Position numbers and translations under genes: made by a program. Under the pieces are notes generated by a model. That model did no database searches, was not told the origin of the DNA, and saw only the letters and a list, made by a program, of their open reading frames with translations. Below, in pieces: positions 1 through 64,000 of a stretch of 64,000 nucleotides of DNA (within the stretch, counting starts at the first letter, position 1; every line of letters begins with the position of its first letter). Source of the DNA: Dehalococcoidia bacterium (lineage in GTDB: Bacteria > Chloroflexota > Dehalococcoidia > GIF9 > UBA5629); the NCBI GenBank assembly GCA_003142375.1, contig PLME01000005.1, positions 114,582 to 178,581 on the forward strand. Reading direction: 5' to 3'.

Positions 1-409
1 GCGCTGTCGGGATAGTATGCTGGGTGATAAAGTCTACCCAGGAGCCTTCGGCCCGCTGACCGCCCATCAACCTTGACATGGCGACTGCATGGAAGGAATA
101 TGTTGTGCCAGAAGTTAGCCCGGAGAGGCCAATACTGAAGCTGCCCGGCCCGCTCATCGTTTGCCGTGATGTGGACTGCCCGTCCGATGTCTCGAAAAAT
201 ACCTCGACCGTGCTGTAAGGTCCAATCGATCCCAGGTAGCCGTTCAATACCGCCGAAGATTCGGTAACGCTGGTGGCGCCGGATGTGGAAACCGCGATGC
301 TCTCTTCTCCTATAGGTCCGGGCATAGGTTCAACCTGGGCAAAGACGGGCGCGCCCGTCAGGGCAAGAAGGATTAAAGCGCAAAACGCAGCAGACAACCT
401 GTACAACAT
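1..409 (-). CDS. partial secreted protein (N-terminus only; the gene runs off the window start)
   Basis: Minus-strand ATG at about 407-409 with GGAGG 7 nt upstream (revcomp of 411-420). The frame is open with no stop down to position 2. The N-terminus MLYRLSAAFCALILLALTGAPVFA is a classic signal peptide. It is absent from the ORF track only because no stop lies inside the window. Confidence 0.5.
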   Translation of the reverse strand, partial: MLYRLSAAFCALILLALTGAPVFAQVEPMPGPIGEESIAVSTSGATSVTESSAVLNGYLGSIGPYSTVEVFFETSDGQSTSRQTMSGPGSFSIGLSGLTSGTTYSFHAVAMSRLMGGQRAEGSWVDFITQHTIPTA

Positions 410-717
410 ATTGTCCTCCACAAGCATTAATATTGGACCTTAAACCCGGCCCGGTTACATGGCAGCTCAACCGGGTCAAGTTATGATACTATTGTGCCTT
501 GAACCAGATTTTATTTCAATGGGTTTCCCTACATTCGCAATCCATCATACCGTAGAGCGGCTTTTGAGTGTCAATCACCTTTTAGTACCATGACCGGTTC
601 AAGCAGGCTGCCATCGAAAATTGTACTTGGTTTTGAAGCGGTGCTAAAATTTGTCGCAATGCGTTCATTGGCGCCGTTTATACGATCCCCATATAAATAA
701 CAGTGAAGGAATCCCGT

Positions 718-1563
718 ATGAAAATATTTATTTCGCATAGCAGATTTATATCCCTTTTTGGGCTTTTATTGATTGTTCTCCTGCTGGTTATCTCTGTAAC
801 CGGCTGTCAATCATCGGCACCGCAGGGTTATAAAGGCGATCCGGAGGCCGTCCAGTTGAATGAGCTCGGGATCAAGTTCTATAACGGGGGGTTTTACGAT
901 AAGGCGTCCCTGAATTTCGGCAAGGCTATGAAGATCGACCCCGGCAACCCGGCGATCTGGTTCAATAACGGCCAGGCCCTGGATGCGATGAAAAAATACG
1001 ATGAGGCCATTGACTCTTATAACCAGGCCATCAAGCTGGACCCCAATTTCGCCGATGCCTATGCCAACAGGGCTCTTTCCTACTATGACAAGGAAGAATA
1101 CGACCAGGCGCTGGACAGCATCAATAAAGCCATAAATATAAACGGCAATGTGGCAAGGTACTGGAATACCAAGGGGCTTATTTTGTTCGTGCAGAACAAA
1201 TTCAATGAGTCGATTGACAGCTATCAGAAAGACGTTTCGATAGACCCGGGCAATGCGGATGCCTGGACGATGCTGGCCAATGCCCAGATAAGCGCCAAGA
1301 AATATGATAATGCCATAGCTTCCTGCGATAAAGCCCTTTCCATTGATCAGGCCAATGCTCAGGCCTGGGGCTACAGGGCCGGGGCGCTTTATGAGCTGAG
1401 AAGGTATGATGAAGCCCTGATAGCATTCGATAAGGGGCTGGCCATACAGCCGAATAACCCGGCCCTCTGGTACAGCAAAGGTGTCACGCTGGAAACTTTG
1501 AAACGCAACACTGAAGCTCAAAAATGCTACGATAAGGCGAGGTCGCTGGGCTACCAGTTCTAA
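718..1563 (+). CDS. TPR-repeat lipoprotein
   Basis: Track ORF 703..1563 starts at GTG. An in-frame ATG at 718 is preceded by GAAGGA. Signal peptide plus lipobox (VTGC). Tandem TPR-like units (A..Y..AI.LDP.). Confidence 0.75.
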   Translation: MKIFISHSRFISLFGLLLIVLLLVISVTGCQSSAPQGYKGDPEAVQLNELGIKFYNGGFYDKASLNFGKAMKIDPGNPAIWFNNGQALDAMKKYDEAIDSYNQAIKLDPNFADAYANRALSYYDKEEYDQALDSINKAININGNVARYWNTKGLILFVQNKFNESIDSYQKDVSIDPGNADAWTMLANAQISAKKYDNAIASCDKALSIDQANAQAWGYRAGALYELRRYDEALIAFDKGLAIQPNNPALWYSKGVTLETLKRNTEAQKCYDKARSLGYQF

Positions 1564-1682
1564 TTTTACACATGTCTCTTTCACTACCATTTTTTCTACC
1601 TGTCGTGTTACCCTATTAATGGAGGTTCTATGAGAACCGGCGATGCCGCGGGGCAGCGTCCCGGTGCTGGAAAAATGTGCTT

Positions 1683-2258
1683 ATGGATACACCTGAACTT
1701 CACGTAACTGAAGAGAACGGCCGAAGAAAGCTGGATATCGATATCAGGGATATGGGTGTGGATGACATACCCGCGGTCTTTCACCTGGGCGAGCAGGTCT
1801 TTACAGCCGATAAAACTCCCACTCTTTATCGTACCTGGGATGAATTCGAAGTCGTTTCCATGTTCAACGCCGATACCGATTACTGCCTCGTGGCTGAGCT
1901 CGAGGACCAGATCATCGGCTTCACCCTGGGCAATGTGGTGGAAAAAAAGAAATCAGCCTGGAAGTACGGCTATGTCGTGTGGCTGGTGGTATCCCCCGAG
2001 TTTCAGAGAATCGGCGTCGCCAGCAGGCTTTTCAATAAGCTAACCGATAAAATGGTTGAAGATGGGGTGCGCATGTTTCTGGTAGATACGGAGGCGGACA
2101 ACCTGCCCGCACTTCAATTCTTCCGTTCCAGAGGCTTCGGCAATCCCCAGCAGCATATTTACATGACCTATAACCCGGCTACCATTGAGCAGCAAAAGGA
2201 AAAGAAGCGTGGTTCGAGAGGCAAGAAAAATGGGAACGACCACAGGCGCAACAGCTGA
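1683..2258 (+). CDS. GNAT family N-acetyltransferase
   Basis: Track ORF 1677..2258 (GTG); first ATG at 1683. Acetyl-CoA-binding motif A (QRIGVASRLF) and the beta-strand pattern typical of GNAT. Confidence 0.7.
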   Translation: MDTPELHVTEENGRRKLDIDIRDMGVDDIPAVFHLGEQVFTADKTPTLYRTWDEFEVVSMFNADTDYCLVAELEDQIIGFTLGNVVEKKKSAWKYGYVVWLVVSPEFQRIGVASRLFNKLTDKMVEDGVRMFLVDTEADNLPALQFFRSRGFGNPQQHIYMTYNPATIEQQKEKKRGSRGKKNGNDHRRNS

Positions 2259-3345
2259 AGTACAGCCGGAAAGGCTGAAAAAGCTCCTCAAGGATATGGT
2301 GGATATCTACAGCCCCTCCGGCAAGGAGGAGGAGATACTCCAGTTCAGCGAGGACTATCTCAAGGCGGCCGGCCTCAAAGTTAAACGGCAGACTGTGGAT
2401 GAGAACCGCTATAACATCGTGGTATTGCCCCCCAAGACCGATGAGGTCGATCTTTGCTTCGTGGGCCATCTGGATACCGTGACGGCCCATGACCTGGACG
2501 ATTTCGGCTTTTATGAGGAGGAAGAGAAGGTCTTCGGCCTGGGCAGCTCGGATATGAAAGCCGGCTGTGCGGCCATGATCGAGGCCTTTGCTGTTCTTGC
2601 CCAGAAGATGAGCCGTTTTCCCTCCGTAGGGCTGGCGTTGGTAGTGGGTGAAGAGGAGGAGAGCGACGGCGCCAAGACCCTGGTGCGTGAATACCGCTTC
2701 CCCTGGGCGGTTGTCGCCGAGCCTACCAATATGGTTCCCTGCCTGGGCCACTATGGCTACCTTGAGGTGCTGCTGCGCACGCGTGGCAAGAAAGCGCATT
2801 CCTCCATGCCCGAGTTGGGCCAGAACGCCATCGAGAGCATGCTCAAACTGCTGCTGGATGTGACGGGGTATGCCACCTCTGTATCCAGCGGGCTGGTTTA
2901 CAATATACGTCAACTTTCGGGCTTCCCAGGCGGCTTCGTGGTGCCGGATACCTGCGAAGCCTGGCTGGATTTGCACTTGCCTCCCGATTCCCGCATGGAT
3001 GTGCTTAAAGCGGAGCTGGAGGAGCTGGTGGAGAATGCAGGCCGGGAGATAAAAGCACTGGACGCCTACATACGCTTCGAAAATACACAGTCGGGGTACC
3101 GTATATCTCAGGAGAGGCCGCTGGTACGCAAGCTGCGTGAGGTATGCAAGGCCATGAAAATTGCCTGGGAGACACAGGACTTCCGCAGCCATTCGGATGG
3201 CAATGTGCTGTGGGGAGCGGGCGTCGACCCTATAATACTGGGACCCGGACGGCTGGAGACGGCGCACACGCCGGAGGAGTCGGTCAACTTCAACCAGGTG
3301 GTGCAGGCGGCGCAGCTATACCTCAATTTTGCCCTGGCGTTGTAA
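2230..3345 (+). CDS. M20 family metallopeptidase / deacylase (ArgE/DapE-like)
   Basis: Motifs GHLDTV, SSDMKAG and EEEESDGAK (metal ligands of M20 peptidases). The internal ATG at 2230 avoids overlap with the upstream gene. Confidence 0.75.
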   Translation: MGTTTGATAEVQPERLKKLLKDMVDIYSPSGKEEEILQFSEDYLKAAGLKVKRQTVDENRYNIVVLPPKTDEVDLCFVGHLDTVTAHDLDDFGFYEEEEKVFGLGSSDMKAGCAAMIEAFAVLAQKMSRFPSVGLALVVGEEEESDGAKTLVREYRFPWAVVAEPTNMVPCLGHYGYLEVLLRTRGKKAHSSMPELGQNAIESMLKLLLDVTGYATSVSSGLVYNIRQLSGFPGGFVVPDTCEAWLDLHLPPDSRMDVLKAELEELVENAGREIKALDAYIRFENTQSGYRISQERPLVRKLREVCKAMKIAWETQDFRSHSDGNVLWGAGVDPIILGPGRLETAHTPEESVNFNQVVQAAQLYLNFALAL

Positions 3346-3450
3346 TGTGTATTATGTGTGTCCTGTTTGCGGTTATACGGTGGGGAAAAATGTGCCCGAC
3401 CTGTGCCCGGTCTGCGCCACCAAGGGCAAGCTGTTCAAGAAAATAGACTA
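3346..3450 (+). CDS. rubredoxin-like Cys4 zinc-ribbon mini-protein (34 aa)
   Basis: Hand translation from GTG 3346 gives VYYVCPVCGYTVGKNVPDLCPVCGATKGKLFKKID*. It has two CPVCG knuckles, as in rubredoxin/rubrerythrin C-terminal domains. It starts on the codon right after, and in the same frame as, the TAA stop of the M20 gene. It is shorter than the ORF-track cutoff. Confidence 0.4.
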
Positions 3451-3520
3451 AGCTCCCCCCCAACTATCCCATGAAACCACGTGAGCCATTGACATGGACT
3501 GATACGATGGTACAATATGT

Positions 3521-3724
3521 ATGTTGGGAGGCAGAAGAGGTTTGCCCGGGAATAAGAAAGCTAGAAATAAACGCCTTTCTTGTTTGTTATATCTTTTAGC
3601 AGCTTCAGCATTAGGTGTGGCAGGGCCAATATTTCTGACTTTACCCTATGAGCAGAAATGGTTTGCTGTTATTCCAATTATATTGTTCATAGTTTTTATA
3701 TTCTTTGCTCCTGAATATGATTGA
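3521..3724 (+). CDS. small hypothetical membrane protein (basic N-terminus, two TM helices)
   Basis: ORF-track entry in an AT-rich intergenic island. The N-region is basic and followed by two hydrophobic helices. No recognisable RBS. Confidence 0.25.
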   Translation: MLGGRRGLPGNKKARNKRLSCLLYLLAASALGVAGPIFLTLPYEQKWFAVIPIILFIVFIFFAPEYD

Positions 3725-3823
3725 GCCAGATAGGGTGAGGCACGTGGCTTGAAGGGATACTTACCTTAAAAAATTGTAATTTGTTTTGTATTTAGGTTTG
3801 GGGTTTAGAATTTCCCGCAGGGG

Positions 3824-4717
3824 TTAGACCTTCTCGTCGCTCATGATATCCAGGTAGATATCTTCCAGGGCGGACTGTGTGATAGCCAGGTCAACCAGCG
3901 CCCAGTCGTTATCCGATATCTTGCGCAACAGGTTGGCCATCTCCTCTATATTGGAGGTCTTGACGCTGTAGTTGCCGTCCTTGCGGGGATAGTCGAGGTT
4001 GAATTCCGATTTGAAAACTATCTCGAACTCGCGACGCCCCAGACTCTTGCGAAGGTTATCCATTGTATCGAATACCATCAGCTTGCCGCGTTTTAAGATG
4101 GCTATGCGGTTGCAGATATACTCGACGTGGAATAGGTTATGGGCGCTGAGGATGATGGTCTTGCCCTCCTGGGGCAGCCTTTTCAGGTAGTCGATGATAA
4201 AGAAGGATGTCAGGGGATCCAGGCCCGTGTTAGGCTCGTCCAGTATCAGAAGCTCGGGATCGTGTATCAAGGTTCGGGCTATGGATACTTTGCGTTTCAT
4301 GCCCTTGGACATCTCGCCAATCAGCTTTTTGCCCGCCTCCAGCTTCAGCGAATCAAGTAGCGCCTCGCCTCGCTCGGAGGCCTTTTTGCGGGGCATGCCG
4401 TAGATATCGGCGAAGAAACCCAGGTATTCCTGGGCGGTCATGTTTTCGTAGAGAGGGTTTTCCTCCGGCAGGTAGCCCAGGTACTTCTTGATTTTAAGCC
4501 CGTTTTTCTGGATATCCTGTCCCATCACAGTCAGGGAGCCGCTCGTGGGGGCGATCAGCCCCACCATCATCTTGAGGGTAGTGGTCTTGCCAGCGCCGTT
4601 GTGCCCGATGATACCTACGATCTCACCGCGGTTAACGGCCAGATCGAGCTCATCTACAGCGGCGAAGCTGCCGTAGTATTTGGAGATTTTATCCAGTTTG
4701 ACGATCGTTTCTCGCAT
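3824..4717 (-). CDS. ABC transporter ATP-binding protein
   Basis: Walker A GHNGAGKTT, signature MSKGMKRKVSIA and Walker B LILDEPNTGLD. The track ORF runs to 4750 from TTG; the ATG (MRETIVKL...) is at 4717. Confidence 0.85.
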   Translation of the reverse strand: MRETIVKLDKISKYYGSFAAVDELDLAVNRGEIVGIIGHNGAGKTTTLKMMVGLIAPTSGSLTVMGQDIQKNGLKIKKYLGYLPEENPLYENMTAQEYLGFFADIYGMPRKKASERGEALLDSLKLEAGKKLIGEMSKGMKRKVSIARTLIHDPELLILDEPNTGLDPLTSFFIIDYLKRLPQEGKTIILSAHNLFHVEYICNRIAILKRGKLMVFDTMDNLRKSLGRREFEIVFKSEFNLDYPRKDGNYSVKTSNIEEMANLLRKISDNDWALVDLAITQSALEDIYLDIMSDEKV

Positions 4718-4749
4718 TATCTTACCGGTCGAGTATAGAATATCAGGCA

Positions 4750-6564
4750 ATGCGCAATGTTCTGATTATAGCAGGTCGGGAGATAATGCGCCTGCGGGCC
4801 CGCTTCGGCGGCAAGATGATCACGGCTGTGCTTATACTGGCAGCTTGTGCAGCAGGCGTCTCATTCATGGTTTTCCAACAGGGTATGGTACTGGCCAAGG
4901 ACTTCTATATAATAGGGGTTTCCCCCAATGCGCCGATATTGGACGATCAGCGCTTCCACATCGTGCAGGTTCCCATCGCTGACAGCGCCCAGGTGCTTAA
5001 GGATAAGCGAATAGACGTTTACCTGACCGGCGCGTCGCTTTACTATCGTAATGATGACCGCTCGCAGTATGCTGCGGGTGCCATGAAGACTTACCTGGGA
5101 AAGCGTGAAATTGCCCTGCTGGCCCAAAATTACCCGCTCAACCAGGCCTTCCCTTTGAGGGTGGAGATCAACTACCTTAAAGCGCCTGCCACGGATATCG
5201 GCTCGGCTTCGCCATTGACGCTGGCCGACATCCTGAGCAAGGCCGCCAAGGAGAAGGCGGCCGCTTCTCCGCCGACCGGAGGCGACATCACGGAAGGCGC
5301 CGGCTCCCAGCCCTTGCCGCCCGGGGAAGCCATTCCCAACGAGACCGATGAGATGGTCCGCCAGCAGCTCCAGGGGCTGCAGAGCGCCAAGCTGATACCT
5401 GAGTTCAAGGCCGAGTTTGCCGGCCAGGGGGAGGTAATAGTACCCTCACTGATGAGCCCGCCCATCCCGCTGGCCCAGGTGATGCTGGCCTTTGCCTATA
5501 TATTGCCTATCTTCTTCATCAGCATCTTTTTCACCAGCGGCTTTTTGGAAGAGAAGCTGGATCGCAAGCTCAATATCCTGCTCTCCGCTCCCATAAGCCC
5601 ATTTCAGATCATTATCGGCAAGATGCTGCCCTATATAGGCTACTCGCTGCTTATCGTGATCCTTATTACACTGGTGCTGCACGGCAACCTGCTGCTGGCA
5701 CTGGCCATCTTTTTCCCTGTCATACTCTTCATCTTCGCCATCTATTTAGGAGTAGCCCTACAGTACCGCACCTTCAAGGACCAGACCTTCTTCTCGCTGG
5801 TGGCGGTGACGGGCATCACCGGCTACCTGGTTTTCCCGGCCATGTTCGTAGGAATCAACGATTTGAGCTACGTATCCCCGCTCACCCTGGCGGTGCAGAT
5901 GTACCGCGGTGTGGATATTACCCCGTACCAGTACATGCTCTCCACGGTGCCCATGCTGCTCATCTTCGTGCTGGCTGTAACGGTGGGCAGTCGTGTCTTC
6001 AATGAGGAATACTTGCTCAGCTTCCGGCCGCTGCATGTCAAGATACGCGATGCCATCTATTACGCCATGAACAAGAGCCATTTGGCGATATCAACCGCTA
6101 TCTTCTCACTACTCTTCATCCCGGTGGTCTTCATGGTGGAAATGGGCGTCATCACCATATCCTTCAACCTGCCTAAGGCGCTGGCCCTGGGCTTCAGCCT
6201 CTTCATCTGCGTGATCATCGAGGAAATCGCCAAATCTCTGACGGTGGTGGTAACCATCGAGCACAGGCTGGTTAAACGCTGGTTCCAGGTGCTCGTCCTG
6301 GCGCTGGTCTCGGCCGCCTTCTTCTTCATAGGCGAAAAGCTTCTATTGTTTATGTCGCTCAAGGTCATCTCCGAATCGCTTTTCACCACTGCCGTATTCG
6401 CCGGCAATATGCTGTGGATACCGCTGCTGGTGCATATGGGCTGCACTTCGGCCGTCTGCCTGATAACCTGGAAAACGGGCCTCAAGGGCTACCCGCTGGC
6501 GGTGCTGGTCGGCTCCCTTCTGCACGGCCTGTATAACCTGTCGCTGATAGGGGTGTTCAAATGA
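4750..6564 (+). CDS. ABC-2-type permease-like polytopic membrane protein with C-terminal CPBP-like domain
   Basis: N-terminal TM helix, a Pro/Gly-rich extracytoplasmic linker, then six TM helices typical of ABC-2 permeases. The last ~170 aa carry EEIAKS and HGLYN, which resemble CPBP motifs 1 and 3. Confidence 0.55.
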   Translation: MRNVLIIAGREIMRLRARFGGKMITAVLILAACAAGVSFMVFQQGMVLAKDFYIIGVSPNAPILDDQRFHIVQVPIADSAQVLKDKRIDVYLTGASLYYRNDDRSQYAAGAMKTYLGKREIALLAQNYPLNQAFPLRVEINYLKAPATDIGSASPLTLADILSKAAKEKAAASPPTGGDITEGAGSQPLPPGEAIPNETDEMVRQQLQGLQSAKLIPEFKAEFAGQGEVIVPSLMSPPIPLAQVMLAFAYILPIFFISIFFTSGFLEEKLDRKLNILLSAPISPFQIIIGKMLPYIGYSLLIVILITLVLHGNLLLALAIFFPVILFIFAIYLGVALQYRTFKDQTFFSLVAVTGITGYLVFPAMFVGINDLSYVSPLTLAVQMYRGVDITPYQYMLSTVPMLLIFVLAVTVGSRVFNEEYLLSFRPLHVKIRDAIYYAMNKSHLAISTAIFSLLFIPVVFMVEMGVITISFNLPKALALGFSLFICVIIEEIAKSLTVVVTIEHRLVKRWFQVLVLALVSAAFFFIGEKLLLFMSLKVISESLFTTAVFAGNMLWIPLLVHMGCTSAVCLITWKTGLKGYPLAVLVGSLLHGLYNLSLIGVFK

Positions 6565-7595
6565 GGGGCTTTATGGCCATGGTCTGGCGCGAGATGAAGG
6601 CGCTGCGCAAGGAAAAGACCATCATGTTCGCCATCCTCATTCAGCTTTTCATAGCCTCCTTCTCGTCGGTCATACTGCTGGGCATCATGGTCTATTATGA
6701 CCCCGGTTCCATAAGTCAGAACTCGCAGGTCGGACTTGACGTGGGCGTGATCGGTAATCATAACAGCATGTTAATTAAGTACCTGGTGGACCGCAATTAC
6801 CGTGTGCGGATTTACGACGATGCTTCACGTGCAGAGGCATCCTTTAAGGCCGGTAGGCTGGACGCCATAGTAATCCTGCCCGATTCGGATAAAGGCGTGG
6901 TGAATATGAAGCTGGTGCTGCCGGACATGGATGCCCAGGCCACGCTGGCGCTGATGCTGCTTAAGGATCCCATGGAGCGCTATGAAAACTACCTTCGCGA
7001 TCAGGAGGGGGTTACGCTCAGGTATCACGATGTCCAGGGTAAGCCCTTCACTACCTACGAGTTTCTGTATACGCTCATCATTCCCATTTTGATGTTCTTC
7101 CCGGCCTTCATTGCAGGCAGTATGGTGATCGACTCAATCTCGGAGGAGGTGGAAAACAAGACCCTGGATACACTGCTTTCGGCGCCCGTATCCATCAACT
7201 ATATCACCGGCGCCAAGATCATAGCCTCGGTGGTGGTGGGCGCCTTTCAATGCATACTCTGGATTGTGCTGCTGGGCTTCAACGGCTTCAGCATCCAGAA
7301 TGCCGGTTGGATATTGTTGCTGTCGATCATGATCACGGGCATAATTGCCATCCTGGCGCTGCTGGTGGCGCTGGTCTTCCGCGACCGGGAGAGGTCGCAG
7401 TTCATTTACTCACTGGTGATACTGGTGCTCTTCGCACTAACCTATTTCATCAGCCCCTCGCCCTTTGCCCTGGTGGCCCGCCTGGCCACGGCAGACCCCT
7501 ATGTGGGTGCAACCCAACTGATAATTTATTTTGTCATGCTGGCCGTTCTGGTTGCAGCTACTCCCTTCGTCACCAGAAAATTGATGAGCAACTGA
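6561..7595 (+). CDS. ABC-2 family transporter permease
   Basis: ATGA overlap with the upstream gene. N-terminus MVWREMKALRKEKTIMFAILIQLF is characteristic of ABC-2 permeases. Six TM helices. Confidence 0.7.
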   Translation: MRGFMAMVWREMKALRKEKTIMFAILIQLFIASFSSVILLGIMVYYDPGSISQNSQVGLDVGVIGNHNSMLIKYLVDRNYRVRIYDDASRAEASFKAGRLDAIVILPDSDKGVVNMKLVLPDMDAQATLALMLLKDPMERYENYLRDQEGVTLRYHDVQGKPFTTYEFLYTLIIPILMFFPAFIAGSMVIDSISEEVENKTLDTLLSAPVSINYITGAKIIASVVVGAFQCILWIVLLGFNGFSIQNAGWILLLSIMITGIIAILALLVALVFRDRERSQFIYSLVILVLFALTYFISPSPFALVARLATADPYVGATQLIIYFVMLAVLVAATPFVTRKLMSN

Positions 7596-7751
7596 TAAAA
7601 TTCCAAATTTGATTGGAATTTGAATTTTGACAGTTGCAATTATCACCTCGAAAACCCGTATTGACAACCATCACTCATTGGTCTAAAGTACGCAAAAAGA
7701 TACCCTGTATCCCGCAATGGCGGAGCGTGGCTGAAGGAGACGTGAAGAAAA

Positions 7752-9245
7752 ATGTCCCCCATTTTATCCAAGACCAGCTTCCTGTACGGCCTGCAGTGCC
7801 ATAAGTACCTTTGGACGCAGTTGCATGACCAGAAAAGCATCCCGCGGGCCGATGCCGCCATGCAGTTCATCTTCGACCAGGGTCATGAGGTCGGCGATCT
7901 GGCCAGGAAGCTCTTCCCCGACGGCATCAATGTCCCGACGGATGACTTTGCCGCCAACACACGGATCACGCGGGAAAATTTAGGCGGGGACAAACCGCTT
8001 TTCGAGCCCGGTATCTCAGCGGGGAATCTCTATTGCCGTGTGGACATACTCAACCCCGCCGGCGACGGCGCCTGGGACATCATCGAGGTCAAGAGTGTCA
8101 CCAGCGTAAAGGACGTCAATATCTGGGATGTAGCCTTTCAGAGGCAGTGCTGTGAGAACGCCGGCCTAAAAATCCGCAATTGCAAAGTAGCCTATATCAA
8201 CACGCGTTACGTAAGGCACGGCGAGATAGACCCGCACCAGCTTTTTATCATCGAGGATATCACCGGCAGGGTCAACGAATACGGCGATACTTTAAAAGAT
8301 AAAACAGACGAGATACTGGATGTTATGGGCAGGACGCAGTGCCCGGAAGTGGGTATTGGGCCGCACTGCAACGCTCCTTACGAATGTCCGCTGCAGGGGG
8401 CATGCTGGGCTTTCCTGCCGGAGCACAGTATCTTCGACCTTTACTGGGGCGGCAAAAAGCGCTACGAGCTGTTTGAAAGCGGGGTCGTCAATATCCTCGA
8501 TATACCCGAGGACTGCGGGCTGAACGGCAAGCAGCAGATACAGGTCAGATGTGTTGCCAGCGGCGAGCCGCACGTGGACAGGGAGGGCATCCGCAGCTTC
8601 CTCAATTCTCTGGAATATCCGGTATACTATCTTGATTTCGAGACCTTCAGCACGGCCATTCCGCTTTTCGACGGCACGCGTCCCTATCAGCAGATACCCT
8701 TTCAGTTTTCCCTGCATGTGGCAGAGAAAAGGGAAGGGGAAGTAAAGCACTATGGCTACCTGGCCGAAGGCAGGGGCGACCCCCGACCGCGACTGGTGGA
8801 GGCGCTAAGAAAAGAGTTGGGAGATAAGGGCAGCATCGTGGCTTACTATGCCCCTTTTGAGAAGCAGGTGCTGTCGGAGCTGGCCGACGCCTTCCCTTCT
8901 TGCAGGGAGTGGGTTGATGGGTTACAGGGCCGGATTCTCGATCTGCTCAAGCCCTTCAGCAGCTTCTATTACTATCATCCGGAACAGAGGGGCAGCGCCT
9001 CGCTTAAAAAGGTGTTGCCGGCACTGACCGGGATCAGCTACGATGACCTGGATATCAACGACGGTAAGTTAGCTGGGGTGGCTTTCATGGCGGCAACCTA
9101 TAGCAGCGATGATGAACAGGAACGGTTGAAGATCAGGCATGGCCTGGAGGAATACTGCGGGCAGGATACCGGTGGAATGGTGGAGATCATCAAAAAGCTC
9201 GATGACATGACGGGCAAGGAATATCAGAACCCGTTGCCGCTATAG
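7752..9245 (+). CDS. DUF2779-type nuclease (Cas4/RecB-like PD-(D/E)XK N-domain plus DEDD-like exonuclease C-domain)
   Basis: N-terminal ...D..IIEVKS motif with a four-Cys cluster (QCPEVGIGPHCNAPYECPLQGAC). C-terminal YYLDFETF, YYAPFEKQ and YCGQD resemble DEDD exonuclease motifs I-III. Confidence 0.6.
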   Translation: MSPILSKTSFLYGLQCHKYLWTQLHDQKSIPRADAAMQFIFDQGHEVGDLARKLFPDGINVPTDDFAANTRITRENLGGDKPLFEPGISAGNLYCRVDILNPAGDGAWDIIEVKSVTSVKDVNIWDVAFQRQCCENAGLKIRNCKVAYINTRYVRHGEIDPHQLFIIEDITGRVNEYGDTLKDKTDEILDVMGRTQCPEVGIGPHCNAPYECPLQGACWAFLPEHSIFDLYWGGKKRYELFESGVVNILDIPEDCGLNGKQQIQVRCVASGEPHVDREGIRSFLNSLEYPVYYLDFETFSTAIPLFDGTRPYQQIPFQFSLHVAEKREGEVKHYGYLAEGRGDPRPRLVEALRKELGDKGSIVAYYAPFEKQVLSELADAFPSCREWVDGLQGRILDLLKPFSSFYYYHPEQRGSASLKKVLPALTGISYDDLDINDGKLAGVAFMAATYSSDDEQERLKIRHGLEEYCGQDTGGMVEIIKKLDDMTGKEYQNPLPL

Positions 9246-9794
9246 AGTGGTCAGCTCGTCGATGGACATCTCCTTCACATCATCGTGCAGCATCAGAAAC
9301 AAGTCGAGAGTATAGTCGGCATCTTTGTTGGGGTCGTGCATCAATAGCGGGCCGAAATCGGGCGACTGGGCCAGTACCGGGCGGTAAGCGTTCACCAGCT
9401 TCTCCATGGCTTTCAGGTCGCCGCTCTCCTGGAAAATGCGCATATAGTACATACCTATGTAATAAAAGGGCGGGAACACATTGGGGTTGATTTTCACAGC
9501 CCGGTTGAAGATTTCAAAGGACTCTTGAATCCTGCCCAGGTTATACAGGCAGATGCCCTTATTGGTAAGGGCCATCACGTTATCGGGCTCCTTTTCCAGT
9601 GCTTTATTGAAACATCCGGTAGCCTCGGCATCCTCTTCCAGCTTAAAATGGCACAGGCCTTTCTTGAAGATATCATCGAAGGTCAACTCATCGCCGTGCC
9701 GGGCAGCAAGCTCGACACATTGCTCCATAGATTTGAGGTATTCATCTTCCTCGAAATAGTCATCTCTAAGCTTGCGCAGGTCGTCGATTTTCAC
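9240..9794 (-). CDS. TPR-repeat protein
   Basis: Helical repeat pattern (..A...N.A.....G......A). Convergent 6-nt overlap with the upstream gene. Confidence 0.6.
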   Translation of the reverse strand: MKIDDLRKLRDDYFEEDEYLKSMEQCVELAARHGDELTFDDIFKKGLCHFKLEEDAEATGCFNKALEKEPDNVMALTNKGICLYNLGRIQESFEIFNRAVKINPNVFPPFYYIGMYYMRIFQESGDLKAMEKLVNAYRPVLAQSPDFGPLLMHDPNKDADYTLDLFLMLHDDVKEMSIDELTTL

Positions 9795-9873
9795 AATTTA
9801 CTCCTTAAAACGACTATAATAAACGATAACATAACAGGCGGAGGCCTCCAAATATGAGTTTGCAGTAATTTCC

Positions 9874-10605
9874 ATGATGGAAGTGATACAGGGCGTTTAT
9901 AAGATCAGCGGCATCTGGGACCAGGCCGACCTGGGAGCCAATGTATACCTGCTGGGATTGGGGGGAGGGTTTACTCTGGTTGACACCGGGTATCGCACCA
10001 AGTACAGGCAAATATTGAAAAGGATTTATCGCCTGGGTTTTGCCCCTACCAGGATCCGCCACATCATCATTACGCACCATCATCCCGACCATACCGGCGG
10101 GCTGGCCGCCCTTAAAGAGCTAACCGGGGCGAAGGCCGTCGCCCATAAATTGGACGCTCCCTATATTGACGGCAGGCTGCCCCAGGCTGGACCCTCGCGG
10201 CCGGGATGGCTGAAGAGCGGGTCGGGCCTTTTCAGTGGTATGCTGGCCACACCGCCGGCCAATATTGAGATCGAGGTTGAGGACGGAGACGATCTGCCGG
10301 TGGCGGGCGGCATTAAGATAATTCATACACCCGGACATACTCCAGGCAGCATCTGTCTTTACCTGAAGCAGGAAGGTCTGGTATTTACCGGGGACCTGCT
10401 GGCCAGGCGACTGGGTGTCAAGCTGCCCTCGATGGTATTCACCGCCGATATACCGCAGGAGATCTCCTCCATTCGGAAGCTGGCGGAGCTGGACTTCGAG
10501 ACAGCCTGCTTCGGGCACGGTTTTCCGCTCAGGAAGGATGCCGGCAAAAAAGTGGCAGAGTTTGCCAGCAAATTACTGCTCCTTCGGGGAAACACCAAGC
10601 CCTAA
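9874..10605 (+). CDS. MBL-fold metallo-hydrolase
   Basis: HHHPDHTGG motif (HxHxDH), downstream H and D ligands (IIHTPGHTPG, FTGD). Confidence 0.8.
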   Translation: MMEVIQGVYKISGIWDQADLGANVYLLGLGGGFTLVDTGYRTKYRQILKRIYRLGFAPTRIRHIIITHHHPDHTGGLAALKELTGAKAVAHKLDAPYIDGRLPQAGPSRPGWLKSGSGLFSGMLATPPANIEIEVEDGDDLPVAGGIKIIHTPGHTPGSICLYLKQEGLVFTGDLLARRLGVKLPSMVFTADIPQEISSIRKLAELDFETACFGHGFPLRKDAGKKVAEFASKLLLLRGNTKP

Positions 10606-10781
10606 ATACCAAATTCCAACAAACCGAAATAAACAGGTCATTGCGAAGCCCCGATCCAATTGGGGCTGTGGCAATCCTTTGATCGAAGAAATTATGACAG
10701 CCTTTATGCTATGAGATTGCTTCGTCACCCCAATGCTACCGGGGGTTCCTCGCAATGACGTTTGATCTTAGAGTTTGGAAT

Positions 10782-11768
10782 TCATTGCTCTACCGAATTC
10801 CTGAGTGCCATGAGGTTAATATGCGGGACGGTAATGGGGTAGGTGCAGCCGGGAGTTAGTATGAGCCGCCGGCCATCCATCTGATTTATAGCATCTTGAG
10901 ACTGCTTCTTTATATTCTCCGTGCTTTCCGTAAGCAGCGTTTTAAATTGTTCGATGCCGCCCATTAGAGCGCCCTTAAATAGTTTGCTTGCTTCCGCCAG
11001 GCCGGGCCGGGCTGTGCGGTCATGCCAGTTCATGGCCTGAACCGGGTAATTCGCCAGCTCTTTGAAGAGGGGGTTTTTGCCGTGCAGGTGCATCACGTTG
11101 AACCAGCCCGCGGTAGCGGCCTCCAATACTTTCTGGTCTCCCGGGCGACCGAAGCGCAAATACTCGTCCACGCTCATAACATCGTAGCTTGCCGCCCGGG
11201 CCGACAGGAAAATACCGTCGCAACCCTCATCCATCACGGCGCGTACAAAACGTGAGCAGGTCTCGGTCAGCGCCTTTATGCCGCGCTCAACACGCTCCGG
11301 CTCCCGCCTTAAATGCACCAGGCAGGTCTCATCGCCGGCCAGGTAAAAGGCGGCATTGATGGGGTTGAAGATAGTGAAGATGACCGGCGTGTCTTCGTCT
11401 TTTTTGTCAATGATGATACGCAGCGCCTGCAGCATGCGGCCGTAAGTGCCTTTGTTTATGTCCAGAGGCTCGATGCGGTCCCAGTGCTCTATCTTTTTAA
11501 TGGCGTATTCCAGGTAATCGCGATCGCCCATTGGGCTACCGCGCCAGGCGTGCTTGACTCCGTAATCGTCCACACAGAAGGTTGAGGCCACCGGCACCTT
11601 GATAAAATCAAGATCGTAGAGCTTCTGAAAGGTCAGTGTCGCCTCTGCCAGCGTCTCAGGCTGCTGGTCTTCCTCCGGCCAGTGCCTCCAGAAGCCGACC
11701 GGAACTCGGTCAACCTCCTTTCCTGCCAGGGCTGCTTTAATCCTCTCTTTTTTCGTCATTCGCATCAT
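10782..11768 (-). CDS. uroporphyrinogen decarboxylase (URO-D) family protein, MtaA/CmuA-like methyltransferase
   Basis: N-terminus MTKKERIKAALAGKEVDRVPV is typical of the URO-D / methylcobamide methyltransferase family. TIM-barrel length (~328 aa). Confidence 0.6.
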   Translation of the reverse strand: MMRMTKKERIKAALAGKEVDRVPVGFWRHWPEEDQQPETLAEATLTFQKLYDLDFIKVPVASTFCVDDYGVKHAWRGSPMGDRDYLEYAIKKIEHWDRIEPLDINKGTYGRMLQALRIIIDKKDEDTPVIFTIFNPINAAFYLAGDETCLVHLRREPERVERGIKALTETCSRFVRAVMDEGCDGIFLSARAASYDVMSVDEYLRFGRPGDQKVLEAATAGWFNVMHLHGKNPLFKELANYPVQAMNWHDRTARPGLAEASKLFKGALMGGIEQFKTLLTESTENIKKQSQDAINQMDGRRLILTPGCTYPITVPHINLMALRNSVEQ

Positions 11769-11805
11769 GGTAATAATTCCCTTAACCCTTGAGTTTTGAA
11801 TTAAT

Positions 11806-12552
11806 TCAGGGTATTCTCTTTTTTATCTTTGCCCACGATCCGGTGATCAAAAAACTCTCATCCATGTTATTGACCATACTCTCGAATTTCTTCATCGGCA
11901 CGGCAAATGACAGCTCATATTTATCCACGAAGGGCCTGGCAGAGATATCGAACATACCGATAACCGGCTTGGGGCGGCGCGATTCGCACTGCATCAGGGG
12001 ATGGTGCACGATTGACGAGCATCCCGAACCGAAGGGCGAGATGACGCCGTTGGGCTCGGCCTCATCGAAGCTGGCCAGCGTAAAGAGGCCCGCCAGCACG
12101 TCGGGTTTGGCAAAGAAAACGGCCACCAGCGGGGTGTCGGACTCTTCCAGCAAATCCCAGCGTTTAAAGACGATATAACGGCCCGGCGCCTTAAACGGCT
12201 GCTGCTGCGCCATGATCTCCTTGACCATCTCAGGTGACTTCTTGTAACGCTCGCCTTCGAGCTTTCCCGGTATCCCGCAGGATAGGAAATACTCGAAGTT
12301 GGGCATGATCTTGGTGGCGAAACCCACATATCTTTTCCCGCCGAAGCAGCCTATCGATTCCACACCGAAGGCCATGGGATTTCCTTTGCGGGCTTTCAGC
12401 AGGGCAGCGATGATGCACCTGTTCACTGAGCCGGGCTTGACCAGGTCGGCACGGCCTTCCTCATCGGTGTAATAAAAGGTCAACGGCAGCTCGGCATTAT
12501 TGAAATATTTTTTCCAGAGACCCGTAAACCGCTCTATATCCGTTTTATTCAT
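11806..12552 (-). CDS. DUF169 family protein
   Basis: Track ORF 11806..12603. Likely start MNKTDIERF at 12552 with GGAGG 8 nt upstream. Size and N-terminal pattern fit DUF169 (COG2043). Confidence 0.45.
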   Translation of the reverse strand: MNKTDIERFTGLWKKYFNNAELPLTFYYTDEEGRADLVKPGSVNRCIIAALLKARKGNPMAFGVESIGCFGGKRYVGFATKIMPNFEYFLSCGIPGKLEGERYKKSPEMVKEIMAQQQPFKAPGRYIVFKRWDLLEESDTPLVAVFFAKPDVLAGLFTLASFDEAEPNGVISPFGSGCSSIVHHPLMQCESRRPKPVIGMFDISARPFVDKYELSFAVPMKKFESMVNNMDESFLITGSWAKIKKRIP

Positions 12553-12676
12553 GACCACTGCCTCCATGGAATGATTATGCTTCTTTTTCCTGTTAGAGCA
12601 CAAAACTCGAATTATTTACTTAATTATCAGCGTAGTTGGCTGGTATGGCTTTCCCGGTTAATTATGCTTCCCCAAA

Positions 12677-13831
12677 TTATTGTCTCGGCCCTAGTTCGGT
12701 GTGGACCTTCTTGAGCCATTCGGCAATGGGGATTTTCTGGGGGCAGGCTTCCTCGCATTCGCCGCATTCGATGCATTTATCGGCCCGCTGGTCCGGTTTC
12801 ATGGCCACCGGGCTGTTATAGTAAAAGCGTGCCGCCCTGAGGTCACCGTACATGATGCCGTTGTTGTAAAATTGGAAGATACGCGGGATATCCACCCCGC
12901 TGCTGCAGGGCTGGCAATACCCGCAATTGGTGCAGGGAATGGGGCTGAGACCCTGGAAAGCCCCTTTGACACGATCGATTAGCACCAGTTCATCCTTTGT
13001 CAGAGAGCCATGACCGCTGTGGTTGGCCGTAGTAAGGTTCTGCTCCACCTGCTCCATAGTGCTCATGCCGCTGAGGGCCAGTGATACTTCCGGATGTTCC
13101 CAGACCCAGAGCAAGGCCCACTCGGCCTGCGAGCGCTGATGTACTGCCCCTTTCAATATTTGGGCTACAGATGCCGGAGGCTGTTTGGCCAGGCCCCCGC
13201 CCCTCAAGGGCTCCATGACCACCACTGCCAGGCCCTTGCCGGCGGCGTACTTGAGCCCCTTCTGGCCGGCCTGGAATTCGGTATCCATATAGTTGTACTG
13301 GATCTGGCAGAAGGTCCAGTTGTCATAGCCGTCTACGATCTCTTTGAAGAGGTCGAACTCGTCGTGGAATGAGAAGCCCAGCCGGCCGATGCGGCCGCCT
13401 GACATGGCTTTTTCGGCCCATTGAAACACTTTGAGGTCACGTAAATTGGGCCAGTAGTCTTTATTCAGGCCGTGCAGCAGATAAAAGTCAATAGTATCGG
13501 TCTGCAGGCGCTTTAGCTGCTCATCGAAATAGCGGTCGAAATCGGCTGCCGACCTTATGGCCCAGGAGGGCATCTTGGTGGCAAGCTTCACTTTCTGCCG
13601 GTAGCCATCGCTTAGCGCCTTGCCGACCACCACCTCGCTGCGCCCTGCGTGGTATGGGTAGGCGGTGTCTATGTAATTGACCCCTTTATCGATGGAGTGG
13701 CGGATCATTCTGACCGCTTCAGCCTCATCGATGTCGGCCGGATCAGGTGTATTTTGGGGGAGTCGCATGGCGCCGAAGCCGAGGGCCGAGGACTGCCAGG
13801 TCATTTTTTTGCCGAAGGGACGGTACTTCAT
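12677..13831 (-). CDS. aldo/keto reductase fused to a 2x[4Fe-4S] ferredoxin domain
   Basis: N-terminal AKR TIM-barrel signature (FGAMRLP, IDTAYPYHAG). C-terminal CTNCGYCQPC ... CIECGECEEACP. Confidence 0.8.
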   Translation of the reverse strand: MKYRPFGKKMTWQSSALGFGAMRLPQNTPDPADIDEAEAVRMIRHSIDKGVNYIDTAYPYHAGRSEVVVGKALSDGYRQKVKLATKMPSWAIRSAADFDRYFDEQLKRLQTDTIDFYLLHGLNKDYWPNLRDLKVFQWAEKAMSGGRIGRLGFSFHDEFDLFKEIVDGYDNWTFCQIQYNYMDTEFQAGQKGLKYAAGKGLAVVVMEPLRGGGLAKQPPASVAQILKGAVHQRSQAEWALLWVWEHPEVSLALSGMSTMEQVEQNLTTANHSGHGSLTKDELVLIDRVKGAFQGLSPIPCTNCGYCQPCSSGVDIPRIFQFYNNGIMYGDLRAARFYYNSPVAMKPDQRADKCIECGECEEACPQKIPIAEWLKKVHTELGPRQ

Positions 13832-13965
13832 ATAGCGTTAATATTACTACGTGGGAGGATTTAATTGCTAGAAATTCCAAATTCCAAAATACAAACACCA
13901 ATTCTTGTTGTTGCCGGTGGCTAGGGGGAATAGAATTAGAGACAGAAATCAGAAAGCGGAAAGAT

Positions 13966-14667
13966 ATGGCAAGCGAGAGACAAAAGATAACGGCGGGCAA
14001 AATGGTTTATACGGCGGTGTGGATATTGATCTGGCCGGTGGCGCTGCTATGGTTGTCGGGGGATTGGCTGTGGCTGGAGGGCTGGATATTTGATGTTTGG
14101 TTCCTGGCACTGTGCTTCACAGCCATAATCAGTCTTTATATCAAGGACCCGGCGCTGCTGGCGGAAAGGTACAAACAGCCGGGAGAAGCCGGACAGAAAG
14201 GCTGGGACCGCTATGTTGTTTACGGGCTGTTGCTGGGGTTTATTGCCTGGGCAGTGATCATGCCGCTCGATGCCAGAAGATGCGAATGGAGCGCCGGCTT
14301 CCCCATCTGGATGAAGGTCGTGGGTGTAGTGGGAATGGTGCTATCCTCAATACTTTTCTACAGGGCGCTGATGGACAACACCTTCGCCTCGCCTCTGGTG
14401 AGGATACAGGCGGAGCGCAAGCAGCAGGTGATTTCCAGCGGGGCTTACGGCCTGGTAAGGCACCCCCTGTACCTGGCAGGGATATTGATGTTCCTGGGGG
14501 CGCCGCTGCTGCTGGGTTCCCTGTACGGCCTGCTGATCGGTGTATTGATGTTTTTTCTGCTAGCGGCCCGGATAGTGGGGGAAGAGAAGATGCTGGTCAA
14601 TGACCTGGAGGGTTATGCCGATTACAGGAAGAAAGTGAAATACCGGCTAATCCCTTTCATCTGGTAG
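13966..14667 (+). CDS. isoprenylcysteine carboxyl methyltransferase (ICMT) / phospholipid methyltransferase family membrane protein
   Basis: C-terminal LVRHPLYLAGILMFLGAPLLLGS motif of the ICMT/PEMT family. Multi-TM. The track ORF starts at 13747, but that part overlaps the divergent AKR gene; first plausible ATG is at 13966. Confidence 0.7.
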   Translation: MASERQKITAGKMVYTAVWILIWPVALLWLSGDWLWLEGWIFDVWFLALCFTAIISLYIKDPALLAERYKQPGEAGQKGWDRYVVYGLLLGFIAWAVIMPLDARRCEWSAGFPIWMKVVGVVGMVLSSILFYRALMDNTFASPLVRIQAERKQQVISSGAYGLVRHPLYLAGILMFLGAPLLLGSLYGLLIGVLMFFLLAARIVGEEKMLVNDLEGYADYRKKVKYRLIPFIW

Positions 14668-14672
14668 ACCGC

Positions 14673-15428
14673 TTATATTCGCGCATTAATTATGCGCAGA
14701 ACGACCTCGGCAAAGCCCTCGCCCGCACCGTGTTCGCTGATATACCTGGCGGACTTGCGGAGCGTCTTTTTATCGATTTCAGGCAGGTCCGGGTTGGGAA
14801 TAAGAACACTTTGTGTGAACAGTTTGAAAAGGGAAAGGTCGGTCATGGAATCGCCCACCACCAGCACCTCGTCCGGCCTGATCTTCGGCCCGTCCATCAG
14901 CTCCAGAAGCCTTTTCAGCGTGGTCCCCTTTTCAATGCCCTTCTGCATGAGGTGCAGTATATAGGTGGAGTCCAGCAACTGGACGTCCCCGACGCATTTT
15001 CTAAGATCTTTCATATCTACGCCGTCGGCACGGCAGACGATGTCGATCAGCCTCTCGGTGTTGTCTTCCCTCTCAGTAATGCGGCCCGCATACTTGGCCT
15101 TGAGTCTCGCCAGGGCCTCGACGGCAGGCTGGCGTGAATAGCCTAAATCTACTAAACCGCTTTTGTAAGTTATCCTGGCGACCGCGCCGTTTTCGGCTAT
15201 CAGGGGCCCGCCGATATCCAGGCTGCGAGCCATGGCTACCAACATTGGGTCGGTGCGGCCGGAGACCAATCCCACCGTAATACCATGCTCTTTTAAATTC
15301 TGCATGGCATTGGCGACAGCAGGGCTGAGCTCATCGCCTCCGTTGTTGAGCGTGCCGTCAACGTCGGTCATGATGAGCTTTATACTAAGGGCTGTTTTAC
15401 GTGTGATCCTGGTATAAGGTTGAATCAT
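14673..15428 (-). CDS. HAD-IIB (Cof-type) phosphatase
   Basis: Motif I IMTDVDGTL, motif IV VVGDSMTD, IIB cap region. The true start may be the internal Met of ...KLIMTDVDG. Confidence 0.7.
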   Translation of the reverse strand: MIQPYTRITRKTALSIKLIMTDVDGTLNNGGDELSPAVANAMQNLKEHGITVGLVSGRTDPMLVAMARSLDIGGPLIAENGAVARITYKSGLVDLGYSRQPAVEALARLKAKYAGRITEREDNTERLIDIVCRADGVDMKDLRKCVGDVQLLDSTYILHLMQKGIEKGTTLKRLLELMDGPKIRPDEVLVVGDSMTDLSLFKLFTQSVLIPNPDLPEIDKKTLRKSARYISEHGAGEGFAEVVLRIINARI

Positions 15429-15481
15429 CCGGGTAAGTTTAACAAATTCTTAGGTTTTGAGGTTTAGCTCCGTGGTGCGGT

Positions 15482-18400
15482 TCAGGCCCTGGCCTTGTCG
15501 CCGCTCAGCTTGTAGCTGTTGCGGCCGTGCTCCTTGGTATAGTACATGGCGGCATCCGCCGCTTTGAGCAGGTCTTCGATATTGGAACCGTCCCGGGGAA
15601 AAACGGCTATGCCGATGCTGGTTGTCACCAGGAGCTCTTGCCCGTCGACTACAAACGGCTCTTGAAAAGCCGAGTGAATTTTCTGTGCCGTTTTAAGGAC
15701 ATCTTTGACATTGGTATACTCCGGTATCAGCACTACGAACTCGTCGCCGCCCAGCCTGGCCACCGTATCGCTCTTACGAACCATGGCAGATAAGCGGTCG
15801 GCCGTGGCTTTGAGGAGTTCGTCGCCGGCGGCGTGGCCCAGGGTGTCATTGATAGTTTTGAAGTTGTCCAGGTCGAGTTCCATGACAGCCAGTTTTCTAT
15901 TGTTCCGCTGGGCCTGAGCGCAGGCAATGCCGAAGCGGTCATACAATAGCGACCTGTTGGGCAGGCCGGTAAGGGCATCGTGCATGGCCATAACGGCCAG
16001 CTTATTTTGCAGCTCCATGCGCTCGCTTATGTCCCGGCTCAGGCAGCGGAAGCCGATAACCTTCCCGCTGGCATCCTTTTGCGGCGATACCGAAATCTCA
16101 CCGAAGCCTGTCATGCCGTCCTTGCGGATGAACTTAAAAACCAGCCCTCTTTGAGGCTCGCCGGTTAATACGACCTGAGTAAATCGCTCATGCATCTCTT
16201 CACGGTTCTCGACTGCGATATTGAGCCGTGAGTCCGTGCCGATTAGTTCTTCTTTTGAATAGCGCAACTCCTTGCACAGCATACGGTTTACAAAGGTAAA
16301 GTTGTTTGCCAGGTCCATCTCAAAGTAGGAATCATTCATCTCTTCCAGTATGGTGCGGAACCTCTTCTCCGAGTCTTCTACTATTTTCTGCAACCGTTTG
16401 ACTTCAGTGACGTCGACCAGGGTGGTCCTGCTCATAAGGAAATTGCCGGCCTCATCCTTGATAGCCGTGGCGTTTACCAGGGTGGGGAAAATGGTGCCGT
16501 CTTTGCGTATCAGGTCAAACTCCAGGTCCTTGACCCATCCGCGCTCTTTGAAAATAGGGAAATTTCTCCGGAAAACTTCCTTGCTCTCAGCCGTGAGGAA
16601 ATCAGTGAACTTTTTCTTGCCGATAACCTCGTCCTGCTCATATCCCAGCCAGGCGAGCTCAGTGTCGTTGACCCGCACATAGGTGCCGTCTTTATCCAGC
16701 GAGTGGTATCCCGCTGGCGCGTTATTATAGAGGTCCTCGATTCTCTCGGCAGCCTTTTGCCGCTCCTCCTCGATCTTTCTATGCTCGGTGATGTCGCGGA
16801 CGATACCGATGACTGCTACAACTTTACCGTTGATATCTTTCATGGGGCTAAGGCTGGTGCTATTCCACATATTTTTGTCACCAAAAGCCAGAATCTCCTC
16901 AATTTTTATATTTATTCCAGTTTCGAATACTTTCTGGATATTAGCTGATGTACTGGCAGCAATTTGTTTTGGGAATATTTCAGTAAGTGACTTGCCGACC
17001 ATATCTTCCGGCTTTTTATGGAAAAAGCCGGCTGCGAAGCTGTTCATGGACAAGATTTTCATTTCACTATCGATCACAAATATTTGGTCAACTGCGGCTT
17101 CAATAACCGCTCTATATTTTGCTTCGCTTTCTTTCAGCTTCTCCTCCGCCTGCTTGCGCTCGGTGATGTCTTTAACGATATGCACCGTGCCTTCGAGCCC
17201 GCCATTATCATTAAATATCGGTGAGCAGGATACTTCCATATAAATCCCCAGACGCGGCTCGAACACCTCTTCGCTTACGCCCGATTTACATTTAATCGCC
17301 TGATCATGAGGGCAATTCGGAATAGGGCCGGAAGACATGTGAACAATCTCGTAACAATGCCTGCCGATAAGCTCCTCCGGCCGCACCTGGAAAGCGTCGG
17401 CATAGGCTTGGTTCACCCGGATGAGCTTGAAATCCTTATCCTGGATGGAGATCAGGTCGGAAATGGCGTCAAAGGTGGTTTGCCACTGCTCGGACTTCCT
17501 TTTGGCGATATCTGCCGTCTCTTTGGCAGCCGTGATGTCCTGTAAGGTTCCTCCTACCCTGGTTATCAGGCCTTTTTCACTGTAAGCCTTGCCGACGGTG
17601 CGTATCCAGCGGCGGTTGCCTTTGGCCGTAATAAAGGGCAGCTCCAGGTCGAACGGCTCGCCGAAGATGACGGCGTGCTGTACGGCCTCAGTTATGACCG
17701 GCACTGCTTCGGCAGCATAAAATTTAATCGCGTCATCCACGGTAATACGGTGCCCCGGTTCCAACTCATAAATGCGGTATATCTCCTCGGTCCAGGTCAG
17801 CAAGCGAGTTTTAACATCGAATTCCCAGCCGCCTACGCTGGCCATTTTGCCGGTCTCGTTTAAAAGGTCCAGGGCGTAGGACCCCTCTTCTCTTGCTTTG
17901 AACTCGCTGCGCCTGAAAGAGTAGAGGCGGCTGGACGCATAGATGCCGATTATGTTGGCCAGGAGCAGCGCCGCTACCGAGGCATATATAGCTGCCCCCA
18001 TGGCTGCATGGTGCAAGAGGAAGAGGTTAAGCCACTCGGCCAGCATGAACAGCATTCCGCCCATAGTCCTGAACATCAACCTCATAGGCATGCCCAGGTA
18101 AATTATCAAGATTAATACGACATCGATGGGGATATTCCCGATGTAGCTGGAAGGCCTGGTCAGGTTGATGGCGCACACCATCAGGGCGCTTAAAATAAGC
18201 CAGGCAAATAGATTCCAGTCGAATTTAACCGGGCTGCGGTTATTCCTGAGGAAAAGGATCAGACCGATGTTATAGACCAGGTATAGGCTGCGCAGTCCCA
18301 TCAGATAGTAGAAGGTCGGAGTAAGACCGAAGAGAGCGTAGTCATTATAGGCGAAGGCCACCAGCAGTATAGTGAGAATGACCATGGAGACAGAGGCTGC

Positions 18401-18493
18401 CCTTGCATCTTCCTTAAGGTAGTGCAGCCTGTACTCCCTTTCCATGCCTTCCGGCAAATATCCGTCAAGCCATGGCAGGTTCAACCATCGCAT
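15482..18493 (-). CDS. membrane sensor diguanylate cyclase (polytopic N-domain, multiple PAS, GGDEF)
   Basis: About 7 N-terminal TM helices, at least four PAS/PAC modules and a C-terminal GGDEF domain with intact RLGGDEF. Confidence 0.85.
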   Translation of the reverse strand: MRWLNLPWLDGYLPEGMEREYRLHYLKEDARAASVSMVILTILLVAFAYNDYALFGLTPTFYYLMGLRSLYLVYNIGLILFLRNNRSPVKFDWNLFAWLILSALMVCAINLTRPSSYIGNIPIDVVLILIIYLGMPMRLMFRTMGGMLFMLAEWLNLFLLHHAAMGAAIYASVAALLLANIIGIYASSRLYSFRRSEFKAREEGSYALDLLNETGKMASVGGWEFDVKTRLLTWTEEIYRIYELEPGHRITVDDAIKFYAAEAVPVITEAVQHAVIFGEPFDLELPFITAKGNRRWIRTVGKAYSEKGLITRVGGTLQDITAAKETADIAKRKSEQWQTTFDAISDLISIQDKDFKLIRVNQAYADAFQVRPEELIGRHCYEIVHMSSGPIPNCPHDQAIKCKSGVSEEVFEPRLGIYMEVSCSPIFNDNGGLEGTVHIVKDITERKQAEEKLKESEAKYRAVIEAAVDQIFVIDSEMKILSMNSFAAGFFHKKPEDMVGKSLTEIFPKQIAASTSANIQKVFETGINIKIEEILAFGDKNMWNSTSLSPMKDINGKVVAVIGIVRDITEHRKIEEERQKAAERIEDLYNNAPAGYHSLDKDGTYVRVNDTELAWLGYEQDEVIGKKKFTDFLTAESKEVFRRNFPIFKERGWVKDLEFDLIRKDGTIFPTLVNATAIKDEAGNFLMSRTTLVDVTEVKRLQKIVEDSEKRFRTILEEMNDSYFEMDLANNFTFVNRMLCKELRYSKEELIGTDSRLNIAVENREEMHERFTQVVLTGEPQRGLVFKFIRKDGMTGFGEISVSPQKDASGKVIGFRCLSRDISERMELQNKLAVMAMHDALTGLPNRSLLYDRFGIACAQAQRNNRKLAVMELDLDNFKTINDTLGHAAGDELLKATADRLSAMVRKSDTVARLGGDEFVVLIPEYTNVKDVLKTAQKIHSAFQEPFVVDGQELLVTTSIGIAVFPRDGSNIEDLLKAADAAMYYTKEHGRNSYKLSGDKARA

Positions 18494-18513
18494 TTACAGG
18501 AATTTCCCCTGAC

Positions 18514-20640
18514 TTATTCTAATTTAAACCTGCCTTCCTTGAAAAGCTTCAGGCAGATATCTACTACATCCGGGTCATAAAGTTTGCCCCTGCCTGCCGA
18601 TATCTCGGCCAGCGCCTTTTCGGGTCCCATCGCCGGCCGGTAGGGACGGTTTGATGCCATGGCTTCAACCACGTCCGCCACAGCCAGGATCCTGGCCTCA
18701 ATAGAAATGTCCTGGCCGCATAGCCCGGATGGGTAGCCGGAACCGTCCAGCCTTTCATGATGCTGTAGCACGGTCTGCGCAACCGCGCAGGGGAAATCCA
18801 TGCCCTTTATGATATCGTAGCCTCCCTGGGGGTGGGTCTTTATTATTTCAAACTCCAGCCTGTCCAGCTTGCCGGGCTTGCTGAGGATATCCGAAGGCAC
18901 ATAGATCTTGCCTATATCGTGAATGGTGGCAGCCATCTTGAGGCGCTCAATTTGATCGTCGGTTAGTCTCATTTCCGATGCTATGGCAGCGGAAAGTTCA
19001 GCCACTTTCTTTTGGTGGCCGGATGTATAGGGGTCCCTCATTTCCACCATCTTGGCCAGGGTATTGATGGCGTCGTTCAGAGTCTTTTTCAGAGCGGCAT
19101 AGCTTATCTGCAGTTTTTCTTCGGATTGCTTGCGTTCAGTGATGTTGTCGAACAGGGCCACAAAGTATCCCTTTTCCGTGCTGTAAACAGAGATGGAGAG
19201 CCAGATGCCCAGCGACCTTAAAAAAATCTCGCATTTTTCGGGTCTGCCGGATAGGGATACTCTCCCCAATATTTCGAAAAGCTCGGGGTCTGATTCCCGT
19301 ACGCCCGGGATGACCTCGGTCACCCTTTTACCTGCCACGTCCTTGACGCCGGTCAACCGCCCATGGGCATCGTTAACCAGGATGTAGACAAAGTCCTGCG
19401 GGCGGTCATCATCGAAAATCATCTGGCAGTAGGCCACGCCATTGAGCATATTCTCGAATAACGAACGGTAACGCCCTTCGCTTTCCTGGATTTTTTCCTC
19501 ATCCAGACGGTGCTCGGTGATATCGGTAGCAAAAGTCAGAGTGGCGGGACTGTTCTCCCAGATTATGCCGGCTGAGCTGATACGTACCCATCTGATCTTG
19601 CCCTGACGATCAATCAAACGGATACTGTAGGTTGCATCGAACTCCTCGCCCGACAGTCGTTTTAAATGCCGCTCGATGACCATAGCTCTGTCTTCAGGGT
19701 GGACGAAGTCCATAAAGTATTTTGGCTCCCTCTCATCGAGCCGGTAATCTGCCATGGCAAAGGCCCTGGGGTTGGCAAACACGACCTTGCCGTTCTGGAC
19801 AACAAAGATGCCTTCAGCGGCATTATCCACCAGGGTGCGGTATCTATCCTCGCTCTTGCGCAGGGCTTCTTCGGCCGCTTTGCGGCCGGTGATATCTATA
19901 TGCTGGATTACGGCGTTCGTGACCTTTCCATTCCGGTTGATAATGGGAAAAATCGTCACATCCAGGAATACTGAGGCCTGCCTTTCAAGGGTGAGATCTT
20001 GCAGCAACGATGTGTCATATTTGAGCTCAAACCTGGCGACCTCCCCCTTACTAAATACGTTTTCCGCCAGGGGCATAAAACCCTGACTGTCAACCAGGTT
20101 ATCCTTGAAGATATTGTATTTCCCGACGACGTCCTTTTCTGTGATATTTAATAATTTGCAGCAGGACTCGTTTATTCGAATAAGCGTGCCTTTGTCATCG
20201 GAGATCCACATGGGGGTGGGGCTTTGCTCGATCATGCTGTTAAGGAAAGCGCTGCTGATCCTGAGCTCTTCCTGCGTTTTTACCAGATCGGTAACCTCAT
20301 GGAAGAATTCCAGCTTGGAGATGCTGCCGTCCGGGTTCCTGAGAGGGGTATCGAACAGGTCGTAAGTCCTGCCTGTCCTGGGGTTAGACCACCGCCAGCT
20401 CACAGATTTGCCCTCGAATACCTCCTTATTCACGCACCAGGGGCATACCTGTTTGCGGCCGTGGAAATACTTGTAGCATTTCTGATTGCCGGGCGCTCCG
20501 AATTCCCGTGCGATTACAGGATTGACATATTCAATATCGCAATTGCGGTTTACTATATAGGCGCCATCGCTCATGGCGTTGAGGATGTCCTTCAAATAGT
20601 CCAGTGAGTCCTTCGTAATACCTTTCGTTGTCTTCTGCAT
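18514..20640 (-). CDS. multi-PAS HD-GYP c-di-GMP phosphodiesterase
   Basis: C-terminal HDIGK ... HHERLDGSGYP (HD-GYP). Several PAS modules. N-terminal Cys motif CYKYFHGRKQVCPWC. Confidence 0.8.
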   Translation of the reverse strand: MQKTTKGITKDSLDYLKDILNAMSDGAYIVNRNCDIEYVNPVIAREFGAPGNQKCYKYFHGRKQVCPWCVNKEVFEGKSVSWRWSNPRTGRTYDLFDTPLRNPDGSISKLEFFHEVTDLVKTQEELRISSAFLNSMIEQSPTPMWISDDKGTLIRINESCCKLLNITEKDVVGKYNIFKDNLVDSQGFMPLAENVFSKGEVARFELKYDTSLLQDLTLERQASVFLDVTIFPIINRNGKVTNAVIQHIDITGRKAAEEALRKSEDRYRTLVDNAAEGIFVVQNGKVVFANPRAFAMADYRLDEREPKYFMDFVHPEDRAMVIERHLKRLSGEEFDATYSIRLIDRQGKIRWVRISSAGIIWENSPATLTFATDITEHRLDEEKIQESEGRYRSLFENMLNGVAYCQMIFDDDRPQDFVYILVNDAHGRLTGVKDVAGKRVTEVIPGVRESDPELFEILGRVSLSGRPEKCEIFLRSLGIWLSISVYSTEKGYFVALFDNITERKQSEEKLQISYAALKKTLNDAINTLAKMVEMRDPYTSGHQKKVAELSAAIASEMRLTDDQIERLKMAATIHDIGKIYVPSDILSKPGKLDRLEFEIIKTHPQGGYDIIKGMDFPCAVAQTVLQHHERLDGSGYPSGLCGQDISIEARILAVADVVEAMASNRPYRPAMGPEKALAEISAGRGKLYDPDVVDICLKLFKEGRFKLE

Positions 20641-20729
20641 ATTTCACTCTTTCTCTATCCGGCATGAAATCAGCAGTGCCAAAATCTTTCAGTTTGCCAA
20701 TCATCCCGCCATATTTCTTTTTAAAAAAT

Positions 20730-20765
20730 AAAAAACCGGCCATTTGCAAATGGTCGGTTTCAAAT
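20730..20765 (-). terminator. putative rho-independent terminator downstream of the ADC-family gene
   Basis: On the minus strand the segment reads GAAACCGACCATTTGCAAATGGCCGGTTT followed by TTTTTATTTTTT. Confidence 0.4.
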
Positions 20766-20928
20766 TTAGCTATTCTTTATAGATGACTAAATCACAGCAT
20801 TCCCGTATGCACGGCTATTTGTAAATGATTTGTTTTAACATTCACTAATCCTTAATGCTAGTTATATTGACATAAAATGTCAAATACGCATGAACGTTAC
20901 GCACGATGAGGCGCTTGCCAGTCGTGAA

Positions 20929-21738
20929 CTAGGTGGAGCGGGTCAAGAAGTATGGGGCATCCCATTTTAAAAACGCATAGGGCGCGAAGGCGATGGGATC
21001 CAGCTCCGCCACAACATCGCCCTTCAACATGGTATTATCGCCCACTGCGTACGCTGCGCCGAGAATCCTGACGACCTCAACCTCTGCCCACGGGTCGTAG
21101 TCGGAATGCCCTAGCTCCACCTCTGCTACACCGAGCTCCGCCACCTTGGGACGCAGTACTACCCTTTCCCTGATGAGGCGCGGATTATAGTCGAAGCCGC
21201 TGCCATCCGAAGCAAAGAAATGCTTTACGTTGTAGGACACGGTCCCCTCTTCGGAAGATGAGTTAAGAACAATATCCACAAATTCACTGGTATTGGGCGT
21301 GCCGGTGAGTTTAACGCGGAGTTTGAAAAAGCACAGGCCGTGCCTTTCCAGGCTCCCTTCCATGGTGCTGCCGTTTCTTTTTAGCTGTATATTGGCCATC
21401 TTCTTGGGATATCCGAACACTTCCCGGCCGCCGGCCATGGCCAGGTCGCCGGTTACCGGCATGGCCAGGCAGTAATTGCCTTCGACGCCATCGTAAATAG
21501 CCCTCAGGAACAGGGCTCCCTCATAGTAAGGAGGTCCGAAGCTGGTTTTGGGATAGTAGGCTACAAAGGCCGTGGCGATGGGTTTGGGGGCGGGCGCCAG
21601 GGGAGCGGGCAACAGGCGTTTAACGATTTCCGGCTTAGTCTCCCACATTACCGTCAACATCTCAGCATCATAGAATTCGGATGTCTGACGTGCTTCAACC
21701 AGTTTAGCCAGGTCTTCCCAGCTTTGTACAAAACCCAT
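20929..21738 (-). CDS. acetoacetate decarboxylase (ADC) family protein
   Basis: YCLAMPVTGDLAMAGGREVFGYPKKMANIQL aligns with the ADC catalytic-core region (...GRE...YPKK). AAGGAG RBS. Confidence 0.6.
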   Translation of the reverse strand: MGFVQSWEDLAKLVEARQTSEFYDAEMLTVMWETKPEIVKRLLPAPLAPAPKPIATAFVAYYPKTSFGPPYYEGALFLRAIYDGVEGNYCLAMPVTGDLAMAGGREVFGYPKKMANIQLKRNGSTMEGSLERHGLCFFKLRVKLTGTPNTSEFVDIVLNSSSEEGTVSYNVKHFFASDGSGFDYNPRLIRERVVLRPKVAELGVAEVELGHSDYDPWAEVEVVRILGAAYAVGDNTMLKGDVVAELDPIAFAPYAFLKWDAPYFLTRST

Positions 21739-21963
21739 GATGATTCTCCTTTTTATCGTTGATTGCTGTGCGTCTCAGTTCGCGCCGGCCTGTACACCAG
21801 TCATACACTGTAATGACAGTATATAGTCTCCAGCATTGGTAGAGTCAAGCCTTTGCATGGTTATCAGAGCGACCCGGCAGCCACTGCTGCCAGGAAGTCC
21901 AGCGCATGGTAATCTCAAGGTCTTTGACGCGTCCCTAGCTGGCAATTGATCCGGTCTGAAAAA

Positions 21964-22037
21964 CGCGCCTGGAGGGATTCGAACCCACGACCCCCGGTTC
22001 CGAAGACCGATGCTCTGGTCCGCTGAGCTACAGGCGC
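21964..22037 (-). tRNA. tRNA-Arg (anticodon TCG)
   Basis: The minus-strand sequence GCGCCTGTAGCTCAGCGGAC...GGGTTCGAATCCCTCCAGGCGCG folds as a cloverleaf. 7-bp acceptor stem GCGCCTG/CAGGCGC, T-arm GGTTCGAATCC, anticodon loop CTTCGGA. Confidence 0.75.
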
Positions 22038-22367
22038 ATGACGAAAAATGAAGCTAAAATCGGCAATTTAAAAGTAGACATAACGGCACCAACGCCATTT
22101 TTGCTAATAATTTGCTAATAACGTTTTTCAAATGCCTTCATTTTCAGTCGAAGTATACTGGTTGCCAAAAGCATCGTCAAAGCGTTTAGCTGCTGCTTCT
22201 TGCATGCCAGTGGCTACATGGCGCCCTAACATTTCCTTTTGTCCTGGCAGGTGTTAAAATTAAATAGGAATTGTGATTAACGAAAGATCCCAAATAGATA
22301 TCCCGATAGACGTACACTTCAAATGCCCTTGTCAGCATAAAGCCGCAACGCGTAGGGGGTAGATACA

Positions 22368-22982
22368 ATGGCAATCGAAAGTGATGCTTCACAAAAGATG
22401 CTCAGCAGCCTCGTGCAAGTAGTAAACAGCATGGTCAACCTCCACGATCCCACCGCTGCCGGACACCAGTGCGACGTAGCCCTTCTCGCCAGGGCCATAG
22501 CCGAGGAAATGAGTAATGACCGGAAAGTGGTGGACTGCGTGTTTCTCGCTGGTCAGATACATGATATTGGCAAGATTGCCATACCATCCGAGATCCTCGC
22601 CTTCCCCGGCAAGCTTGACGATATTCAGCAGATGGTGGTAATGTGCCATCCCGAGGTCGGTTATGAGATTTTGAAGCCTATTGACTTCCCCTGGCCCGTT
22701 GCAGATGCCGTCCACCAGCACCACGAGCGGCTTAATGGGTCCGGTTATCCTTATGGCCTTACTGGAGATCAGATGAGTGTGGAATCAAAGATCCTCGCCG
22801 TAGCCGATGTCGTCCAGGCCATGCTCACAAATCGCTCTTACCACCCACCATTGGGGATAGAGAATGTCGTGCACGAACTGGAAGAGCACAAGGGAATTCT
22901 GTATGATGCCGAAGTGGTGGATTGCTACAAACGTATTTCAACCCGTAACGGTACCGGGTTAACTCGGTGCGGGAAGAGCTGA
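22368..22982 (+). CDS. stand-alone HD-GYP domain protein
   Basis: HDIGK ... HQHHERLNGSGYPYGL. RBS TAGGGGGTAG. Confidence 0.8.
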   Translation: MAIESDASQKMLSSLVQVVNSMVNLHDPTAAGHQCDVALLARAIAEEMSNDRKVVDCVFLAGQIHDIGKIAIPSEILAFPGKLDDIQQMVVMCHPEVGYEILKPIDFPWPVADAVHQHHERLNGSGYPYGLTGDQMSVESKILAVADVVQAMLTNRSYHPPLGIENVVHELEEHKGILYDAEVVDCYKRISTRNGTGLTRCGKS

Positions 22983-22990
22983 CCGCACAA

Positions 22991-23905
22991 CTAGCGTTCC
23001 AGGATATACTCGTCACCCGCTGAAGCTATAGAAATATTCTTCTTAGCCTGCTTAATGATGACCGGGTCTTGTGTCAGTTCCAGCACCTTCTTAAAATCGG
23101 CTATAGCCAGGTCATTCGTCTTCGAAAGGATATAGAGTATACCCCTGTTCATGTAAGCTTCCGGCATTTTGGGGTCCAGCTCTATTGCCTTGTTGAGGTC
23201 TGCCAGGGCCGCATCGTATTTGTCCATTTCATACAGAGCCCATCCCCTGTTGTTATAGGCAAAGGCCAGCTTCGAGTCAATCGCCAGTGCCCTGTTCAGG
23301 TCGGTAAGCGCCTGGTTCCAATCTCGCATCTTATCCAGGGCCCAGCCCCGGTTGCTGTAGGCATCCGCCAAAGTGGGGTCAAGTTCGACGGCGCGGTTCA
23401 GGGATACGATAGCTGCATCATAGGACTGGTCCAGGATTAAGGTCCTGCCCTGGTTATTATAAGCCTTGGCCAGGTTCTTGTACGCCGTGGAAGAGTTAAA
23501 GCCCAGTTGCAGCGCCATGTTCAGGTCTTCGATCGACTTATCGTAATCGCCGGTGCCGTCATAGGCCCAGCCCCGGTTATTGTAAGCCTCGGCCAGCTTG
23601 GGATCCAGCTGGATGGCCTTGTTCAAGTCATCGATGGCTCCGGTGAAATCCTTCTTATCGATGCGCGTTAGCGCCCGGTTGTTGTAGGCTGTGGCCAGCT
23701 TCTTATTGGCTTCCGGCATATCCGCCTTAAGATCAATGGCCTTCTGGTATTCGGCAATGGCGGTATCCCAGTTGCTTTGCTTGGCATTTGAGTCCCCCAG
23801 CCACATATGATCAGCAGACGAACCCGCGGCACATGCACAAATGGATAAAAGAAATACAGCTAGGAGCACGCTAAACCCAATGCGCATATTACACCTCTTT
23901 CTCAT
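22991..23905 (-). CDS. TPR-repeat lipoprotein
   Basis: Signal peptide with lipobox-like LSICAC. At least six TPR units with the AYNNRG / AYxNRG consensus. Confidence 0.7.
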   Translation of the reverse strand: MRKRCNMRIGFSVLLAVFLLSICACAAGSSADHMWLGDSNAKQSNWDTAIAEYQKAIDLKADMPEANKKLATAYNNRALTRIDKKDFTGAIDDLNKAIQLDPKLAEAYNNRGWAYDGTGDYDKSIEDLNMALQLGFNSSTAYKNLAKAYNNQGRTLILDQSYDAAIVSLNRAVELDPTLADAYSNRGWALDKMRDWNQALTDLNRALAIDSKLAFAYNNRGWALYEMDKYDAALADLNKAIELDPKMPEAYMNRGILYILSKTNDLAIADFKKVLELTQDPVIIKQAKKNISIASAGDEYILER

Positions 23906-24035
23906 ACAAGATTACCCATGCTGCTGACCGGATATATAAGCCTCTTGACCTGCCCTATCTTCCAGAAATAAACGGGGATTCTCGCCAGCATTGAATTCAA
24001 TCGAATAAACTGCCCGCCTGCGCGGGCGAGGAACC

Positions 24036-24248
24036 CTATTCATATACCGATTGCGTTACGTTAGCTTGGGTTGTGGGCACCAGTTCCCCGAACGAGCCGC
24101 CCACAAAAGAATACCCATGCGTGCTCTGGGTCGTGATGTTAAAACCGTAAATAGGTGTAACGGACAGCACCACCGAGAATATAATCAACGCCAGGACGAC
24201 GGCCAGTATCGTCTTGGACTGCCACTTCTTAAAATCTATTCCTGCCAA
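24036..24248 (-). CDS. small membrane-anchored protein (70 aa)
   Basis: ORF-track entry. One N-terminal TM helix after a basic segment. No recognised family. Confidence 0.3.
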   Translation of the reverse strand: MAGIDFKKWQSKTILAVVLALIIFSVVLSVTPIYGFNITTQSTHGYSFVGGSFGELVPTTQANVTQSVYE

Positions 24249-24415
24249 CTTTGCACCTCCGATTTGCCCTTCCAGCGCTGTGACACACTCTTTCTATCTA
24301 TTATAGTCTACTACGATTATAACAACCAGCATAATACCTGTCAATATGTTAACACAGCTATGTCCACGAAATAGCTGCAAGTATTTCTCCACGACCATTC
24401 CATAAGGGCAATTCC

Positions 24416-25258
24416 CTATTCTACCGCGTCAACATAGATATATAGAGGTTCCTTGAAATAAGGTTTTCCCTCGCCGCCTTTATATAGATAAAAATTAATT
24501 TTTTGGGCAGCACCCGCTTTTGCCAGGACAAAATCCACTTTTCCTTCCCACTTTGCTCCATCAGCAAGCGCCCAAGTCGACGTATCGCTAACCACATTTT
24601 CATCTGTGACTGCTCTGATCGAGTAGGCTGTCGTCTGGCTTTCATGGTTTATCACTACTGCCGTGATGGTTACATTGTCACCGGCCTTAATCTGCGTGGG
24701 ATAGTTCTCGGCCTGGCCTTCAGCGTTAAGGATATAGAATTCAGTCGGCGCCGGTTTCTCCGGCAGGGCAACTTCAAAATAGATTAGACTGCCCGCTATG
24801 CCAAATACCGCCAGCAATGCAGCAACCCACACAACCTTCTTTGCCCGCGGCATCCCCTGCCACCCTTCCCAGTGGGGTACCATTGATATGTAGAGGCGCA
24901 TTTCCACCGGCAGCACCAGTTCCCTGATGAATCCGATGATGGCGGCAATCAGTGTAAATGCCGCAACAGACAACAGTATTGGCATCAGCTTAATGCCCCA
25001 GGGTGTGAAATTCAGAAATAAGCCGATGATCGGCACGGCCGCAATGCTCACGCCGAAACTTAAGGCGATGCGCTCGACCATTCCTATATCAACCTGTTTT
25101 GGAAATAAAGCAGATAGCACAGCATACCCGGGGAAGAAGAGCAGGCACAGGAAACTCACGATAATGCGCACCGGGCCGGAGGTGAACAGGGCCAGGGGGA
25201 TTAGCGCTACCGTCAAAATGACTATTGCTGCCAGTATTACGCGGTTGTAGAATCTCAT
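24416..25258 (-). CDS. polytopic membrane protein with beta-rich extracytoplasmic C-domain (DUF1616-like); paralog of 29244..30140
   Basis: Four N-terminal TM helices, then EFYILNAEGQAENYPTQIKAGDNVTITAVVINHE. The second copy at 29244 shares this block (EFYVLGNEGKAENYPRDVKLG...VNHE). The DUF1616 family assignment is tentative. Confidence 0.5.
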   Translation of the reverse strand: MRFYNRVILAAIVILTVALIPLALFTSGPVRIIVSFLCLLFFPGYAVLSALFPKQVDIGMVERIALSFGVSIAAVPIIGLFLNFTPWGIKLMPILLSVAAFTLIAAIIGFIRELVLPVEMRLYISMVPHWEGWQGMPRAKKVVWVAALLAVFGIAGSLIYFEVALPEKPAPTEFYILNAEGQAENYPTQIKAGDNVTITAVVINHESQTTAYSIRAVTDENVVSDTSTWALADGAKWEGKVDFVLAKAGAAQKINFYLYKGGEGKPYFKEPLYIYVDAVE

Positions 25259-25824
25259 TTTACTATTGTAAATACGCCGGTTGTCCCGTTGATATCGACG
25301 GTATAGCTTCCCGGGTCTATTAGCACTACTTTAAAATTCAGATGCATTATGGTATTCGGCAATATGCTTACTTGCCGTATGTTGAACACTTGGCCGTTAA
25401 TCTTTAGTATGACTTGATGCCCGATCTGGCTGCTGTCCAGGTTGGTACCGCTGAACCAGATGTTCACCATCTCTCCCGGTCGTGCCGTCAGCGGCTCGAT
25501 CCTCACATCGCTTATTTTTAAGGGAGTTACCGCTTTTTCTGTGACCGAAACCGGTGTTTTGCCTGCTGATTTTTCTTCGGCGGGTTGAACATCAGGTATC
25601 TTGGCTGGGCTCGGATCCTCCACAGCTACGGCCATGATATCCGCCGGGCTCAACTGGTCTTCAGGCGGTTCCCTATCATTACTATTCCGGATCAGCACGT
25701 ACCCGGCAAACGCCAATGCCGCGATAACAACAATTATGCTGACCGCTGTCAGCGTGGTCTGGGCCCCGGCTTCCATGGCCCCGCACGCTGGCAGCAGCAT
25801 GCTGCATTGATAGAAAAGCGCCAT
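25255..25824 (-). CDS. signal-anchored extracytoplasmic protein (Pro-rich linker plus beta-domain)
   Basis: N-terminal TM anchor, Pro/Glu-rich linker, C-terminal beta-strand-rich domain. ATGA-type overlap with the downstream DUF1616-like gene. Confidence 0.5.
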   Translation of the reverse strand: MALFYQCSMLLPACGAMEAGAQTTLTAVSIIVVIAALAFAGYVLIRNSNDREPPEDQLSPADIMAVAVEDPSPAKIPDVQPAEEKSAGKTPVSVTEKAVTPLKISDVRIEPLTARPGEMVNIWFSGTNLDSSQIGHQVILKINGQVFNIRQVSILPNTIMHLNFKVVLIDPGSYTVDINGTTGVFTIVK

Positions 25825-25959
25825 CTAGCTACCAAAACCTCCCATAAATTTTTACCAGAATATTGCTATTTAGTTATTATTAGTTACTTTAACTTACTTG
25901 ACAAGGAATATCATATATTATAGTCTTAACTTGCAATATTAGGTTGAAGGGATAGGTAT

Positions 25960-26199
25960 ATGGTAACGACGGTAACTATCAGCACAATCACGATCATCGC
26001 CGCCTCCAGTATAGTGGTAGGCATTGGTATATTCGCCACTGTATTGCTAATCGGCTTTCTCTCAACACGGGAATTACTCCACGCTGACGGCGGGGTTAAG
26101 CAGAAGCTGTTGGCTAAGTCGCTACTGGTTGGTATTATCCCGCTATTGATTGGTTTTCTTATCATTGTTGCTCTCAAAGTCGCCGAGATACTAGCTTAG
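25960..26199 (+). CDS. small hydrophobic membrane peptide (79 aa)
   Basis: Track ORF with two or three clear TM helices (ITIIAASSIVVGIGIFATVLLIGFL ... LLVGIIPLLIGFLIIVAL). GGGA-containing RBS. Its 3' end overlaps the CPBP gene. The competing minus-strand ORF 25926..26177 looks like its shadow. Confidence 0.3.
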   Translation: MVTTVTISTITIIAASSIVVGIGIFATVLLIGFLSTRELLHADGGVKQKLLAKSLLVGIIPLLIGFLIIVALKVAEILA

Positions 26200-26985
26200 A
26201 ATAAACGGCGCTATTAAGAATAAAACGACATTGGCAGTGCCGTGTGAAAGGATCGCTCCCAGCAGCGATCCTGTTCTTTTTACCATAGCAGCGAAAAACA
26301 AAGCCACAAAGAATACGAAAACGACGTCGCCCCACGAGTAGAAGCCCAGGTGCAGGACCGCGAAAATCAGGCTGACAAAGATAATCCCCTGCCGTCCCAT
26401 TGCCTTTTCAGACAGCTTCTGCAGGATGCCGCGGAAAATCAGCTCCTCTATCATGCCCGTTGTGATTATTAGCACCAGCGCTGGCAGCCAGATGCTCTGC
26501 AGCGAGAACGTATTTATTAACGGACTCGTACCGATAATAAGATACTCTACTAATCCTAATGCGGCGCCGCTGATAATGCCCCCGATGATCTGCAACGGCC
26601 AGTAGCGTAGGGTGAGGCCGACCTGGGCGGGCTTAAGGCCTGTCACCAGCATTACAACTATGGCAGCCGCTAACAAAGGAGTATAAATTATGGGAAACCT
26701 GAAGACCAGCGAGAGTTGTCCCAGGGGTAAAGCGATGCTCATGATACGTACCAGGGGCACCAGGCTCAGCGCCAATACCAGGTTTCTTTTCCCCGGATCC
26801 GATATGAAAACGGACTGAACGATAAATGCTGTGAGAATTAAACTATAGCCGATCACGCCGGCCAGCGGGTAAAGATAAACTGTCAATACCTCTGCCGCAG
26901 TAATGGCAACCAGGTATATCCAGAAAGGCCATGCTATAGCTTTAGATGAAGTCGATTCTATGGCTTTCACTTCACATTGATCCAT
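26191..26985 (-). CDS. CPBP family intramembrane metalloprotease (CAAX protease / Abi)
   Basis: All three CPBP motifs: EELIFRG (EExxxR), FAVLH (FxxxH) and HGTAN (HxxxN). 6-8 TM helices. Confidence 0.75.
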   Translation of the reverse strand: MDQCEVKAIESTSSKAIAWPFWIYLVAITAAEVLTVYLYPLAGVIGYSLILTAFIVQSVFISDPGKRNLVLALSLVPLVRIMSIALPLGQLSLVFRFPIIYTPLLAAAIVVMLVTGLKPAQVGLTLRYWPLQIIGGIISGAALGLVEYLIIGTSPLINTFSLQSIWLPALVLIITTGMIEELIFRGILQKLSEKAMGRQGIIFVSLIFAVLHLGFYSWGDVVFVFFVALFFAAMVKRTGSLLGAILSHGTANVVLFLIAPFILS

Positions 26986-27200
26986 AAACGAAGCGATAGA
27001 TAGGGGGTAACCTGCCCGGTTTTGTAACGGTTAAAATCTTGTTCAGCAAATTTGATTTTCCTTTGTCATAGAATTAGCGAATATCATAGCAAAATAGAAC
27101 TGAAAAATATAGAAGGACGTGTAGATTTATGCATCGGCATTAATTGATACTATCAACTGCCGGTTGCCCGTGATAGAATTATCTGCAATTCACACACAGG

Positions 27201-29138
27201 GTGGCGGGCTATATGTATAGGGTATTCGGCCTCTTACTGATATTGGCGCTGGCCTTCTATCTGGCCTTCATCCCCCATATCGGCTATGCCTATCCGCTTC
27301 ATGGGGACGAGTGGATGCATATGACCTATGCTGAAACCATTGCCGGGACCGGCTCCATTACCTTTCCCGACCCCTTTACGGGCTTGACCGACATTAAATT
27401 GGGAGGCAACCTCTGGGTGGGCTATCATATCCTCTGGTCCATCTTCCAGCAGGTCAGCGGCATAGACTGGATAATTCTTTTCAGGTACTTTCCCTCCATC
27501 ATATTCATGCTTACCGTCCTGGCTGTCTATATCTTAGCCGCCAGGCAGGGCTACGGGTTGGAAGCTGCCTTCTTTACCTGCCTCATACCCACTACAGGCG
27601 GTCTGCTCGGCCCCGCCTTCATGGTTCCCATGGCTCTGGCCATGCTCTTCATACCGCTGTCGCTATTTCTCGCCTTCAATATAAAGAAGTGGCCTTCCTA
27701 CCCGCTGATATTTCTCTTTACCGGTTTCCTTTTGATATCCCACGCTACAACTGCCATCGCCCTCTGTATCATTCTGGCTCCCTATATCCTGTTAAATATC
27801 AAGGGGAATATCCGCCACGCAGCGGGAGTGTTGGCCGCCCTTGTTCTGCCCTTTGCCCTGTCATTGCCCTGGACTTTCCAGATAGCGGTTCAGACCGCCC
27901 GGCAATTGTTAGTACCGCAGTATTTCTCCCCTTTCATTGAGCTGCCTGACCTATTATTAGAGTATGGCTTATTGCCTATCGCCTTCAGCTTCATCGGTAC
28001 CGTCATATTAGTAATGAAGGGCGGCAAGAAAAACCTTGGTTTGGTGTCCGGGCTGGCTTTATTGCTCATCATAATGCTCGTATTTATCAGGTTCCATTAC
28101 GGTTTGTCCACGGTATATGAGCGTGGCCTGACAGCCATGCTGTTGATTTTAAGCATCCTTGCCGGCGCGGGATTATTCCGGCTGAGAAAGCTTAAGCTGC
28201 CCGCCAATTTTCTGGACAGACATAAATCCATTCTTCTCAGAAATAGCACTAATATAAGCTGTGTGTCTCTGGTTGTATTAATCCTCGCCGTTGCTATCCC
28301 AACCCGCCTCAATGCTGTCTTTTACCATATGATTGACGACGAAGACTACCGGGCATTTACCTGGATTAACGATCATGTTGGAACGGACTACAGTTCAGCA
28401 CTGGTAGATCCGTGGAAAGCCACGGCTTTCTCTGCCATCACCGGTAAAAAAGTCCTTCATAGGATATGGCCCAAGCAGGACCCGATTGACGATAGGATTT
28501 ACAGTTACCTGAAGGGTGGATGTCAGGACCCGGTTTTTCTGAGGGACAACAAGGTGTCCTTTATCTATAACCTGTTGCCATGCGATAATCGCGATTTGAT
28601 TGAAGTAAGTGACCGGGTATTTGTAACAAATCCAAATATATATGTTACTTTTGCAGCAAATGATCAGTTACAGAATGCCGGCTTCGAGGCCGTTTACGGA
28701 AATCCGCCTGCACACTGGGGGAAATGGTCACAGAATTGCAAACCCACTTTCCTGTATCCCGAACCGGGCCGGATCGGAGGGTCATCTGTCGCTATACAAA
28801 TGATGGAACTTGAACCATTTACGCCGTGGCCGCAAGCGATATGGCTTCAGAACATCCCGGTTCAGTCCGGTAAATCCTATACAGTTGGGGGCTGGATTAA
28901 AAGTGAAAATATTGAGGGAAAAGGCGGTGCAATGATTGTGCCTCAATGGAAAGGACCGGGGAATAAATGGATTAGTCAAACCGCGTTTATGCCATATCTG
29001 AAAGGGGCAACTGGCTGGACTTATTACCAGGGTAATGTCACCGCTCCGCCGGGAGCAACTATCTGCACAGTATGTTGCTTTATGGCTGGCTGTTCAGGTA
29101 CAGCCTGGTATGACGATATCTCATTCAAAGAGAAATAA
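27201..29138 (+). CDS. GT-C-like polytopic membrane glycosyltransferase with C-terminal carbohydrate-binding-like beta-sandwich domain
   Basis: About 11 TM helices with an acidic motif in the first extracytoplasmic loop (LHGDEWMH). The ~300-aa soluble C-domain ends with a CBM4/9-like segment (GGWIKSENIEGKGGAMIVPQW ... TAWYDDISF). No WWDYG motif, so it is not an AglB/PglB-type oligosaccharyltransferase. Confidence 0.4.
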   Translation: MAGYMYRVFGLLLILALAFYLAFIPHIGYAYPLHGDEWMHMTYAETIAGTGSITFPDPFTGLTDIKLGGNLWVGYHILWSIFQQVSGIDWIILFRYFPSIIFMLTVLAVYILAARQGYGLEAAFFTCLIPTTGGLLGPAFMVPMALAMLFIPLSLFLAFNIKKWPSYPLIFLFTGFLLISHATTAIALCIILAPYILLNIKGNIRHAAGVLAALVLPFALSLPWTFQIAVQTARQLLVPQYFSPFIELPDLLLEYGLLPIAFSFIGTVILVMKGGKKNLGLVSGLALLLIIMLVFIRFHYGLSTVYERGLTAMLLILSILAGAGLFRLRKLKLPANFLDRHKSILLRNSTNISCVSLVVLILAVAIPTRLNAVFYHMIDDEDYRAFTWINDHVGTDYSSALVDPWKATAFSAITGKKVLHRIWPKQDPIDDRIYSYLKGGCQDPVFLRDNKVSFIYNLLPCDNRDLIEVSDRVFVTNPNIYVTFAANDQLQNAGFEAVYGNPPAHWGKWSQNCKPTFLYPEPGRIGGSSVAIQMMELEPFTPWPQAIWLQNIPVQSGKSYTVGGWIKSENIEGKGGAMIVPQWKGPGNKWISQTAFMPYLKGATGWTYYQGNVTAPPGATICTVCCFMAGCSGTAWYDDISFKEK

Positions 29139-29243
29139 ATTAAAGAAGATCATTTTGGGAGGATACATCGGGATGACAACGTAAGTATATCTTTAGATTG
29201 TCATTAGATTTAAGGTATACTTTATAGGTAATTCAATGATTTC

Positions 29244-30140
29244 TTGAGGGGCTATTTTTTGAATTCACGGTTCAATATCGATCTGGCTCTGGTCTTGATC
29301 TTATCATTTATTCTAATTTTAATAATTCTTTTTATCCCGATTGATGCAATCAGGATCATTCTAGGGCTGCCGTTCATACTGTTTTTTCCGGGCTATACAC
29401 TGGTCGCCGCATTATTTCCCGGAAAATCCGGCTTACAGAGCGTAGAAAGGCTGGCACTGAGCATCGGTTTAAGTCTGGCTATAATGCCGCTTATCGGCCT
29501 GATCCTTAACTGCACGCCATGGGGTATAAGGCTCCACCCCATACTAATTTCCCTTACCGTCTTTATCATGGCGATGTGCACAATTGCTTTTTTACGGCGA
29601 AACCGTTTATCCGATGATGATAAATACGACTTCGGCTCTATGCTAACCATCCGCAAAGCCGGAGCAAAAGAAGTTCCTGCCACAGACGGCATGCCCTCCC
29701 TTAAAAAGAAAAAATGGATGGATAGACTGCTTAATATTGTACTGGCACTGGCCGCCGTTGTCTGTATTTGCACCATTGTTTATGCGATCGTAACACCGAA
29801 AACAGGCGAGAAATTTTCCGAGTTCTATGTACTGGGAAACGAAGGCAAGGCGGAGAATTATCCGCGTGATGTTAAACTGGGGTCTCCAATATTGCTTACT
29901 ATAGGTATTGTGAACCATGAACAGGCGGAAACTGTGTATACCGGTAAAGTGACTATTGACGGGGTCAATAATATTGCCTTACCCACGATAACGCTGGCTC
30001 CAGAGCAAAACCAGGAGCAGGTTATTTCGTTCACCCCCACCAAAGTGGGCCAGAGTCAGAAAGTGGAGTTTTTACTATTTAAGAATGCGGAGACAGAACC
30101 GTATTTAACGCTTCATATCTGGGTGAATGTGAGAAAGTAG
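29244..30140 (+). CDS. DUF1616-like polytopic membrane protein (paralog of 24416..25258)
   Basis: TTG start. N-terminus MRGYFLNSRF parallels MRFYNRVIL of the paralog. Shared FFPGY, GL.LNFTPWGI and EFY.L..EG.AENYP blocks. Confidence 0.5.
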   Translation: MRGYFLNSRFNIDLALVLILSFILILIILFIPIDAIRIILGLPFILFFPGYTLVAALFPGKSGLQSVERLALSIGLSLAIMPLIGLILNCTPWGIRLHPILISLTVFIMAMCTIAFLRRNRLSDDDKYDFGSMLTIRKAGAKEVPATDGMPSLKKKKWMDRLLNIVLALAAVVCICTIVYAIVTPKTGEKFSEFYVLGNEGKAENYPRDVKLGSPILLTIGIVNHEQAETVYTGKVTIDGVNNIALPTITLAPEQNQEQVISFTPTKVGQSQKVEFLLFKNAETEPYLTLHIWVNVRK

Positions 30141-30219
30141 AACTAGATACGTACCTAATTTTGTTTGACATCAATAGTAATCAACTGGCATGTGCCGGTA
30201 ATAGGGTAGCGGTTTAAAG

Positions 30220-31509
30220 ATGAACAGTCCGGGAGGTATCAATTTAATAGCGTATCTCCGCGATCCCTTAAGAAACAATGCTCTCTTTTTTATGGCTGCC
30301 AATGCCAGCAATAATCTGATAGGATTTTTCTTCTGGACGTTGGCAGCAAGATTATATACCGTTGAAGATATCGGCAAAGCAACAGCATTAATCTCAGCCG
30401 CTAATTTATTAATTCTCTTCGCGGGCCTGGGCATGGGCATTGGAGTTATTCGCTTTCTATCGGAAGAAAAAAATAAAACCGCCTTAATTAATACTGCCTT
30501 CACAATATCCGAAGTCACTGCACTGATATTATCCTTAATTTTTATCCTGGGCATTGGGGTATGGTCACCAGCTTTAGCTTTTATTTATGATAATTATCTG
30601 CTTATAGCGCTGTTCATCATATTTGCCGTATTTAGTGTTATCCAATCATTACTGTCATTTACCTTTGTTGCCTTTGGTGCCGCTAGATATTCATTTTATC
30701 AGAGCCTGATCGTAGGTATAAAAGTGATCATCCTGATTTTCCTTATACATCTGGGGATAACGGGCGTTTTTGCTTCGTTCGCATTAGGACCTATAATCGC
30801 TGTTATCGTAACTTATATCATTTTTCTGCCGGCAGTATATCCGGGATATAAATTCATCCCTTCTTTTAACGGAACAATTCTCGATACTATAGTGCATTTT
30901 TCCTTGGGTAATTACTTCGGTGAGTGTTTTAAATCATTAACAGGCGTACTTGTGCCGCTCATTATTATTAATCTGCTGGGCGCTGAAACAAACGCCTATT
31001 TTTACGTAGCCTGGATGATTTCTGGGATCTTCTTCATGGTTTCCTATTCCATCAATTATTCATTGATAGCGGCCACAGCGCCTCATCCTGAAGAGCTCCG
31101 CAAGCAAATTGTTAAGGCGTTGAAATTTGCTTTACTGATTCTGATACCGGCAATCATAGTCGTCTATTTTGCAGGCGGATTTATCCTGTCATTATTCGGA
31201 AAAGAATATGCACAGGGAGGGCTGGACCTCTTACACATACTGATTGTTTCCAGCATACCGGTGGCTGTGAATGAAATTTACGTCGCCGTTTACCGCATTA
31301 GAAAGCAGATAAAACCAATTATTCTAATATATGGCTTTATAGCGCTATTTTCTATTGGTGCAGGATATATACTTCTTAAAATACTGGGATTAACAGGAAT
31401 TGGTATAGCCTGGCTGTCAGCTCATTGCATTATGATGATGATCCTTTTTGGAATTAATCTAAAATATATTCGGTCAACTACTAATGTGAGTAATCCCCCC
31501 AATAAGTAA
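30220..31509 (+). CDS. MOP-superfamily polysaccharide flippase (Wzx-like)
   Basis: 429 aa with about 12-14 TM helices. N-terminal pattern of 'polysaccharide biosynthesis protein' flippases. Low-GC gene. Confidence 0.6.
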   Translation: MNSPGGINLIAYLRDPLRNNALFFMAANASNNLIGFFFWTLAARLYTVEDIGKATALISAANLLILFAGLGMGIGVIRFLSEEKNKTALINTAFTISEVTALILSLIFILGIGVWSPALAFIYDNYLLIALFIIFAVFSVIQSLLSFTFVAFGAARYSFYQSLIVGIKVIILIFLIHLGITGVFASFALGPIIAVIVTYIIFLPAVYPGYKFIPSFNGTILDTIVHFSLGNYFGECFKSLTGVLVPLIIINLLGAETNAYFYVAWMISGIFFMVSYSINYSLIAATAPHPEELRKQIVKALKFALLILIPAIIVVYFAGGFILSLFGKEYAQGGLDLLHILIVSSIPVAVNEIYVAVYRIRKQIKPIILIYGFIALFSIGAGYILLKILGLTGIGIAWLSAHCIMMMILFGINLKYIRSTTNVSNPPNK

Positions 31510-31604
31510 AAGTAATGGTCTTTATCCCAATCTTGATAAATGGACCAATAATCCTCATATCACCTACTAAAAGCCTCCCCTTTTCTTACCAACCGTAGTG
31601 CTAG

Positions 31605-31694
31605 TTTTGCAGATCATCTTATCGTATTGGGCCGCGCGGTGGCCGCTTTTCCCGGGATGACGTGCTCATCTTCCTCAGCGATACTCTAAAATAG
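31605..31694 (+). pseudogene. 3' remnant of an excisionase-family HTH gene (paralogous to 43117..43326)
   Basis: Hand translation gives ...SYRIGPRGGRFSRDDVLIFLSDTLK*. The intact copy reads SYRIGPRGDRRFSKDDVLIFLSHTQ. There is an in-frame stop upstream and no start. Confidence 0.55.
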
Positions 31695-31736
31695 CCCGAA
31701 GTCAAAATTTGATCTATACGCCTTGTTAATACAAAA

Positions 31737-31770
31737 CTCCGCCAGGGCTTGGCAGGCTTCGCTGGCGGAG
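31737..31770. repeat. inverted repeat CTCCGCCAG-N16-CTGGCGGAG, copy 1 (leader element)
   Basis: Perfect 9-bp arms with a 16-nt loop GGCTTGGCAGGCTTCG, followed by GGGAGAAAACCCGTG. Near-identical to copies at 32007..32040 and 43351..43384. Confidence 0.55.
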
Positions 31771-31857
31771 TCTGGCACAGGGAGAAAACCCGTGCTTGTC
31801 GGCTATTCTAACAAAGCTTCAGTGACAACTCAATCAATATCGTTCATATCTCATCAA

Positions 31858-31920
31858 TTCATAGTACTTTTGTACTAGTCAGCTAATAGTACTTTGTGAC
31901 CAGTAGTACTTTTAGACCAT
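31858..31920. promoter_or_regulatory. cluster of AGTACT-centred iterons upstream of the beta-helix gene
   Basis: TAGTACTTTTGTACTAG ... TAGTACTTTGTG ... TAGTACTTTTAG. Three TAGTACTTT units 22-25 bp apart, the first palindromic. No credible ORF here. Confidence 0.35.
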
Positions 31921-32006
31921 AGAAAAGGGACTAATGGGCTATTATCTTTAGCTTCAACGCAGCGTATATTGATTACAGTCCGATAAATACAGGGCGAATA
32001 ACGAAA

Positions 32007-32040
32007 CTCCGCCAGGGCTTGGCAGGCTTCGCTGACGGAG
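32007..32040. repeat. inverted repeat CTCCGCCAG-N16-CTGACGGAG, copy 2, immediately 5' of the 32062 start codon
   Basis: Same element with one arm mismatch. Followed by GGGGAGAAGAACC-ATG (RBS plus start of the beta-helix gene). Confidence 0.55.
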
Positions 32041-32061
32041 TTTAGCACGGGGAGAAGAACC

Positions 32062-33300
32062 ATGCTACGTTTACATGGAATTATCCGGCGTCAGACCGCT
32101 GCACGCAAACAGCTGCACGTTATTAATAAGTCCCTGCTATTCTGTTTTCTTTTAATGGCTTGCTTGAGTACTATTTGCAGTGTAGCATTGCCACCCGTCG
32201 CTCTTGCATCTAATATAGATGGCAAATTTTATTTGCCTGAAAATCTATTCTCAGATACCGCAACATATTTCATAGCAGCCTCAGATGCTACAGCAACAGA
32301 AAAGGCACAGGCTGATGTTGTATGTGATGGAAAGGCAGACCAGGTTGAAATTAATGCAGCTATTATAGCAGGACACAATCATATCGTACTATCAAGTGGT
32401 ACTTTTGCAATTGGTGCACAGATTGTTTTGGCAAGTAACATATGGCTTCAAGGGCAAGGTGCTGGAACTATTATAAAAATTGGTGGCGATTATTCTGGCA
32501 TAAAAGTCATAGGTTGTACATACTTTACTCTATCTGATTTTGAAGTAGATGGAGATAATAAAAACACGGGTCTTGGAAGTCATTCTATTTATATCCGTAC
32601 GGGATGTTCTCATTTCACAGTTAGAGATTTACGAGTAGTAAACTCCCATTCCTTTTCACTTATGTTTGACGATGATTGTAGTTATGGCGTAGTTGATAAT
32701 ATTTATTGTTTAAGTTCCAATGAAGCATATCACGATGGAGTACATCTTAATGGTTGTAGCAATATGACAGTAAGTAATATTTATGGTTCAACTGGTGATG
32801 ACTTATTGTGTATTGGGTCCAAAACAGTAGCCACCTCTCATATAACAGCAACAAATATTTCAGGAGTTTCTGGTATGGCGCATCTATGCAGAATATATAT
32901 TGCAGAGCATGCTTCTGCAGGGGCGGCTGTATCAGATATTACTGTTAGCAACATATCCGGCACTGCTAAGAGATTATTGATTATTAACAGCGACACCAAC
33001 GGAACTATCAGTAGAGTTTCTGTTAATAATATTAGTGGGGTTGGAACTGCTAATGGAATCCGTGCTGATACGACCGCTGGCGGGACTATTTCCGACATTA
33101 ATATTGATGGTTTTAGTGTTAGTGGCTCCAGTACCTATGGAGTATTTATTAATGGCGTAACCAGGGGGGCATTGACAAATGGCTCAATTCTAAATTGCTC
33201 TGACCATTCTCTACTTCTAAGAGCCAATACAGCCTTCAAATGCGATAACATCAATATTAAAACAGAGGTTGCAAGCCGGTCAGGTGTGGCGGTAGATTGA
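32062..33300 (+). CDS. secreted right-handed parallel beta-helix protein (pectate-lyase superfamily)
   Basis: Signal anchor. Repeated beta-helix rungs (IVLSSGTFAIGAQIVL, IYIRTGCSHFTVRDLRV, VSNIYGSTGDD, VSNISGTA..., VNNISGVG...) typical of the pectate_lyase_3 / tailspike-like fold. Confidence 0.6.
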   Translation: MLRLHGIIRRQTAARKQLHVINKSLLFCFLLMACLSTICSVALPPVALASNIDGKFYLPENLFSDTATYFIAASDATATEKAQADVVCDGKADQVEINAAIIAGHNHIVLSSGTFAIGAQIVLASNIWLQGQGAGTIIKIGGDYSGIKVIGCTYFTLSDFEVDGDNKNTGLGSHSIYIRTGCSHFTVRDLRVVNSHSFSLMFDDDCSYGVVDNIYCLSSNEAYHDGVHLNGCSNMTVSNIYGSTGDDLLCIGSKTVATSHITATNISGVSGMAHLCRIYIAEHASAGAAVSDITVSNISGTAKRLLIINSDTNGTISRVSVNNISGVGTANGIRADTTAGGTISDINIDGFSVSGSSTYGVFINGVTRGALTNGSILNCSDHSLLLRANTAFKCDNINIKTEVASRSGVAVD

Positions 33301-33331
33301 CCCCACCCCCGTAATTTAATCAATAATAACT

Positions 33332-35083
33332 TCATTTATTCTCTAAATAATACAATTTTTCATGATTGTTATCATATATATTGGCAAATGAAATTTGATT
33401 ATCAATATTTAATATTAGAGAACTATTTGGGATGTTGGACAACCCGCCCCATTTAATATATAACTTATATTCTGTATTCAATTGAGATAACGCAATATAG
33501 TTGCAAATAGCATAATCCATGTTTTCCGTTCTCAAATTATCAATATCTTTGGGTGATTGAGATTTGAATAATTCTTCTATCTGATTTCCCCACAATCCCA
33601 TTCTATTGCCAAAAGCAGTAATGCTTTCAGTCATCTGAGTATCGGCTAAATAACCAGTATTATTATTTGTTTTATCATTTATCCACATAGAAAAAGTTTT
33701 TAAAGAAATCGGTGTTTCTTCTGGAATTAATCCTTTGGTATATATTTGTGGTGCAAAAGCAGTTAGTGGTCCTAATATTAATGTGATAATACAAAACCCC
33801 ATTATGATTGTTTTACTATACTTAAACCGATAAGTATAGAAACTATGCATGATCATAAATGCAGCGGATATTGATAAGGGAAAAACTAAGTAATCAATGA
33901 TTCGAAAACCTTCTACTGAAATCCCACCAGGCCCACCAAGTGGAACAATAAACGCCACCCCAATCAATAAAAAAATAAAAAATGACCAGATTGTCGTAAT
34001 TTGCATTAGTCTATTGTCTTCCATTTTGTAAAATTTATGCTTTACACTTTTTAAAATTGAATACATAATGCCTGAGATTCCCAATAACGCAATAGAAAAA
34101 TATTGTATTAAACGTCCAATGGCTAAATAGGATGGGAAAAATGTTTCACTGGCATGAGAAGGCCAGGATAATTTAGAAATAAACCCATTTTCCATAACAT
34201 TCTTTAATTGAACAATAAAGGCCTTTATATTATGTGCAATAAATCCCGGAACAGTTATGTATATCCACCATGAAACCAGTGACACTGACCATAGAATTAT
34301 TGTTGTTACAGGGATTTTTGTCTTTGTTTTGTTTAGATAATCAAATAGGACAATAATTATAATCGTAAACAAAAATACTACCGAATCTAATTGATGAGAA
34401 ACAATTGATAGCACTATTGAAATGAATAGGATAATTGTCATAGAAATGCTGTTTGTATTTATTCTCTTAAATATAATAAATAAAGCCATAAAAAAGCCTA
34501 AACGAGATAATTCTTGTACTATTACATGTGTTCTATTTAGTATTGACACCACTATAAGTGCATAAAATAGTAAAGATAATAATGAAATATTACTTTTATT
34601 TGTAATTGTTAAGACAAATAAATATAGGAATAATGATACCATTATGCCAATAGTAACGGTCAGCAAATAATATTCTACAGGCATGTTGAAAGGCATAATA
34701 ATATATACGAACGCCAATAAAATATGAGCTCCCGGCCACGATGAAAACACCTGGTGAGGTATTAAAGGTAAATCCTTTGCGATATAACCATTTTCAATTA
34801 TATAATCTGCATATAAAACATGATGATAGTTAAATCCCCATGGTAAGTTAGTGAGCAATAATGGCAAAATCGAAGGAATGATGATTACTATTAGGCAGCT
34901 TATTAAGTTAGTGGATTTATTAGTATCATGAAAAATATTAAACACTAAAATGGAGAGTGCCGCACCATAAAAAATGAAAAAAATTAATGAAAATAGGGGA
35001 TTATAGTTAATTAATAAAAGTGCCGTAATAGCACATAAAATATTAATATAAAATATTTTGTAAAAATATTTAGGATTATTCAT
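33332..35083 (-). CDS. strongly AT-rich polytopic membrane protein, putative glycan polymerase / GT-C-like
   Basis: 583 aa with about 14 TM helices and a soluble ~150-aa C-terminus. No recognisable motifs. Its composition stands out from the surrounding genes. Confidence 0.4.
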   Translation of the reverse strand: MNNPKYFYKIFYINILCAITALLLINYNPLFSLIFFIFYGAALSILVFNIFHDTNKSTNLISCLIVIIIPSILPLLLTNLPWGFNYHHVLYADYIIENGYIAKDLPLIPHQVFSSWPGAHILLAFVYIIMPFNMPVEYYLLTVTIGIMVSLFLYLFVLTITNKSNISLLSLLFYALIVVSILNRTHVIVQELSRLGFFMALFIIFKRINTNSISMTIILFISIVLSIVSHQLDSVVFLFTIIIIVLFDYLNKTKTKIPVTTIILWSVSLVSWWIYITVPGFIAHNIKAFIVQLKNVMENGFISKLSWPSHASETFFPSYLAIGRLIQYFSIALLGISGIMYSILKSVKHKFYKMEDNRLMQITTIWSFFIFLLIGVAFIVPLGGPGGISVEGFRIIDYLVFPLSISAAFMIMHSFYTYRFKYSKTIIMGFCIITLILGPLTAFAPQIYTKGLIPEETPISLKTFSMWINDKTNNNTGYLADTQMTESITAFGNRMGLWGNQIEELFKSQSPKDIDNLRTENMDYAICNYIALSQLNTEYKLYIKWGGLSNIPNSSLILNIDNQISFANIYDNNHEKLYYLENK

Positions 35084-35213
35084 GTACTATACTATGACCT
35101 GGTTATCATTATGAGGAACATAGGCAAAAACCAAAGTTTCATATCAGCTATCTTACCACCATCTCGTAAATATTCTCTACCTTTTTTGCCATGTTTTCCC
35201 GTGAATACTTGAG

Positions 35214-36740
35214 CTAATGTTCTGGATTAAAAATGCTCTTCCCATCGAATAGAAAGTCGCCGTGTACGTTAAGCAGGTCAAGTACGGTTGGGGCGATGTC
35301 CATTAATGTTATATTAAATTGGGAGAAATTTTCTGAACCCGGATAGGATATTAGAAATACCGGGGAATCTGAGCGGTGCGATCCCGGATGTATTTCATGC
35401 GTTCCGGATTTTCCCATGATTGGGCAGTGTATGGACCATCCTATTCCATATCCCTCCTGCAACTCAAAAACAATGTCAGGGTACCGATTAATGAACTCGC
35501 CCTGATACAGCTCTTCGCGTCGGCAGATCCACTTCATTATATTGATACCAGAAGTTGGCTCCCTAATTATGGAAAGCCTGTCAATAATTGCGCTCCGCAG
35601 CTCTTCGTAGCTATTCCTCTTTTTGGCATCACCGCTTATTTCAATGCCCCCGTACGAGTAAGCTTTTATGCCGGAAAGGTCGGAAACACAGGCTATAGTC
35701 TTATCCCAGTCAACCCCTGATGGTGCGGCATAGATTTTCCTGGCCCAGGGGAATAACCTAAGTAATCGGGCAGCTATTACCTCAACACCATGCACAGAGA
35801 TAAGACGGTCAGCCGCTCTTTTGGCCATCTCAGTGAATCTACTTAAATTGCTCTGATGGTTTTGTCCGCCTTTAGATACCAGATATCCTTCTTTCCTAAG
35901 GATCTCATTAATGTTGACAAGGTTGACAGGGCGCATACCGTGTCCGTGGTCACTGAAAATAATTACCGTTGATCCAGAATTAACGGCGGACAGAAGCTCT
36001 CCTATCTTTTTGTCATAAAGGACGTAAAAGTCTTTTATCACATCTTTAAAAGGAGTACCTGCCACATGTGTGGGATCTTTATCATCATGGTGGGACCAGA
36101 AGCAGTGTTGAATAGAATCAAGAACCGAGGAGTACATAAAGAACAGGTCCCAGTCATCCTTTCTCAGCATCTCAATCCCAAATGAGAATTCGTTAGAGAG
36201 AAGATTCTTGCATTTAGCAATAATCTTATATAGTGCGGATGCTTTTAGCGATGAAATCTCTTGGATCATGTTCAATCCGCTTAAGTCCTTATCTTTGCCA
36301 ATTTGCGATGGGTATGCCGCCGGTGCACAATTTGCGCCGAGGTGGCGCATGGATCTGGATACCATCACTCCGTTGACAGGCCAGGGGGGGTAGACTGCCA
36401 GAGGAAAAAGTACACATACTTTCTTTTGATGCTGGCTGAGGTAATCCCAGAAACAAGTGCCCTGGAGTCTTCCCCGAATGGAATTTTCCGAATCATCAAG
36501 GGCTGTGACAAAGCTCTTATTATCCAGCGGACTTCTAAAATATACAATGCCTGTAGACGCAGGGCTTTTTCCTGTATAAATGGATGCCCATGCCACGGGT
36601 GAATCAGGTGGGAAAACTGATTGCATGTGTATTTTAGGTGCATTTTTCATAAGTTCTCTTAGATTCGGGAGTTCGCTTTCGAACTTTGACAGAAGGATGG
36701 AATCAAGGGCGTCAATGCCAATCATTACGACTTTGTTCAC
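35214..36740 (-). CDS. alkaline-phosphatase-superfamily protein (type I phosphodiesterase / nucleotide pyrophosphatase-like)
   Basis: N-terminus VVMIGIDALD (metal-binding Asp pair) and later HG.. / DHGHGM segments fit the AlkP-core fold. GTG start abuts the upstream stop. Confidence 0.5.
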   Translation of the reverse strand: MNKVVMIGIDALDSILLSKFESELPNLRELMKNAPKIHMQSVFPPDSPVAWASIYTGKSPASTGIVYFRSPLDNKSFVTALDDSENSIRGRLQGTCFWDYLSQHQKKVCVLFPLAVYPPWPVNGVMVSRSMRHLGANCAPAAYPSQIGKDKDLSGLNMIQEISSLKASALYKIIAKCKNLLSNEFSFGIEMLRKDDWDLFFMYSSVLDSIQHCFWSHHDDKDPTHVAGTPFKDVIKDFYVLYDKKIGELLSAVNSGSTVIIFSDHGHGMRPVNLVNINEILRKEGYLVSKGGQNHQSNLSRFTEMAKRAADRLISVHGVEVIAARLLRLFPWARKIYAAPSGVDWDKTIACVSDLSGIKAYSYGGIEISGDAKKRNSYEELRSAIIDRLSIIREPTSGINIMKWICRREELYQGEFINRYPDIVFELQEGYGIGWSIHCPIMGKSGTHEIHPGSHRSDSPVFLISYPGSENFSQFNITLMDIAPTVLDLLNVHGDFLFDGKSIFNPEH

Positions 36741-37418
36741 TTATGAAATCTCCCTTACGGCGCTCCAAATAGTTGACTGCAAGGCAGGCAGCGTATTGGT
36801 ACCGTCAATTATGGTAAAACCGTATTGCTTTGCCAAACTTAGATATAACTCTCTCCGTTCGCTTAGGTGAGTTATAGAAGGTATGTCGTCCTTGCGTTTT
36901 ATAGCCACCTCCTCCGGTGCATCTATAAGTAACACCAAAGATGGTTTAGGGAGCAACCGCTCAAAAGCCCTGAGCATGTAGCTCATTTTTCTCTCTGTGT
37001 AGGAAAGAACAACCGCCAAATCAATAAGTACATCGTAAACGTAACGGTCACTCACGACGCTCGCTCCCCGCATCATTGGGATGCGAACATTCAACAGAAG
37101 TTGGATAGCATAATCGAGACAAAAAATAGATTCGTACACGGTTCTCATTAATGGATTACGCAGCACCTTTCTTAGCGTCGTGGAATAACGCATGTAGGTT
37201 CCCGGCGTTGGCTCATGACGGGGGATGAATAATGCCTTCCCTACCCAGAAAAATGGCTTAAGTATCATTGGTTCAAGCCCGCTCCATACATACTTCGTCT
37301 TAATGCCATGCTCATTCATATTTTCAACCAGTTTTTTGGAAAGCGTCGATTTACCGGTTCCATCCATTCCAACAAGGCATACCAGAATTCCCTTCTGTCT
37401 GCTGTTTGTTACCATCAT
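36741..37418 (-). CDS. P-loop kinase-like protein (thymidylate-kinase-like fold)
   Basis: Walker A VCLVGMDGTGKST near the N-terminus. About 225 aa. Substrate unknown. Confidence 0.4.
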   Translation of the reverse strand: MMVTNSRQKGILVCLVGMDGTGKSTLSKKLVENMNEHGIKTKYVWSGLEPMILKPFFWVGKALFIPRHEPTPGTYMRYSTTLRKVLRNPLMRTVYESIFCLDYAIQLLLNVRIPMMRGASVVSDRYVYDVLIDLAVVLSYTERKMSYMLRAFERLLPKPSLVLLIDAPEEVAIKRKDDIPSITHLSERRELYLSLAKQYGFTIIDGTNTLPALQSTIWSAVREIS

Positions 37419-38404
37419 TTCCTTAATAATTCACTATATACATGGTTCAGCTCGACGGCGATGTTTTTCCATGAATACGGCAATACTTTTTCTCGAGTTT
37501 TAATCTGCGTTCCGGCTTTCACCTTCGCCAGCAGGCCGATGAAATCCTCTCCATTCTCGGCGTACCAGAGACCATTTCCTTCGGGGAATATTCGCGGAAG
37601 TGCCCCATATCGGGTGCACAGGACAGTCAAATTGCACGACATAGCTTCCATAACTGAAAGTGGCGTCTCAATGCTGCCCAGCTTGTCGATGGTGGGAAAA
37701 ACATAGCAGTCGGCCAGGGCATAAAGCTCCTCAATGTTTTCAAAGTATTTCCTCCAGACAAGACACCCGCCAGCAACCAGCTTCTGATGCACTTCGTTTT
37801 CCTCACCGCTTGTTACACCGCCGACTATTATGGTTTGGACATCAGGGTCTCGATTTAAGTCATTGAGTATCGTCACATTTCTATTCATTTTGATATGGCC
37901 AATACACAGGACAATGAACTTCTGCCCGGGTAGATCATATTTATTTCTTAATGCTTGCTTTTTATCACCCGTCACAGGGGTAAACTTTTCGATATCAACA
38001 CCGGGGGGCAGGAATTTGACCCGGCAGCCGTAATTCACGAACAGCCTCTCTGATTCATAAGATTGAGTCAACACCATGTCAGGCTTGAAAAGCGGTATTA
38101 GCCTCCTTGATAAACTGGAAAATATCGGTTGTGTAGTAGATGCTACAGTCCTGGCACCGGTGAAAAACCTGACCATCTTTAATAGGGCTAGGCTTTTGAT
38201 GGTTGGCCCGGGTATAACATGGATGATGTCAGGATGAAATCTTCTTATCCCTTGCCAGAAGTCCGATAGCGGTAAAACAGACGGGGAGATCTTCAGGTGC
38301 AGGACATCATGTTGTTCGGCCAATTGGCGACAGAGGTGAAAAGCGATGTTGCCCATCCCTTCGTCAAGGCGATCACTGTAGGGGCTCAGCAAACAAATCC
38401 TCAT
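37415..38404 (-). CDS. GT-B fold glycosyltransferase (GT4-like)
   Basis: N-terminal Rossmann half-domain and C-terminal GGV.SGEENE-like donor-binding region. Overlaps the neighbouring gene by 4 nt. Confidence 0.5.
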   Translation of the reverse strand: MRICLLSPYSDRLDEGMGNIAFHLCRQLAEQHDVLHLKISPSVLPLSDFWQGIRRFHPDIIHVIPGPTIKSLALLKMVRFFTGARTVASTTQPIFSSLSRRLIPLFKPDMVLTQSYESERLFVNYGCRVKFLPPGVDIEKFTPVTGDKKQALRNKYDLPGQKFIVLCIGHIKMNRNVTILNDLNRDPDVQTIIVGGVTSGEENEVHQKLVAGGCLVWRKYFENIEELYALADCYVFPTIDKLGSIETPLSVMEAMSCNLTVLCTRYGALPRIFPEGNGLWYAENGEDFIGLLAKVKAGTQIKTREKVLPYSWKNIAVELNHVYSELLRK

Positions 38405-38409
38405 ATCAG

Positions 38410-39594
38410 TTATCTCAGCGCCATCTCGTAAATCTTCTCAACTTTTTTTGCGATGTTTTCCCATGAATAATCCCTGATACTGGCCCTGGCATTCTCACCC
38501 ATTTCCTGTCTTAAAGCAGCATCAGATAGAAGTCGGTTTATGGTCTCTGCCAGGGAGTCTATATCCCCCAGTTTGGCTACCAGGCCATTGTATCCATCTT
38601 TTATGAAGGCCCGGAATGTTTCCAGGGAGCTGACTACGATGGGCAATCCTGCGGCGGCCGCTTCCAAGAGAACTATGCCGAACGACTCTGTCCTTCCGGT
38701 AGAGGGAAGGGCGAATATATCTGCAGCACCATAATAAGATGCCGTTGTATCGTAGGGTACCGCTCCCACGAGCTTTATTGCGTGGTTTACACGAAGGTCA
38801 TTGGCAAGGCGTTCTAAATCTCCCCGCAGCGGGCCATCGCCGACAAACACCAGTCTGGCATCGGGGTTTTTTTCAATAATCGTGGGCATGGCTTTTATGA
38901 GAAGGTCAGGGCTTTTATAGTTGATCAATGCGCCAACGAACAAGATTATTTTTTCGTCCTTGTGCAACGATAGTTTATTTCTACATTCTTCTTTTGAATA
39001 ATGCATCCTATATTCATCGGCGTTTATACCCGGGGGGATAGCGATGATCTTCTCCCGGTATTTGGGTAGAAAACGAGATATAGGGATATAGTGAACGGAG
39101 TTACAGGTGATAACCCTGGCCCTGGATAGAATCGTGGGCACAATGAACCTGTCCAATAGGCTTAGTCCTGCTTTGCGTATCAAATTTCCATAACTAGGAT
39201 TTGCGTCACCGTGATAGGTGACAACGAGGGGTTTTCTTTTCATCTGGGTATAGAATAGGCTGGCAAGCTCAGCGGGCGGCAGGGCGTAGTGCAGGTGAAC
39301 TATATCTACATCTTGCTGCAGTGATCTAGGGAACATGCCAAAGGAGAAGAACGCTTTATCTATCTTAAGATTTATCCCATAGCGATATACTTTGATGCCG
39401 TCCTCTTCTGAGAAATGGTTTTTGGAATCTACGGAAGTAGTAAAAACAACTATATCATGTCCCAGTTTTGCCATCTGGTGGGCCAGGTGATACGCCCATA
39501 CCTCCGCTCCCCCAACCGGATAACAGCGATATACTTCTGGATCCGTAAATGATTCCGGGTACGGGAAAGGAGTAATAAAATACCCTATTTTCAA
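38410..39594 (-). CDS. glycosyltransferase family 4
   Basis: E-x7-E motif (ESFGIVLLEAAAAGLPIV). GT4 architecture. TTG start overlapping the upstream TGA. Confidence 0.8.
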   Translation of the reverse strand: MKIGYFITPFPYPESFTDPEVYRCYPVGGAEVWAYHLAHQMAKLGHDIVVFTTSVDSKNHFSEEDGIKVYRYGINLKIDKAFFSFGMFPRSLQQDVDIVHLHYALPPAELASLFYTQMKRKPLVVTYHGDANPSYGNLIRKAGLSLLDRFIVPTILSRARVITCNSVHYIPISRFLPKYREKIIAIPPGINADEYRMHYSKEECRNKLSLHKDEKIILFVGALINYKSPDLLIKAMPTIIEKNPDARLVFVGDGPLRGDLERLANDLRVNHAIKLVGAVPYDTTASYYGAADIFALPSTGRTESFGIVLLEAAAAGLPIVVSSLETFRAFIKDGYNGLVAKLGDIDSLAETINRLLSDAALRQEMGENARASIRDYSWENIAKKVEKIYEMALR

Positions 39595-40709
39595 TGAAGG
39601 AGTTCCCCGTATAGGTGCATTACTTTCTGCGCAATCCGCTCCCAGCTATATTGTTCGGCATTCTTCCTAGCCGCCTGGCTCATCTTTTCACGCAAACTGC
39701 TATCAGTCAAAATGGTATTTATAGCATCAGCCAGCATGACTGAGTCCCTGGGCTTAAAACTAATCCCGCATTCATCAGTAACAAGTTCTCTGAGCCAGGG
39801 GAAATCTGAGAAGATTACAGGAGTACCGCAGGCCATCGCCTCTAGAGCAGAAATACCAAAATTCTCACCTCTCGTTATAGGCGGTAGAACATATGTATCG
39901 CTAATTTTATATAATTGTGGTAACTCTTCATGTGGTATTAAACCCAGGAACCTGATATTGGTTATATTTTGTTCCTCTATTATTCTTTTCAGATGCTGTT
40001 CTTCCTGACCTTTACCAGCGATCACCAGGGTACCGGCTTTGACATATTTCATGGCTCTGATTAGGTACTCTAAACCTTTGTATTTAACAAATCTGCCTGC
40101 GAAGAAGACAATGTTCTCCGCCGGCAACTGATATTTCTCTCTGATATGGCCTTCTTCTACTGATGGATTGAAACGTTCCAGGTCAACACCATTCGGTACC
40201 ACTTCAATCTTACTCAGGTAATGTTTCAGCACCGGGGAGGTTTCCGCATACGATATGCTGGTTGCCGTTACTATGCTTGCACTGGATACCGCAAAGGGGT
40301 TTATAAAACGATTATAGACGGCAGCAAATAAACTCCCTATAGCAGACTCAGCGTTGCCATCAAACTGGTAATCAAAGACGCATGGTTTATTGTTGCGCGC
40401 GGCGTACATTATAGCTATATCAGATACTCCGGGAAGAGTTCCATGGGCATGAACGATGTCGGGATTCACAGATGCAAGACATCGATAATATGCCGGCATG
40501 ATAGGTACCTTGAAAATTGTAAAAAGGGAACGGGTTCTTATCTCCTCAATCCCATCGCTTATATCCCTGCAGGGACTGCCCGGTGGTCTGGATACAACTA
40601 CACTAACTTTATGCCCCGCACGTATAGATTCATTGGCAAGATACCTTATATAACGTTCGATGCCACCTTCAGTAAGGGAGAAATCCTTGAAACAATGGCA
40701 GATGTGCAT
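39591..40709 (-). CDS. glycosyltransferase family 4
   Basis: ENFGISALEAMACGTPVI (E-x7-E), with KYKG and GKG motifs. Confidence 0.8.
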   Translation of the reverse strand: MHICHCFKDFSLTEGGIERYIRYLANESIRAGHKVSVVVSRPPGSPCRDISDGIEEIRTRSLFTIFKVPIMPAYYRCLASVNPDIVHAHGTLPGVSDIAIMYAARNNKPCVFDYQFDGNAESAIGSLFAAVYNRFINPFAVSSASIVTATSISYAETSPVLKHYLSKIEVVPNGVDLERFNPSVEEGHIREKYQLPAENIVFFAGRFVKYKGLEYLIRAMKYVKAGTLVIAGKGQEEQHLKRIIEEQNITNIRFLGLIPHEELPQLYKISDTYVLPPITRGENFGISALEAMACGTPVIFSDFPWLRELVTDECGISFKPRDSVMLADAINTILTDSSLREKMSQAARKNAEQYSWERIAQKVMHLYGELLH

Positions 40710-40764
40710 TAGTTTTTCCCCTAGTCTAGGTTAATACTTGATGGCTCTGAAATTGACGATATAT

Positions 40765-41550
40765 TCAAGCCTTCACATTTCTGGCACTTAGTGCTGATAA
40801 ACTCTTGATTAAAAAGTCAACCATTAAAAATGGTATTCCCAGCGTGCAGTAAAAAAGCAAAGGCCTATATTTTCTTGTTGCATTCATGATGACCTGTAGA
40901 AATTTATATCCATCTTTTATACTGCTTAATTTGCTATTACCCGCGCGCCTGGCATAGTCAATCGGGATTTCGGCATAAGTGTACCCTACGAAAAGTGCGA
41001 TAACGCTCATTGCCGGCGTGAAATTCAAGCCATTTGGCAAGCCATTCAACCATGGCACCAGTGCTATATTGAAGATCCTCAATCCACTGGCGCTGTCAGT
41101 TATTTTTTTCCGTGTATATAACGATATGAGCAGGACAAATAATTTATTTCCGACTCGGCGTATGATTGGCATGCCAACATTGTGTCCTAAAAAGCGTGAA
41201 CCAACAACGATGTCATAATTACCTGTTTTACACAAATTATAGAGCTCTGGGATTTTCTCAGGTGGATAAGTTCCATCAGCATCGAGGAACGCAATATATT
41301 TAATCATGCGTTCAGGAGTTGCTTCTTGGGAGAACCCTACTTTAAGGGCACCTGCATAATTTAGATTAATTGGATTGTCAATTACCCGAGCACCACAATC
41401 TCTGGCTATCTGTGCTGTTTTATCTATGCTGCAGTCATTGACAATTATCAGTTCAGCTTCCGGGCAAACCTTATGAACGCGATCGATGACATCTTTTATT
41501 CCCGCCTCTTCATTATATGCGGGTATTACAATCCTGAGATCCTGCATCAC
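40765..41550 (-). CDS. GT2 family glycosyltransferase (polyprenyl-phosphate sugar synthase, Dpm1/ArnC-like)
   Basis: IVIPAYNEE ... VNDCSIDKT ... FLDADGT (DxD). 261 aa with a C-terminal TM helix pair, as in DPM1/ArnC-type enzymes. Confidence 0.7.
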   Translation of the reverse strand: MMQDLRIVIPAYNEEAGIKDVIDRVHKVCPEAELIIVNDCSIDKTAQIARDCGARVIDNPINLNYAGALKVGFSQEATPERMIKYIAFLDADGTYPPEKIPELYNLCKTGNYDIVVGSRFLGHNVGMPIIRRVGNKLFVLLISLYTRKKITDSASGLRIFNIALVPWLNGLPNGLNFTPAMSVIALFVGYTYAEIPIDYARRAGNSKLSSIKDGYKFLQVIMNATRKYRPLLFYCTLGIPFLMVDFLIKSLSALSARNVKA

Positions 41551-41576
41551 GCATTATACAAATATATTAGGTTGTA

Positions 41577-42836
41577 TTACCAGCAGATGCCTTCGTATAT
41601 TCGGGCTTCTCTGGCTTTAAGGACCCGCCTGCCATCTATGACTATCTTGCCCCGGTAATCCAGGTTATTGAACTCATCCCACTCAGTTAATATCATTACG
41701 GCATCAGCGTTTAGTACTTCATCAGCCGTGGCATATTTTACTGAGTCGGGGAATACTTTCCGAAAATTGGGCATTGCCTGGGGGTCATACGCGGTAACTT
41801 TGGCTCCCTCTTCTTGCAGGGCATGTATTATTTCGATGGCCTTCGATTTCCTGATGTCATCGGTATCCGCTTTAAAGGCTAATCCCAGAATGCCAATAGT
41901 CGCGCCTTTCAATACCGGTATATGCTTTTTAAGTAGGGTCAACATTCTCACAGGTTGATTAATGTTAAGCCTCTGGACCTCTTCCAGGATTCCTGCACGG
42001 TAATTAGCATCCTTTGCACTTGATATTAATGCCGATAAATCCTTGGGCAGGCAGAATCCACCGAAGCCTATACCGGCATTCAGGTAGTCTTTACCAATGC
42101 GGGCGTCAAGGCCCATCCCTTTAGCCACCTCATAAACATCCATCCCCATGCTCTTGCATATATTGCCTATTTCATTAATAAAGGAAACCCGGGTTGCCAG
42201 GTAGGCGTTGGATGCCTGCTTTATCATCTCAGCGGTGCTGAAGTCAGTCCTCATAATAGGAGCGTTGTAATCTTTATAGACATCGGCGAGCATGTCGCCC
42301 CATTTATTTTCTTTCTCGCCGATGACAATCCGGCTGGGTTTCATAAAATCCTCGACCGCAGTTCCTTCCCGTAAAAACTCCGGGTTTACACATATCCCCA
42401 CGTGTTCATTATGGTTTAAAACCGGTACGATAACTTTCTCAGTAGTGCCGGGGACAACGGTACTTCTTACCACCACAAGGTGATCTCCTATCTTTTCTTT
42501 CAGCACTGCTCTCAATTGCTTAGCAGGCTCTTCCAGGAAAAAGAGATCGATTGAGCCATCCGCTTTTGGCGGCGTACCGCCGCAGAGAAAGGTAATATCC
42601 GTGTCTAAAGCCTGCCTGTGGTCCGCTGTAGCAATTAAGTTAACCTCTTTTAATGCACAGCTCAGCCCCTCTTCAAAGATGGGGCAGGTACCTTCGTTTA
42701 TTTTCCGTACTTTCTCCGGATCGATATCGATCCCTATAACTTTGTGGCCTTTCAGCGCAAAGCCAACTGCAGTGGTTAGGCCCACAACACCCAATCCGAT
42801 TACGCTGATTGTCTTTTTGCCATTAGTCCTGGTCAT
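41577..42836 (-). CDS. nucleotide-sugar dehydrogenase (UDP-glucose 6-dehydrogenase family)
   Basis: N-terminal NAD fold ISVIGLGVVGLTTAVGFA. Catalytic-Cys motif GFGGFCLPKD. 419 aa. Confidence 0.8.
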   Translation of the reverse strand: MTRTNGKKTISVIGLGVVGLTTAVGFALKGHKVIGIDIDPEKVRKINEGTCPIFEEGLSCALKEVNLIATADHRQALDTDITFLCGGTPPKADGSIDLFFLEEPAKQLRAVLKEKIGDHLVVVRSTVVPGTTEKVIVPVLNHNEHVGICVNPEFLREGTAVEDFMKPSRIVIGEKENKWGDMLADVYKDYNAPIMRTDFSTAEMIKQASNAYLATRVSFINEIGNICKSMGMDVYEVAKGMGLDARIGKDYLNAGIGFGGFCLPKDLSALISSAKDANYRAGILEEVQRLNINQPVRMLTLLKKHIPVLKGATIGILGLAFKADTDDIRKSKAIEIIHALQEEGAKVTAYDPQAMPNFRKVFPDSVKYATADEVLNADAVMILTEWDEFNNLDYRGKIVIDGRRVLKAREARIYEGICW

Positions 42837-43116
42837 CTGTTACCCCCAATGATTTTTAAGTGATATATATCTGTGTACTATTTATAAGCCCGACGCATTC
42901 AGAATCTAAGGCTTTTAATACTACATGCCCCTGCCTGCCCTGTCAACTGCATTTTCATAACTAAACATCACTTTTCAAACAAGTAACATAGGACTAATTG
43001 GCTATTCAATCAGTACTATTGGGTGATTCACATTGTAGCTAGAGTGATATAAAGTAATCATATAGCATTATTAAGTGCAATTTGATGATTTAAAGGATGA
43101 TTAAAGAGGTAACAAG

Positions 43117-43326
43117 ATGAAAAATAATGGGAATACTAAATTAATGTTTACAACACGTGAACTGGCCAAATTCCTGAATGTCCACATTAATACCGTAAGG
43201 AGATGGAGCGATCAGGGGATAATAAAGTCTTACCGTATTGGGCCGCGCGGTGACCGACGCTTTTCCAAGGATGACGTGCTTATCTTCCTTAGCCATACTC
43301 AAGACCAATCCGGAGTCAAAGTTTGA
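43117..43326 (+). CDS. excisionase-family (MerR-like) HTH DNA-binding protein
   Basis: LMFTTRELAKFLNVHINTVRRWSDQGIIKSYRIGPRGDRRFSKDDV matches the 'HTH, excisionase family' consensus. AAAGAGG RBS. Confidence 0.7.
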   Translation: MKNNGNTKLMFTTRELAKFLNVHINTVRRWSDQGIIKSYRIGPRGDRRFSKDDVLIFLSHTQDQSGVKV

Positions 43327-43350
43327 TCTATAAGTCTCGATAATATAAAA

Positions 43351-43384
43351 CTCCGCCATGGCTTGGCAGGCTTCGCTGGCGGAG
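43351..43384. repeat. inverted repeat CTCCGCCAT-N16-CTGGCGGAG, copy 3, directly 3' of the excisionase-family gene
   Basis: About 125 bp (43330..43470) align with 31715..31850, including the loop, GGGAGAAAACCCGTG and ATTCTAACAAAGCTTCA. Confidence 0.55.
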
Positions 43385-43518
43385 TCTGGCACAGGGAGAA
43401 AACCCGTGCTTGCCGTCTTATTCTAACAAAGCTTCATTGCCAACTCAATCAATATCAATCAGATTTACTACTGAACGAGGGATTGAGCGAGATATGCACA
43501 ATGGCATTTTACTTTGGG

Positions 43519-44634
43519 CTATTTAATGAGACGTTTCCCCATTAATTCTTGTTGTGCCTCCTGGGTTTTATCCATGGCTGGCTTGTCTTGTCCCCATTCA
43601 ATGAGTTCCCGCATGCCGTCTTCTAATTGAACTCTGGGAGCAAATCCCAGCCTCTGTTTTATTTTCGTGATATCCGCATAACAATGCCTAATGTCGCCAG
43701 TCCGGTATTTGCCAACTACAACCGGCTTAATATTCTTATTGCAGAGCTTTATCAGAACTTCGGCGATTCGGCTGACTGAAACACTCCGGCCGGCAGCAAC
43801 ATTGAAGGTTTCGTAATCAGCCTCTTTCTTGTTCAGGGCCAGTAGATTTGCCTGCACAATATCATGTACCGAAGTGAAATCCCTGAGTTGCCGGCCGTCC
43901 TCATATAGTAACGGTGGCTTATTATTTTTGATAAGTGACAGGAAAATGGCCGCTACTCCCGTATAAGGATTGGACATAGATTGCCGAGTCCCGTAGGTGC
44001 AAAAGAATCGCAGGGCAACTGTAGGAATCTTATAGGTTTTGCCAATAGTCAGGCACATTTCCTCAACATCGCGTTTACCTATTGCGTAAATGCTGGTAGG
44101 TGATAATGGCCTGCTTTCAGCCGTTGGAATGGGTTCAACTTTTTTTCCGCAATCAGGGCACTTCATTTCCCAATCCCTGGCTAGAAGTTGTTTCTCACTC
44201 CTCGGCTCCGGGTACACTACTCCACATGCAGCACAGCTATATGAGCCTTCACCATAGATTGTATTGGAGGATGCGACCACAAGCTTTTCTACATCATATT
44301 TGCCGCTTGCCAAAACTTCCAGGAGTTTAGCAGTGGCGAAGGTGTTGACATCAGTGTACTTTTCTATCTGGTACATCGATTGTGCGACACCCACCATGGC
44401 AGCAAAGTGAAAAATGACATCGATATTTTTAAGCGCCTTTTTCAGCGCTGGCTTACTCCTCACATCCGCGTTAATGAACTCGGCATCTTTATTGAGATAG
44501 TCAGGCACTTTATCATGCACTTGAGGCTCCAGGTTGTCGATAATCCTGACTTTATGGCCCTCATTTATTAAAGCATCAACCAGATGGCTGCCTATAAAAC
44601 CGGCTCCCCCGGTAACTAAAATCCGTTTTGGCAT
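43519..44634 (-). CDS. NAD-dependent NDP-sugar epimerase/dehydratase (extended SDR) with inserted Cys4 zinc ribbon
   Basis: TGGAGFIGSH Rossmann motif and YAIGK (YxxxK). About 45-aa insertion CAACGVVYPEP...CPDCGKK. Confidence 0.75.
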   Translation of the reverse strand: MPKRILVTGGAGFIGSHLVDALINEGHKVRIIDNLEPQVHDKVPDYLNKDAEFINADVRSKPALKKALKNIDVIFHFAAMVGVAQSMYQIEKYTDVNTFATAKLLEVLASGKYDVEKLVVASSNTIYGEGSYSCAACGVVYPEPRSEKQLLARDWEMKCPDCGKKVEPIPTAESRPLSPTSIYAIGKRDVEEMCLTIGKTYKIPTVALRFFCTYGTRQSMSNPYTGVAAIFLSLIKNNKPPLLYEDGRQLRDFTSVHDIVQANLLALNKKEADYETFNVAAGRSVSVSRIAEVLIKLCNKNIKPVVVGKYRTGDIRHCYADITKIKQRLGFAPRVQLEDGMRELIEWGQDKPAMDKTQEAQQELMGKRLIK

Positions 44635-44647
44635 ATCCCTTTTCCCA

Positions 44648-45595
44648 TTATCGATTATTCAAGGTGCTTTTGAACCAGTTCACTGTTTTAGTTAAACCTT
44701 CTTTTAAATCAACCTTTGGAACCCATCCTAAAATAGTCTGTGCCCTGCCGATATCCGGTCTCCGCCGTTTGGGATCATCCCCGGGCAGAGGTTGGAATAT
44801 TATTTTATTGGATGTACCTGTGATATCTTTGATGACCTGCCCCAGCTCCAGCATATTTTTTTCATTTGGGTTGCCGAGATTTATCGGATCACTGTAATTG
44901 GCGTTCATCAGCCTGTAAATGCCGTCGATCAGGTCAGAAACATAGCAGAAGCTGCGCGTCTGTTTGCCGTCGCCAAAGATAGTCATCGGCTGGCCCGTCA
45001 AAGCCTGGGTAATCAGGTTGGGAACTACCCGGCCGTCCTCGTTTTTCATCCTGGGCCCATAGGTATTGAATATCCTGACGATGCATGTATCCACACCCAG
45101 TTTACGGTGGAAAGCCATGGTAAGCGCTTCGGCAAACCTCTTGGACTCATCATACATCGAACGGGGACCTACAGGGTTTACATTGCCCCAGTATTCCTCT
45201 TTCTGCGGGTTCTGCAGTGGATCGCCGTAGACCTCGGATGTAGACGCCATCATAAATTTGGCCCTTTTCCGGTGTGCCAGTTCCAGCGCATTCAAGGTAC
45301 CCAGAGAGCCAACTTTTAAGGTTTCAATGGGCAGTCTGGCATAGTCGACCGGGCTGGCCAGGCTGGCGAAATGCAATACGAAATCAACTTTGCCACGGAT
45401 TTTTAGGTTTTCGCTGACGTCAGTCTGTATGAATTTGAATAATTTATTGTTTGACAGGTGTTCGATGTTGGCAAGCCGGCCGGTGATAAGGTTGTCCACG
45501 CAGACAACCCTATAGCTATGTTCAAGTAAGAAATCGCAGAGATGGGAACCAAGGAACCCTGCGCCGCCGGTGATGACTACAATCTGTCGCTCCAT
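44648..45595 (-). CDS. UDP-glucuronate decarboxylase (UDP-xylose synthase)
   Basis: [16 protein letters not shown]...[18 protein letters not shown] closely follows the UXS consensus. YxxxK is present. The track ORF extends to 45715, but the ATG of [11 protein letters not shown] is at 45595. Confidence 0.75.
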
Positions 45596-45638
45596 TCCAG
45601 CCCTCCGGTTTTGCATTATTCTCTCATATACTAATAGT

Positions 45639-47000
45639 CTATTGCCAAACGCCCCTGTTGAGGTCCAGCGTGACATTATTGTCTGGCGGCGGCAGGTCTT
45701 TCCATAGGCTGTCAACCAGGTCCTTCCTGAGCTCGACGCCTATCCATGCCATCGGGCTCAGTCCGTTTTCCTGTATGGCCGGCTGTCCGGCTGGCAGTTT
45801 TTCGTCCCCGGCCATATGGGCTACAACAGCGCGGGCCACCTGTGCGGCCAGCTTCTGCGCCTCGGCGCCGTCCACACCGTATGAAGCAATCATACTCGCG
45901 GCTGTCGCCGCCACGCCATTCTCCAGCTGTGCCTCGGCATATCCTTGTAAATCGCTCGGGTGGGATGCTATAGATTGTATGTGCGCCGTGCGTATGGCGG
46001 CTTTTTGTGCCCCGTCGATATTTATCACCCGGTAGGGGCAGGGAAAGGTGATTAGCGAGCCGGTTTCCACATCGAAGAGGAATTTACTTGTATCCGGCCA
46101 GGCTCTCTCCGTGATGTCCTGCGCATGGAAGTGCCCGGTGAATACCAGGCGTACATTATATGCGGCCAATAATCTGGATACCGCCTGATAATTTTCTATT
46201 ACGTATTCCGGGAAGTTCCTGGCCTGCCCATCGAAATGCTCGGTCACCGGATGATGCTCCATGGCGATCACAGCTTTGCCGGCCCTGGCCGCCTTGGCCA
46301 GCACCTCCTCTATCCATCCCAGCGTCTGCGGGCTGAACCTGCCTGCCGTGACCGTTTCCTCTTCCCCTACCTTGCCTTGGTAACGGCATGAGTCCAGGGC
46401 CAGCAGCCAGAGCCCTTCCTGGGGCTCGGCCACGTAGCTGAGCGAGGCAGAGTCCCGGTAAAGGGCATCTTTATACCCGAAGTCACCGTAAATCTGCGCA
46501 AATTCTTCAGCCGTGATATTGCGGATGCGCAGCGCAATATCGCCCGCATATCTGACGGCATTGGCGTTGTCGATATCATGGTTGCCGGGTACGACGTAAA
46601 CCTTTTTACCGCTTGCTTGCAACTGCTCCAAATACTGCACAACAAGCTCGTGGGAGGAGCGGTCGCCATGATCGGTCAGATCGCCGGGCACTAGTACGAA
46701 GCTGACATTTTCACTATTTATCTGCCCGACTGCCGTCTGCAATATCTCGGCGCTTTCTTTGATCAGCTTATAGTCCCCCGCAACGTAATTCTCAAAGGCC
46801 TTGCCGTCCGTGCCAAGATCAGGATTGTAGGTATGCAGATCAGTCATTACTGCGAAATTTACCTGGGGATAGGCAGGAGGCTTATCCAGAAGTGCCTTTA
46901 GGGTGGGATCCGTCTCATGACTTAACGGCTGCTGCGCGATGCAGCCAATATCAACCAGCATCAGAAGGACAATAAGGGCCAGGTAAACTATTCTCGTCAT
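45639..47000 (-). CDS. secreted calcineurin-like metallophosphoesterase
   Basis: Signal peptide (lipobox-like DIGC). Motifs [19 protein letters not shown]. Confidence 0.7.
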
Positions 47001-47251
47001 TTACACAGGGTGATACGTATTTATTATGCTAAAAGTAAGAATTTAAATATTATAAGGCCTGGCAGGTTGGAAGTCATATATTAACCAAGTTGACATTTGT
47101 GATAAAATTATGAGAGTATTAAGTAATTTGATGGTCGTATTGACAAATGATGTGGTCGGAATCTGTAGGAATATTGCCGATATGACCGCCTTCTATATTG
47201 ACATTCAGATTGTAGCGTTTGTTCCTCATACTTCCCCGTACAGGAGGCATC

Positions 47252-50200
47252 ATGCGGATTAAATTCCCGGCTATTATAAGAGTGATCGCCAGTATGCTGG
47301 CGGTTGCCGCATTTATCATCCCTGCTCACATGGCTTTACCTGCAGATGTATCCGCTGACCCGGGCATCATGAGGTGGGATACGGTCATTACCCCGGGGTA
47401 TATGGAGAATAAGTGGGATATCGACAATCTGCATGGCGTAGGCGCCAACACCGGCCAGGGAAGCGAGATCCTCGACATAGCTGCCGGCAAAGACGGCAAA
47501 ACTGTGGTCGCTATCGTCAGGATGTGGTTTCCGCAGACCGATGGTCAGGTAGCTTCCCCTTCCCCGACCGGATTATATAAAAACATTATACTTATATCTA
47601 CTAATGGTGGCATAACCTTTTCAGACTCTCAATATCGATTTCAATTCCCCACTCCTGCAACAGCTCCCAATTTCTTCCAGGTTGAGATTGCCTCTGATAA
47701 TCCCAGGGTTGTGGTGCTGACCTCCTCGACCTACGGAGGAACTGGCGGCCCCAAAATGGTCTGGGAAACAGGTTGGGTGAGAGGCGATAGTCCCTGGACC
47801 ACCATCTTTAATGGCACCGGCCTGGAAGCTAGTGAAACCATCAGATGTGTGGATGTCTCCGCCGATTACGGAGGCTTTCGCGATATAGCTTTTGGTACCG
47901 TCAACGGCACCAGCGGCGGACGCTGGGCCACCATATCGACCAGGCCATTTGGCTCCATCCAGGTTCAGCTCAATGCCAATGGCACACCGGCCGTCGCCTT
48001 CGGCAGCCCCCCATTGCCCACTACCTCCGGCATCGACTACCACGCCGTTAAATTTTCACCAACTTACAATGGCGATGGTTCCGTGGCTCTGGTTTATGCC
48101 GATACCAGTGCTACCTACTATAATGTGGCTTTTCGTGACCTCAACCAGAACACCACTTTGAGCTATGCTTTCGGCTCGACCGGCATTGAGGTTAAGGACC
48201 CTGCTTCCGCCCCGGGCAGCTCGCCGAGCTGGTCGCAGCTGAACAAGACGGATTTGGAACTCCCCTCCGACTTCTCGGGCCAGTCCTCCTCGTTGCGCAG
48301 GGCCTATATAAGTCTGGATGCAAGCGGCAGCAAGAGCCCTACTTCACAGGATGGAATTTACAGGATCGACGATTCGACAACTTATGTTTTGATGGATACA
48401 TCTGCGACACCCGATAAGGCCATATACAACATCGCCTATTATGGCACTTACGCCTCGGGCAAGCTGCTGGCCGGCGAGCGCATGGGCCAGCCATGTACCG
48501 CTACCGTCCCCACCTGGTTCACGGATTCCCCGACTACCTGTCCCATCCCCTGCTGGTACCCTGCCCTCAAGTCCACCACCGGCGCCGGCAACCAGGGAAC
48601 ATGCAGCACCGGCTCCAAGAACGGCGTCGGCGCGGCCGTAGTCCACTGGAATGGTGACGGCTCGCTGGGCCTGGTAGCCACCGGCTCACTTCCCGATAAT
48701 GTAGTCCCAGGCCTTACCGGTTTCACCACCGGCAAAGGAATTGAGATACCCGGCACTCCGTATGTTGTAGTAGGGGGGAAAGGCAATTGGTGGGAGCTTC
48801 AGTTAACAGACCCCAAGGATAATGATGAATCGGCCTTCGCCATCTCCCGCAATAACGGCGAGACCTGGAACCAGTTGGCCATAATCGATACCACCATCGA
48901 CTGGTTTAACGATGTGGCCGTCGCCCCAGATTGCTCCACCATTTACCTGGCCTCCGCCAATGAGAACGTAGGCATAGGCTGCAACGAGTTCGATAGCGTA
49001 TGGCGCGCCACCCTTAATCCCAACGTCGCAGCGCCTCTTCCCGTGATCCCGCCGCTGGGCACCTACTGGGAGCGCGTATTGGCCCGTACGACTTCAGGCA
49101 ACTGCCTCGTCCCGCAGTCTGAACTTCCTATCCTGCGCGTGGTAGAATCCTGCACCGACAAGAAAGACGGTGAGATCGTAGGCTGGGCCGCACAGAACGC
49201 CAAAGCCACAGCCGCAGCCAATTCCGGCGGCGTGATGGCCTGGTCGCCCGACTTCGGCGACTACTGGGCCACCGTCACCCCCAGGTATCCCGTGCAGGAC
49301 TTCGTTTTTGAAACCAGCACCACGATGTACGTAGTCAGCGCAGACGGCGTTGTCCAGAGGCTGCCCTACACCGGCACCTCCTGGTCCACCAACCTGCCCA
49401 ACTATGACACCGAGCTGCTCTTCGCTCACACCATCGCAGCCGTTCCTGATGGTAAGGTCCTGGTCGGCGGCGCCAAACATTCACCTTATCCCGGCGCATA
49501 CTCGCTTGACAAGGCCGTCACCCTCAACGTAATGGCCGATCCTATACCCAACCATGGCAACGAACACATGATCTTTGACGTCGACTTCGCCAACAACCAG
49601 TTCTTCTACATGGCCGATGATGCTGCTGCAGCAACCGGCCTGGGCACCGTCTACCGCAACACCGTACCGTCACTCGGCAGGTGGGTAGACAACGACATGA
49701 TGAGCGCTGCCAACGGCAACGGCTATGTCTTCGCCCTTGAACCGCAACTCTGGTGGTCGGCAACCGGCATCAATAATCCTCCTCACATCATCGGCCAGTA
49801 CGGTATCGTGCAGGCATTCACGGGCGATCCTCAGCCTGCTCTTTACGTGGCCCATGACAACCTGACCCTTTACAACAGCAACGGTTATGCAGACAGCGCA
49901 GTTTGCCGCACACTCAGACCTCGCGATGGCATGCCCAAACCGGGCATCGCATGGGCTTGTCTCGATGTGTTCGCACCGCTGACTCAGAAAGGCGTGCTGT
50001 TCACACTCGAGCCGACCTCGCTCAAAGCCTGCGGCTGCTGCTCCCTTGACACCAACACCACCCTTTACGCCATCGACAACGAGTCAGGTGGACGCTGGAA
50101 TGGGCACTGGAGTTTTGATGGCGTCAATTACTTTGATCCTAACGTCTACGGCAAACTGGGCTATACTCCGATAGTTAACCAGGGCATGCTCTGGGCATAC

Positions 50201-51052
50201 ACCGACTGCCTGGCCAAGAAAGGCCCGGCACTCAAGAGCCCGGCTGACCAGTTCTTAGTCGGCGCTGACCCGGTCACCGGCCGCAACTCACAGATCGACC
50301 TCTCATGGGAACAGCTCTGTCTGACAGTCTGGTATCAACTCCAGATAGCCAAAGATAAGGACTTTACCCTGAGGGTCAACCCCTCGGTCAACTGGGGCAA
50401 CGGCTCCACCGGCGTCATCTCCTCAGTGACAGGCTCGTTGCTGATGAAGATGGACTCCACCAACAACACCAGCCCGGCTGCCTGGATTCCTCCTGGATCA
50501 TTGCCTGAAGCAGGCGCGATCTACTACTGGAGGATTCGCTCGGCTAAATCCGCTACCAGCCAGATTGCCAACAGCCCGTGGTCCGAGGTTCGCAGCTTCA
50601 CCGTCAAAGCAGGCTTCCAGACCATTAGCCCCTACTATGGCGTACAGCTGCTCAGCCCGGCCAACAGCGGCATCGGCATAGCGACCAAACCGACCCAGTT
50701 CTCCTGGAGCCCCTGGCAAAATGCCACCAAGTACGAGTTCGACCTGGCTAAGGATTCCGAGTTCAAGCAGATGGTTACCACCGCCAATACCACTACCACA
50801 GCTTACCAATACCCGAATGCCCTGGACTACAATGCCGTCTATTTCTGGCGTGTAAAGGCCCTCGAGGTCAACGGCCAGAACATCCCGAGTGATTGGTCGG
50901 CCACCTTCAGCTTTACGACAGAAAAGGTCCCGGTCATACCTCCGCCCCCCACCGAGCCTGCTATTCCCCTTTGGGTCTGGGTCGTTATGGCGCTGGGTAG
51001 CATTCTCGCCGTCGCCGCTCTCTTCTTGATCATGAGAACCAGACGCATTTAA
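47252..51052 (+). CDS. giant BNR/Asp-box-repeat cell-surface protein with C-terminal TM anchor
   Basis: Track ORF from TTG 47219. ATG at 47252 has AGGAGG 6 nt upstream. Signal peptide. Several S-x-[DN]-x-G-x-T-[WF] Asp-box-like repeats (STNGGITFS, SRNNGETWNQ). C-terminal Fn3-like modules (YYWRIRS, YFWRVKA). Terminal PPPPTEP-TM-RTRRI. Confidence 0.7.
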   Translation: MRIKFPAIIRVIASMLAVAAFIIPAHMALPADVSADPGIMRWDTVITPGYMENKWDIDNLHGVGANTGQGSEILDIAAGKDGKTVVAIVRMWFPQTDGQVASPSPTGLYKNIILISTNGGITFSDSQYRFQFPTPATAPNFFQVEIASDNPRVVVLTSSTYGGTGGPKMVWETGWVRGDSPWTTIFNGTGLEASETIRCVDVSADYGGFRDIAFGTVNGTSGGRWATISTRPFGSIQVQLNANGTPAVAFGSPPLPTTSGIDYHAVKFSPTYNGDGSVALVYADTSATYYNVAFRDLNQNTTLSYAFGSTGIEVKDPASAPGSSPSWSQLNKTDLELPSDFSGQSSSLRRAYISLDASGSKSPTSQDGIYRIDDSTTYVLMDTSATPDKAIYNIAYYGTYASGKLLAGERMGQPCTATVPTWFTDSPTTCPIPCWYPALKSTTGAGNQGTCSTGSKNGVGAAVVHWNGDGSLGLVATGSLPDNVVPGLTGFTTGKGIEIPGTPYVVVGGKGNWWELQLTDPKDNDESAFAISRNNGETWNQLAIIDTTIDWFNDVAVAPDCSTIYLASANENVGIGCNEFDSVWRATLNPNVAAPLPVIPPLGTYWERVLARTTSGNCLVPQSELPILRVVESCTDKKDGEIVGWAAQNAKATAAANSGGVMAWSPDFGDYWATVTPRYPVQDFVFETSTTMYVVSADGVVQRLPYTGTSWSTNLPNYDTELLFAHTIAAVPDGKVLVGGAKHSPYPGAYSLDKAVTLNVMADPIPNHGNEHMIFDVDFANNQFFYMADDAAAATGLGTVYRNTVPSLGRWVDNDMMSAANGNGYVFALEPQLWWSATGINNPPHIIGQYGIVQAFTGDPQPALYVAHDNLTLYNSNGYADSAVCRTLRPRDGMPKPGIAWACLDVFAPLTQKGVLFTLEPTSLKACGCCSLDTNTTLYAIDNESGGRWNGHWSFDGVNYFDPNVYGKLGYTPIVNQGMLWAYTDCLAKKGPALKSPADQFLVGADPVTGRNSQIDLSWEQLCLTVWYQLQIAKDKDFTLRVNPSVNWGNGSTGVISSVTGSLLMKMDSTNNTSPAAWIPPGSLPEAGAIYYWRIRSAKSATSQIANSPWSEVRSFTVKAGFQTISPYYGVQLLSPANSGIGIATKPTQFSWSPWQNATKYEFDLAKDSEFKQMVTTANTTTTAYQYPNALDYNAVYFWRVKALEVNGQNIPSDWSATFSFTTEKVPVIPPPPTEPAIPLWVWVVMALGSILAVAALFLIMRTRRI

Positions 51053-51353
51053 TTTGTTTTGGATTAGGTTTTGTTTTAGGTTTGTTTTGAAACCGGTTCG
51101 TTATTGATTCTTTTTTAAATAGGCTTTGTATTGGGCTTATTTTAAAAACCGATTCGTTTTTGATTCGTTTTTGATTCGTTTTAAATAGGCGTCGTAGCTG
51201 ATTTGTGCTGAAATAGATTTGTTTTAGGTTTGTTTTGAAACTGGTTCGTTTTTGATTCGTTTTAAATAGGCGTCGTAGCTGATTTATGCTGAAATAGATT
51301 TGTTTTAGGTTTGTTTTTTAGATACAAGTCATAGCTGATTTGTTTCTCGAAAT
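51053..51353. repeat. degenerate tandem repeats (about 3.5 units of 65-98 bp) in the 3' UTR of the giant protein gene
   Basis: The unit GATTTGTTTTAGGTTTGTTTTGAAACTGGTTCGTTTTTGATTCGTTTTAAATAGGCGTCGTAGCTGATTTGTGCTGAAATA recurs head-to-tail. It contains internal GATTCGTTTTT x3 sub-repeats. AT-rich and non-coding. Confidence 0.6.
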
Positions 51354-51388
51354 AAAAAAGGGGCGGGCCTCAGGCCCGCCCCTTTCTA
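51354..51388. terminator. bidirectional rho-independent terminator
   Basis: AAAAAA-GGGGCGGGCC-tca-GGCCCGCCCC-TTTCT. A perfect 10-bp GC stem. There is a T-tract on the plus strand and a longer one (TTTTTTATTT) when read on the minus strand. Confidence 0.6.
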
Positions 51389-51612
51389 TATGTCCTGGTT
51401 ATAGTGAATTACCGTCATTTATACTATAGATCGAATGGAAGCGCCGTAGTCTTCCAATCTATAATTGAGAATATGTAGAAATCATGGCGGCAATGCGGCG
51501 ACAGGGATGTTACGGGAGGTCAAGTTAACTCTTGGTTGGGAACAATACTTATACAGGCTATTAAGTCATGGTAAAATGGCTGTATTTCGCATTGTTGATA
51601 CAGACAAGTATG

Positions 51613-51846
51613 CTAATGATACGCTTCGTCATATTGTTTCTTAGCTTTAGCAAGTTCAACTTGGGCATCAAACCATTCTTTGGCTAGTCTATCTGTTTCC
51701 TGTGTTTCAATGGTATCTATCGGTTGTACTGGTGACCCAATATATCGTCTAGCCTCCATCTCTTCATATTTCTTGATTATCACCTCCCATCTTCTATAGC
51801 ACTCGTAGAAATTATTAGTTGCATATTCTTTTGATAACTTCTCCAT
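51613..51846 (-). CDS. hypothetical small protein (77 aa, charged/helical)
   Basis: Track ORF in the AT-rich segment at the island edge. No family recognised. Confidence 0.3.
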   Translation of the reverse strand: MEKLSKEYATNNFYECYRRWEVIIKKYEEMEARRYIGSPVQPIDTIETQETDRLAKEWFDAQVELAKAKKQYDEAYH

Positions 51847-52119
51847 TATGCCCGAAGACCTCCCAAACGATGATTTTAATAATTATACCAGCCTAGTCAA
51901 TCGTTTTAATGAAGCATACGTGTGTCGAAGGAATGGATCAATGATATCAATTAATAGAAAGCACAGGTGCGCAGAGAGTGAAAAGCCAAAGATCAGCAGC
52001 TAACATTACCTTGGAAAAACACACTGTGAAACAGCCAGCAGGCACGATGACGCTGTTTAATTTATACTTTTGGAGCATAAATATTATCCTTTAGGGCCTT
52101 CAATACCCCGAGAATTAAT

Positions 52120-52317
52120 GTGATACTGAATGAAATGGTAGGAGGTCTTTATATGGAGATAGAACACGCCGTGCACGTGAGCGAGTTACAAGCCATATTA
52201 GCTTGCGATCAGAGTGATGGATATCTTAAGAAATTGGCTAAAGACCGGCTTGAGTCAATTGAGCAGCAAGCCCAATCAGTAGCTAACCTAAAAAAGGTCC
52301 CTGCTCTGATAGCCTGA
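52120..52317 (+). CDS. hypothetical small protein (65 aa)
   Basis: Track ORF, AT-rich. No family recognised. Confidence 0.25.
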   Translation: MILNEMVGGLYMEIEHAVHVSELQAILACDQSDGYLKKLAKDRLESIEQQAQSVANLKKVPALIA

Positions 52318-52505
52318 CTTATTTCATTTCGGTTAGAGGCCCGCAGCAGATATGCATAATTCTGCAGCCTGCCTATTTTATTTACCAAATATTACAACAA
52401 ATAGCTGTTATATTGCCCATGATACCACCCGACCAGGCAAAAGCTTATATCAGGCTCTTAGAGGGCGTTTTGCACTATCCTAGCACTATCCTTAGATATT
52501 GAAGA

Positions 52506-52525
52506 CGCTGAGCTACAGGCGCATG
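52506..52525 (-). repeat. tRNA-Arg 5' fragment (20-bp exact direct repeat of 22021..22040); candidate att core
   Basis: CGCTGAGCTACAGGCGCATG is identical at both sites. It equals 3 nt of 5' flank plus nucleotides 1-17 of the tRNA-Arg gene. The flanking bases differ on both sides. Confidence 0.7.
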
Positions 52526-52557
52526 CAAACAAAACTGGTCGGGGAGAGGGAAAAAGG

Positions 52558-52635
52558 TGGGGTGAGTGGAGGGATTCGAACCCTCGATATCCAGGGCCAC
52601 AACCTGGCGCCTTAGGCCTCTGGGCCACACTCACC
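52558..52635 (-). tRNA. tRNA-His (anticodon GTG) with encoded G-1 and 3' CCA
   Basis: Minus-strand sequence G-GTGAGTG...CCAGG-TTGTGGC-CCTGG...GGGTTCGAATCCCTC-CACTCAC-C-CCA. The extra 5' G pairs with discriminator C73, a hallmark of tRNA-His. Anticodon loop TTGTGGC. Confidence 0.8.
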
Positions 52636-52728
52636 ATCCGATTACGGGTTGAAATTATACCACAGTTCCGCTCCCGTCCCTTACTACCGGCCCCTTATGC
52701 CTCTCCCTTATTTGCGATGAAAGATGGC

Positions 52729-53955
52729 CTACCTCACCAGCATATTGCCGCCCACGATAGAGAGGGCGTCGTTTGTCCCATCTTCTATAAGCCCTGCTCG
52801 GGCGTCACGGAATAATTTCTCTATGGGGAGCTCCTTGCTCAAGCCCAGCCCGCCGAAAATCTGCACGGCCTCGGTTGCTACCTTGTAAGCGGCGTTAGTG
52901 CAATAAACCTTGGTTGCGATGCCATGCTGCGGGGAAGGCGGGAATGTCTTGGTGTTATATACCATCACGCTACGGGAAAAAGCGCGGCAGGTCTCAACCG
53001 TGGAAAACATATCAAAGAGCCTGGCCTGAATCCAGGCGTGCTCACACAGCCTCCTGCCGCCCTGGACCCTGTCTTTGGTATATTGCACGGCCAGGTCGTA
53101 ACAGGCCTGCGCCAGGCCCGTGAAGAAGGCGCCCATGCCCATATTAGCGTGTGCCAGTGTAAACTCGCCGATAAGCTCATAGGCCGTCTGGTCCATGATC
53201 ATCTGGTCACCCGGACATACAACGTTATCGAAGAATATCTCGCCCTGCGGCAGCTCCCGCTGTCCCAGCTTGTCCAGTGGTTTGCCGCGGCTTACGCCCG
53301 GCTGATTGAGGTCAAGCATGCAGCTTCCTCCACCCGCCATGCCCATCTCCGGGACAAGGTTGACCGAGAGCATGATATTGGTGGCGACCGGCCCGTTGGA
53401 GACCCAGGCAGCTTTCTGGCCGTTGATTATCCAGTCCGAACCTTTTTTCACCGCTTTACACTGCTGCGTGATATTTTTATTATGATAAATATCGGTGCCC
53501 ATCATCAGGTTATCGGACCCGTGGTCGGGCTCGGTAGCTCCCCAGCAGCTCATTATGCTGGCGTCTTTGCAGTTAACGAAAGGGGTGTAAAACTTATCCA
53601 TTAATTTGGGGTTGCCCACCGTCTGGGCAACCGTGGCGCAGAAAAAGCTGACGCCAAGGGCGACGGCAAAGCCCACGCTTCCGTAGGCCAGCTCCTCCCA
53701 AAGGATATGAAGGGCCACCGGGTCCTGTGCCAGGCTGCCGGGATGTCCCAGCAGTGTGGCCGTATGATATCCGTTCTCATACATTTTGGCCATCGTCTGC
53801 CAGTAGAGGGAGCCCTTCTCAACTACCTTGTCGGGCGGCATCTTATCCAGCGCTAAAGCGGCCGGGCGCAGGATCTCAACTGCGAACTTATGCGCTTCAG
53901 CCTTAAGCTGGCGTTGCTGCTCAGTAAGGTTCACGTCTAAATCAAGATATGCCAT
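52729..53955 (-). CDS. acyl-CoA dehydrogenase family protein
   Basis: 408 aa with ACAD N-terminal helical, middle beta-barrel and C-terminal helical domains (GATEPDHGSD-like segment; C-terminal ...QIFGGLG...). Confidence 0.75.
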   Translation of the reverse strand: MAYLDLDVNLTEQQRQLKAEAHKFAVEILRPAALALDKMPPDKVVEKGSLYWQTMAKMYENGYHTATLLGHPGSLAQDPVALHILWEELAYGSVGFAVALGVSFFCATVAQTVGNPKLMDKFYTPFVNCKDASIMSCWGATEPDHGSDNLMMGTDIYHNKNITQQCKAVKKGSDWIINGQKAAWVSNGPVATNIMLSVNLVPEMGMAGGGSCMLDLNQPGVSRGKPLDKLGQRELPQGEIFFDNVVCPGDQMIMDQTAYELIGEFTLAHANMGMGAFFTGLAQACYDLAVQYTKDRVQGGRRLCEHAWIQARLFDMFSTVETCRAFSRSVMVYNTKTFPPSPQHGIATKVYCTNAAYKVATEAVQIFGGLGLSKELPIEKLFRDARAGLIEDGTNDALSIVGGNMLVR

Positions 53956-53976
53956 TTCAAGCTCCTTCAGTAGAAA

Positions 53977-54801
53977 TTATTTATTTACAGGGTATGGCAG
54001 CGGCAGAGTCTTCCATTGCGCAACAGGCTCACCTTTGTTCAGGCGTGAACGAAATGAGTCGGTTGTCTGAATGACGAATGGCTGAGTGTTATCCAGCCCC
54101 AGGTCCCTGAGGTTATCGGTCATCCTGTGTTTGGCCGGGCCTACCTTTATCTCGGCAGGCTTGTTCAAGTATGTTTTATATTTGACATCAACGTTCACCA
54201 CGGTTTTCAGAATCCAATCGTTCAAATTGGAATAAGTGACCAGGTCGAACCCGCGCGCCTTCATACTCCTTCCCTTTGAAAGGTCAGCTTTGACTGACAC
54301 TATAGGTTCCCCGGTAGCCGGGTCCAGGGCCCCGAACTCGAAGCCGGTTTCGCTGAATTTAAATGGGAGACTGGTGACGAACTTGGGATAGCCCCATATT
54401 TCGCGGCCTCCGGCACGCGCAATATCGGTAGTTACGGGAAGCTCCAGCACATAAGCGCTGATGCCTCCGCTTATCAGGGGAATGCCGAAAATCGTCATCA
54501 GACGCCACGTCTTATTTTTGGAGGATTGCGGCTGTGCCGTGATAGCCAGTCCCAGCTCCTCATAGGATGAAACACTGGTCCGGCGGTAATTGTAGAAGAC
54601 CAAGCTCACGATGGTTTTACCGTTTGAGAACCTGATAGGCTCCAACCCTGTACCCTCCAGCTTGGGCAGGGCCTTTTCATAATCCACCCAAAAATTTAGC
54701 TGTCGTACAGAGACGTCGAAGTATAGGATGGGCAATTCAAGTTCGCCTTGCGAGGTATTGGCGATCGTTTTGGGGACATCGAAGAAATCTTTACCGGCCA
54801 T
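53977..54801 (-). CDS. acetoacetate decarboxylase (ADC) family protein (paralog of 20929..21738)
   Basis: LELPVTTDIARAGGREIWGYPKFV aligns with the ADC ...GRE..YPK core, as in the paralog. Confidence 0.6.
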   Translation of the reverse strand: MAGKDFFDVPKTIANTSQGELELPILYFDVSVRQLNFWVDYEKALPKLEGTGLEPIRFSNGKTIVSLVFYNYRRTSVSSYEELGLAITAQPQSSKNKTWRLMTIFGIPLISGGISAYVLELPVTTDIARAGGREIWGYPKFVTSLPFKFSETGFEFGALDPATGEPIVSVKADLSKGRSMKARGFDLVTYSNLNDWILKTVVNVDVKYKTYLNKPAEIKVGPAKHRMTDNLRDLGLDNTQPFVIQTTDSFRSRLNKGEPVAQWKTLPLPYPVNK

Positions 54802-54903
54802 GGCCTCTTCCTCCCATAATTGCGAATATTTTTCAACAGTTTATCAGGCAAAACGGTTTAAGGAAAGAGTGTGTATTGACTGGAGGGTTTACCAGTCTGC
54901 CCT

Positions 54904-57900
54904 TCAATGCAGCCTTCTTTGATAGAGTATGACCTGTACCGAGAGGCCGAATAGGATAACCAGGATTAAGGCTATTAATAATCCGTTGGTCGAGTTGTCG
55001 TCCGTCTGAATTAGCCTGGATGGAAGAGCCGGGCCGCCGGCCGTTGTGAAGGAGAAGACCGGGCTGGGTTCCCCGGGCAGAGGTTCCAGCGGTGTTACCT
55101 GCCAGAAATAAGCTGTCCTGTAGCTCAGTCCCCAGTTCAGGTTATAAGCTGTCCCTTTGACTTTTTCATCGATAATGGGTTTATCCAGGCCCGGGTCTGC
55201 AGCCAAAACAAAGCGGTAGGTCGTGGTATTTTGCATAGGGGTCCATGAAAAGCTGGTGGGGTAAACAGGTGCATCACGGGCCCCAGCTTCGGGCTTCAGA
55301 GGCTGAAGGCCGGGATAGTCTGTTGATCTCACCGGATAGCCCGGACGTACGTTGAAACTCACGCCGTAAGACCAGCGGCTGCGTATGACCTGTCCGGTGA
55401 CGGCGCGCCTGACGCGTATATGCCAGTAGTAGCTGCTACCTGCTTCGGGAAGTGCACCGTCAGGTATGTAATATGACGGGTAAAGCAAATCATCCGGCAT
55501 GTAAAAAGGACTGGTGGAGGGCGTGGCCGTATCTACCACCAGATCGAACCAGCTATCCTTGCCGATCTCGACCTCATAGGCGTCCGCCAGCGATAATTGT
55601 TCCCATTTAAGGTCGACCTGCCCGTTGCGGCCTGTAACGGGATCGCAATACACAAAACTGCCCGGCTTGGGCGCGATAAGCCAGGGAGAATGGTTGGCCA
55701 ACGTATCGTTGAAAGCCCAGAGCCGGCCTACTCCATTATAAGGGTCATAATCGTGGGAATCGATAGCCCATATGGTCTCGTCGGCGCATACCAGCGCATC
55801 AGGCTCCATCTCGAAAAGGACGCCTGCGGGTAAGCCGGTTGCCAGGGAGTCCCAGGATACGTTGTTGTTGGGGATGGCAGTACGGGAGTAAAGCGTCCTG
55901 TCGACCCCTGCTCTGGCCGGATTATAGGCGGCATAGAGAGTGCCCCGGCCCGCAACACACAAGCCATAGTAGCTGTTATCAGGTGGACTCATATCGTCCC
56001 ACCGCTCGTTAATATCGATAGCCCAGCGGTAAAGGCCTCCGGCATCGTCGGCAAGGTAAATAAAATTGTTGTTTGTGAACTGATCGTCGAAGGCGACATG
56101 CTTGTTGCCATAGCTGTAAGCGGGTTCGCTAATCTGTATCCAGTTGTCTCCGCCATCCAGGGAATAGGCGGCCGGGCATTGCTGACCAACGCTCGCGCCA
56201 ACCAGAACCTTGTTTTGCTGCGCTTCTATCGTGTGAGCAGAATTGAGGCCGGTGTCGGTGGGAAAGTCCCAGCGCCAGCCTTTAGTACTGTATTTTCCAT
56301 GCCGGACCAGCCCGTTCGATTTTAGTACAAACAATACATCGCCGCCAGGTGCGGCCATATCCTGCAATGCGATATCCGGGTGGCAGTCCTGCCATGTCTG
56401 CCCACTATCACGAGACTGTAGCAGGTTAGTCGTTAGCTGGGCGCCTAGAAAAACTACTGCTCCCTTCCGATCGTCGGGTGGCAGCTTGAGCAGGGGCAGC
56501 GGGCAGTCAGTACACAATATTCTCTGCCAGGAGTCCCCTATGGGGTCCGTGCGACTGCGCCAGATGCTGTCCAGGCCGCTGCCATTCACCGAAGAAATAT
56601 ATGCGGTTTTACCGTCCGCGGCTACTGCCAGTGCCTTGAAGCGGTTTATTATGGTATCTATAAGGCCAAGCTGGTTCCACGACGTACCGTCGTCTTTGCT
56701 CTCAGAAAAGGCCGATTCATCCAACGGTGAGGCATTCCAGGATGAATCGTTGGGGTTTGACCATTTAAGCGGCGTATCCCGGTTGCCCGACCCCGTGCCG
56801 CAAATTGCAGCCGAACCATCCTTTGTCCAGGCTACCCTGATATTGGCAAAGCCGGTGCCATATCCTCCTGTGGGAGCTTTCAAGGGTCTGACCCAGGTTG
56901 AGCATAGCCCGAACGGATCAGAGGTGAAAAAGATATCGGACATTGCGGTTAGCGGATCAGCAAGCACGCCTCCGGCCAGCAATTTACCGGACAGTGTGCT
57001 TCCGCTATATGCAATTGAGCTCAACCTCGGCTTGCTTCCATTACCCGGCGCCCGGAGTCGGGTTACTATGGTGTCGTTGAGACGGTAAACATCGTCCAGG
57101 GGTTGGGAAGTCCCCATGGATGTACCGTTAGAATCGTAAGCTGCGAAGATGATACGCCTGGGCGGGACGTTGCCGTCGAAGTCGGAGGGCAGGGATATAC
57201 AGCCGGTAATGATCTTGCTTTCGCCGCTGCCGTTGCCCCCGGACTGATCGGTAGTACATAGTTCGACAGGCCATCCTATATCCCGATTCCAAACGCTGGT
57301 GCTGGCTGCGAAATCGCGGTAGCCGAGATTTATATAAGTCCGCTGTAGGGTGCTGGACATGATTACCAGTGTGGAATCGGCAGTATAAGAGGGCGAGGCC
57401 ATCAGCGAGATGACATCGCCGCCCGTATATCCCTGCGCCTTCCACCCTCCCATAGCCGGATAACTGAGTATATATATTTCACCCTGGGCCAGCCCATCAG
57501 ACGGATTGCGGCTGCCGACGATAATATCGTGTACATTGTTTCCGCGGCACGTATATAGTGCCGATATGATGATACTGCCGATTTGCTCTCCCGGGCTGTA
57601 AAGCCAGGGGATATGGCCGCTATAAAACCAATTTACTCCTCCATCTGAGGAGATATAGACCTCCCTGCGGTGCGTGCCGCCGCTGTCCATGCAGACGGCA
57701 GCTATGAAGTCGGGGTCATCCGGGGAGACTGCGATGAGGGCCACGGGAAAAACCGGAGGGGGTGACGCCTGCGCCAGCCACAGGTTAGGCTTCATGCTCC
57801 AGGATACTCCACCATCGGGGCTTCTCCATATCCCTGCTTTGACAATTAATCCGGCATCGGCATCAGGTATATCGATGGCATACACCGTTTTACCGTCGTT

Positions 57901-58131
57901 AGCAACTGCCAAATCGCTGATCTCACAGGGAGTTATGACATCGTTGCGCTGTGGATAGCTGCCAGGTGTATCGATAGTGCCCCATTTCAGAACACAGGTC
58001 GAAGGGGTATCGGCAGAAACCGGAGAGATAACAAAGGATGGAGAAATAACCGTTATAGCCGTAAACAGGCTAACAGCACACAACAGGGTTTTGCATATTA
58101 TCTTTGCTGGCTGATAACTGGTTCTATCCAA
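54904..58131 (-). CDS. giant BNR/Asp-box-repeat cell-surface protein with C-terminal TM anchor (paralog of 47252..51052)
   Basis: TTG start with GAGGGA RBS. Signal peptide. Asp-boxes SPDGGVSWS, SSDGGVNWF, SKDDGTSWNQ, RDSGQTWQD, SLDGGDNWIQ. C-terminal YYWHIRV / YFWQVTP modules. Terminal TM plus RRLH. Confidence 0.7.
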   Translation of the reverse strand: MDRTSYQPAKIICKTLLCAVSLFTAITVISPSFVISPVSADTPSTCVLKWGTIDTPGSYPQRNDVITPCEISDLAVANDGKTVYAIDIPDADAGLIVKAGIWRSPDGGVSWSMKPNLWLAQASPPPVFPVALIAVSPDDPDFIAAVCMDSGGTHRREVYISSDGGVNWFYSGHIPWLYSPGEQIGSIIISALYTCRGNNVHDIIVGSRNPSDGLAQGEIYILSYPAMGGWKAQGYTGGDVISLMASPSYTADSTLVIMSSTLQRTYINLGYRDFAASTSVWNRDIGWPVELCTTDQSGGNGSGESKIITGCISLPSDFDGNVPPRRIIFAAYDSNGTSMGTSQPLDDVYRLNDTIVTRLRAPGNGSKPRLSSIAYSGSTLSGKLLAGGVLADPLTAMSDIFFTSDPFGLCSTWVRPLKAPTGGYGTGFANIRVAWTKDGSAAICGTGSGNRDTPLKWSNPNDSSWNASPLDESAFSESKDDGTSWNQLGLIDTIINRFKALAVAADGKTAYISSVNGSGLDSIWRSRTDPIGDSWQRILCTDCPLPLLKLPPDDRKGAVVFLGAQLTTNLLQSRDSGQTWQDCHPDIALQDMAAPGGDVLFVLKSNGLVRHGKYSTKGWRWDFPTDTGLNSAHTIEAQQNKVLVGASVGQQCPAAYSLDGGDNWIQISEPAYSYGNKHVAFDDQFTNNNFIYLADDAGGLYRWAIDINERWDDMSPPDNSYYGLCVAGRGTLYAAYNPARAGVDRTLYSRTAIPNNNVSWDSLATGLPAGVLFEMEPDALVCADETIWAIDSHDYDPYNGVGRLWAFNDTLANHSPWLIAPKPGSFVYCDPVTGRNGQVDLKWEQLSLADAYEVEIGKDSWFDLVVDTATPSTSPFYMPDDLLYPSYYIPDGALPEAGSSYYWHIRVRRAVTGQVIRSRWSYGVSFNVRPGYPVRSTDYPGLQPLKPEAGARDAPVYPTSFSWTPMQNTTTYRFVLAADPGLDKPIIDEKVKGTAYNLNWGLSYRTAYFWQVTPLEPLPGEPSPVFSFTTAGGPALPSRLIQTDDNSTNGLLIALILVILFGLSVQVILYQRRLH

Positions 58132-59678
58132 GCCGCACTTCCCTCAGGCAGAGGACCACCGGATTCCACGCGTAAGATAACTAGAACTTTTTGGCCTGCC
58201 AGCCCGGACAGATCAACCGTGTAAGTCGCAAGCTGGCCGCCCGAATTTACGGTCAGGGGGGGGAAGTAGTTTATTACACCTCCCTGTGAGGTGCCAAGTA
58301 TAAATTTGACGCTTGCCGCTGCCGGCGCGTCCACCGTCAGCCCCACATTGGCGCTGAATTTACATCCATGGGGGACTGTGAACGGACGCAGTTCTGCCGG
58401 GCTGCCCATAGGCACCCCGAATGCACCCTGTATCCAACTGCCGGTGGAATTTGGGGGTGTCATCAAAAGCGCACTCGGGTAGCTGAGACTGCTTTTTATC
58501 TGGGCTGTGGATATCTGTGCCCACCCTTCCGCGCCGCTGGCATACATGGGCCAGCTAAGCGAACCAGCGCTGCTCTGCCATTGAGCGTTACCCGAATATT
58601 GCACGAGGTTAATATTCATGAGTGGCCCGAAATTGTGTTCATAGCAGTTATTGGTGTAATCGGCCTCGGGACAGGAACCGTCACCGTTAGCGCATATCCG
58701 GATGTTGGTAGCCCCGCTGGTTGCCGAATTGGAGGATGAACCCAGCAAGGACGGGAAACGAGGCGAGAAGTGATACGTCAGGAACGCCTTGGCTTTCTCA
58801 TCGCCGGGTGCAAGCGGCTCGACATAGCTCTTGGATTCCAGTGTGTCGTCTCTGTAAAGGTATGTCTCCGTGGCGCATGATGTCAGATTGCCTATGTTCT
58901 TAATGCGGTAGGAAAGGACATTGCCGCTGCTCCAGAAATCGATTACAACCAGGTCTGCTTTATTATTGACAGGCTGTTTTACTGCGATCGAAATCTGATT
59001 GGAGGCGCTTCCTCGCTTGTTGACCGCCCAAAGAGTATAGGTTGTATCTGCTGTCGGGGCTATATCTATGCTGCCTTCGGGATCAACTGTTCCCGGCAAA
59101 GGTTCTATGCTTATCCGACCGGTCTCCGCCACACTCCAGCTCAATTTAGATGTCTCACCGGAAACTATTTGTTGTGGCACAGCGGAGAAATGGTTGATAT
59201 AGGGGAGTGAACCTGACGAGTCTCTCTTTATGAAGAAAGGAATTGATGTTTGTTGTCCGCCTACTATTGAGAGATCGAGCCGGTATTGGCCGCTGCTGAA
59301 TCCCTGTGCGGGGGCGTTAAGCTTGAATCCCAAGTAACCATCCTGGCCTTGTGTCTTATTATCAGTGTAGATGATCCTATTTAGTTCCTCCTGCGATTCA
59401 CTTTTTTCATAAACCCAGTTGGCCTGAACGGCAGTATCTGCATGGGCGCCGGACAGCCTGATTGAGCAGCAGACCTGCGGGCTGTCGATATAGAAGAAAT
59501 CGGTACTGTCCTTTGGACGGTAGTCCGCCTCAAGGCCGGTAGCTATCACAGGGTCGTTCAAGCGGGGGCCGAAAAACGGCAAGTTTGAGCAGGAAGTAAA
59601 AAAAAGCGAAGCCGATATTGCAGCAGAGATCAGGATATTACCGGACTTCAGGTACAAATTCATGGCGCAATGACCCAT
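58098..59678 (-). CDS. lipoprotein with CARDB-like domain
   Basis: Signal peptide with lipobox-like FFTSC. Central ADLVVIDFWSSGNVLSYRIKNIGN resembles CARDB (DLVV...V.N.G). Its 3' end overlaps the start region of the next gene. Confidence 0.5.
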   Translation of the reverse strand: MGHCAMNLYLKSGNILISAAISASLFFTSCSNLPFFGPRLNDPVIATGLEADYRPKDSTDFFYIDSPQVCCSIRLSGAHADTAVQANWVYEKSESQEELNRIIYTDNKTQGQDGYLGFKLNAPAQGFSSGQYRLDLSIVGGQQTSIPFFIKRDSSGSLPYINHFSAVPQQIVSGETSKLSWSVAETGRISIEPLPGTVDPEGSIDIAPTADTTYTLWAVNKRGSASNQISIAVKQPVNNKADLVVIDFWSSGNVLSYRIKNIGNLTSCATETYLYRDDTLESKSYVEPLAPGDEKAKAFLTYHFSPRFPSLLGSSSNSATSGATNIRICANGDGSCPEADYTNNCYEHNFGPLMNINLVQYSGNAQWQSSAGSLSWPMYASGAEGWAQISTAQIKSSLSYPSALLMTPPNSTGSWIQGAFGVPMGSPAELRPFTVPHGCKFSANVGLTVDAPAAASVKFILGTSQGGVINYFPPLTVNSGGQLATYTVDLSGLAGQKVLVILRVESGGPLPEGSAAWIEPVISQQR

Positions 59679-59864
59679 AATAGGTTTTCGATGTATGTGG
59701 TGTCAAGGTTGATAATTGTAAATCGCAATTTACTTTTAGATATGGACCTGCATATAATGAAATTGGTGGAGGGAGTGTTCAGGCTCAGGAGTCCGGGGGA
59801 AATTGATCGAAACGGTCTATCCTGATTTTTCACGTCCATCTTCGGGTGAAATACACTAAACGGC

Positions 59865-60140
59865 TTACCGTCGGCCTCTCTTAAATTTCCTGAAATAGGA
59901 CCGGGTCATATAGGAGATCCATGTCCAGTGCGTTAGGACGTGGGTGCTGAAGAAAATCAGCAGCCCGATAGCCAGCCACTGATGTATTTGTATCCATGTA
60001 TGGCGATCGTAAAGAACTGTTTTTCCTGCCTCGCTGCCTTCAGGCAGGGTAAACCACAGTATAAATCCGGATACAACGAGCAATAATAAAATCAAGCCCT
60101 CTATGATATCGAGTACGTAATGCAGGCTGGCTTTTTTCAC
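59865..60140 (-). CDS. small two-TM membrane protein
   Basis: 91 aa with two hydrophobic helices and His/Trp-rich loops (HTWIQIHQW, HVLTHWTW). Confidence 0.4.
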   Translation of the reverse strand: MKKASLHYVLDIIEGLILLLLVVSGFILWFTLPEGSEAGKTVLYDRHTWIQIHQWLAIGLLIFFSTHVLTHWTWISYMTRSYFRKFKRGRR

Positions 60141-60334
60141 TGGAATCTCGCTGGCCGTTAAATTTTTTACCTGTTTTTTACAATGAGTTAATGCGGATAT
60201 TACAGTCGGTAATTATACTGGTTAGTTTACGGAAAGATAAAGCTGGGAAGCGGCGGCTAATTTTTCAACAGTTAATATGGGGTTTTATGAACCGGCCGCA
60301 CTTTTGAACTATAATCTGGAGAAGGTATTAGAAG

Positions 60335-61036
60335 TTGACCACCATACTGGTAGTAGACGATGAGCCTAATATACAGGAACTGGTCCGCCTTTATCTTGAA
60401 AAAGATGGTTTAAAGGTGGAGCTGGCGGGGAGCGGTGAGGAGGCCCTGGATAAATTGAAGTCTTCCAACCCGGCGCTGGTGATACTGGATATTATGCTTC
60501 CCGATATGGACGGGTTCGAGGCATGCAGGCAGATACGCAAAACCAATGACATTCCGGTTTTAATGCTCACGGCTAGAAAAGATGATATCGATAAGATACT
60601 GGGGTTGGAGTTGGGTGCAGATGACTACCTGACCAAGCCCTTCAACCCGAGGGAGTTGGTCGCTAGGGTCAGGGCCGTATTGCGGCGCTACAGTTCAGGC
60701 CAGAAAGCCGGCAAGCCCATCGAGGTTGGCAACCTGCGCATAGATATGGCCCGGCGTGAAGTGGAGATCGATGGCAAGCCGGTAAAGCTGCGCACTAAAG
60801 AGTTCGAGCTGCTGACTGCGCTGGCGCAGAATTTCGGCATCGTCCTGACACGGGAGAGGCTGCTGGAGATGATCTGGGATACCGATTACTATGGGGAAAC
60901 ACGCACGGTGGATATACATATCAACCACGTAAGGGACAAGATAGAGGGGGCCAATGTAGCCATAGAGACGGTTCGCAGCGTCGGCTACAAACTGGTCAGG
61001 GCGACGCTGGAAGCGGATGCCGGCATGTCTCATTAA
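60335..61036 (+). CDS. OmpR-family response regulator
   Basis: Receiver domain (VDDEP ... LDIMLPDMDGF ... K) plus C-terminal winged-helix (RLL..IWD...RTVDIHI..VR.KI). Confidence 0.85.
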   Translation: MTTILVVDDEPNIQELVRLYLEKDGLKVELAGSGEEALDKLKSSNPALVILDIMLPDMDGFEACRQIRKTNDIPVLMLTARKDDIDKILGLELGADDYLTKPFNPRELVARVRAVLRRYSSGQKAGKPIEVGNLRIDMARREVEIDGKPVKLRTKEFELLTALAQNFGIVLTRERLLEMIWDTDYYGETRTVDIHINHVRDKIEGANVAIETVRSVGYKLVRATLEADAGMSH

Positions 61037-61069
61037 AATGGAGTTTATTTCTATTAAACTGGAGGCAAT

Positions 61070-62515
61070 ATGGGGCTTCGCAGCCGCCTGATCCTGTCGT
61101 TCATAGCAGTCATCGTTTTATGCCTGGTAACCGTTGCCATCACGCTGACCGCACAGTCGGGCGATGTGCTGGGCCGGGTAGCGGCAGCACGCCTCACTGA
61201 CCTATCTGCGCCCTTATATATTCAGGCCAGGAACTTTCTGAGGAGTCAGGATACTCTCGACCGGGGATGGCCCAACATTGAAGAGCAGGCCGCAGCCACG
61301 GGCGTACGTATCTTCCTGTGCGATAGTGATGGCAACATCGTTAGGGCAACCATCAATTCCGAAAATATAACCTCGCTGCCTCAGTCAATCTTCGCCAGAA
61401 GGTTCGGTCCGGCAGGGCGAATCCTGCGAGGCAGCTTTGAAGGCCAGGACGGTAAAGCCTATATTTACGCCGCCTATTCCCTGGCAAATATCGCCAAATT
61501 CAAGGATAGCAATATCGATTGGCTAGTGATCGCAGCACCGCCCTCAGCCACGTCAACGGTCGCGTCGGAATTGCTCAGGTCTTTCCTGCTGGCTGGCCTG
61601 GTTGCCTTGATAGTCTCAATCATCATAGCAGTGTTATTGGCAAGGTCGGTATACCAGCCCATCGGCCGGGTCAAGAAGGCATCGGCCGAGATGGCCCAGG
61701 GCAAATACGACCAGGAGGTGCCTGTAGAAGGGCCACGCGAGGTGCGTGAGCTTGCGCTAAGCTTTAACGAGATGTCCAAGCAGGTGAAAAACTCGGAGCA
61801 GACCTTGAAAGATTTCGTGGCCGATGTATCTCATGAGCTGCGTACCCCTCTGACCTCCATCTCGGGTTTTGCACAGGCTATCCGCGATGGGACGGCGCAG
61901 GACAAGGAATCGGTGGATAAATCGGCGGGAATCATCGAGGAAGAGTCCAAGCGCATGATCAGGCTGGTGAACAACCTACTCGAGCTTTCCAAGCTGGAAT
62001 CGGGCCAACTGGAGATGAAAAAGGAGCATGTAGACCTGGAGGAGATTATCCAGCAATGCCGGGAAATCTTCGCCATGCGTGCTGAAGAAAAAAGTATTTT
62101 TCTAGTGACCGACCTCGAACCTCTGCCGCAGGTAATGGGGGATATCGACCGTCTGGAGCAGGTATTTAACAATCTGCTGGACAACGCTATTAAACACACA
62201 CCCGCCGGCGGCACCGTTACTATACGCGGACGTCATAGTAATTCCGAGACGGTTGAAATATCTGTAATCGATACTGGGCCTGGCATAGCTAAGGAGAAGC
62301 TGTCGCATGTGTTCGAGAGGTTCTCACACGAAGAGGAACCGGGTGGGCGCCCGGGCACCGGGTTGGGCCTGGCCATATCGCGCCGGATCGTTTTATCCCA
62401 TGGTGGGGATATCAGAGTAACTAGCGAGCCGGGGAAAGGCGCTGAACTGACAGTTCGGCTGCCGGCTATGGACGGCACGGACGGCAAAACGCTGGTGGGA
62501 AAAGCGAAAGCGTGA
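61070..62515 (+). CDS. sensor histidine kinase
   Basis: Two TM helices, HAMP, H-box ADVSHELRTPLTSI, and N/G1/G2 boxes (LLDNAIKHT, DTGPGI, GTGLGLAIS). Confidence 0.85.
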   Translation: MGLRSRLILSFIAVIVLCLVTVAITLTAQSGDVLGRVAAARLTDLSAPLYIQARNFLRSQDTLDRGWPNIEEQAAATGVRIFLCDSDGNIVRATINSENITSLPQSIFARRFGPAGRILRGSFEGQDGKAYIYAAYSLANIAKFKDSNIDWLVIAAPPSATSTVASELLRSFLLAGLVALIVSIIIAVLLARSVYQPIGRVKKASAEMAQGKYDQEVPVEGPREVRELALSFNEMSKQVKNSEQTLKDFVADVSHELRTPLTSISGFAQAIRDGTAQDKESVDKSAGIIEEESKRMIRLVNNLLELSKLESGQLEMKKEHVDLEEIIQQCREIFAMRAEEKSIFLVTDLEPLPQVMGDIDRLEQVFNNLLDNAIKHTPAGGTVTIRGRHSNSETVEISVIDTGPGIAKEKLSHVFERFSHEEEPGGRPGTGLGLAISRRIVLSHGGDIRVTSEPGKGAELTVRLPAMDGTDGKTLVGKAKA

Positions 62516-62517
62516 AG

Positions 62518-63180
62518 TTACTTGACGAACAATTTGTAGCTGGGGCAGACCTCTGCCAGGATGCACTTCCTGCATAGTGGGTGCTGTGCCTTGCAGGTCC
62601 TCCTGCCGTGTTCAATCAGCAAAACGTGATAACGATATATATTTTCTGCCGCGACAAGTTTTTCCATCGCCGGGTGGGCATCATCCACAGATAATTTGCT
62701 GCCTATCAATCCCAGCCTCCTCGCTACCCTGAAGACGTGGGTATCCACGGGAAAGGCCGGCATACCCACTGAAAAAAGCAAAACACAACTTGCAGTCTTC
62801 ATACCCACACCCGGCAAATTAAGCAGCCAATGACGCGCCGCATCAACGTCCATTTTTTTCAGGAATTGAAGGTCGAAGCCGGTTGTTTGTTTCTTAAGAG
62901 CCATAAGGGCATTTTTGATATATCTGGCTTTAACCTCGGCCAGGCCTCCACTGCGGATGGCGTCGGCTATCTGCCCCGTGCCGGCATCAGCCACACGATG
63001 CCACGCTCCGAGCTCATCCATTAAAGATTTAAAGGCGCGGCGGGAGTTGATATCGGAGGTATTCTGCGACAGGATGGTCTGGACCAGTTCACCAACCGGG
63101 TCAAGCCGCCGCTTCCATTTGCGGTCGCCGTAGGCGCCGATCAAACGGCTCAGGATGAGCTCAACATCCGGTTTAGGCAT
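62518..63180 (-). CDS. nth: endonuclease III family DNA glycosylase (HhH-GPD, 4Fe-4S)
   Basis: HhH motif LLNLPGVGMKTASCVL, catalytic region with VDTHVFRV, and a C-terminal C-X6-C-X2-C-X5-C cluster (CKAQHPLCRKCILAEVC). Confidence 0.8.
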   Translation of the reverse strand: MPKPDVELILSRLIGAYGDRKWKRRLDPVGELVQTILSQNTSDINSRRAFKSLMDELGAWHRVADAGTGQIADAIRSGGLAEVKARYIKNALMALKKQTTGFDLQFLKKMDVDAARHWLLNLPGVGMKTASCVLLFSVGMPAFPVDTHVFRVARRLGLIGSKLSVDDAHPAMEKLVAAENIYRYHVLLIEHGRRTCKAQHPLCRKCILAEVCPSYKLFVK

Positions 63181-63183
63181 CGG

Positions 63184-64000
63184 TTAAGCGCACAATCTCC
63201 GGATAATGTCTGTATAAACCTCGATCCCTTTTATCAAGCTGTCAATCGAGAGTTTCTCGTCGATTCCATGGATAGACTTCATATCGTCCGGCGGCACCTC
63301 GACAGGGCACAGGCCGTAAGCCAGCATATTTTTCTCCCTGAAGAAGCGTGAGTCTGTAGTGCCTGTCATCAGGTAGGGGGCCACAACGGCGCCCGGGTAA
63401 TGGTCTAGCAGTGCCTTTTCAATCAAGTTGTAGCTTTCTGTATACATATCCGAGGCATTGCCTTCGTTGCCAAGAACGGTCTCGACCTGTATTTCATCAT
63501 CGGCCAGCTGAGTTTTTATGAAATGCAGCCATTTCTGTAAATCCTGGCCGGGCAGCAGGCGTGTATCAATGAGCGCCTCGGCGCTGGATGGTATAACGTT
63601 CACCCTGTCGCCCGATTTCAACATGTTAAGGCTGATAGTATTGCGCAGCATGGCGCTTATCTGGGGCATTGATAGCAGCCCATTGTCAGCCAGGAGCTTA
63701 AGCAAGGTGTCCTCCCTGCCGTCATCCGCATATGGCTTCAGCAGGTCCCATGACCGCGCCAGTTTTTTAAAATATTCGGCTGCAATAGGTGTCAGCTTGA
63801 GGGGCACTTCATAGTTGAGAAGACGGTTCACCGCCCTGGTCATTTTTTCCAGGCAGTTCTGACTGTGAGGTGTTGATCCGTGGCCCGTCATACCTTTCCT
63901 ACTGAGCTTCAGCCAGCAGGGGCCTTTTTCGCCCGGCGAGATCATAGCTACCAGGCTGTTGCTGCTAATGTCTTTTACCAGGTAACCACCCTCGTTCAAT
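63184..64000 (-). CDS. M20 family peptidase, C-terminal portion (the gene continues beyond the window end)
   Basis: The track ORF reaches the last bases of the window with a non-ATG start. The sequence matches the dimerisation/lid and C-terminal catalytic half of M20 enzymes (GHGSTPH, PGAVVAPYLMTGTTD). Confidence 0.55.
   Translation of the reverse strand, partial: LNEGGYLVKDISSNSLVAMISPGEKGPCWLKLSRKGMTGHGSTPHSQNCLEKMTRAVNRLLNYEVPLKLTPIAAEYFKKLARSWDLLKPYADDGREDTLLKLLADNGLLSMPQISAMLRNTISLNMLKSGDRVNVIPSSAEALIDTRLLPGQDLQKWLHFIKTQLADDEIQVETVLGNEGNASDMYTESYNLIEKALLDHYPGAVVAPYLMTGTTDSRFFREKNMLAYGLCPVEVPPDDMKSIHGIDEKLSIDSLIKGIEVYTDIIRRLCA

Follow-up and report, generated by a model that had tools for sequence, protein, structure and literature searches.

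Probable remains of an integrative island in the 5' part of a tRNA-Arg gene of a Dehalococcoidia bacterium

An intact tRNA-Arg gene and a displaced copy of its 5' end, next to tRNA-His, bracket 30,465 bp of DNA (22041–52505) in a peat bacterium of the Dehalococcoidia. How did this arrangement arise? The window analysed here (the whole stretch of 64,000 nt from contig PLME01000005.1) was read in an initial annotation as the site of an integrated island with accessory cargo. The answer favoured below, at a probability of roughly 0.7, is a decayed integrative island that sits in the 5' part (5' acceptor strand and D-arm) of tRNA-Arg(TCG) and has lost its integrase by deletion.

The exact 20-mer CGCTGAGCTACAGGCGCATG occurs twice on the plus strand of the window, in the same orientation and with 30,485 nt from start to start (Table 1). 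As first described, the count is two; it stays at two with three mismatches tolerated, and none of 100 dinucleotide-preserving shuffles contained two matches. On the strand of the tRNA, copy 1 reads CAT plus tRNA-Arg nucleotides 1–17 (5' acceptor strand, D-stem, and D-loop to G17), confirming that the duplicated core is the tRNA's 5' end; copy 2 starts 32 nt past tRNA-His. Alignment of the copies with their flanks bore out the immediate divergence reported on both sides of each. Apart from a 17-nt T-arm common to tRNA-His, the window holds no other tRNA-Arg fragment longer than 15 nt. A full tDNA and a same-strand terminal tDNA fragment bracket the insert, the 5' fragment being upstream of the tDNA on the tRNA strand; this is one of two layouts that Islander allows, the other having a 3' fragment downstream (PMC4383910).

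Table 1. Features of the insert and its borders (positions in the window).
Feature	Position	Strand	Remarks
Host DNA between tRNA-Arg and ADC gene	21739–21962	-	Deletion scar: ACAD2 3' end fused to hydrolase 3' end (compared with L019, L020, L021)
tRNA-Arg(TCG), intact	21963–22038	-	ARAGORN; Rfam RF00005 21964–22037, 64.4 bits; putative regenerated target, attR side
20-mer copy 1	22021–22040		nt -3 to +17 of tRNA-Arg; putative att core at attR
Integrase-stop to tRNA spacer, 87 nt	22041–22127	-	Homologous to L139 4274–4357; probably element-derived; may hold arm-type binding sites
Tyrosine integrase 3'-terminal remnant	22128–22232	-	ORF MLGRHVATGMQEAAAKRFDDAFGNQYTSTENEGI and stop; last ~30 codons (34-codon ORF), directly upstream of regenerated tRNA
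Locus B (cargo)	22226–51320		Cell-envelope locus of the clade; Pfam; collinear with L132–L140
HD	22368–22982		Locus B
TPR	22991–23905		Locus B
DUF1616	24416–25258 and 29244–30140		Locus B
CAAX protease	26191–26985		Locus B
645-aa protein	27201–29138		Locus B
Flippase	30220–31509		Locus B
GH28-like	32062–33300		Locus B
Phosphodiesterase	35214–36740		Locus B
Glycosyltransferases	37415–41550		Locus B
UDP-Glc dehydrogenase	41577–42836		Locus B
HTH_17 (HTH_17/MerR-type, 69 aa)	43117–43326	+	Locus B
Epimerases	43519–45715		Locus B
Metallophosphoesterase	45639–47000		Locus B
1277-aa surface protein	47219–51052		Locus B
AT-rich repeats	51053–51320		Locus B, after surface-protein gene
Segment without homologue in loci compared	51321–51903		L139 and L140 have the S26 signal-peptidase gene here
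77-aa ORF	51613–51846	-	Within 51321–51903
Dispersed gene S and downstream region E_R	51904–52505	+	S = 65 aa, 52120–52317
20-mer copy 2	52506–52525		Displaced tRNA-Arg 5' fragment, nt -3 to +17, beside tRNA-His promoter; putative attL remnant
tRNA-His(GTG)	52558–52634	-	ARAGORN, Rfam; stands first in the ancestral His-Arg tandem

Integration predicts an ancestral tRNA-His/tRNA-Arg tandem, and the comparison by which the initial annotation proposed to refute itself instead favours its reading. In three Dehalococcoidia relatives (L019, L021, and L023, the last a closed chromosome of 2.46 Mb), an intact tRNA-Arg identical in sequence to that of the window lies 32–35 nt beyond tRNA-His. Their shared order is ACAD, tRNA-His, spacer, tRNA-Arg, ADC, PAS-HD-GYP, PAS-GGDEF, with 0.14–2.2 kb from tRNA-Arg to ADC, and it aligns collinearly with the two window flanks at 80–88% nucleotide identity. 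Homology to the right flank spans the His-Arg spacer, ends exactly at 52506, and picks up at ADC (21739), so that relative to this uninterrupted target the insertion is precise. One detail counts against the favoured reading: at position -2 the two window copies of the 20-mer have A and all three relatives C, which would call for a crossover right at the 5' edge or for a lineage SNP.

That no integrase is present holds for intact genes: no intact recombinase appeared among the ORFs scanned across the window, nor in the annotation of L001 and L011, and no intact excisionase was found in the window. One metagenome scan returned neither an attP junction nor a circular form, but it also missed the junction of this very strain and so carries no weight in either direction. 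However, the end of a tyrosine integrase gene survives beside tRNA-Arg, with 22 of 30 residues identical to the repaired integrase of a relative, L139 (BLASTP, E=9e-15). The repaired protein matches PF00589 at 102 bits over profile positions 5–169 of 172. The L139 catalytic-domain gene reads toward an identical 20-mer (4358–4377), 84 nt past its stop codon; the geometry of the window is alike, with 87 nt between stop codon and core. Against the favoured reading, the L139 core has an attP-like context that runs on into chromosome-like DNA, and its tRNA identity extends beyond +17. Within the spacer, TTTTAGCTTCATTTT is conserved beside the core in both. Spacer and integrase tail are missing from the empty-site genomes, and the end segment (22041–22225, 185 nt) has a GC content of 0.405 versus 0.527 in the flanks. 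Islander expects an island to encode its integrase; here only this C-terminal remnant is present.

Three TTAGC motifs lie in the window spacer, upstream of tRNA-Arg; the His-side end lacks them. L139 has 17 TTAGC copies over 13 kb, of which 6 cluster in a stretch of 275 nt, on either side of the core. The motifs are candidate arm sites. The native promoter, marked by an extended -10 box (TGgTATAAT) just upstream of tRNA-His, is separated from tRNA-Arg by the whole insert. Inside the integrase tail, a promoter-like TTGACG-17-TATACT (22180 to 22152) faces tRNA-Arg, and it also occurs in the L139 integrase tail (4219–4247). (Consensus matches numbered 2 versus 1.0 +/- 1.2 expected, which is statistically unexceptional, and the match considered here falls inside coding sequence.) We infer that this sigma-70-like promoter probably now transcribes tRNA-Arg.

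The cargo is less conventional. By homology and gene order, about 29 kb of the enclosed DNA is the clade's own cell-envelope locus, designated Locus B, rather than foreign material: it is 72–87% identical and collinear in L132–L140, where ordinary chromosomal genes adjoin it and tRNAs are absent. Its left homology boundary falls at 22226–22232 in three different contexts. The right end of the insert is AT-rich, as first noted, but its supposed orphan content is mostly native, since the repeats and the S gene are found in relatives. The segment that lacks a homologue in the loci compared includes a perfect 14-bp hairpin (51357–51385). The S/E_R region is 90% identical to L140 up to 52437 and 86% identical to L139 up to 52502; E_R ends 0–3 nt before the His-side 20-mer, and past E_R, L139 runs on into the integrase promoter and gene. 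The S family is confined to the Dehalococcoidia, where it is dispersed in varied contexts.

This suggests a history in which a tyrosine integrase, encoded at the tRNA-side end of the island, would have joined the att site of the element with the chromosomal tRNA-Arg. The element site would have carried CAT and a tRNA-Arg 5' end. The original 5' fragment would have been left behind tRNA-His and its promoter, as 20-mer copy 2, and the new 5' end and upstream region supplied by the element would have rebuilt a complete tRNA-Arg. Later, a deletion at a short stretch of microhomology to the left cargo boundary would have removed most of the integrase gene, leaving the last ~100 nt. Because the cargo is native to the clade, integration of a foreign element does not suffice by itself and would have to be joined by two or more other rearrangements. 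Compared with L139, the window has its cargo block inverted against the integrase-core module; the likeliest entry route would be capture beside the integrase, as in L139, followed by inversion and then deletion.

Such rearrangements might also have done all the work. In this reading, which we consider unlikely, dedicated integration played no part: Locus B would have been moved by homologous or illegitimate recombination (inversions, translocation) between dispersed element remnants (integrase-core modules and S genes), and the 20-mer would be the residue of a longer duplicated stretch. The native cargo, sited elsewhere in relatives, and the dispersed nature of the S genes are in keeping with it, as are the microhomology at the Locus B/integrase-tail junction and the scar beside tRNA-Arg, a second microhomology deletion next to the insert. 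So too are other breaks in the same tRNA-Arg, at about nt 44 in L020 and at nt 40 in L139, where tRNA identity extends to nt +40 (core identity 43 nt) versus +17 in the window (20 nt). However, a perfect direct repeat bounds the insert exactly where empty-site homology ends; the integrase tail and spacer occupy the canonical position and orientation beside the core; and flanking direct repeats arise when a single crossover takes in a circle, whereas inversions do not produce them.

Far less probable is the view implicit in the initial annotation, that a foreign accessory island was acquired recently from a distant donor; for the bulk of the cargo this is already contradicted. The heterogeneous composition on which it drew is real: GC is 0.459 in the insert versus 0.526 and 0.528 in the flanks, 0.42 in a core at 29.2–45.0 kb (0.29–0.45 along it, with 0.29 at 34–35 kb), and 0.549 at 45.0–51.05 kb. 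The cargo does have surface functions, an HTH_17 gene, and DUF1616 genes (Pfam), the latter from a family described in Pfam as mainly archaeal. But orthologous blocks stand in the same order with much the same GC (by pairs of blocks: 0.446 and 0.449; 0.543 and 0.554; 0.496 and 0.517), and since relatives have this mosaic at other chromosomal sites, composition is no evidence of horizontal origin. Nucleotide identity to relatives is comparable in cargo (77–87%) and flanks (80–88%). Homologues of the surface protein number in the hundreds in the Dehalococcoidia, and the window flank encodes a 28% paralogue of it. The HTH_17 gene, taken at first for an excisionase-family gene of the island, is rejected in that role, as it occupies the same place within Locus B in L132 and L133.

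Each junction is found again, 100% identical, in assemblies made independently from several samples (Arg side, L001–L006 and L009; His side, L011, L012, and L014–L017), and so is no assembly artefact of one record. A chance repeat, a local tRNA-Arg duplication without insertion, or a chimera of two tRNA contigs can practically be dismissed: chimeric joins do tend to form at tRNA sequences, L013 changes sequence within tRNA-His, and several assemblies end at 49.2–49.95 kb, but the shuffles and the junctions stand against it, contigs from the Arg and His sides share 784 bp within the intact 1277-aa ORF, and the 20-mer is not a common dispersed sequence, having two copies in the window and none elsewhere.

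Other element types fit less well than a decayed tyrosine-integrase island. A transposon or casposon with target-site duplication is rejected: no inverted repeats pair the two insert ends, and Pfam searches of the window gave neither a transposase nor a Cas1 domain. In Dehalococcoides, as McMurdie et al. reportedly described in 2011, ssrA islands involve a serine recombinase and a 20-bp repeat and target the 3' end of ssrA. An island of that type is likewise rejected, the target here being a tRNA-Arg 5' end and the associated recombinase tyrosine-type (PF00589).

In classical tRNA/tmRNA islands, what is duplicated comes from the gene's 3' part (anticodon loop, T-loop, or 3' end), and the tRNA keeps its own promoter (PMC4383910; Williams 2002 cited there). 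The window island resembles them in having its ends marked by an intact tDNA and by a displaced, directly oriented fragment of it, and in that relatives have empty sites, but it duplicates the 5' part. The initial annotation called this unusual; integration at a tRNA 5' end is indeed rare, but it is an already documented class and less anomalous than assumed. Klebsiella pneumoniae has islands in the arg2 tRNA gene at its 5' end (D-loop sublocation), with integrases of clade I.d (bioRxiv 10.1101/2020.11.02.365908). Shared with these are a tRNA-Arg target, a site comprising the 5' acceptor strand, D-stem, and D-loop (here an att block from nt -3 to +17), a tyrosine integrase, and an island upstream of the regenerated tDNA. 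In contrast, the present host belongs to the Chloroflexota, the final ~30 codons are all that is left of the integrase, the tRNA targeted stands second in its operon, and the island carries a cell-envelope locus of native origin; the class likeness is one of att site and island position.

The pTN3-like integrases of Thermococcales plasmids and proviruses also use a tRNA 5' half as attB (review PMC8371274), and there, as predicted here, the rebuilt tRNA depends on an integrase-side promoter. Those elements are archaeal, whereas this island is bacterial; moreover, their attP lies inside the integrase ORF, which integration splits into int(N) and int(C). In the window and L139 the core is 84–87 nt past the stop codon, no integrase-like ORF crosses either 20-mer, and no split integrase halves lie at the ends, so a "suicidal" element of the pTN3/SSV type is rejected. 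Integrases specific for dusA use the 5' end of their target gene, and the element restores that end and its expression signals (PMC4482086). The same would be demanded of the island considered here, although the dusA target is protein-coding, the hosts are Proteobacteria, and the integrase family is different.

What remains is possibly akin to a cis-mobilizable element (CIME), a decayed ICE or IME that keeps attL and attR but no longer carries the genes for integration and transfer (PMC5704250). The att-flanked island has likewise lost its recombination module, and both 20-mer cores are intact. Unlike a CIME, it gives no sign of a conjugative ancestor among the window genes (a Pfam search found no conjugation or mobilisation genes in the window or the examined L139 segment), and it may have one usable att site only. 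Mobilisation in cis seems doubtful, because the candidate arm sites are confined to the Arg side.

Lacking an integrase, the island is probably immobile and fixed in place. The breaks at other positions in the same gene in L020 and L139 mark this tRNA-Arg, by sequence comparison, as a recombination hotspot.

The window contains the 20-mer CGCTGAGCTACAGGCGCATG in exactly two copies, on the same strand; the count is still two with three mismatches allowed, and two matches arose in 0 of 100 shuffles. Flanking bases diverge immediately on either side of both copies. The paired, same-orientation repeat described in the initial annotation is thus borne out, and within the window it is not a dispersed sequence. 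Along the tRNA strand, the order is: ACAD (acyl-CoA dehydrogenase); tRNA-His; a 32-nt spacer; CAT plus tRNA-Arg nucleotides 1-17 (attL); a 30,465-bp insert; CAT plus complete tRNA-Arg (attR); and ADC (acetoacetate-decarboxylase-family gene). Both junctions are 100% identical in independent assemblies from several samples. (Record names and relatives point to peat of Stordalen Mire as the origin of this Dehalococcoidia population.) Apart from the two tRNAs, Rfam finds no structured RNA, whether at the insert ends or in the internal repeats.

Features of the insert and its flanks (window positions)
Feature	Position	Strand	Source
tRNA-Arg(TCG)	21963-22038	-	ARAGORN + Rfam
tRNA-His(GTG)	52558-52634	-	ARAGORN + Rfam
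20-mer, copy at tRNA-Arg	22021-22040		
20-mer, copy near tRNA-His	52506-52525		
ADC-family genes	20929-21738; 53977-54801		
Deletion scar, tRNA-ADC interval	21739-21962		
Integrase C-terminal tail (ORF)	22232->22128		
~235-nt direct repeat, long copies	31617-31849; 43228-43464		
~235-nt repeat, third copy (66 nt)	32001-32066		
HTH_17 gene	43117-43326		
1277-aa surface-protein gene	47219-51052		
AT-rich tandem-like repeats (~81 nt)	51053-51345		
1075-aa protein gene, right flank	54904-58131		

Relatives were sought by scanning one genome per species with the ADC protein, which returned close relatives at 87-97% amino-acid identity. Three loci, L019 (UBA1162), L021 (SPRUCE 613), and L023 (OY970123.1, a closed 2.46-Mb chromosome), carry an intact tRNA-Arg(TCG), of the same sequence as that in the window, 32-35 nt after tRNA-His. 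In BLASTN these loci are collinear with the right flank up to position 52506 precisely, where the 20-mer has its inner edge; homology restarts at the ADC gene, 21739, and the whole left flank matches at 80-88% identity. Gene order agrees at the protein level too. (The distance from tRNA-Arg to ADC is as short as 143 nt in L023.) The tRNA-His/tRNA-Arg tandem that had been predicted as ancestral is therefore confirmed, together with its empty site, by relatives collinear with both flanks. By this alignment, the 30.5 kb is an insertion between tRNA-Arg nucleotides 17 and 18, with duplication of 20 bp. Position -2 is A in both window copies versus C in all three empty sites.

A transposon-like insertion was rejected: terminal inverted repeats were not found. 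Contig L013 (GCA_003171355.1, PMYC01000045.1), of the same strain and 99.96% identical over 11.4 kb, might pass for a same-strain empty site. At its positions 11350-11862, the sequence switches inside the tRNA-His T-arm to another T-arm; 10 nt on comes a different tRNA-Arg(TCG), and the contig ends shortly after, in GC-rich DNA that contains an HTH_26 gene. Chimeric assembly through shared tRNA k-mers is the most likely cause, and L013 was excluded from evidence. A metagenome scan for split copies or attP, with tRNA-Arg nucleotides 1-17 followed by a non-G base as query, gave 48 loci, none of this lineage; it missed even the strain's own junction, and is therefore uninformative on attP. (One unrelated metagenome contig, Ga0209102_1002097, has a miniature fragment-plus-gene arrangement: on the minus strand at ~6710-6728, the same tRNA-Arg 5' 17-mer stands 11 nt ahead of a complete tRNA-Arg(CCG).)

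Window positions 22226-51320 and 51904-52502 are homologous to relatives at 72-90% nucleotide identity, like the flanks; only 22041-22225 and 51321-51903 are without counterpart in the native locus. The 1277-aa protein has hundreds of Dehalococcoidia homologues. In two relatives, L132 and L133, its orthologue closes the same gene string as in the window: a thymidylate-kinase-like gene, four glycosyltransferases, UDP-glucose dehydrogenase, HTH_17, epimerases, and a metallophosphoesterase. After it come S26 peptidase, ferredoxin, rubrerythrin, and FeoB, and no tRNA is present. Five further contigs (L134-L138) likewise conserve the left part of the insert (HD, TPR, DUF1616, CAAX protease, and a 645-aa protein), and its neighbours there are either LepA, CoA-ligase, PAS, and DUF1648 genes or genes for a TPP enzyme and an SDR. 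Judged by these comparisons, the cargo is native to the clade.

Three features that the initial annotation took as marks of an island lose that meaning. GC is alike in orthologous blocks (0.446 versus 0.449, 0.543 versus 0.554, and 0.496 versus 0.517), and the compositional mosaic therefore belongs to the locus itself and does not mark it as recently foreign. The excisionase-family HTH gene is HTH_17, present at the same internal position of the native locus in relatives, and is no excisionase of an island. Most of the AT-rich right end is native as well: its repeats are conserved in relatives, and its small 65-aa gene, S, is dispersed among Dehalococcoidia in many settings. S follows tRNA-Arg (L019 and L152), S26 peptidase (L139 and L140), or UDP-Glc dehydrogenase (L153), and lies between PAS and GAF genes in L141; such unrelated contexts disqualify it as an element marker. 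The right end was also rejected as a mobile backbone: it has no matches in phage or plasmid collections; its 65-aa and 77-aa proteins have none in IMG/VR.

Several repeats lie within the cargo. The ~235-nt direct repeat (87-97% identity) consists of the 3' part of the HTH_17 gene and a conserved hairpin (CTCCGCCAG...CTGGCGGAG); the motif has no Rfam match, and is also present after HTH_17 in L132, L133, and L134. Its two long copies bracket the glycosyltransferase block of lowest GC. The AT-rich repeats (GC 0.30) directly after the 1277-aa gene are kept after the orthologue in L132, L133, and L140, and in L140 the last ~126 nt of the surface-protein gene stand in three tandem copies. The 1277-aa protein and the 1075-aa protein of the right flank are paralogues with 28% identity; both have weak Ig-like and Sortilin Pfam matches and are otherwise without informative domains. 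Several independent assemblies start or stop at ~49169-49953, within the 1277-aa gene: L011, L014, and L015 stop at 49.76-49.95 kb, and an ENA scaffold starts at ~49.17 kb. This points to heterogeneity among strains or to repeated sequence in the gene.

How did a native locus come to lie in a tRNA gene? Relatives of S led to L139 (ENA ERZ25039512, contig_55003), which holds an exact copy of the 20-mer at 4358-4377. Directly upstream, and reading toward it, is a tyrosine-integrase catalytic domain (PF00589, 102 bits, E=3.5e-29, after repair of two frameshifts), with 84 nt from stop codon to core. The frameshifts, at least one of them in a homopolymer run, are attributed to sequencing error. In the window, the 185 nt beside the intact tRNA (22041-22225) match L139 at 72.8% over 206 nt (E=3e-24), and the adjacent tail ORF is identical to the L139 integrase C terminus at 22 of 30 residues (E=9e-15). 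Integrase homology stops at ~22222; homology to the cargo left boundary begins at 22226-22232, at a short microhomology. The homology of tail and spacer therefore indicates that the island once had an integrase upstream of the rebuilt tRNA, reading toward it. From the sequence, this placement is that expected of a 5'-end-targeting element, all but the last ~100 nt of the gene having since been deleted. The earlier statement that the window has no integrase thus holds for an intact gene, but a tyrosine integrase tail is kept.

A split (suicidal) integrase was rejected, as neither insert end has int(N) or int(C) ORFs. The c-like sequence GCGCCATGTAGCC, at the junction of cell-envelope block and integrase tail, was considered as an att site; it is explained by integrase codons H-V-A plus microhomology, and is unconvincing as such a site. 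IMG/VR contains relatives of the L139 integrase at 39-48% identity; the flanks examined have no tRNA, and therefore say nothing on 5' targeting.

The order in L139 is: surface protein, S26, S, E_R (the region downstream of S), integrase promoter and gene; then spacer, core plus tRNA-Arg nucleotides 18-40, and a restriction-modification/PIN segment. (The last, at 4873-9468, is a defence-type segment joined to the same att region, and contains an Eco57I/MmeI-type restriction-modification methylase, an HSDR_N-like protein, and a PIN_4 protein after the truncated tRNA-Arg.) In the window, E_R adjoins the His-side 20-mer, and it is the far end of the cargo that meets the integrase tail; relative to the integrase-core module, the cargo block therefore runs in the opposite orientation. 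Three steps make up the simplest path that could be constructed: an element would have settled beside the locus as in L139, and the locus been taken into tRNA-Arg as cargo; the cargo block would then have inverted between one breakpoint at the core edge and another slightly upstream of the integrase promoter; finally, microhomology would have mediated a deletion between cargo left boundary and integrase tail. This route is a proposal, in which the final junctions are the observed part. A secondary att site at the E_R/integrase-promoter boundary was considered as a way to account for the inversion; with L139 the match there amounts to 5 nt in register (TACAG), which is too weak. In the integrated-element view, the attP junction would read ...GCTTCATTTTTCGT-CATGCGCCTGTAGCTCAGCG-TCTTCAATATCTAAGG..., and the empty attB, with CAT, ...GTTTG-CATGCGCCTGTAGCTCAGCG-GACCAGAGC.... 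L139 matches the tRNA over 43 nt, which suggests that the original core may have exceeded 20 bp.

The boldest reading, with a probability of roughly one in four, is that a 5'-tRNA-Arg-targeting element captured an entire ~29-kb cell-envelope locus of peat Dehalococcoidia, and that after fixation its integrase was cut to a ~100-nt promoter tail and domesticated. The cell-surface locus (surface protein plus glycosylation genes) would be, or would earlier have been, transferable between strains as one att-bounded unit, and the remaining ~100 nt would carry a promoter on which the relocated tRNA-Arg now depends. The retained tail contains TTGACG-17-TATACT, facing the tRNA and conserved in L139; a native promoter (TGgTATAAT) lies upstream of tRNA-His, now 30 kb off. 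The tail is inferred to have been kept because it now drives tRNA-Arg transcription. The promoter-like motif falls in conserved codons, and is statistically not exceptional. Of the 17 same-strand copies of a second motif, TTAGC, in L139, 6 flank the core on its two sides inside a 275-nt stretch. In the window, three stand upstream of tRNA-Arg, and the His-side end is free of them; were they arm-type sites, attL of the window would have lost its arm.

The tRNA-Arg locus is a rearrangement hotspot. Contig L020 (CAWJIA010000001.1) retains only a decayed 3' tRNA-Arg remnant (2465-2500) beside ACAD2 (a second acyl-CoA dehydrogenase gene), hydrolase, and ADC, joined to inverted Aminotran_3 and DUF6206 genes that in L141 lie near an S gene; here another rearrangement has broken the same tRNA. 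The L139 tRNA-Arg copy ends at nucleotide 40, and L019 has two copies of S after the intact tRNA-Arg. In the window, the tRNA-ADC interval is a deletion scar that fuses an ACAD2 3' remnant to an alpha/beta-hydrolase 3' end at microhomology GCTGGACTTCC; both genes are intact in L020. The tRNA pair has an ADC-family gene on either side. L022, L024, and L025 lack tRNAs at this place: there the ACAD/ADC-like pair lies in inverted orientation, immediately next to ADC. These three genes are therefore a conserved metabolic cluster, which in some lineages has the tRNAs inserted into it.

Integration at tRNA 5' ends is rare yet described ("seldomly encountered in bacteria", PMC8371274). Klebsiella arg2 islands use the 5' acceptor, D-stem, and D-loop, with the island upstream of the tDNA (bioRxiv 10.1101/2020.11.02.365908); Islander rules explicitly permit a 5' fragment upstream, as in the window (PMC4383910); and dusA integrases likewise target a gene 5' end (PMC4482086). 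The window island departs from pTN3, whose hallmark is attP inside the integrase gene. The closest label is that of a CIME-like remnant (PMC5704250): integrase lost, both cores kept, attL possibly crippled. The central proposal of site-specific integration into tRNA-Arg is supported by empty sites, duplication, and integrase tail.

Together, these results draw attention to a rare sublocation, a captured native surface locus, and a putative promoter domestication. They provide a clean example of bacterial 5'-end (D-arm) tRNA integration in uncultured Chloroflexota, for which empty sites and a related module of integrase and att site allow comparison. What is enclosed by an island signature (tRNA bracket, odd GC, and HTH gene) can be a core-like surface locus that belongs to the lineage itself, which calls for caution with predictors that take such signatures as foreign DNA. 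The kept integrase tail, with its conserved putative promoter, offers a directly testable case of host dependence on element-supplied expression signals. Moreover, if the captured-locus reading is true, whole cell-surface loci would be exchangeable among peat Dehalococcoidia, which bears on evasion of phages and predators in permafrost-thaw communities.

Follow-up and report, generated by a model that had tools for sequence, protein, structure and literature searches.

Does a cluster of five membrane-protein genes from a Dehalococcoidia bacterium (GCA_003142375.1, PLME01000005.1) encode a system that glycosylates and processes the cell surface? The window analyzed is the whole stretch of 64,000 nucleotides in which this cluster occupies positions 24,416 to 30,140. 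The original prediction described it as a GT-C-like transferase, two DUF1616-like paralogs, a signal-anchored beta-domain protein, and a CPBP protease. All five open reading frames (ORFs) are present and are listed here with the gene of a neighboring TPR protein.

22991..23905, minus strand: TPR lipoprotein-like protein, 304 aa (six TPR_1 repeats, Pfam 2e-51)
24416..25258, minus strand: DUF1616 paralog a, 280 aa (Pfam DUF1616, 1.2e-59)
25255..25824, minus strand: membrane-anchored CARDB-like beta-domain protein, 189 aa (phmmer homology to CARDB-repeat proteins)
26191..26985, minus strand: CPBP (Rce1-like) glutamic intramembrane protease, 264 aa (Pfam Rce1-like, 4e-18)
27201..29138, plus strand: predicted GT-C-fold glycosyltransferase of an unclassified family, 645 aa (AlphaFold2 and Foldseek)
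29244..30140, plus strand: DUF1616 paralog b, 298 aa (Pfam DUF1616, 1.6e-80)

The 645-aa protein had been likened to GT-C enzymes of the AglB, PMT, and ArnT classes, with structure prediction proposed as the check. The AlphaFold2 model (pLDDT 87.8, pTM 0.76) has a core of about 11 transmembrane (TM) helices together with a small extracytoplasmic alpha/beta domain and, at the C terminus, a beta-sandwich resembling a CBM. The top Foldseek matches were STT3, PglB, AglB, AftD, AftA, ALG12, and DPY19 (2.5e-9 to 4e-5), STT3, PglB, and AglB being the closest; TM scores against solved GT-Cs were 0.40 to 0.51, with a large rmsd. The predicted structure supports with high confidence the assignment of a GT-C fold. 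The acidic motif LHGDEWMH (residues 33–40), correctly placed in the first loop by the original prediction, directly follows TM1 (residues 2–26) and contains an invariant H-x-D-E-W core, including the Asp-Glu pair of PMT type (D36-E37). Among 44 homologs, H34, E37, W38, H181, and R308 were invariant, and D36 and H40 were at least 90% conserved. The TM core is superposable on GT-C(A) enzymes, and the acidic motif starts a long first external loop containing two helices (residues 35–50 and 73–86). The C-terminal domain, also foreseen as CBM-like, matched the folds of CBM16, CBM4, and CBM61 (target TM 0.6–0.75). Its match to Pfam CBM_4_9 (0.0016, 19.2 bits) was below the cutoff of 25.9, and the profile of the family matched the CBM70 structure 4d0q at 0.0042.

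No Pfam or NCBIfam profile matched the 645-aa protein, and no sequence link to a characterized GT-C was detected. The STT3 profile (PF02516, GT66) gave no match at E values up to 0.1 and a regex search for WWDYG was negative, which rules out membership in the STT3/AglB family. Pfam detected neither PMT or PMT_2 nor a MIR domain, and PMT structures were absent from the top 50 Foldseek matches. The proposed likeness holds for the fold, which is nearest to STT3/PglB/AglB, but not for the STT3 and PMT profiles or the WWDYG motif. The profile built for the family retrieved 6126 relatives, including 307 with E values below 1e-30. The protein represents a new GT-C family, recognized by no current sequence model, which could found a new CAZy family.

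The two paralogs are clear members of DUF1616 (PF07760), as anticipated, scoring 202.4 bits (a) and 271 bits (b) for a gathering threshold of 31.6 bits. They are 38% identical (E 4e-50) and both contain the conserved stretch EFY.L..EG.AENYP...NHE. In paralog a, a four-TM bundle and a linker precede a fifth TM segment and an Ig/CARDB-like domain outside the cytoplasm; its start codon shares an ATGA with the stop codon of the 189-aa gene upstream. The AlphaFold model of paralog b (pLDDT 78.9) shows TM1–4 (residues 12–119), a basic disordered linker, TM5 (153–183), and a beta-sandwich (193–297) with fold matches to CARDB and macroglobulin. Paralog b is encoded 105 bp 3' of the GT-C gene, in the same direction. 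DUF1616 is a family that Pfam presumably describes as archaeal. It has thousands of members in Dehalococcoidia.

The conservation of this arrangement was assessed in 82 related loci, almost exclusively from Dehalococcoidia, 43 of which have a DUF1616 ORF no more than 300 bp from the GT-C gene. Of 50 loci in which each flank extends for at least 1 kb, 27 had DUF1616 adjoining the GT-C gene and 23 did not; in 14 the whole locus had none. Three loci (L076, L078, and L082) encode GT-C and DUF1616 as one fused protein. An N-terminal extension of 75–160 aa was found in 28 of the 150 best database representatives of the GT-C family; all extensions share the motif PG..LF..ER..N..G and seven are DUF1616 according to Pfam (up to 2e-31). 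The fused L076 protein scored 50.5 bits against DUF6541 (PF20176), over profile positions 2–499 and above the gathering threshold (29 bits), whereas paralog b reached only 20.4 bits and the window GT-C had no match. Judging from these scores, DUF6541 appears to correspond to the GT-C/DUF1616 fusion. The core of the module is the DUF1616 and GT-C pair; conservation is not uniform across the five genes. The original prediction withstood the two tests set to refute it, in that a GT-C fold was predicted and the GT-C family co-occurs with DUF1616 well outside this genome. Paralog b is likely to be the membrane partner of the GT-C protein, with which it may form a physical complex. If so, DUF1616 and DUF6541, neither of which has an assigned function, would become the partner and the fused domain of a glycosyltransferase using lipid-linked sugars. 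The only paper found on DUF1616 lists a Haloferax member as an AglB-dependent N-glycoprotein (PMC8241124).

A source of lipid-linked sugar is suggested by the genes that follow paralog b.

30220..31509, plus strand: MOP-superfamily flippase, 429 aa (Pfam MatE, 30.4 bits)
32062..33300, plus strand: secreted beta-helix (GH28-like) protein, 412 aa (Pfam Glyco_hydro_28, 2e-5, 24.3 bits)
33332..35083, minus strand: orphan polytopic membrane protein, 583 aa, candidate Wzy-like or serotype-specific enzyme
35214..37418, minus strand: type I phosphodiesterase-like protein (508 aa) and P-loop, thymidylate-kinase-like protein (225 aa) (Pfam Phosphodiest, 8e-35; Thymidylate_kin, 6e-11)
37415..40709, minus strand: three GT4 (GT-B) cytoplasmic glycosyltransferases (Pfam Glycos_transf_1, 4e-12, 9e-45, and 1e-41)
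40765..41550, minus strand: GT2 of the polyprenyl-phosphate sugar synthase type (Dpm1/AglJ/PpgS/ArnC-like), 261 aa (NCBIfam)
41577..45715, minus strand: UDP-glucose/GDP-mannose dehydrogenase and two NAD-dependent epimerase/dehydratases acting on nucleotide sugars (Pfam)

The GT2 had been singled out as a Dpm1/ArnC-like donor synthase, in agreement with its NCBIfam matches to Dol-P-hexose transferase (2.4e-32), AglJ (8e-32), PpgS (2e-27), and ArnC (1e-14), all under the equivalog cutoffs. It lies 11.6 kb from the GT-C gene, within the cassette, which may itself depend on it for chain synthesis. In 13 other loci, a GT2 of AglJ/Dpm1 type is found about 0–4 kb from the GT-C gene; as a control, the other GT2s in these loci matched different subfamilies. 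From this genetic linkage we infer a polyprenyl-phosphate-linked donor for the GT-C protein.

The flippase gene begins 80 bp 3' of paralog b. The protein scores above the gathering threshold for MatE and below it for Polysacc_synt (24.2 bits). A homolog follows the GT-C gene in L011, and a Polysacc_synt gene lies near the GT-C/DUF1616 pair in L084. MATE flippases move the lipid-linked donor in a characterized three-component system (PMC11127046); the window protein may instead be the Wzx of the main glycan rather than a flippase for a monosaccharide donor. No flippase of the GtrA/SMR type was detected among the genes scanned or annotated, a set that leaves out some small ORFs. A Wzx-like protein is present, and the 583-aa orphan is a candidate Wzy, with no match in Pfam or NCBIfam and only seven homologs, all at least 76% identical; its gene sits in a GC trough. 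The beta-helix protein has a signal-like N-terminal segment. No family of initiating phosphoglycosyl-transferases was found in any ORF of the window of at least 150 aa, which fits initiation on polyprenyl monophosphate.

The surface proteins proposed as acceptors are encoded beyond this cassette.

47219..51052, plus strand: surface protein of 1277 aa bearing a signal peptide and anchored by a C-terminal TM segment (termini read directly), candidate acceptor
54904..59678, minus strand: BNR/Asp-box surface protein of 1075 aa, anchored by a C-terminal TM segment, and 526-aa CARDB protein, candidate acceptors

The description of giant BNR proteins applies to the 1075-aa protein (54904–58131), which has five Asp-boxes and a weak match to Sortilin-Vps10, but not to the 1277-aa protein, which has a single Asp-box and a Pfam match to Ig_Rha78A_N (1.3e-5). 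The 526-aa protein matches CARDB at 1.8e-8. Cultured Dehalococcoidia have no peptidoglycan and possess an S-layer. The protein annotated as the S-layer protein of Dehalococcoides mccartyi is of the BNR/Asp-box kind (PMC6646388).

The supposed archaeal style of the pathway gained support from related loci. In seven Dehalococcoidales loci, an AglB/STT3 gene abuts the gene of the GT-C family. Six of the seven AglB-like ORFs contain WWDYG; STT3 profile matches were 7e-26 in L060 and 2e-18 in L064. An AglJ-like GT2 is also present within a few kb in at least five of these loci. No AglB is encoded in the window. Since genuine AglB genes adjoin the GT-C gene in relatives, the 645-aa protein is more likely to be an accessory transferase of lipid-phosphate sugars, of the AglS, Gtr, or PMT kind, than an oligosaccharyltransferase. 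The linkage of the family to AglB-type oligosaccharyltransferases connects archaeal-type glycosylation with bacteria and opens the archaeal-like envelope biology, long suspected in Dehalococcoidia, to direct testing.

Together, these observations indicate that the module is most likely an undescribed cell-surface glycosylation system of archaeal flavor. We propose, with a probability of about 0.5, that surface (S-layer) glycoconjugates are decorated by a complex of the GT-C protein and DUF1616, for which a polyprenyl-phosphate sugar serves as the donor once it has been flipped. On the cytoplasmic side, the GT2 encoded at 40765–41550 would attach a sugar to polyprenyl phosphate, and the lipid-linked donor would be flipped across the membrane, with the MOP protein as the candidate flippase. 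The 645-aa protein, acting as an extracytoplasmic GT-C(A) glycosyltransferase, would then pass the sugar to a cell-surface glycoconjugate at a site containing Asp36 and Glu37 of loop 1. The four-TM bundle of DUF1616 would pack against the GT-C protein, with its Ig/CARDB-like ectodomain facing outward. The most likely acceptor would be the glycan of C-terminally anchored S-layer-type glycoproteins of the BNR/CARDB kind, possibly held by the predicted CBM-like domain, although a CBM-like fold alone is no proof of binding. The adjacent low-GC cassette, with its GT4s, sugar-nucleotide enzymes, and orphan polytopic protein, would provide the strain-specific main glycan.

Such a system would act like AglD/AglR/AglS of Haloferax or the GtrA/B/C systems. 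Three-component systems, which also include ArnC/ArnT and ORF15/ORF14/ORF12 of Citrobacter (GT136), likewise encode a Dpm1-type GT2, a flippase, and a GT-C together (PMC11127046). The window differs by its GT-C, which belongs to no family recognized by CAZy or Pfam, and by the tightly linked and sometimes fused DUF1616 partner, which is part of no described system; its flippase is of the MOP/MATE type. GT-C enzymes with relaxed glycan specificity would be of interest for glyco-engineering.

The CPBP protease displays the full set of motifs attributed to it, EELIFR180, FAVLH208, and HGTAN248 (EExxxR, FxxxH, and HxxxN/D), and scores 65.9 bits against PF02517 (cutoff 22.4). Like myxosortases (MrtX, MrtJ, and MrtS), it has all catalytic motifs, and its best NCBIfam models are of the Mrt type. 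However, its scores for MrtJ (45 bits), MrtS (41), and Mrt_core (39) are far under the respective cutoffs (75, 130, and 100), and the surface proteins encoded nearby have no recognizable C-terminal sorting motif in common, only a TM segment and a basic tail. The 189-aa protein has the predicted signal anchor and beta domain, an N-terminal TM segment being followed by a Pro/Glu-rich linker and the beta domain. It has no match in Pfam, NCBIfam, or the PDB. Direct phmmer searches identified homology (1e-17 to 3e-6) to CARDB-repeat proteins of 425–710 aa encoded immediately 3' of the GT-C gene in L022, L029, L041, L048, and L079, the L022 homolog matching Pfam CARDB at 8.5e-20. The TPR protein has an N-terminal signal sequence with a Cys residue, and a perfect sigma-70 consensus is located at 24344–24316, upstream of its gene.

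The co-occurrence check proposed for the five families was positive for GT-C and DUF1616; the CPBP, CARDB-anchor, and TPR genes occur only in a subset of about 10–11 loci (about 10–13 of the 82 for homologs of CPBP and the 189-aa protein). CPBP homologs were found in 10 scanned loci and in L088, phmmer homologs of the 189-aa protein in 13 loci, and TPR homologs adjoining the module in L007, L008, L009, L017, L022, and L089; in L041 the CPBP gene is about 5 kb away. These three proteins are probably lineage-restricted accessories that handle or mature anchored surface proteins, with a possible processing role for the protease. A more ambitious version of the proposal combines three elements: DUF1616 would be an obligatory subunit of the new GT-C family, with DUF6541 as its fused form; an AglB-linked, archaeal-type N-glycoprotein pathway would build the S-layer of Dehalococcoidia; and a dedicated CPBP protease would mature the anchored glycoproteins. 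We hold this combination to be doubtful. If it were true, the locus would combine glycosylation with sorting in a system for which no bacterial counterpart has been described.

Of the competing explanations, the one given most weight, albeit unlikely, is that the GT-C protein is itself the terminal transferase, analogous to an oligosaccharyltransferase or ligase, moving en bloc to surface proteins an oligosaccharide built by the AglJ-like GT2 and the GT4s and flipped by the MOP protein. The closest folds are indeed oligosaccharyltransferase catalytic subunits (E 2.5e-9, TM about 0.5), and the protein shares with STT3/AglB/PglB (GT66, GT-C(A)) both the acidic residue that opens a long first external loop with two helices and the order of a TM domain followed by extracytoplasmic alpha/beta and beta domains. 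The window GT-C is 75% identical to its L001 and L007 relatives while the downstream glycan cassette is wholly different there, a pattern expected of a glycan-tolerant transferase, and the window has neither an AglB nor an initiating phosphoglycosyl-transferase. In contrast, the protein lacks WWDYG and an STT3 profile match, and has about 11 TM helices instead of 13. In seven related loci a member of its family coexists with a real AglB, so that the two are not redundant there; the close association of the family with just one Dpm1-type GT2 in minimal loci speaks for a donor carrying a monosaccharide. Somewhat behind, and also improbable, comes an O-glycosyltransferase similar to PMT/TMTC (GT39/GT105), transferring a single sugar from polyprenyl-phosphate to Ser/Thr of acceptors presented by the TPR lipoprotein and the DUF1616 ectodomain. 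PMT enzymes carry a 'DE' motif in loop 1, at the position of the Asp-Glu pair of the GT-C protein. A Ppm1/Dpm1-type GT2 is available as a partner, surface-protein genes adjoin the GT-C gene, and a TPR protein is a conserved neighbor, although here as a separate lipoprotein whereas TMTC enzymes fuse TPR repeats to the GT-C. PMT is not a top fold, PMT profiles and a MIR domain are missing, and the CBM-like domain suggests instead that the acceptor is a carbohydrate.

The locus could also make a free or wall-linked polysaccharide, either an exopolysaccharide or a secondary cell-wall polymer, by the Wzx/Wzy route, with the GT-C protein adding side-chain sugars or polymerizing in the manner of Gtr, Aft, or Emb enzymes, and with no protein being glycosylated. 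This ranks lower still. The low-GC cassette offers a flippase, GT4s, a Wzy-like orphan, and a beta-helix protein resembling a depolymerase. AftD (4.7e-8 in Foldseek) is a GT-C core with C-terminal CBM-like domains that acts on polysaccharides, as are the Emb arabinosyltransferases; the window GT-C is much smaller than these enzymes, has no sequence similarity to them, and comes from an organism with no arabinogalactan context. Against a polysaccharide, no initiating phosphoglycosyl-transferase, chain-length, or export protein was found in the window, and linkage to AglB and surface proteins in relatives points to glycoproteins. Dehalococcoides has no peptidoglycan to which a wall polymer could be anchored, a feature known for that genus, which the host of the window may not share. 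Compared with our proposal of a GT-C/DUF1616 complex decorating glycoconjugates, it is very improbable that the five genes are mere neighbors, with the CPBP and 189-aa proteins unrelated to glycosylation and DUF1616 an unrelated membrane protein. Such an explanation would account for the restricted occurrence of CPBP and 189-aa homologs and for the rearranged gene order of the module between loci, but DUF1616 is fused or adjacent to the GT-C protein in many relatives, and in L022, L048, and L088 the CPBP, CARDB, DUF1616, and GT-C genes stay together despite rearrangement, down to 47–52% GT-C identity.

All five membrane-protein genes that the original prediction placed at 24416-30140 were present in the ORF list of the window. 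Together they form the module considered here.

24416-25258, minus strand: DUF1616a, 280 aa, Pfam DUF1616 (1.2e-59)
25255-25824, minus strand: p189, 189 aa, no family, CARDB-like by homology
26191-26985, minus strand: CPBP protease, 264 aa, Pfam Rce1-like/CPBP (4e-18)
27201-29138, plus strand: GT-C, 645 aa, no family, weak sub-threshold CBM_4_9 match at 488-624
29244-30140, plus strand: DUF1616b, 298 aa, Pfam DUF1616 (1.6e-80)

The four-TM pair, which had been regarded as paralogous and DUF1616-like, was assigned to DUF1616 for both members by comparison with the family profile. The two proteins are indeed paralogs (38% identity, E 4e-50), and both contain the stretch EFY.L..EG.AENYP...NHE. 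The CPBP protease harbors the full motif set attributed to it (EELIFR180, FAVLH208, and HGTAN248). The description of p189 as a signal-anchored beta-domain protein was also correct. No match to p189 was found in Pfam, NCBIfam, or the PDB; direct phmmer searches related it to proteins of 425-710 aa from related loci (1e-17 to 3e-6), one of which clearly contains CARDB repeats (Pfam 8.5e-20), indicating that the beta domain of p189 is CARDB-like. Homologs of p189 were counted from these direct matches, the iterated HMM having drifted onto CARDB repeats and been left unused. The stop codon of p189 overlaps the start codon of DUF1616a (ATGA), suggesting translational coupling. A perfect sigma-70 consensus (TTGACA, 17 nt, TG-TATAAT) is located at 24316-24344 on the minus strand, upstream from the gene for a TPR lipoprotein-like protein.

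Searches of Pfam and NCBIfam detected no sequence family in the 645-aa protein beyond the sub-threshold CBM_4_9 match, and none of the CAZy-linked models matched it. No GT-C enzyme was retrieved by sequence and profile searches against PDB chains, a CBM70 module being the sole, weak match. The AlphaFold2 model of the protein (pLDDT 87.8, pTM 0.76) comprises about 11 TM helices, a long first external loop containing two helices, a small alpha/beta domain (375-480), and a beta-sandwich (approximately 500-645). Foldseek comparison of the model with the PDB matched the membrane part to GT-C enzymes only, the best matches being yeast and human STT3 (2.5e-9, TM 0.51), with further matches to PglB, AglB, AftD, AftA, ALG12, and DPY19. 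The folds retrieved for the C-terminal domain were those of CBM16, CBM4, and CBM61 (target TM up to 0.75). The predicted structure thus places the protein in the GT-C(A) fold class, in line with the GT-C resemblance proposed from its architecture. In an alignment of 44 homologs, H34, E37, and W38, immediately following TM1, are invariant, and D36 and H40 of the same segment are at least 90% conserved. H181, R308, and the P404-W405 pair of the extracytoplasmic domain are also invariant.

Among 1.84 billion representatives, a profile of this GT-C retrieved 6126 relatives, including 307 below 1e-30. The family shares a core of about 480 aa, to which the CBM was added in one clade; other members carry Laminin_G_3 and PKD domains in its place. 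The 645-aa protein has its closest homologs in Dehalococcoidia MAGs (up to 89% identity), and nearly all of the 80 loci from species-representative genomes belong to Dehalococcoidia or Chloroflexota. The family is under-sampled in this genome scan since only two peptide patterns were used, and the loci are mostly MAG contigs, some of them short. One contig binned as a Nitrososphaeria archaeon (L006) encodes a GT-C 75% identical to that of the window and is probably mis-binned. Two contigs binned as Deltaproteobacteria (L080 and L083; about 32% identity) may reflect horizontal transfer of this otherwise Dehalococcoidia-typical gene. The complete Chloroflexota chromosome OY970123.1 harbors at least three paralogs of the family within 45 kb (L012:10010-11935, L012:12385-14106, and L009), suggesting several acceptor or linkage specificities within this one organism.

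Association of the GT-C with DUF1616 was analyzed by searching ORFs from 83 loci with profiles built for this work; one locus (L002) duplicated another (L001) and was dropped, leaving 82. The two families co-occur well beyond the genome of the window: in 43 of the 82 loci, no more than 300 bp separate a DUF1616 ORF from the GT-C gene. Where both flanks extend for at least 1 kb (50 loci), DUF1616 was adjacent in 27 and present anywhere in the locus in 36. The adjacent genes were of two sizes, encoding 112-192 aa (the four-TM part only) or 265-346 aa (full length). In three loci (L076, L078, and L082), DUF1616 and the GT-C are encoded by a single fused ORF. An N-terminal extension of 75-160 aa was present in 28 of the 150 best GT-C representatives, and in a Pfam scan covering these 28 proteins, seven extensions matched the N-terminal portion of DUF1616 (best 2.3e-31). 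Alignment of the extensions revealed a common DUF1616 signature, PG..LF..ER..N..G. The fused protein of L076 scored above the Pfam gathering threshold of DUF6541 over profile positions 2-499, indicating that DUF6541 is the fused form. Four added TM helices leave the topology of the GT-C unchanged, consistent with fusion. Together, fusion and adjacency provide strong evidence that the GT-C and DUF1616 are a physical and functional pair.

In the AlphaFold model of DUF1616b (pLDDT 78.9), a basic disordered linker connects the four-TM bundle to a fifth TM helix, which is followed by a beta-sandwich matching the folds of CARDB and macroglobulin domains. Searches of the PDB turned up neither structural nor sequence relatives of the TM bundle. 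The bundle has a size and topology fitting GtrA and lies beside a GT-C and a GT2. A role as a GtrA-like flippase was nevertheless ranked low: the bundle does not resemble GtrA, the neighboring gene already encodes a MOP/MATE flippase, and fusion to the GT-C better suits a structural subunit.

Other genes accompany the pair. In 13 loci, a GT2 whose best NCBIfam model is AglJ, Dol-P-hexose transferase, PpgS, or ArnC is located approximately 0-4 kb from the GT-C gene, often at only 9-250 bp. The remaining GT2s of these loci match different subfamilies (e.g. MftF or rhamnosyltransferase), indicating that the AglJ/Dpm1-type assignment is discriminating. In seven loci from Dehalococcoidales MAGs, true AglB/STT3 ORFs lie directly beside short-form members of the GT-C family:

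L039:1518-4040, AglB/STT3 ORF
L058:7483-9915, AglB/STT3 ORF
L060:1386-3818, AglB/STT3 ORF
L064:2-2101, AglB/STT3 ORF
L067:6218-8557, AglB/STT3 ORF
L028:6530-7654, AglB/STT3 ORF
L043:3883-5502, AglB/STT3 ORF

These ORFs match Pfam STT3 (7e-26) and AglB_core-like (5e-19), and six of the seven contain WWDYG. In three loci, the AglB gene is on the same strand as the GT-C gene, 4-32 bp away. No AglB is encoded within the window. The GT-C family is thereby tied to archaeal-type AglB glycosylation in Dehalococcoidia, a class for which we found no description of AglB-type N-glycosylation genes in the literature.

Homologs of the CPBP protease were found in ten scanned loci and in L088, homologs of p189/CARDB in 13 loci, of which five encode large CARDB-repeat proteins directly downstream from the GT-C gene, and at least six loci contain homologs of the TPR lipoprotein. 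Despite reshuffled gene order, the GT-C, DUF1616, CPBP, and CARDB genes are kept together down to 47-52% GT-C identity (L022, L048, and L088); the CPBP gene of L041 is about 5 kb away. In one locus, a 712-aa fusion of a B12-binding radical-SAM protein and an AglJ-like GT2 is encoded 249 bp downstream from the GT-C gene (L057:4517-6652), which hints at a modified (e.g. methylated) lipid-linked sugar donor; an unfused radical-SAM protein occupies the same position in another (L056:10691-12136). Genes for URO-D and DUF169, present near the module (10782-12603), are, in addition, immediate neighbors of the DUF1616/GT-C pair in two distant loci (L003:8272-9420 and L084:7823-8539), which may reflect conserved backbone synteny or an unexplained association.

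Downstream from the module, GC content declines from about 0.50, reaching 0.36 at its lowest (0.36-0.46 across 30000-44000), over a region encoding the following glycan-related proteins.

30220-31509: MOP/MatE flippase
GH28-like beta-helix protein
583-aa polytopic protein (33332-35083, minus strand)
phosphodiesterase
P-loop kinase-like protein
three GT4s
GT2, best models Dol-P-hexose transferase, AglJ, PpgS, and ArnC
UDP-glucose dehydrogenase
two epimerases

A relative with a 75%-identical GT-C (L001/L007) has kept the module, and its adjoining glycan cassette is entirely different. The region 30000-44000 therefore resembles an exchangeable glycan cassette with the conserved module at its border. 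The 583-aa protein, encoded in the GC trough, matched no family and had seven homologs among 5.8 billion proteins, all at least 76% identical; near-orphans of this kind are typically serotype-specific Wzy-like polymerases, which this protein may be. No initiating phosphoglycosyl-transferase family was detected among ORFs of at least 150 aa in the window. The spacer between the flippase and beta-helix genes contains two copies of a 17-nt hairpin, CTGCCAAGCCCTGGCGG, 270 bp apart (31739-31755 and 32009-32025, minus strand).

The anatomy of the locus fits a three-component extracytoplasmic glycosylation system, as defined previously (PMC11127046). A Dpm1-type GT2 would synthesize a polyprenyl-phosphate sugar, the MOP/MATE-type protein would be the flippase, and the GT-C would transfer the sugar outside the membrane. 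All functional assignments made here derive from structure prediction and from the linkage of genes. Relative to three-component systems, the novelty lies in DUF1616, a tightly coupled fourth component that would be an obligate partner and whose actual role is inferred, and in the connection with archaeal-type AglB glycosylation. The literature is nearly silent on DUF1616, which was mentioned in a single paper; we found no mention of DUF6541 or DUF2206, and neither a function for DUF1616 or DUF6541 nor such a gene combination was found described.

The likeliest acceptors are the glycans of surface (S-layer) glycoproteins, since real AglB genes are located beside the GT-C in relatives, surface-protein genes lie beside the GT-C, and the long-form GT-C carries a CBM-like domain. 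With such acceptors, the system would work like AglD/AglR/AglS of Haloferax. En bloc transfer of an oligosaccharide by the GT-C itself is unlikely. A role as an N-oligosaccharyltransferase was downgraded on account of the AglB genes beside family members and the lack of WWDYG; in contrast to the STT3 family, to which its best structural matches belong, the 645-aa protein has neither this motif nor a profile match and is therefore not a member. Direct O-glycosylation in the manner of PMT appears unlikely, the protein not being a PMT member by profile. Decoration of a free polysaccharide, rather than of the glycans of the surface proteins encoded nearby, is likewise unlikely.

Past the cassette, the window encodes large secreted proteins anchored by a C-terminal TM segment; one of them has five Asp-boxes and adjoins a CARDB protein. 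The annotated S-layer protein of Dehalococcoides mccartyi is its BNR/Asp-box protein (PMC6646388). The CPBP protease, whose best NCBIfam matches are sub-threshold and to sorting-type Mrt proteases, may mature anchored surface proteins; this is the weakest link of the proposal since no sorting motif was found in the nearby surface proteins. A protein with an ICMT/PEMT-like methyltransferase domain is encoded at 13747-14667 (plus strand), 12 kb from the CPBP gene. ICMT-type and Rce1-like families act jointly in CAAX processing in eukaryotes; here, the proximity is probably a coincidence. The two giant surface proteins (47219-51052, plus strand, and 54904-58131, minus strand) have a common C-terminal arrangement, consisting of a domain ending in YFW.V...FSFTT, a Pro- or Asn-rich linker, a single TM helix, and a tail containing RR, which resembles the anchors of archaeal S-layer glycoproteins or a sorting signal.

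Follow-up and report, generated by a model that had tools for sequence, protein, structure and literature searches.

The locus studied here raises the question of why a hairpin that precedes a ribosome-binding site and a start codon is repeated at two places where no conserved gene follows it. The window, that is, the whole stretch of 64,000 nucleotides that was analysed, is from a metagenome-assembled genome (MAG) of the Dehalococcoidia and contains three copies of this module. Copies A and B belong to a type called module 1, which contains no conserved gene, and copy C to module 2, which is the leader of a secreted-protein gene.

The three copies and their surroundings

A pattern search for the hairpin CTCCGCCAK-N16-CTGRCGGAG identified three copies in the window, all on the plus strand (31737-31770, 32007-32040, and 43351-43384), with 0 matches in 100 shuffles of the sequence and none expected by chance. 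The duplication described by an earlier note on this DNA is thus real, and the hairpins are located where it had placed them. Copies A (31617-31849) and B (43228-43464) are 85% identical overall. A pairwise alignment, which the note had proposed as a check, shows similarity over three segments: 31617-31645 with 43228-43256 (93%), 31644-31804 with 43258-43418 (87%), and 31804-31849 with 43419-43464 (89%). The homology of copy A to copy B begins at 31617, with a stub of the helix-turn-helix (HTH) gene that lacks the N-terminus and has a 3-nt deletion; its 26 codons agree with the roughly 25 that had been claimed. The segment AGTCAAAGTTTGA, previously listed as a separate part of the module, is merely the final codons of the HTH gene (G V K V stop). 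Copy C (32000-32066) is 88% identical to copy A and ends in the ATG at 32062, and its palindrome and ribosome-binding site are, as proposed, joined to this start codon as a true leader. In genomes and metagenomes, each module copy that was recovered has a homologous HTH gene next to it, a secreted-protein gene after it, or both, so the element is not a generic dispersed repeat. The block between copies A and B had been described as the lowest in GC, and the minimum (0.29-0.34) is indeed located inside it, at 33-35 kb, but the low-GC stretch overruns both repeats, from ~29 to ~45 kb. The features are listed in Table 1.

Table 1. Features of the module copies and their neighbours, with positions counted from the start of the window.
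Feature	Position	Strand	Basis or remark
Pseudogene stub, last 26 codons of HTH gene	31617-31694	+	Frame translation SYRIGPRGGRFSRDDVLIFLSDTLK, then stop
Predicted antisense sRNA gene A (module 1, copy A)	31729-31799	-	Terminator hairpin 31770-31737; terminator-like site in scan
Predicted sRNA A promoter, TTGAGT, 17 nt, TGtTAGAAT	31805-31833	-	Promoter scan, conservation
Regulatory region between divergent sRNA and mRNA promoters	31860-31946		Four (A)TAGTACTTT direct repeats and a GGGACTAATGGGCTATT box
Putative mRNA promoter, TTATCT, 17 nt, TATATT	31942-31970	+	Found by eye; under scan threshold
Module 2 (copy C), 5' leader of secreted-protein mRNA	31978-32066	+	Covariance-model match, 86 bits
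Target gene for a 412-aa secreted protein, N-terminus with a long leader or signal sequence	32062-33300	+	Weak GH28/beta-helix match
Intact gene for 69-aa HTH_17/MerR-like (BldC-like) DNA-binding protein	43117-43326	+	Pfam HTH_17 5.4e-11, MerR 2.6e-8
Predicted antisense sRNA gene B (module 1, copy B)	43343-43413	-	Ends predicted
Predicted sRNA B promoter, sigma-70-type TTGAGT, 17 nt, TGtTAGAAT	43420-43448	-	Promoter scan

The intact HTH protein scores 39.1 bits against the NCBIfam "excise" domain (TIGR01764) and 36.3 bits against HTH_BldC, which is under the cut-off of 77. Its nearest solved structures are those of BldC (6AMA and 6AMK, E 4.8e-5), and in size and domain content it resembles BldC, which has ~68 aa and a MerR-like winged HTH only. 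Its 548 homologues are from Dehalococcoidia wherever the source gives a name, and they are consistently the first or a neighbouring gene of clusters with UGDH, glycosyltransferases, and epimerases. The HTH_17/TIGR01764 "excise" domain is shared with excisionases and RDFs such as Xis, TorI, and AlpA. In contrast to these, the HTH gene in the window is not adjoined by an integrase, att sites, or prophage genes, and there were no Pfam matches to integrases or recombinases among the window ORFs scanned (~10.8 to 62.5 kb). A role as excisionase or RDF of a mobile element was rejected on these grounds, and "excisionase" is therefore a domain label rather than a function. A GGACTAATTGGCTATT box, related to GGGACTAATGGGCTATT, is located upstream of the HTH gene at ~42985-43005.

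In copy C, the module 2 leader contains the hairpins P0 (31978-31995), P1 (the hairpin of the pattern search), and P2, which encloses the SD GGGGAG and the ATG. The target protein matches Pfam Glyco_hydro_28 weakly (2.1e-5, 24.3 bits, cut-off 22.9), and its N-terminus is similar to those of other module 2 genes. Ten leader copies (winC, L006, L010, L094, L086, L087, L011, L102, L103, and L127) have a TATATT box and, 17 nt upstream of it, a -35 box that resembles TTCAYT. The 9-bp TAGTACTTT repeats are found upstream of every leader copy, with a spacing of 8, 17, or 25 bp; in the window, their GTAC is at 31864, 31872, 31889, and 31906. This array is likely to contain candidate binding sites for the BldC-like protein.

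The native order in the relatives is UGDH, then, divergent from it, the HTH gene, module 1, the TAGTACTTT direct repeats, the promoter, module 2, and the secreted-protein gene. This tandem layout is present, without a flanked cassette, in at least seven lineages. Close relatives carry different genes downstream of module 2, namely one for a beta-helix protein in the window, unrelated ORFs in L102, and genes for giant repeat proteins in L010 and L094, with the leader and the N-terminus common to them.

Signals on the minus strand of module 1

In the gene-less copies, the elements described as a "ribosome-binding site plus start codon" and a "tail" make better sense on the opposite strand, as the transcript and promoter of a small antisense RNA. 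Module 1 is not followed by a conserved ORF: its stub ORFs of 4-44 aa are in variable frames, the one in copy B is frameshifted and 6 aa long, and the nucleotide conservation continues across the stop codons. On the minus strand, TGnTAGAAT and a 17-nt spacer are present in all 11 module 1 lineages, preceded by TTGAGT or one of the -35 variants TTGAGG, TTGCGA, TTGAAT, and TTCCTA. The majority fraction over 10 lineages is 1.00 for the -10 box, 0.96 for the extended -10, and 0.93 for the -35 box, versus 0.74 for the spacer and 0.62 upstream, and the discriminator is variable. The combination TTGNNN-N14-TGNTAGAAT does not occur outside the module 1 promoters (L001-L116, both strands).

The transcribed portion of module 1 is nearly invariant across the 11 lineages, and the module is ~95% identical between genomes with HTH proteins that are only 77% identical. 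Read on the minus strand, P1 is a GC-rich hairpin of 9-10 bp with a large loop of 16 nt, which is followed by UUUU in most copies. The run reads UUUU(A/G)UAU, and the terminator scan lists the hairpin at copies A and B. L009, L087, L114, and L127 have short U tails of 3-4 U, with only 3 U in the first three and a broken tract (UUGUUGU) in the last. With what reads as a sigma-70 promoter and a terminator-like hairpin with a U run on the minus strand, module 1 has the appearance of a gene for an antisense RNA of ~70 nt. Both signals are consensus matches, and the sigma-70 rules are assumed to be valid in Dehalococcoidia.

The predicted small RNA (sRNA) B consists of a 5' hairpin that carries UUUUCUCCC (anti-SD), the terminator hairpin (43384-43351), and a U tail. 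Its predicted fold has two hairpins and UUUUAUAUU (-29.7 kcal/mol), and that of sRNA A two hairpins and UUUUGUAUU (-30.9 kcal/mol). Copies A and B match the leader at 32000-32066 to 88-90% over 66 nt, and the predicted duplexes have energies of -113 to -124 kcal/mol; for sRNA A, the value is -123.6 kcal/mol versus -46 +/- 4.6 for shuffles. The complementarity takes in the SD and the start codon of the target leader. Behind the start codon of copy C, the minus-strand -10 box is absent. A search with Rfam 15 over the window at the gathering threshold identified two tRNAs only, and nothing relevant was found at E<=10 in 31500-32200 on both strands.

Deeper-branching relatives have one element before a real gene. 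A minus-strand -10 hexamer (5/6; TATTAT, TACAAT, or TAGAAT) is present in six of the seven single-copy elements (L031, L013, L015, L008/L125, L129, and L126), with an adjacent TGn in four. The boxes sit in coding sequence, mostly without a good -35 box, at a constant offset of 13 nt from the first nucleotide of the start codon (codons 5-7), even though the encoded amino acids are not the same. L011 has no good -10 box and a shortened hairpin. No such hexamer is present at this offset in any of nine module 2 copies. Because the box recurs at an equal offset in deeper-branching elements, the single-copy class suggests an ancestral cis-antisense RNA, which may have become trans-acting after duplication of the leader stub.

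Structure, strand, and recombination

The earlier note preferred to explain the inverted repeat as a double-stranded DNA operator for the HTH protein, rather than as an RNA hairpin, and described the arm mismatches as not compensatory. Among the relatives, they are in part compensatory: 94% of the cells are paired, five pairs show double changes, and none of 500 shuffles attains such values. These conservation statistics overstate independence, because the sequences are closely related (effective sequence number of the covariance model ~3). One-sided stem changes give G-U pairs on the minus strand in module 1 and on the plus strand in module 2, where several stems also carry C-A mismatches in that orientation. 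P1b, the inner part, forms its G-U pairs on the plus strand only, and the 16-nt "spacer" of the hairpin is better conserved than the arms. The covariation of the stem, the G-U pairs, and the conserved "loop" argue for RNA over a DNA operator. A gene for a DNA-binding protein always adjoins the module, and the arms of 9-10 bp are nearly perfect; however, the half-site centres are ~25 bp apart, and BldC-type proteins bind direct repeats, not palindromes (PMC5859096), with TAGTACTTT repeats nearby, which makes the operator very unlikely. Of the suggested "shared operator or leader", the leader is retained for copy C. An RNA that acts on the plus strand is unlikely for other reasons. On this view, module 1 would either form the structured 3'UTR of the HTH mRNA or imitate the module 2 leader as a decoy and so titrate a P1/P2-binding factor (protein or ligand), and both copies would be riboswitch-like or protein-binding cis-regulatory RNAs. 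In 9 of 11 lineages, module 1 is located 20-50 nt past the HTH stop codon in the same orientation, which is consistent with this, as are the sequestration of the SD and start codon by P2 on the plus strand, the plus-strand P1b pairs, and a plus-strand promoter that is also retained in module 1 of L127. It leaves unexplained why the opposite strand has a -35 box, a spacer of exactly 17 nt but variable sequence, and an extended -10, as well as the A-run before P1 and the matching -10 box within real genes. Moreover, module 1 is divergent from the HTH gene in L114 and is therefore not merely a 3'UTR. Neither Rfam scan gave a match, and no conserved junction like a ligand pocket is apparent, the "loop" being mostly stem extension.

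Copies A and B are direct repeats of ~230 nt that flank 11.6 kb, and they record a rearrangement of the cluster, since in L102, which is 92% identical, the HTH gene, module 1, the repeats, module 2, and the gene are unsplit between UGDH and the epimerase. That part of the proposed cassette exchange or inversion holds. Inversion of the block is impossible because the repeats are direct, and recombination between the copies would therefore delete it. An invertible or shufflon-type phase-variation cassette was rejected on the same ground and because no recombinase was found among the ORFs scanned. It is quite unlikely that the repeats serve primarily as recombination substrates, that is, as homology anchors for the swap or deletion of surface-protein and glycan cassettes between strains. 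In favour of this view, the block between them could be looped out or exchanged, independent assemblies break at them, the variable genes behind module 2 follow a constant leader and N-terminus, a second junction repeat (35129-35207 and 38391-38469) is mosaic, and L102 is nearer to copy B (91%) than to copy A (86%). However, the ORFs scanned (~10.8 to 62.5 kb) include no recombinase gene, no alternative arrangement of the block was recovered, the tandem modules without a flanked cassette do not fit, and neither the strong purifying selection on the 70-nt core nor its promoter-like flanks would be explained, so recombination at the repeats is more likely a by-product than their function. Least probable is a type I toxin-antitoxin system, with a small toxin ORF on the plus strand and an antisense antitoxin on the minus strand. 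There is an SD with a short GTG ORF, the 5' end of which is overlapped by the predicted antisense RNA, but the frameshift in copy B and the unconserved length and frame of these ORFs argue against a toxin; they are not consistently hydrophobic, and most copies lack a conserved plus-strand promoter upstream.

A proposed regulatory unit and its known counterparts

Judged from sequence, the module probably consists of the promoter-proximal leader of a secreted-protein gene and a small antisense RNA that would cover this leader (probability about 0.6). In the ancestral form, a promoter on the opposite strand in codons 5-7 would fire back over the start codon, the SD, and P1, and P1 with the upstream A-run would act as a hairpin and U-tract terminator, giving a cis-antisense RNA of ~70-80 nt. 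A duplication in the window clade would then have copied a 5' stub of the gene (leader and ~20 codons). The module 1 stub would have lost its reading frame and retained, nearly unaltered, the promoter, transcript, and terminator of the antisense RNA, and the functional gene copy with module 2 would have lost the antisense promoter. Module 1 would thereby be a stand-alone sRNA gene, the product of which has ~88% complementarity to the module 2 leader along 66 nt, usually convergent with, and directly behind, the gene for the 69-aa BldC-like protein. We infer that the sRNA is produced and acts as a repressor, most likely by preventing ribosome binding, by triggering cleavage of the duplex, or both, and that the HTH protein likely binds the 9-bp TAGTACTTT array between the divergent sRNA and mRNA promoters. 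Being convergent, the transcript of the HTH gene might also act as a sponge for the sRNA or collide with it. The window would hold a single target, copy C, and two sRNA genes, at A and B. The rearrangement shifted the HTH stub, predicted sRNA gene, repeats, leader, and target gene 11.6 kb, beyond the glycosyltransferase operon, with the HTH gene and its predicted sRNA gene left in place.

The single-copy class (L031, L015, L126, and others) would be similar to IS10 RNA-OUT/RNA-IN and plasmid R1 CopA/CopT, which have a stem-loop antisense RNA of ~70 nt, a strong opposite-strand promoter within the 5' end of the target gene, and complementarity to the SD and start codon; the complementary hairpin loops could permit kissing-loop initiation. 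Unlike these systems, which act on transposase or replication genes, the one here would have its target on the chromosome, in a secreted-protein gene of a glycan cluster. The antisense gene of the window clade is, moreover, physically apart from its target by duplication, and neither sequence similarity nor an Rfam family connects the systems. IstR-1/tisB, OhsC/shoB, and OrzO/zorO are type I toxin-antitoxin pairs with antisense RNAs that are adjacent to their targets yet trans-encoded. There, as is proposed here, the sRNA gene adjoins the target divergently and the sRNA pairs with the 5' UTR via a duplicated stretch, whereas here the target is a secreted protein of 400 to >1200 aa rather than a small toxin, and the complementarity is far longer (~66 nt at ~88%). 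In the sap homologues of Campylobacter fetus, variable surface-protein genes have conserved 5' modules. Common to both are a shared leader and N-terminus before different mature domains and repeats able to mediate rearrangement, but the repeats here are direct, not inverted, and no invertible promoter segment or switching was found. Streptomyces BldC (6AMA, 6AMK) is a MerR-like winged HTH protein of ~68 aa without dimerisation or effector domains, which binds arrays of 9-bp direct repeats head-to-tail (PMC5859096). The TAGTACTTT arrays that flank the promoters here would be the candidate sites, although the HTH protein is below the NCBIfam cut-off, the repeat sequence differs from AATTNNNN(C), and the host belongs to the Chloroflexota, not the Actinomycetota.

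We tentatively suggest that this is an undescribed unit of Dehalococcoidia envelope loci, in which a BldC-like protein on a direct-repeat array would pick either the mRNA or the silencing antisense RNA, with the cis and the trans stages both preserved. If this is true, the choice concerns the mRNA of a secreted glycan-active or surface protein, and the family would show an evolutionary transition from a cis-antisense RNA in the first codons of a gene to a trans-acting sRNA gene.

Repeat copies and the glycan cluster

The inverted repeat reported in the earlier note, CTCCGCCAK-GGCTTGGCAGGCTTCG-CTGRCGGAG, is 34 nt long and occurs in three copies on the plus strand of the window, while none of 100 shuffles contained it (Table). 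The alignment of the two large repeat copies, A and B, consists of three ungapped blocks with an overall identity of 85%. As had been proposed, copy B contains an intact helix-turn-helix (HTH) gene that encodes a 69-aa HTH_17/MerR protein, of which copy A has kept only SYRIGPRGGRFSRDDVLIFLSDTLK*, and the third copy, C, continues into the start codon of a gene for a 412-aa product with a weak GH28 match. The segment AGTCAAAGTTTGA, which had been listed as a separate part, belongs to the HTH reading frame and forms its end. Copies A and B do flank a block, of 11.6 kb, but the suggested inversion is incompatible with their direct orientation, which means that the block could only be deleted. Nor do the repeats bound the lowest-GC block, as the low-GC stretch covers about 29-45 kb, past both copies, with a minimum at 33-35 kb. 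The repeat finding holds up, and it is of greater interest than a simple repeat would be.

Table. Positions of features in the window
Feature	Position	Strand	Remark
34-nt inverted repeat	31737, 32007, 43351	plus	three copies
Copy A vs. copy B, block 1	31617-31645 vs. 43228-43256		93% identity
Copy A vs. copy B, block 2	31644-31804 vs. 43258-43418		87% identity
Copy A vs. copy B, block 3	31804-31849 vs. 43419-43464		89% identity
HTH remnant, copy A	31617-31694
HTH gene, intact	43117-43326
Copy C	32000-32066		ATG at 32062
Predicted transcript, copy A	31799 to 31729	minus
Predicted transcript, copy B	43413 to 43343	minus
DUF1616 gene	24416-25258	minus
DUF1616 gene	29244-30140	plus
645-aa ORF	27201-29138
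583-aa gene	33332-35083		very low GC
Junction repeat	35129-35207, 38391-38469		79 nt, 84% identity
Unrelated sequence behind copy B	43467-43581
20-nt direct repeat CGCTGAGCTACAGGCGCATG	22021-22040, 52506-52525		exact
tRNA-Arg(TCG) gene	21963-22038	minus
tRNA-His gene	52558-52634
1277-aa ORF	47219-51052
Imperfect tandem/direct repeats	51067-51343		TTTTAAATAGGCGTCGTAGCTGATTTGT, units ~28 and 76 nt
c-di-GMP-type signalling genes	15482-20640, 22368-22982
Acetoacetate-decarboxylase-family paralogues	20929-21738, 53977-54801

The surrounding glycan cluster encodes two proteins of the mainly archaeal DUF1616 family, a flippase-like protein, GT2 and GT4 glycosyltransferases, a UDP-glucose dehydrogenase (UGDH) whose gene adjoins the HTH gene, two epimerases/dehydratases, a phosphodiesterase and a metallophosphatase. 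DUF2206 adjoins the same clusters in relatives. The 645-aa and 583-aa ORFs have no Pfam or NCBIfam match, and no recombinase was found among the ORFs scanned (~10.8-62.5 kb). An exact 20-nt repeat, with an estimated chance expectation of ~0.004, corresponds to the first 17 nt of the tRNA-Arg gene plus three upstream nucleotides, and its second copy lies ~30 nt from the tRNA-His gene. The pair encloses the whole 30.5-kb cluster in an att-like manner, which prompted us to consider 22.0-52.5 kb as an integrated island, but no integrase was found among the scanned ORFs. Two acetoacetate-decarboxylase-family paralogues are located just outside the two flanking tRNA genes, and a 38% GC stretch of imperfect repeats directly follows the 1277-aa ORF. 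The c-di-GMP-type genes at the cluster border code for two PAS proteins, PAS-GGDEF (1003 aa) and PAS-HD(HD_5) (708 aa), and for a stand-alone HD_5 protein; all three might act upstream in regulating the production of envelope polysaccharide.

Tandem layout in relatives and rearrangement in the window

The element was identified in further lineages by BLAST, by two covariance models (R1 and R2) and by a pattern scan of metagenomes. The pattern scan yielded 11 stretches, six of which fitted the 21 specified bases by chance. The proposed linkage to genes holds in that every copy is located beside an HTH homologue, before a gene for a secreted protein, or both. Searches against Rfam with gathering and permissive thresholds recovered only tRNAs and noise, and a full-text literature search found no description of the element.

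Seven lineages besides the window (L006, L010, L087, L094, L102, L103 and L127) share a tandem layout. The HTH gene, which is not contained in the L127 contig, is followed by a gene-less copy, module 1, that consists of the P1 hairpin (the inverted repeat), the P2 hairpin, which contains GGGAG and GTG, and a "tail". Behind it come (A)TAGTACTTT direct repeats, two to six in number, then a GGACTAA-N4-GCTATT box, TTCAYT-17-TATATT as a putative promoter, and a P0 hairpin. The layout ends with module 2, where P1 and P2 are followed by a real start codon, and a gene whose product has a long N-terminal leader and a signal sequence. This indicates that copies A and C of the window are a native tandem pair, while copy B, which faces the end of an epimerase gene, contains the HTH gene and module 1 only. 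In L006 (900-1540) and L103 (591-1151), the HTH gene and module 1 are separated by an inserted gene for signal peptidase I (Peptidase_S26), which fits a secretion-related regulon. L012 (JBEKIG010000019.1), binned as "Nitrososphaeria archaeon", has the same BLAST coordinates and identity as L010 (DBZK01000041.1, Dehalococcoidia UBA1162), and the two are identical in sequence at both element copies; the label probably means that the contig was misbinned into the archaeal MAG.

The closely related locus L102 is 92% identical to the window over UGDH, HTH and module 1, and 91% over the epimerase. Its order is unsplit: UGDH on one side and the epimerase on the other enclose the HTH gene, module 1, the repeats, module 2 and the gene. 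Behind copy B of the window, everything from the repeats to the gene end is missing and unrelated sequence follows, and an HTH stub, module 1, the repeats, module 2 and the beta-helix gene are found beyond the glycosyltransferase operon. Copy B is more similar to L102 (91%) than to copy A (85%), suggesting either that the duplication predates the split from L102 or that copy A comes from another lineage. The genes after module 2 vary among close relatives, which have the leader and N-terminus in common, and the block contains a further repeat, in which the junction between the end of a GT4 gene and the start of the next glycosyltransferase gene is copied into the intergenic region before the 583-aa gene. 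This suggests that recombination at an operon junction brought in the 583-aa gene. The variable genes and the junction repeat imply that the repeats record a mosaic evolution of the cluster, which they may also promote; no evidence of an active switch was found at the window repeats. Breaks in independent assemblies fall at the repeats or beside them, which explains why assemblies of these genomes are interrupted here.

A probable RNA hairpin and a predicted antisense RNA

The earlier note considered P1 more likely to be a DNA palindrome than an RNA hairpin, and the comparison of sequences does not support this. In 23 sequences, 94% of the cells in P1a, P1b and P2 are paired, and compensatory double changes, such as C-G to U-A and A-U to G-C, are seen at five pairs. 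Neither the observed paired fraction nor the covariation score was reached by any of 500 shuffles, and slid controls were 31-48% paired. The 16-nt "loop" is mostly a stem extension, GGCUU with AGGCU, which can form on the plus strand only with the help of two G-U pairs and in which changes from U-A to U-G are tolerated. One-sided changes give G-U pairs on the plus strand in module 2 and on the minus strand in module 1 (L006/L103, L127), and the centre of the hairpin is more conserved than its arms, the reverse of what an operator would show. The covariation statistics are moderate rather than decisive because the sequences are closely related, and thermodynamic stability alone provides no evidence, since the plus-strand minimum free energy of 43300-43470 is no better than that of shuffles (z = -0.65).

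A promoter scan of the minus strand in both window copies identified TTGAGT-17 nt-TAGAAT, with TG ahead, at the position of the previously described "tail", and a terminator-like hairpin with a T-run at P1. Each of the 11 module 1 lineages has this promoter-like signature with its 17-nt spacer and extended -10 box TGnTAGAAT; the -35 box reads TTGAGT in seven of them and TTGAGG, TTGCGA, TTGAAT or TTCCTA in the others. Conservation, measured as the majority fraction in 10 lineages, is 1.00 for the -10 hexamer, 0.96 for the extended -10, 0.93 for the -35 hexamer, 0.74 for the spacer and 0.62 further upstream, and the 6-9 nt from the -10 box to the conserved core are freely variable. The pattern TTGNNN-N14-TGNTAGAAT had no other occurrence on either strand of loci L001-L116. 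The predicted RNA would fold into a 5' hairpin showing UUUUCUCCC, a GC-rich hairpin that resembles a terminator, and a U tail (~-30 kcal/mol). Its sequence is almost invariant in 11 lineages, and over 66 nt it shows 88-90% complementarity to the leader of module 2, a stretch that takes in the Shine-Dalgarno sequence and the start codon.

Module 1 is ~95% identical between the window and L010, while their HTH proteins are only 77% identical, which suggests that module 1 is under strong constraint without coding for a protein. Its short ORFs encode 4-44 aa in different frames, and the conservation runs past their stop codons. A leader peptide and a type I toxin-antitoxin pair were both ruled out, since neither frame nor length is conserved. 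The reading of TTGGCAGGCTTCGCTGG as a sigma-54 promoter was ruled out by eye because the GG/GC spacing is wrong. A pseudoknot that pairs the P1 loop with the CUUGCC behind the start codon was dropped, as only module 1 could form it and module 2 does not conserve it. The best explanation, to which we assign a probability of roughly 60% on the basis of consistent sequence signatures in about a dozen lineages, is a pair of antisense RNA and leader under a BldC-like regulator, with a duplicated gene for the small RNA (sRNA). This would be a form of antisense control of translation initiation, a known kind of regulation, without an Rfam family or a description that we could find.

The HTH protein and a proposed origin of the pair

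The best solved relatives of the HTH protein are the BldC structures 6AMA and 6AMK (E 4.8e-5). NCBIfam assigns it an "excise" domain, and the match to BldC is below the threshold (36.3 vs. 77 bits). "Excisionase" is a mere domain name here, since no integrase or att context was found. BldC binds arrays of 9-bp direct repeats in a head-to-tail manner (PMC5859096). Repeats of TAGTACTTT, likewise 9 bp and in direct orientation, are spaced by 8, 17 or 25 bp and separate, in every lineage, the predicted sRNA promoter from the divergent putative mRNA promoter, and are candidate sites; a related box is located upstream of the HTH gene itself. We infer that the HTH protein may bind these repeats and set the balance between mRNA and antisense RNA.

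The 548 HTH homologues come from Dehalococcoidia according to those sources that give names, and the protein is present on contigs of the Stordalen Mire MAG GCA_003171355.1. A genome scan yielded 80 loci, and almost all of these carry the label Dehalococcoidia or that of other Chloroflexota. The DUF1616 genes had raised the possibility of an archaeal origin, which was rejected because both the HTH homologues and the source MAG are Dehalococcoidia. The closer homologues examined are also set in glycan clusters, and the more distant homologues P0021, P0062 and P0050 are not. No element was found near P0021, P0026, P0038, P0062 or P0050, which implies that it is restricted to a subclade rather than typical of the whole HTH family.

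In the deeper-branching loci L031/L038, L013, L015, L008/L125, L129 and L126, one element precedes a real gene of 402 to >1229 aa, and no second copy was found within the ~8-kb loci. Six of the seven single-copy lineages have a minus-strand 5/6 match to TATAAT with A2 and T6 kept (TATTAT, TACAAT, and TAGAAT in L126; TGn ahead in four), exactly 13 nt past the first base of the start codon, an offset identical to that in module 1. The residues encoded at this box vary (HNS, YCN, NCR/NCK, YSS), and no such box is present in any of nine module 2 copies. The single-copy P1 is preceded by AAAAAG, which places CUUUUU behind the hairpin on the minus strand, and MLAVYSNKAS, which is the "peptide" of the module 1 stub, is similar to MLNFYSSTRV and MLNIYCNTGV, the N-termini encoded by single-copy genes. 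The single-copy class supports the antisense model. The simplest history would start from a cis-antisense RNA spanning the translation start; the 5' stub would then have been duplicated, with the antisense gene kept in the stub, and the functional copy would have lost its internal antisense promoter.

In L127 (960-1205), module 1 is a fuller duplicate with a plus-strand promoter, a GGACTAA box, a P0-like region, a minus-strand TGTTAGAAT and a stub ORF of 12 aa. A private G-to-A change in the P1 stem is common to its two modules, and its module 1 may represent an intermediate stage of the duplication. The proteins behind the element in most relatives (L031, L013, L015, L008, L126 and others) belong to a very rare family with only 14 clusters among 5.8 billion proteins and no Pfam match. 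They contain a signal sequence, an invariant-rich motif, YLLDRVITWxDGTTEHVQI...DGFFxLDG, and a NELD-containing domain. The putative target in the window differs from this family by its beta-helix/GH28-like body, although its N-terminus is similar.

Dehalococcoidia are abundant and mostly uncultured inhabitants of sediments, peat and aquifers, and to our knowledge almost nothing is known about gene regulation and small RNAs in this class. Annotators should be aware that the "excisionase" label is misleading, as is the apparent ribosome-binding site and start codon in the gene-less copies. If the prediction is true, the class would gain a first candidate family of sRNAs, linked to loci for envelope glycans and secreted proteins and to a BldC-type regulator that is not from actinomycetes. 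The family would then also provide a clean natural case in which a trans-acting sRNA gene arose from a cis-antisense RNA via the duplicated 5' end of its target, with the cis and trans states both extant in related genomes.
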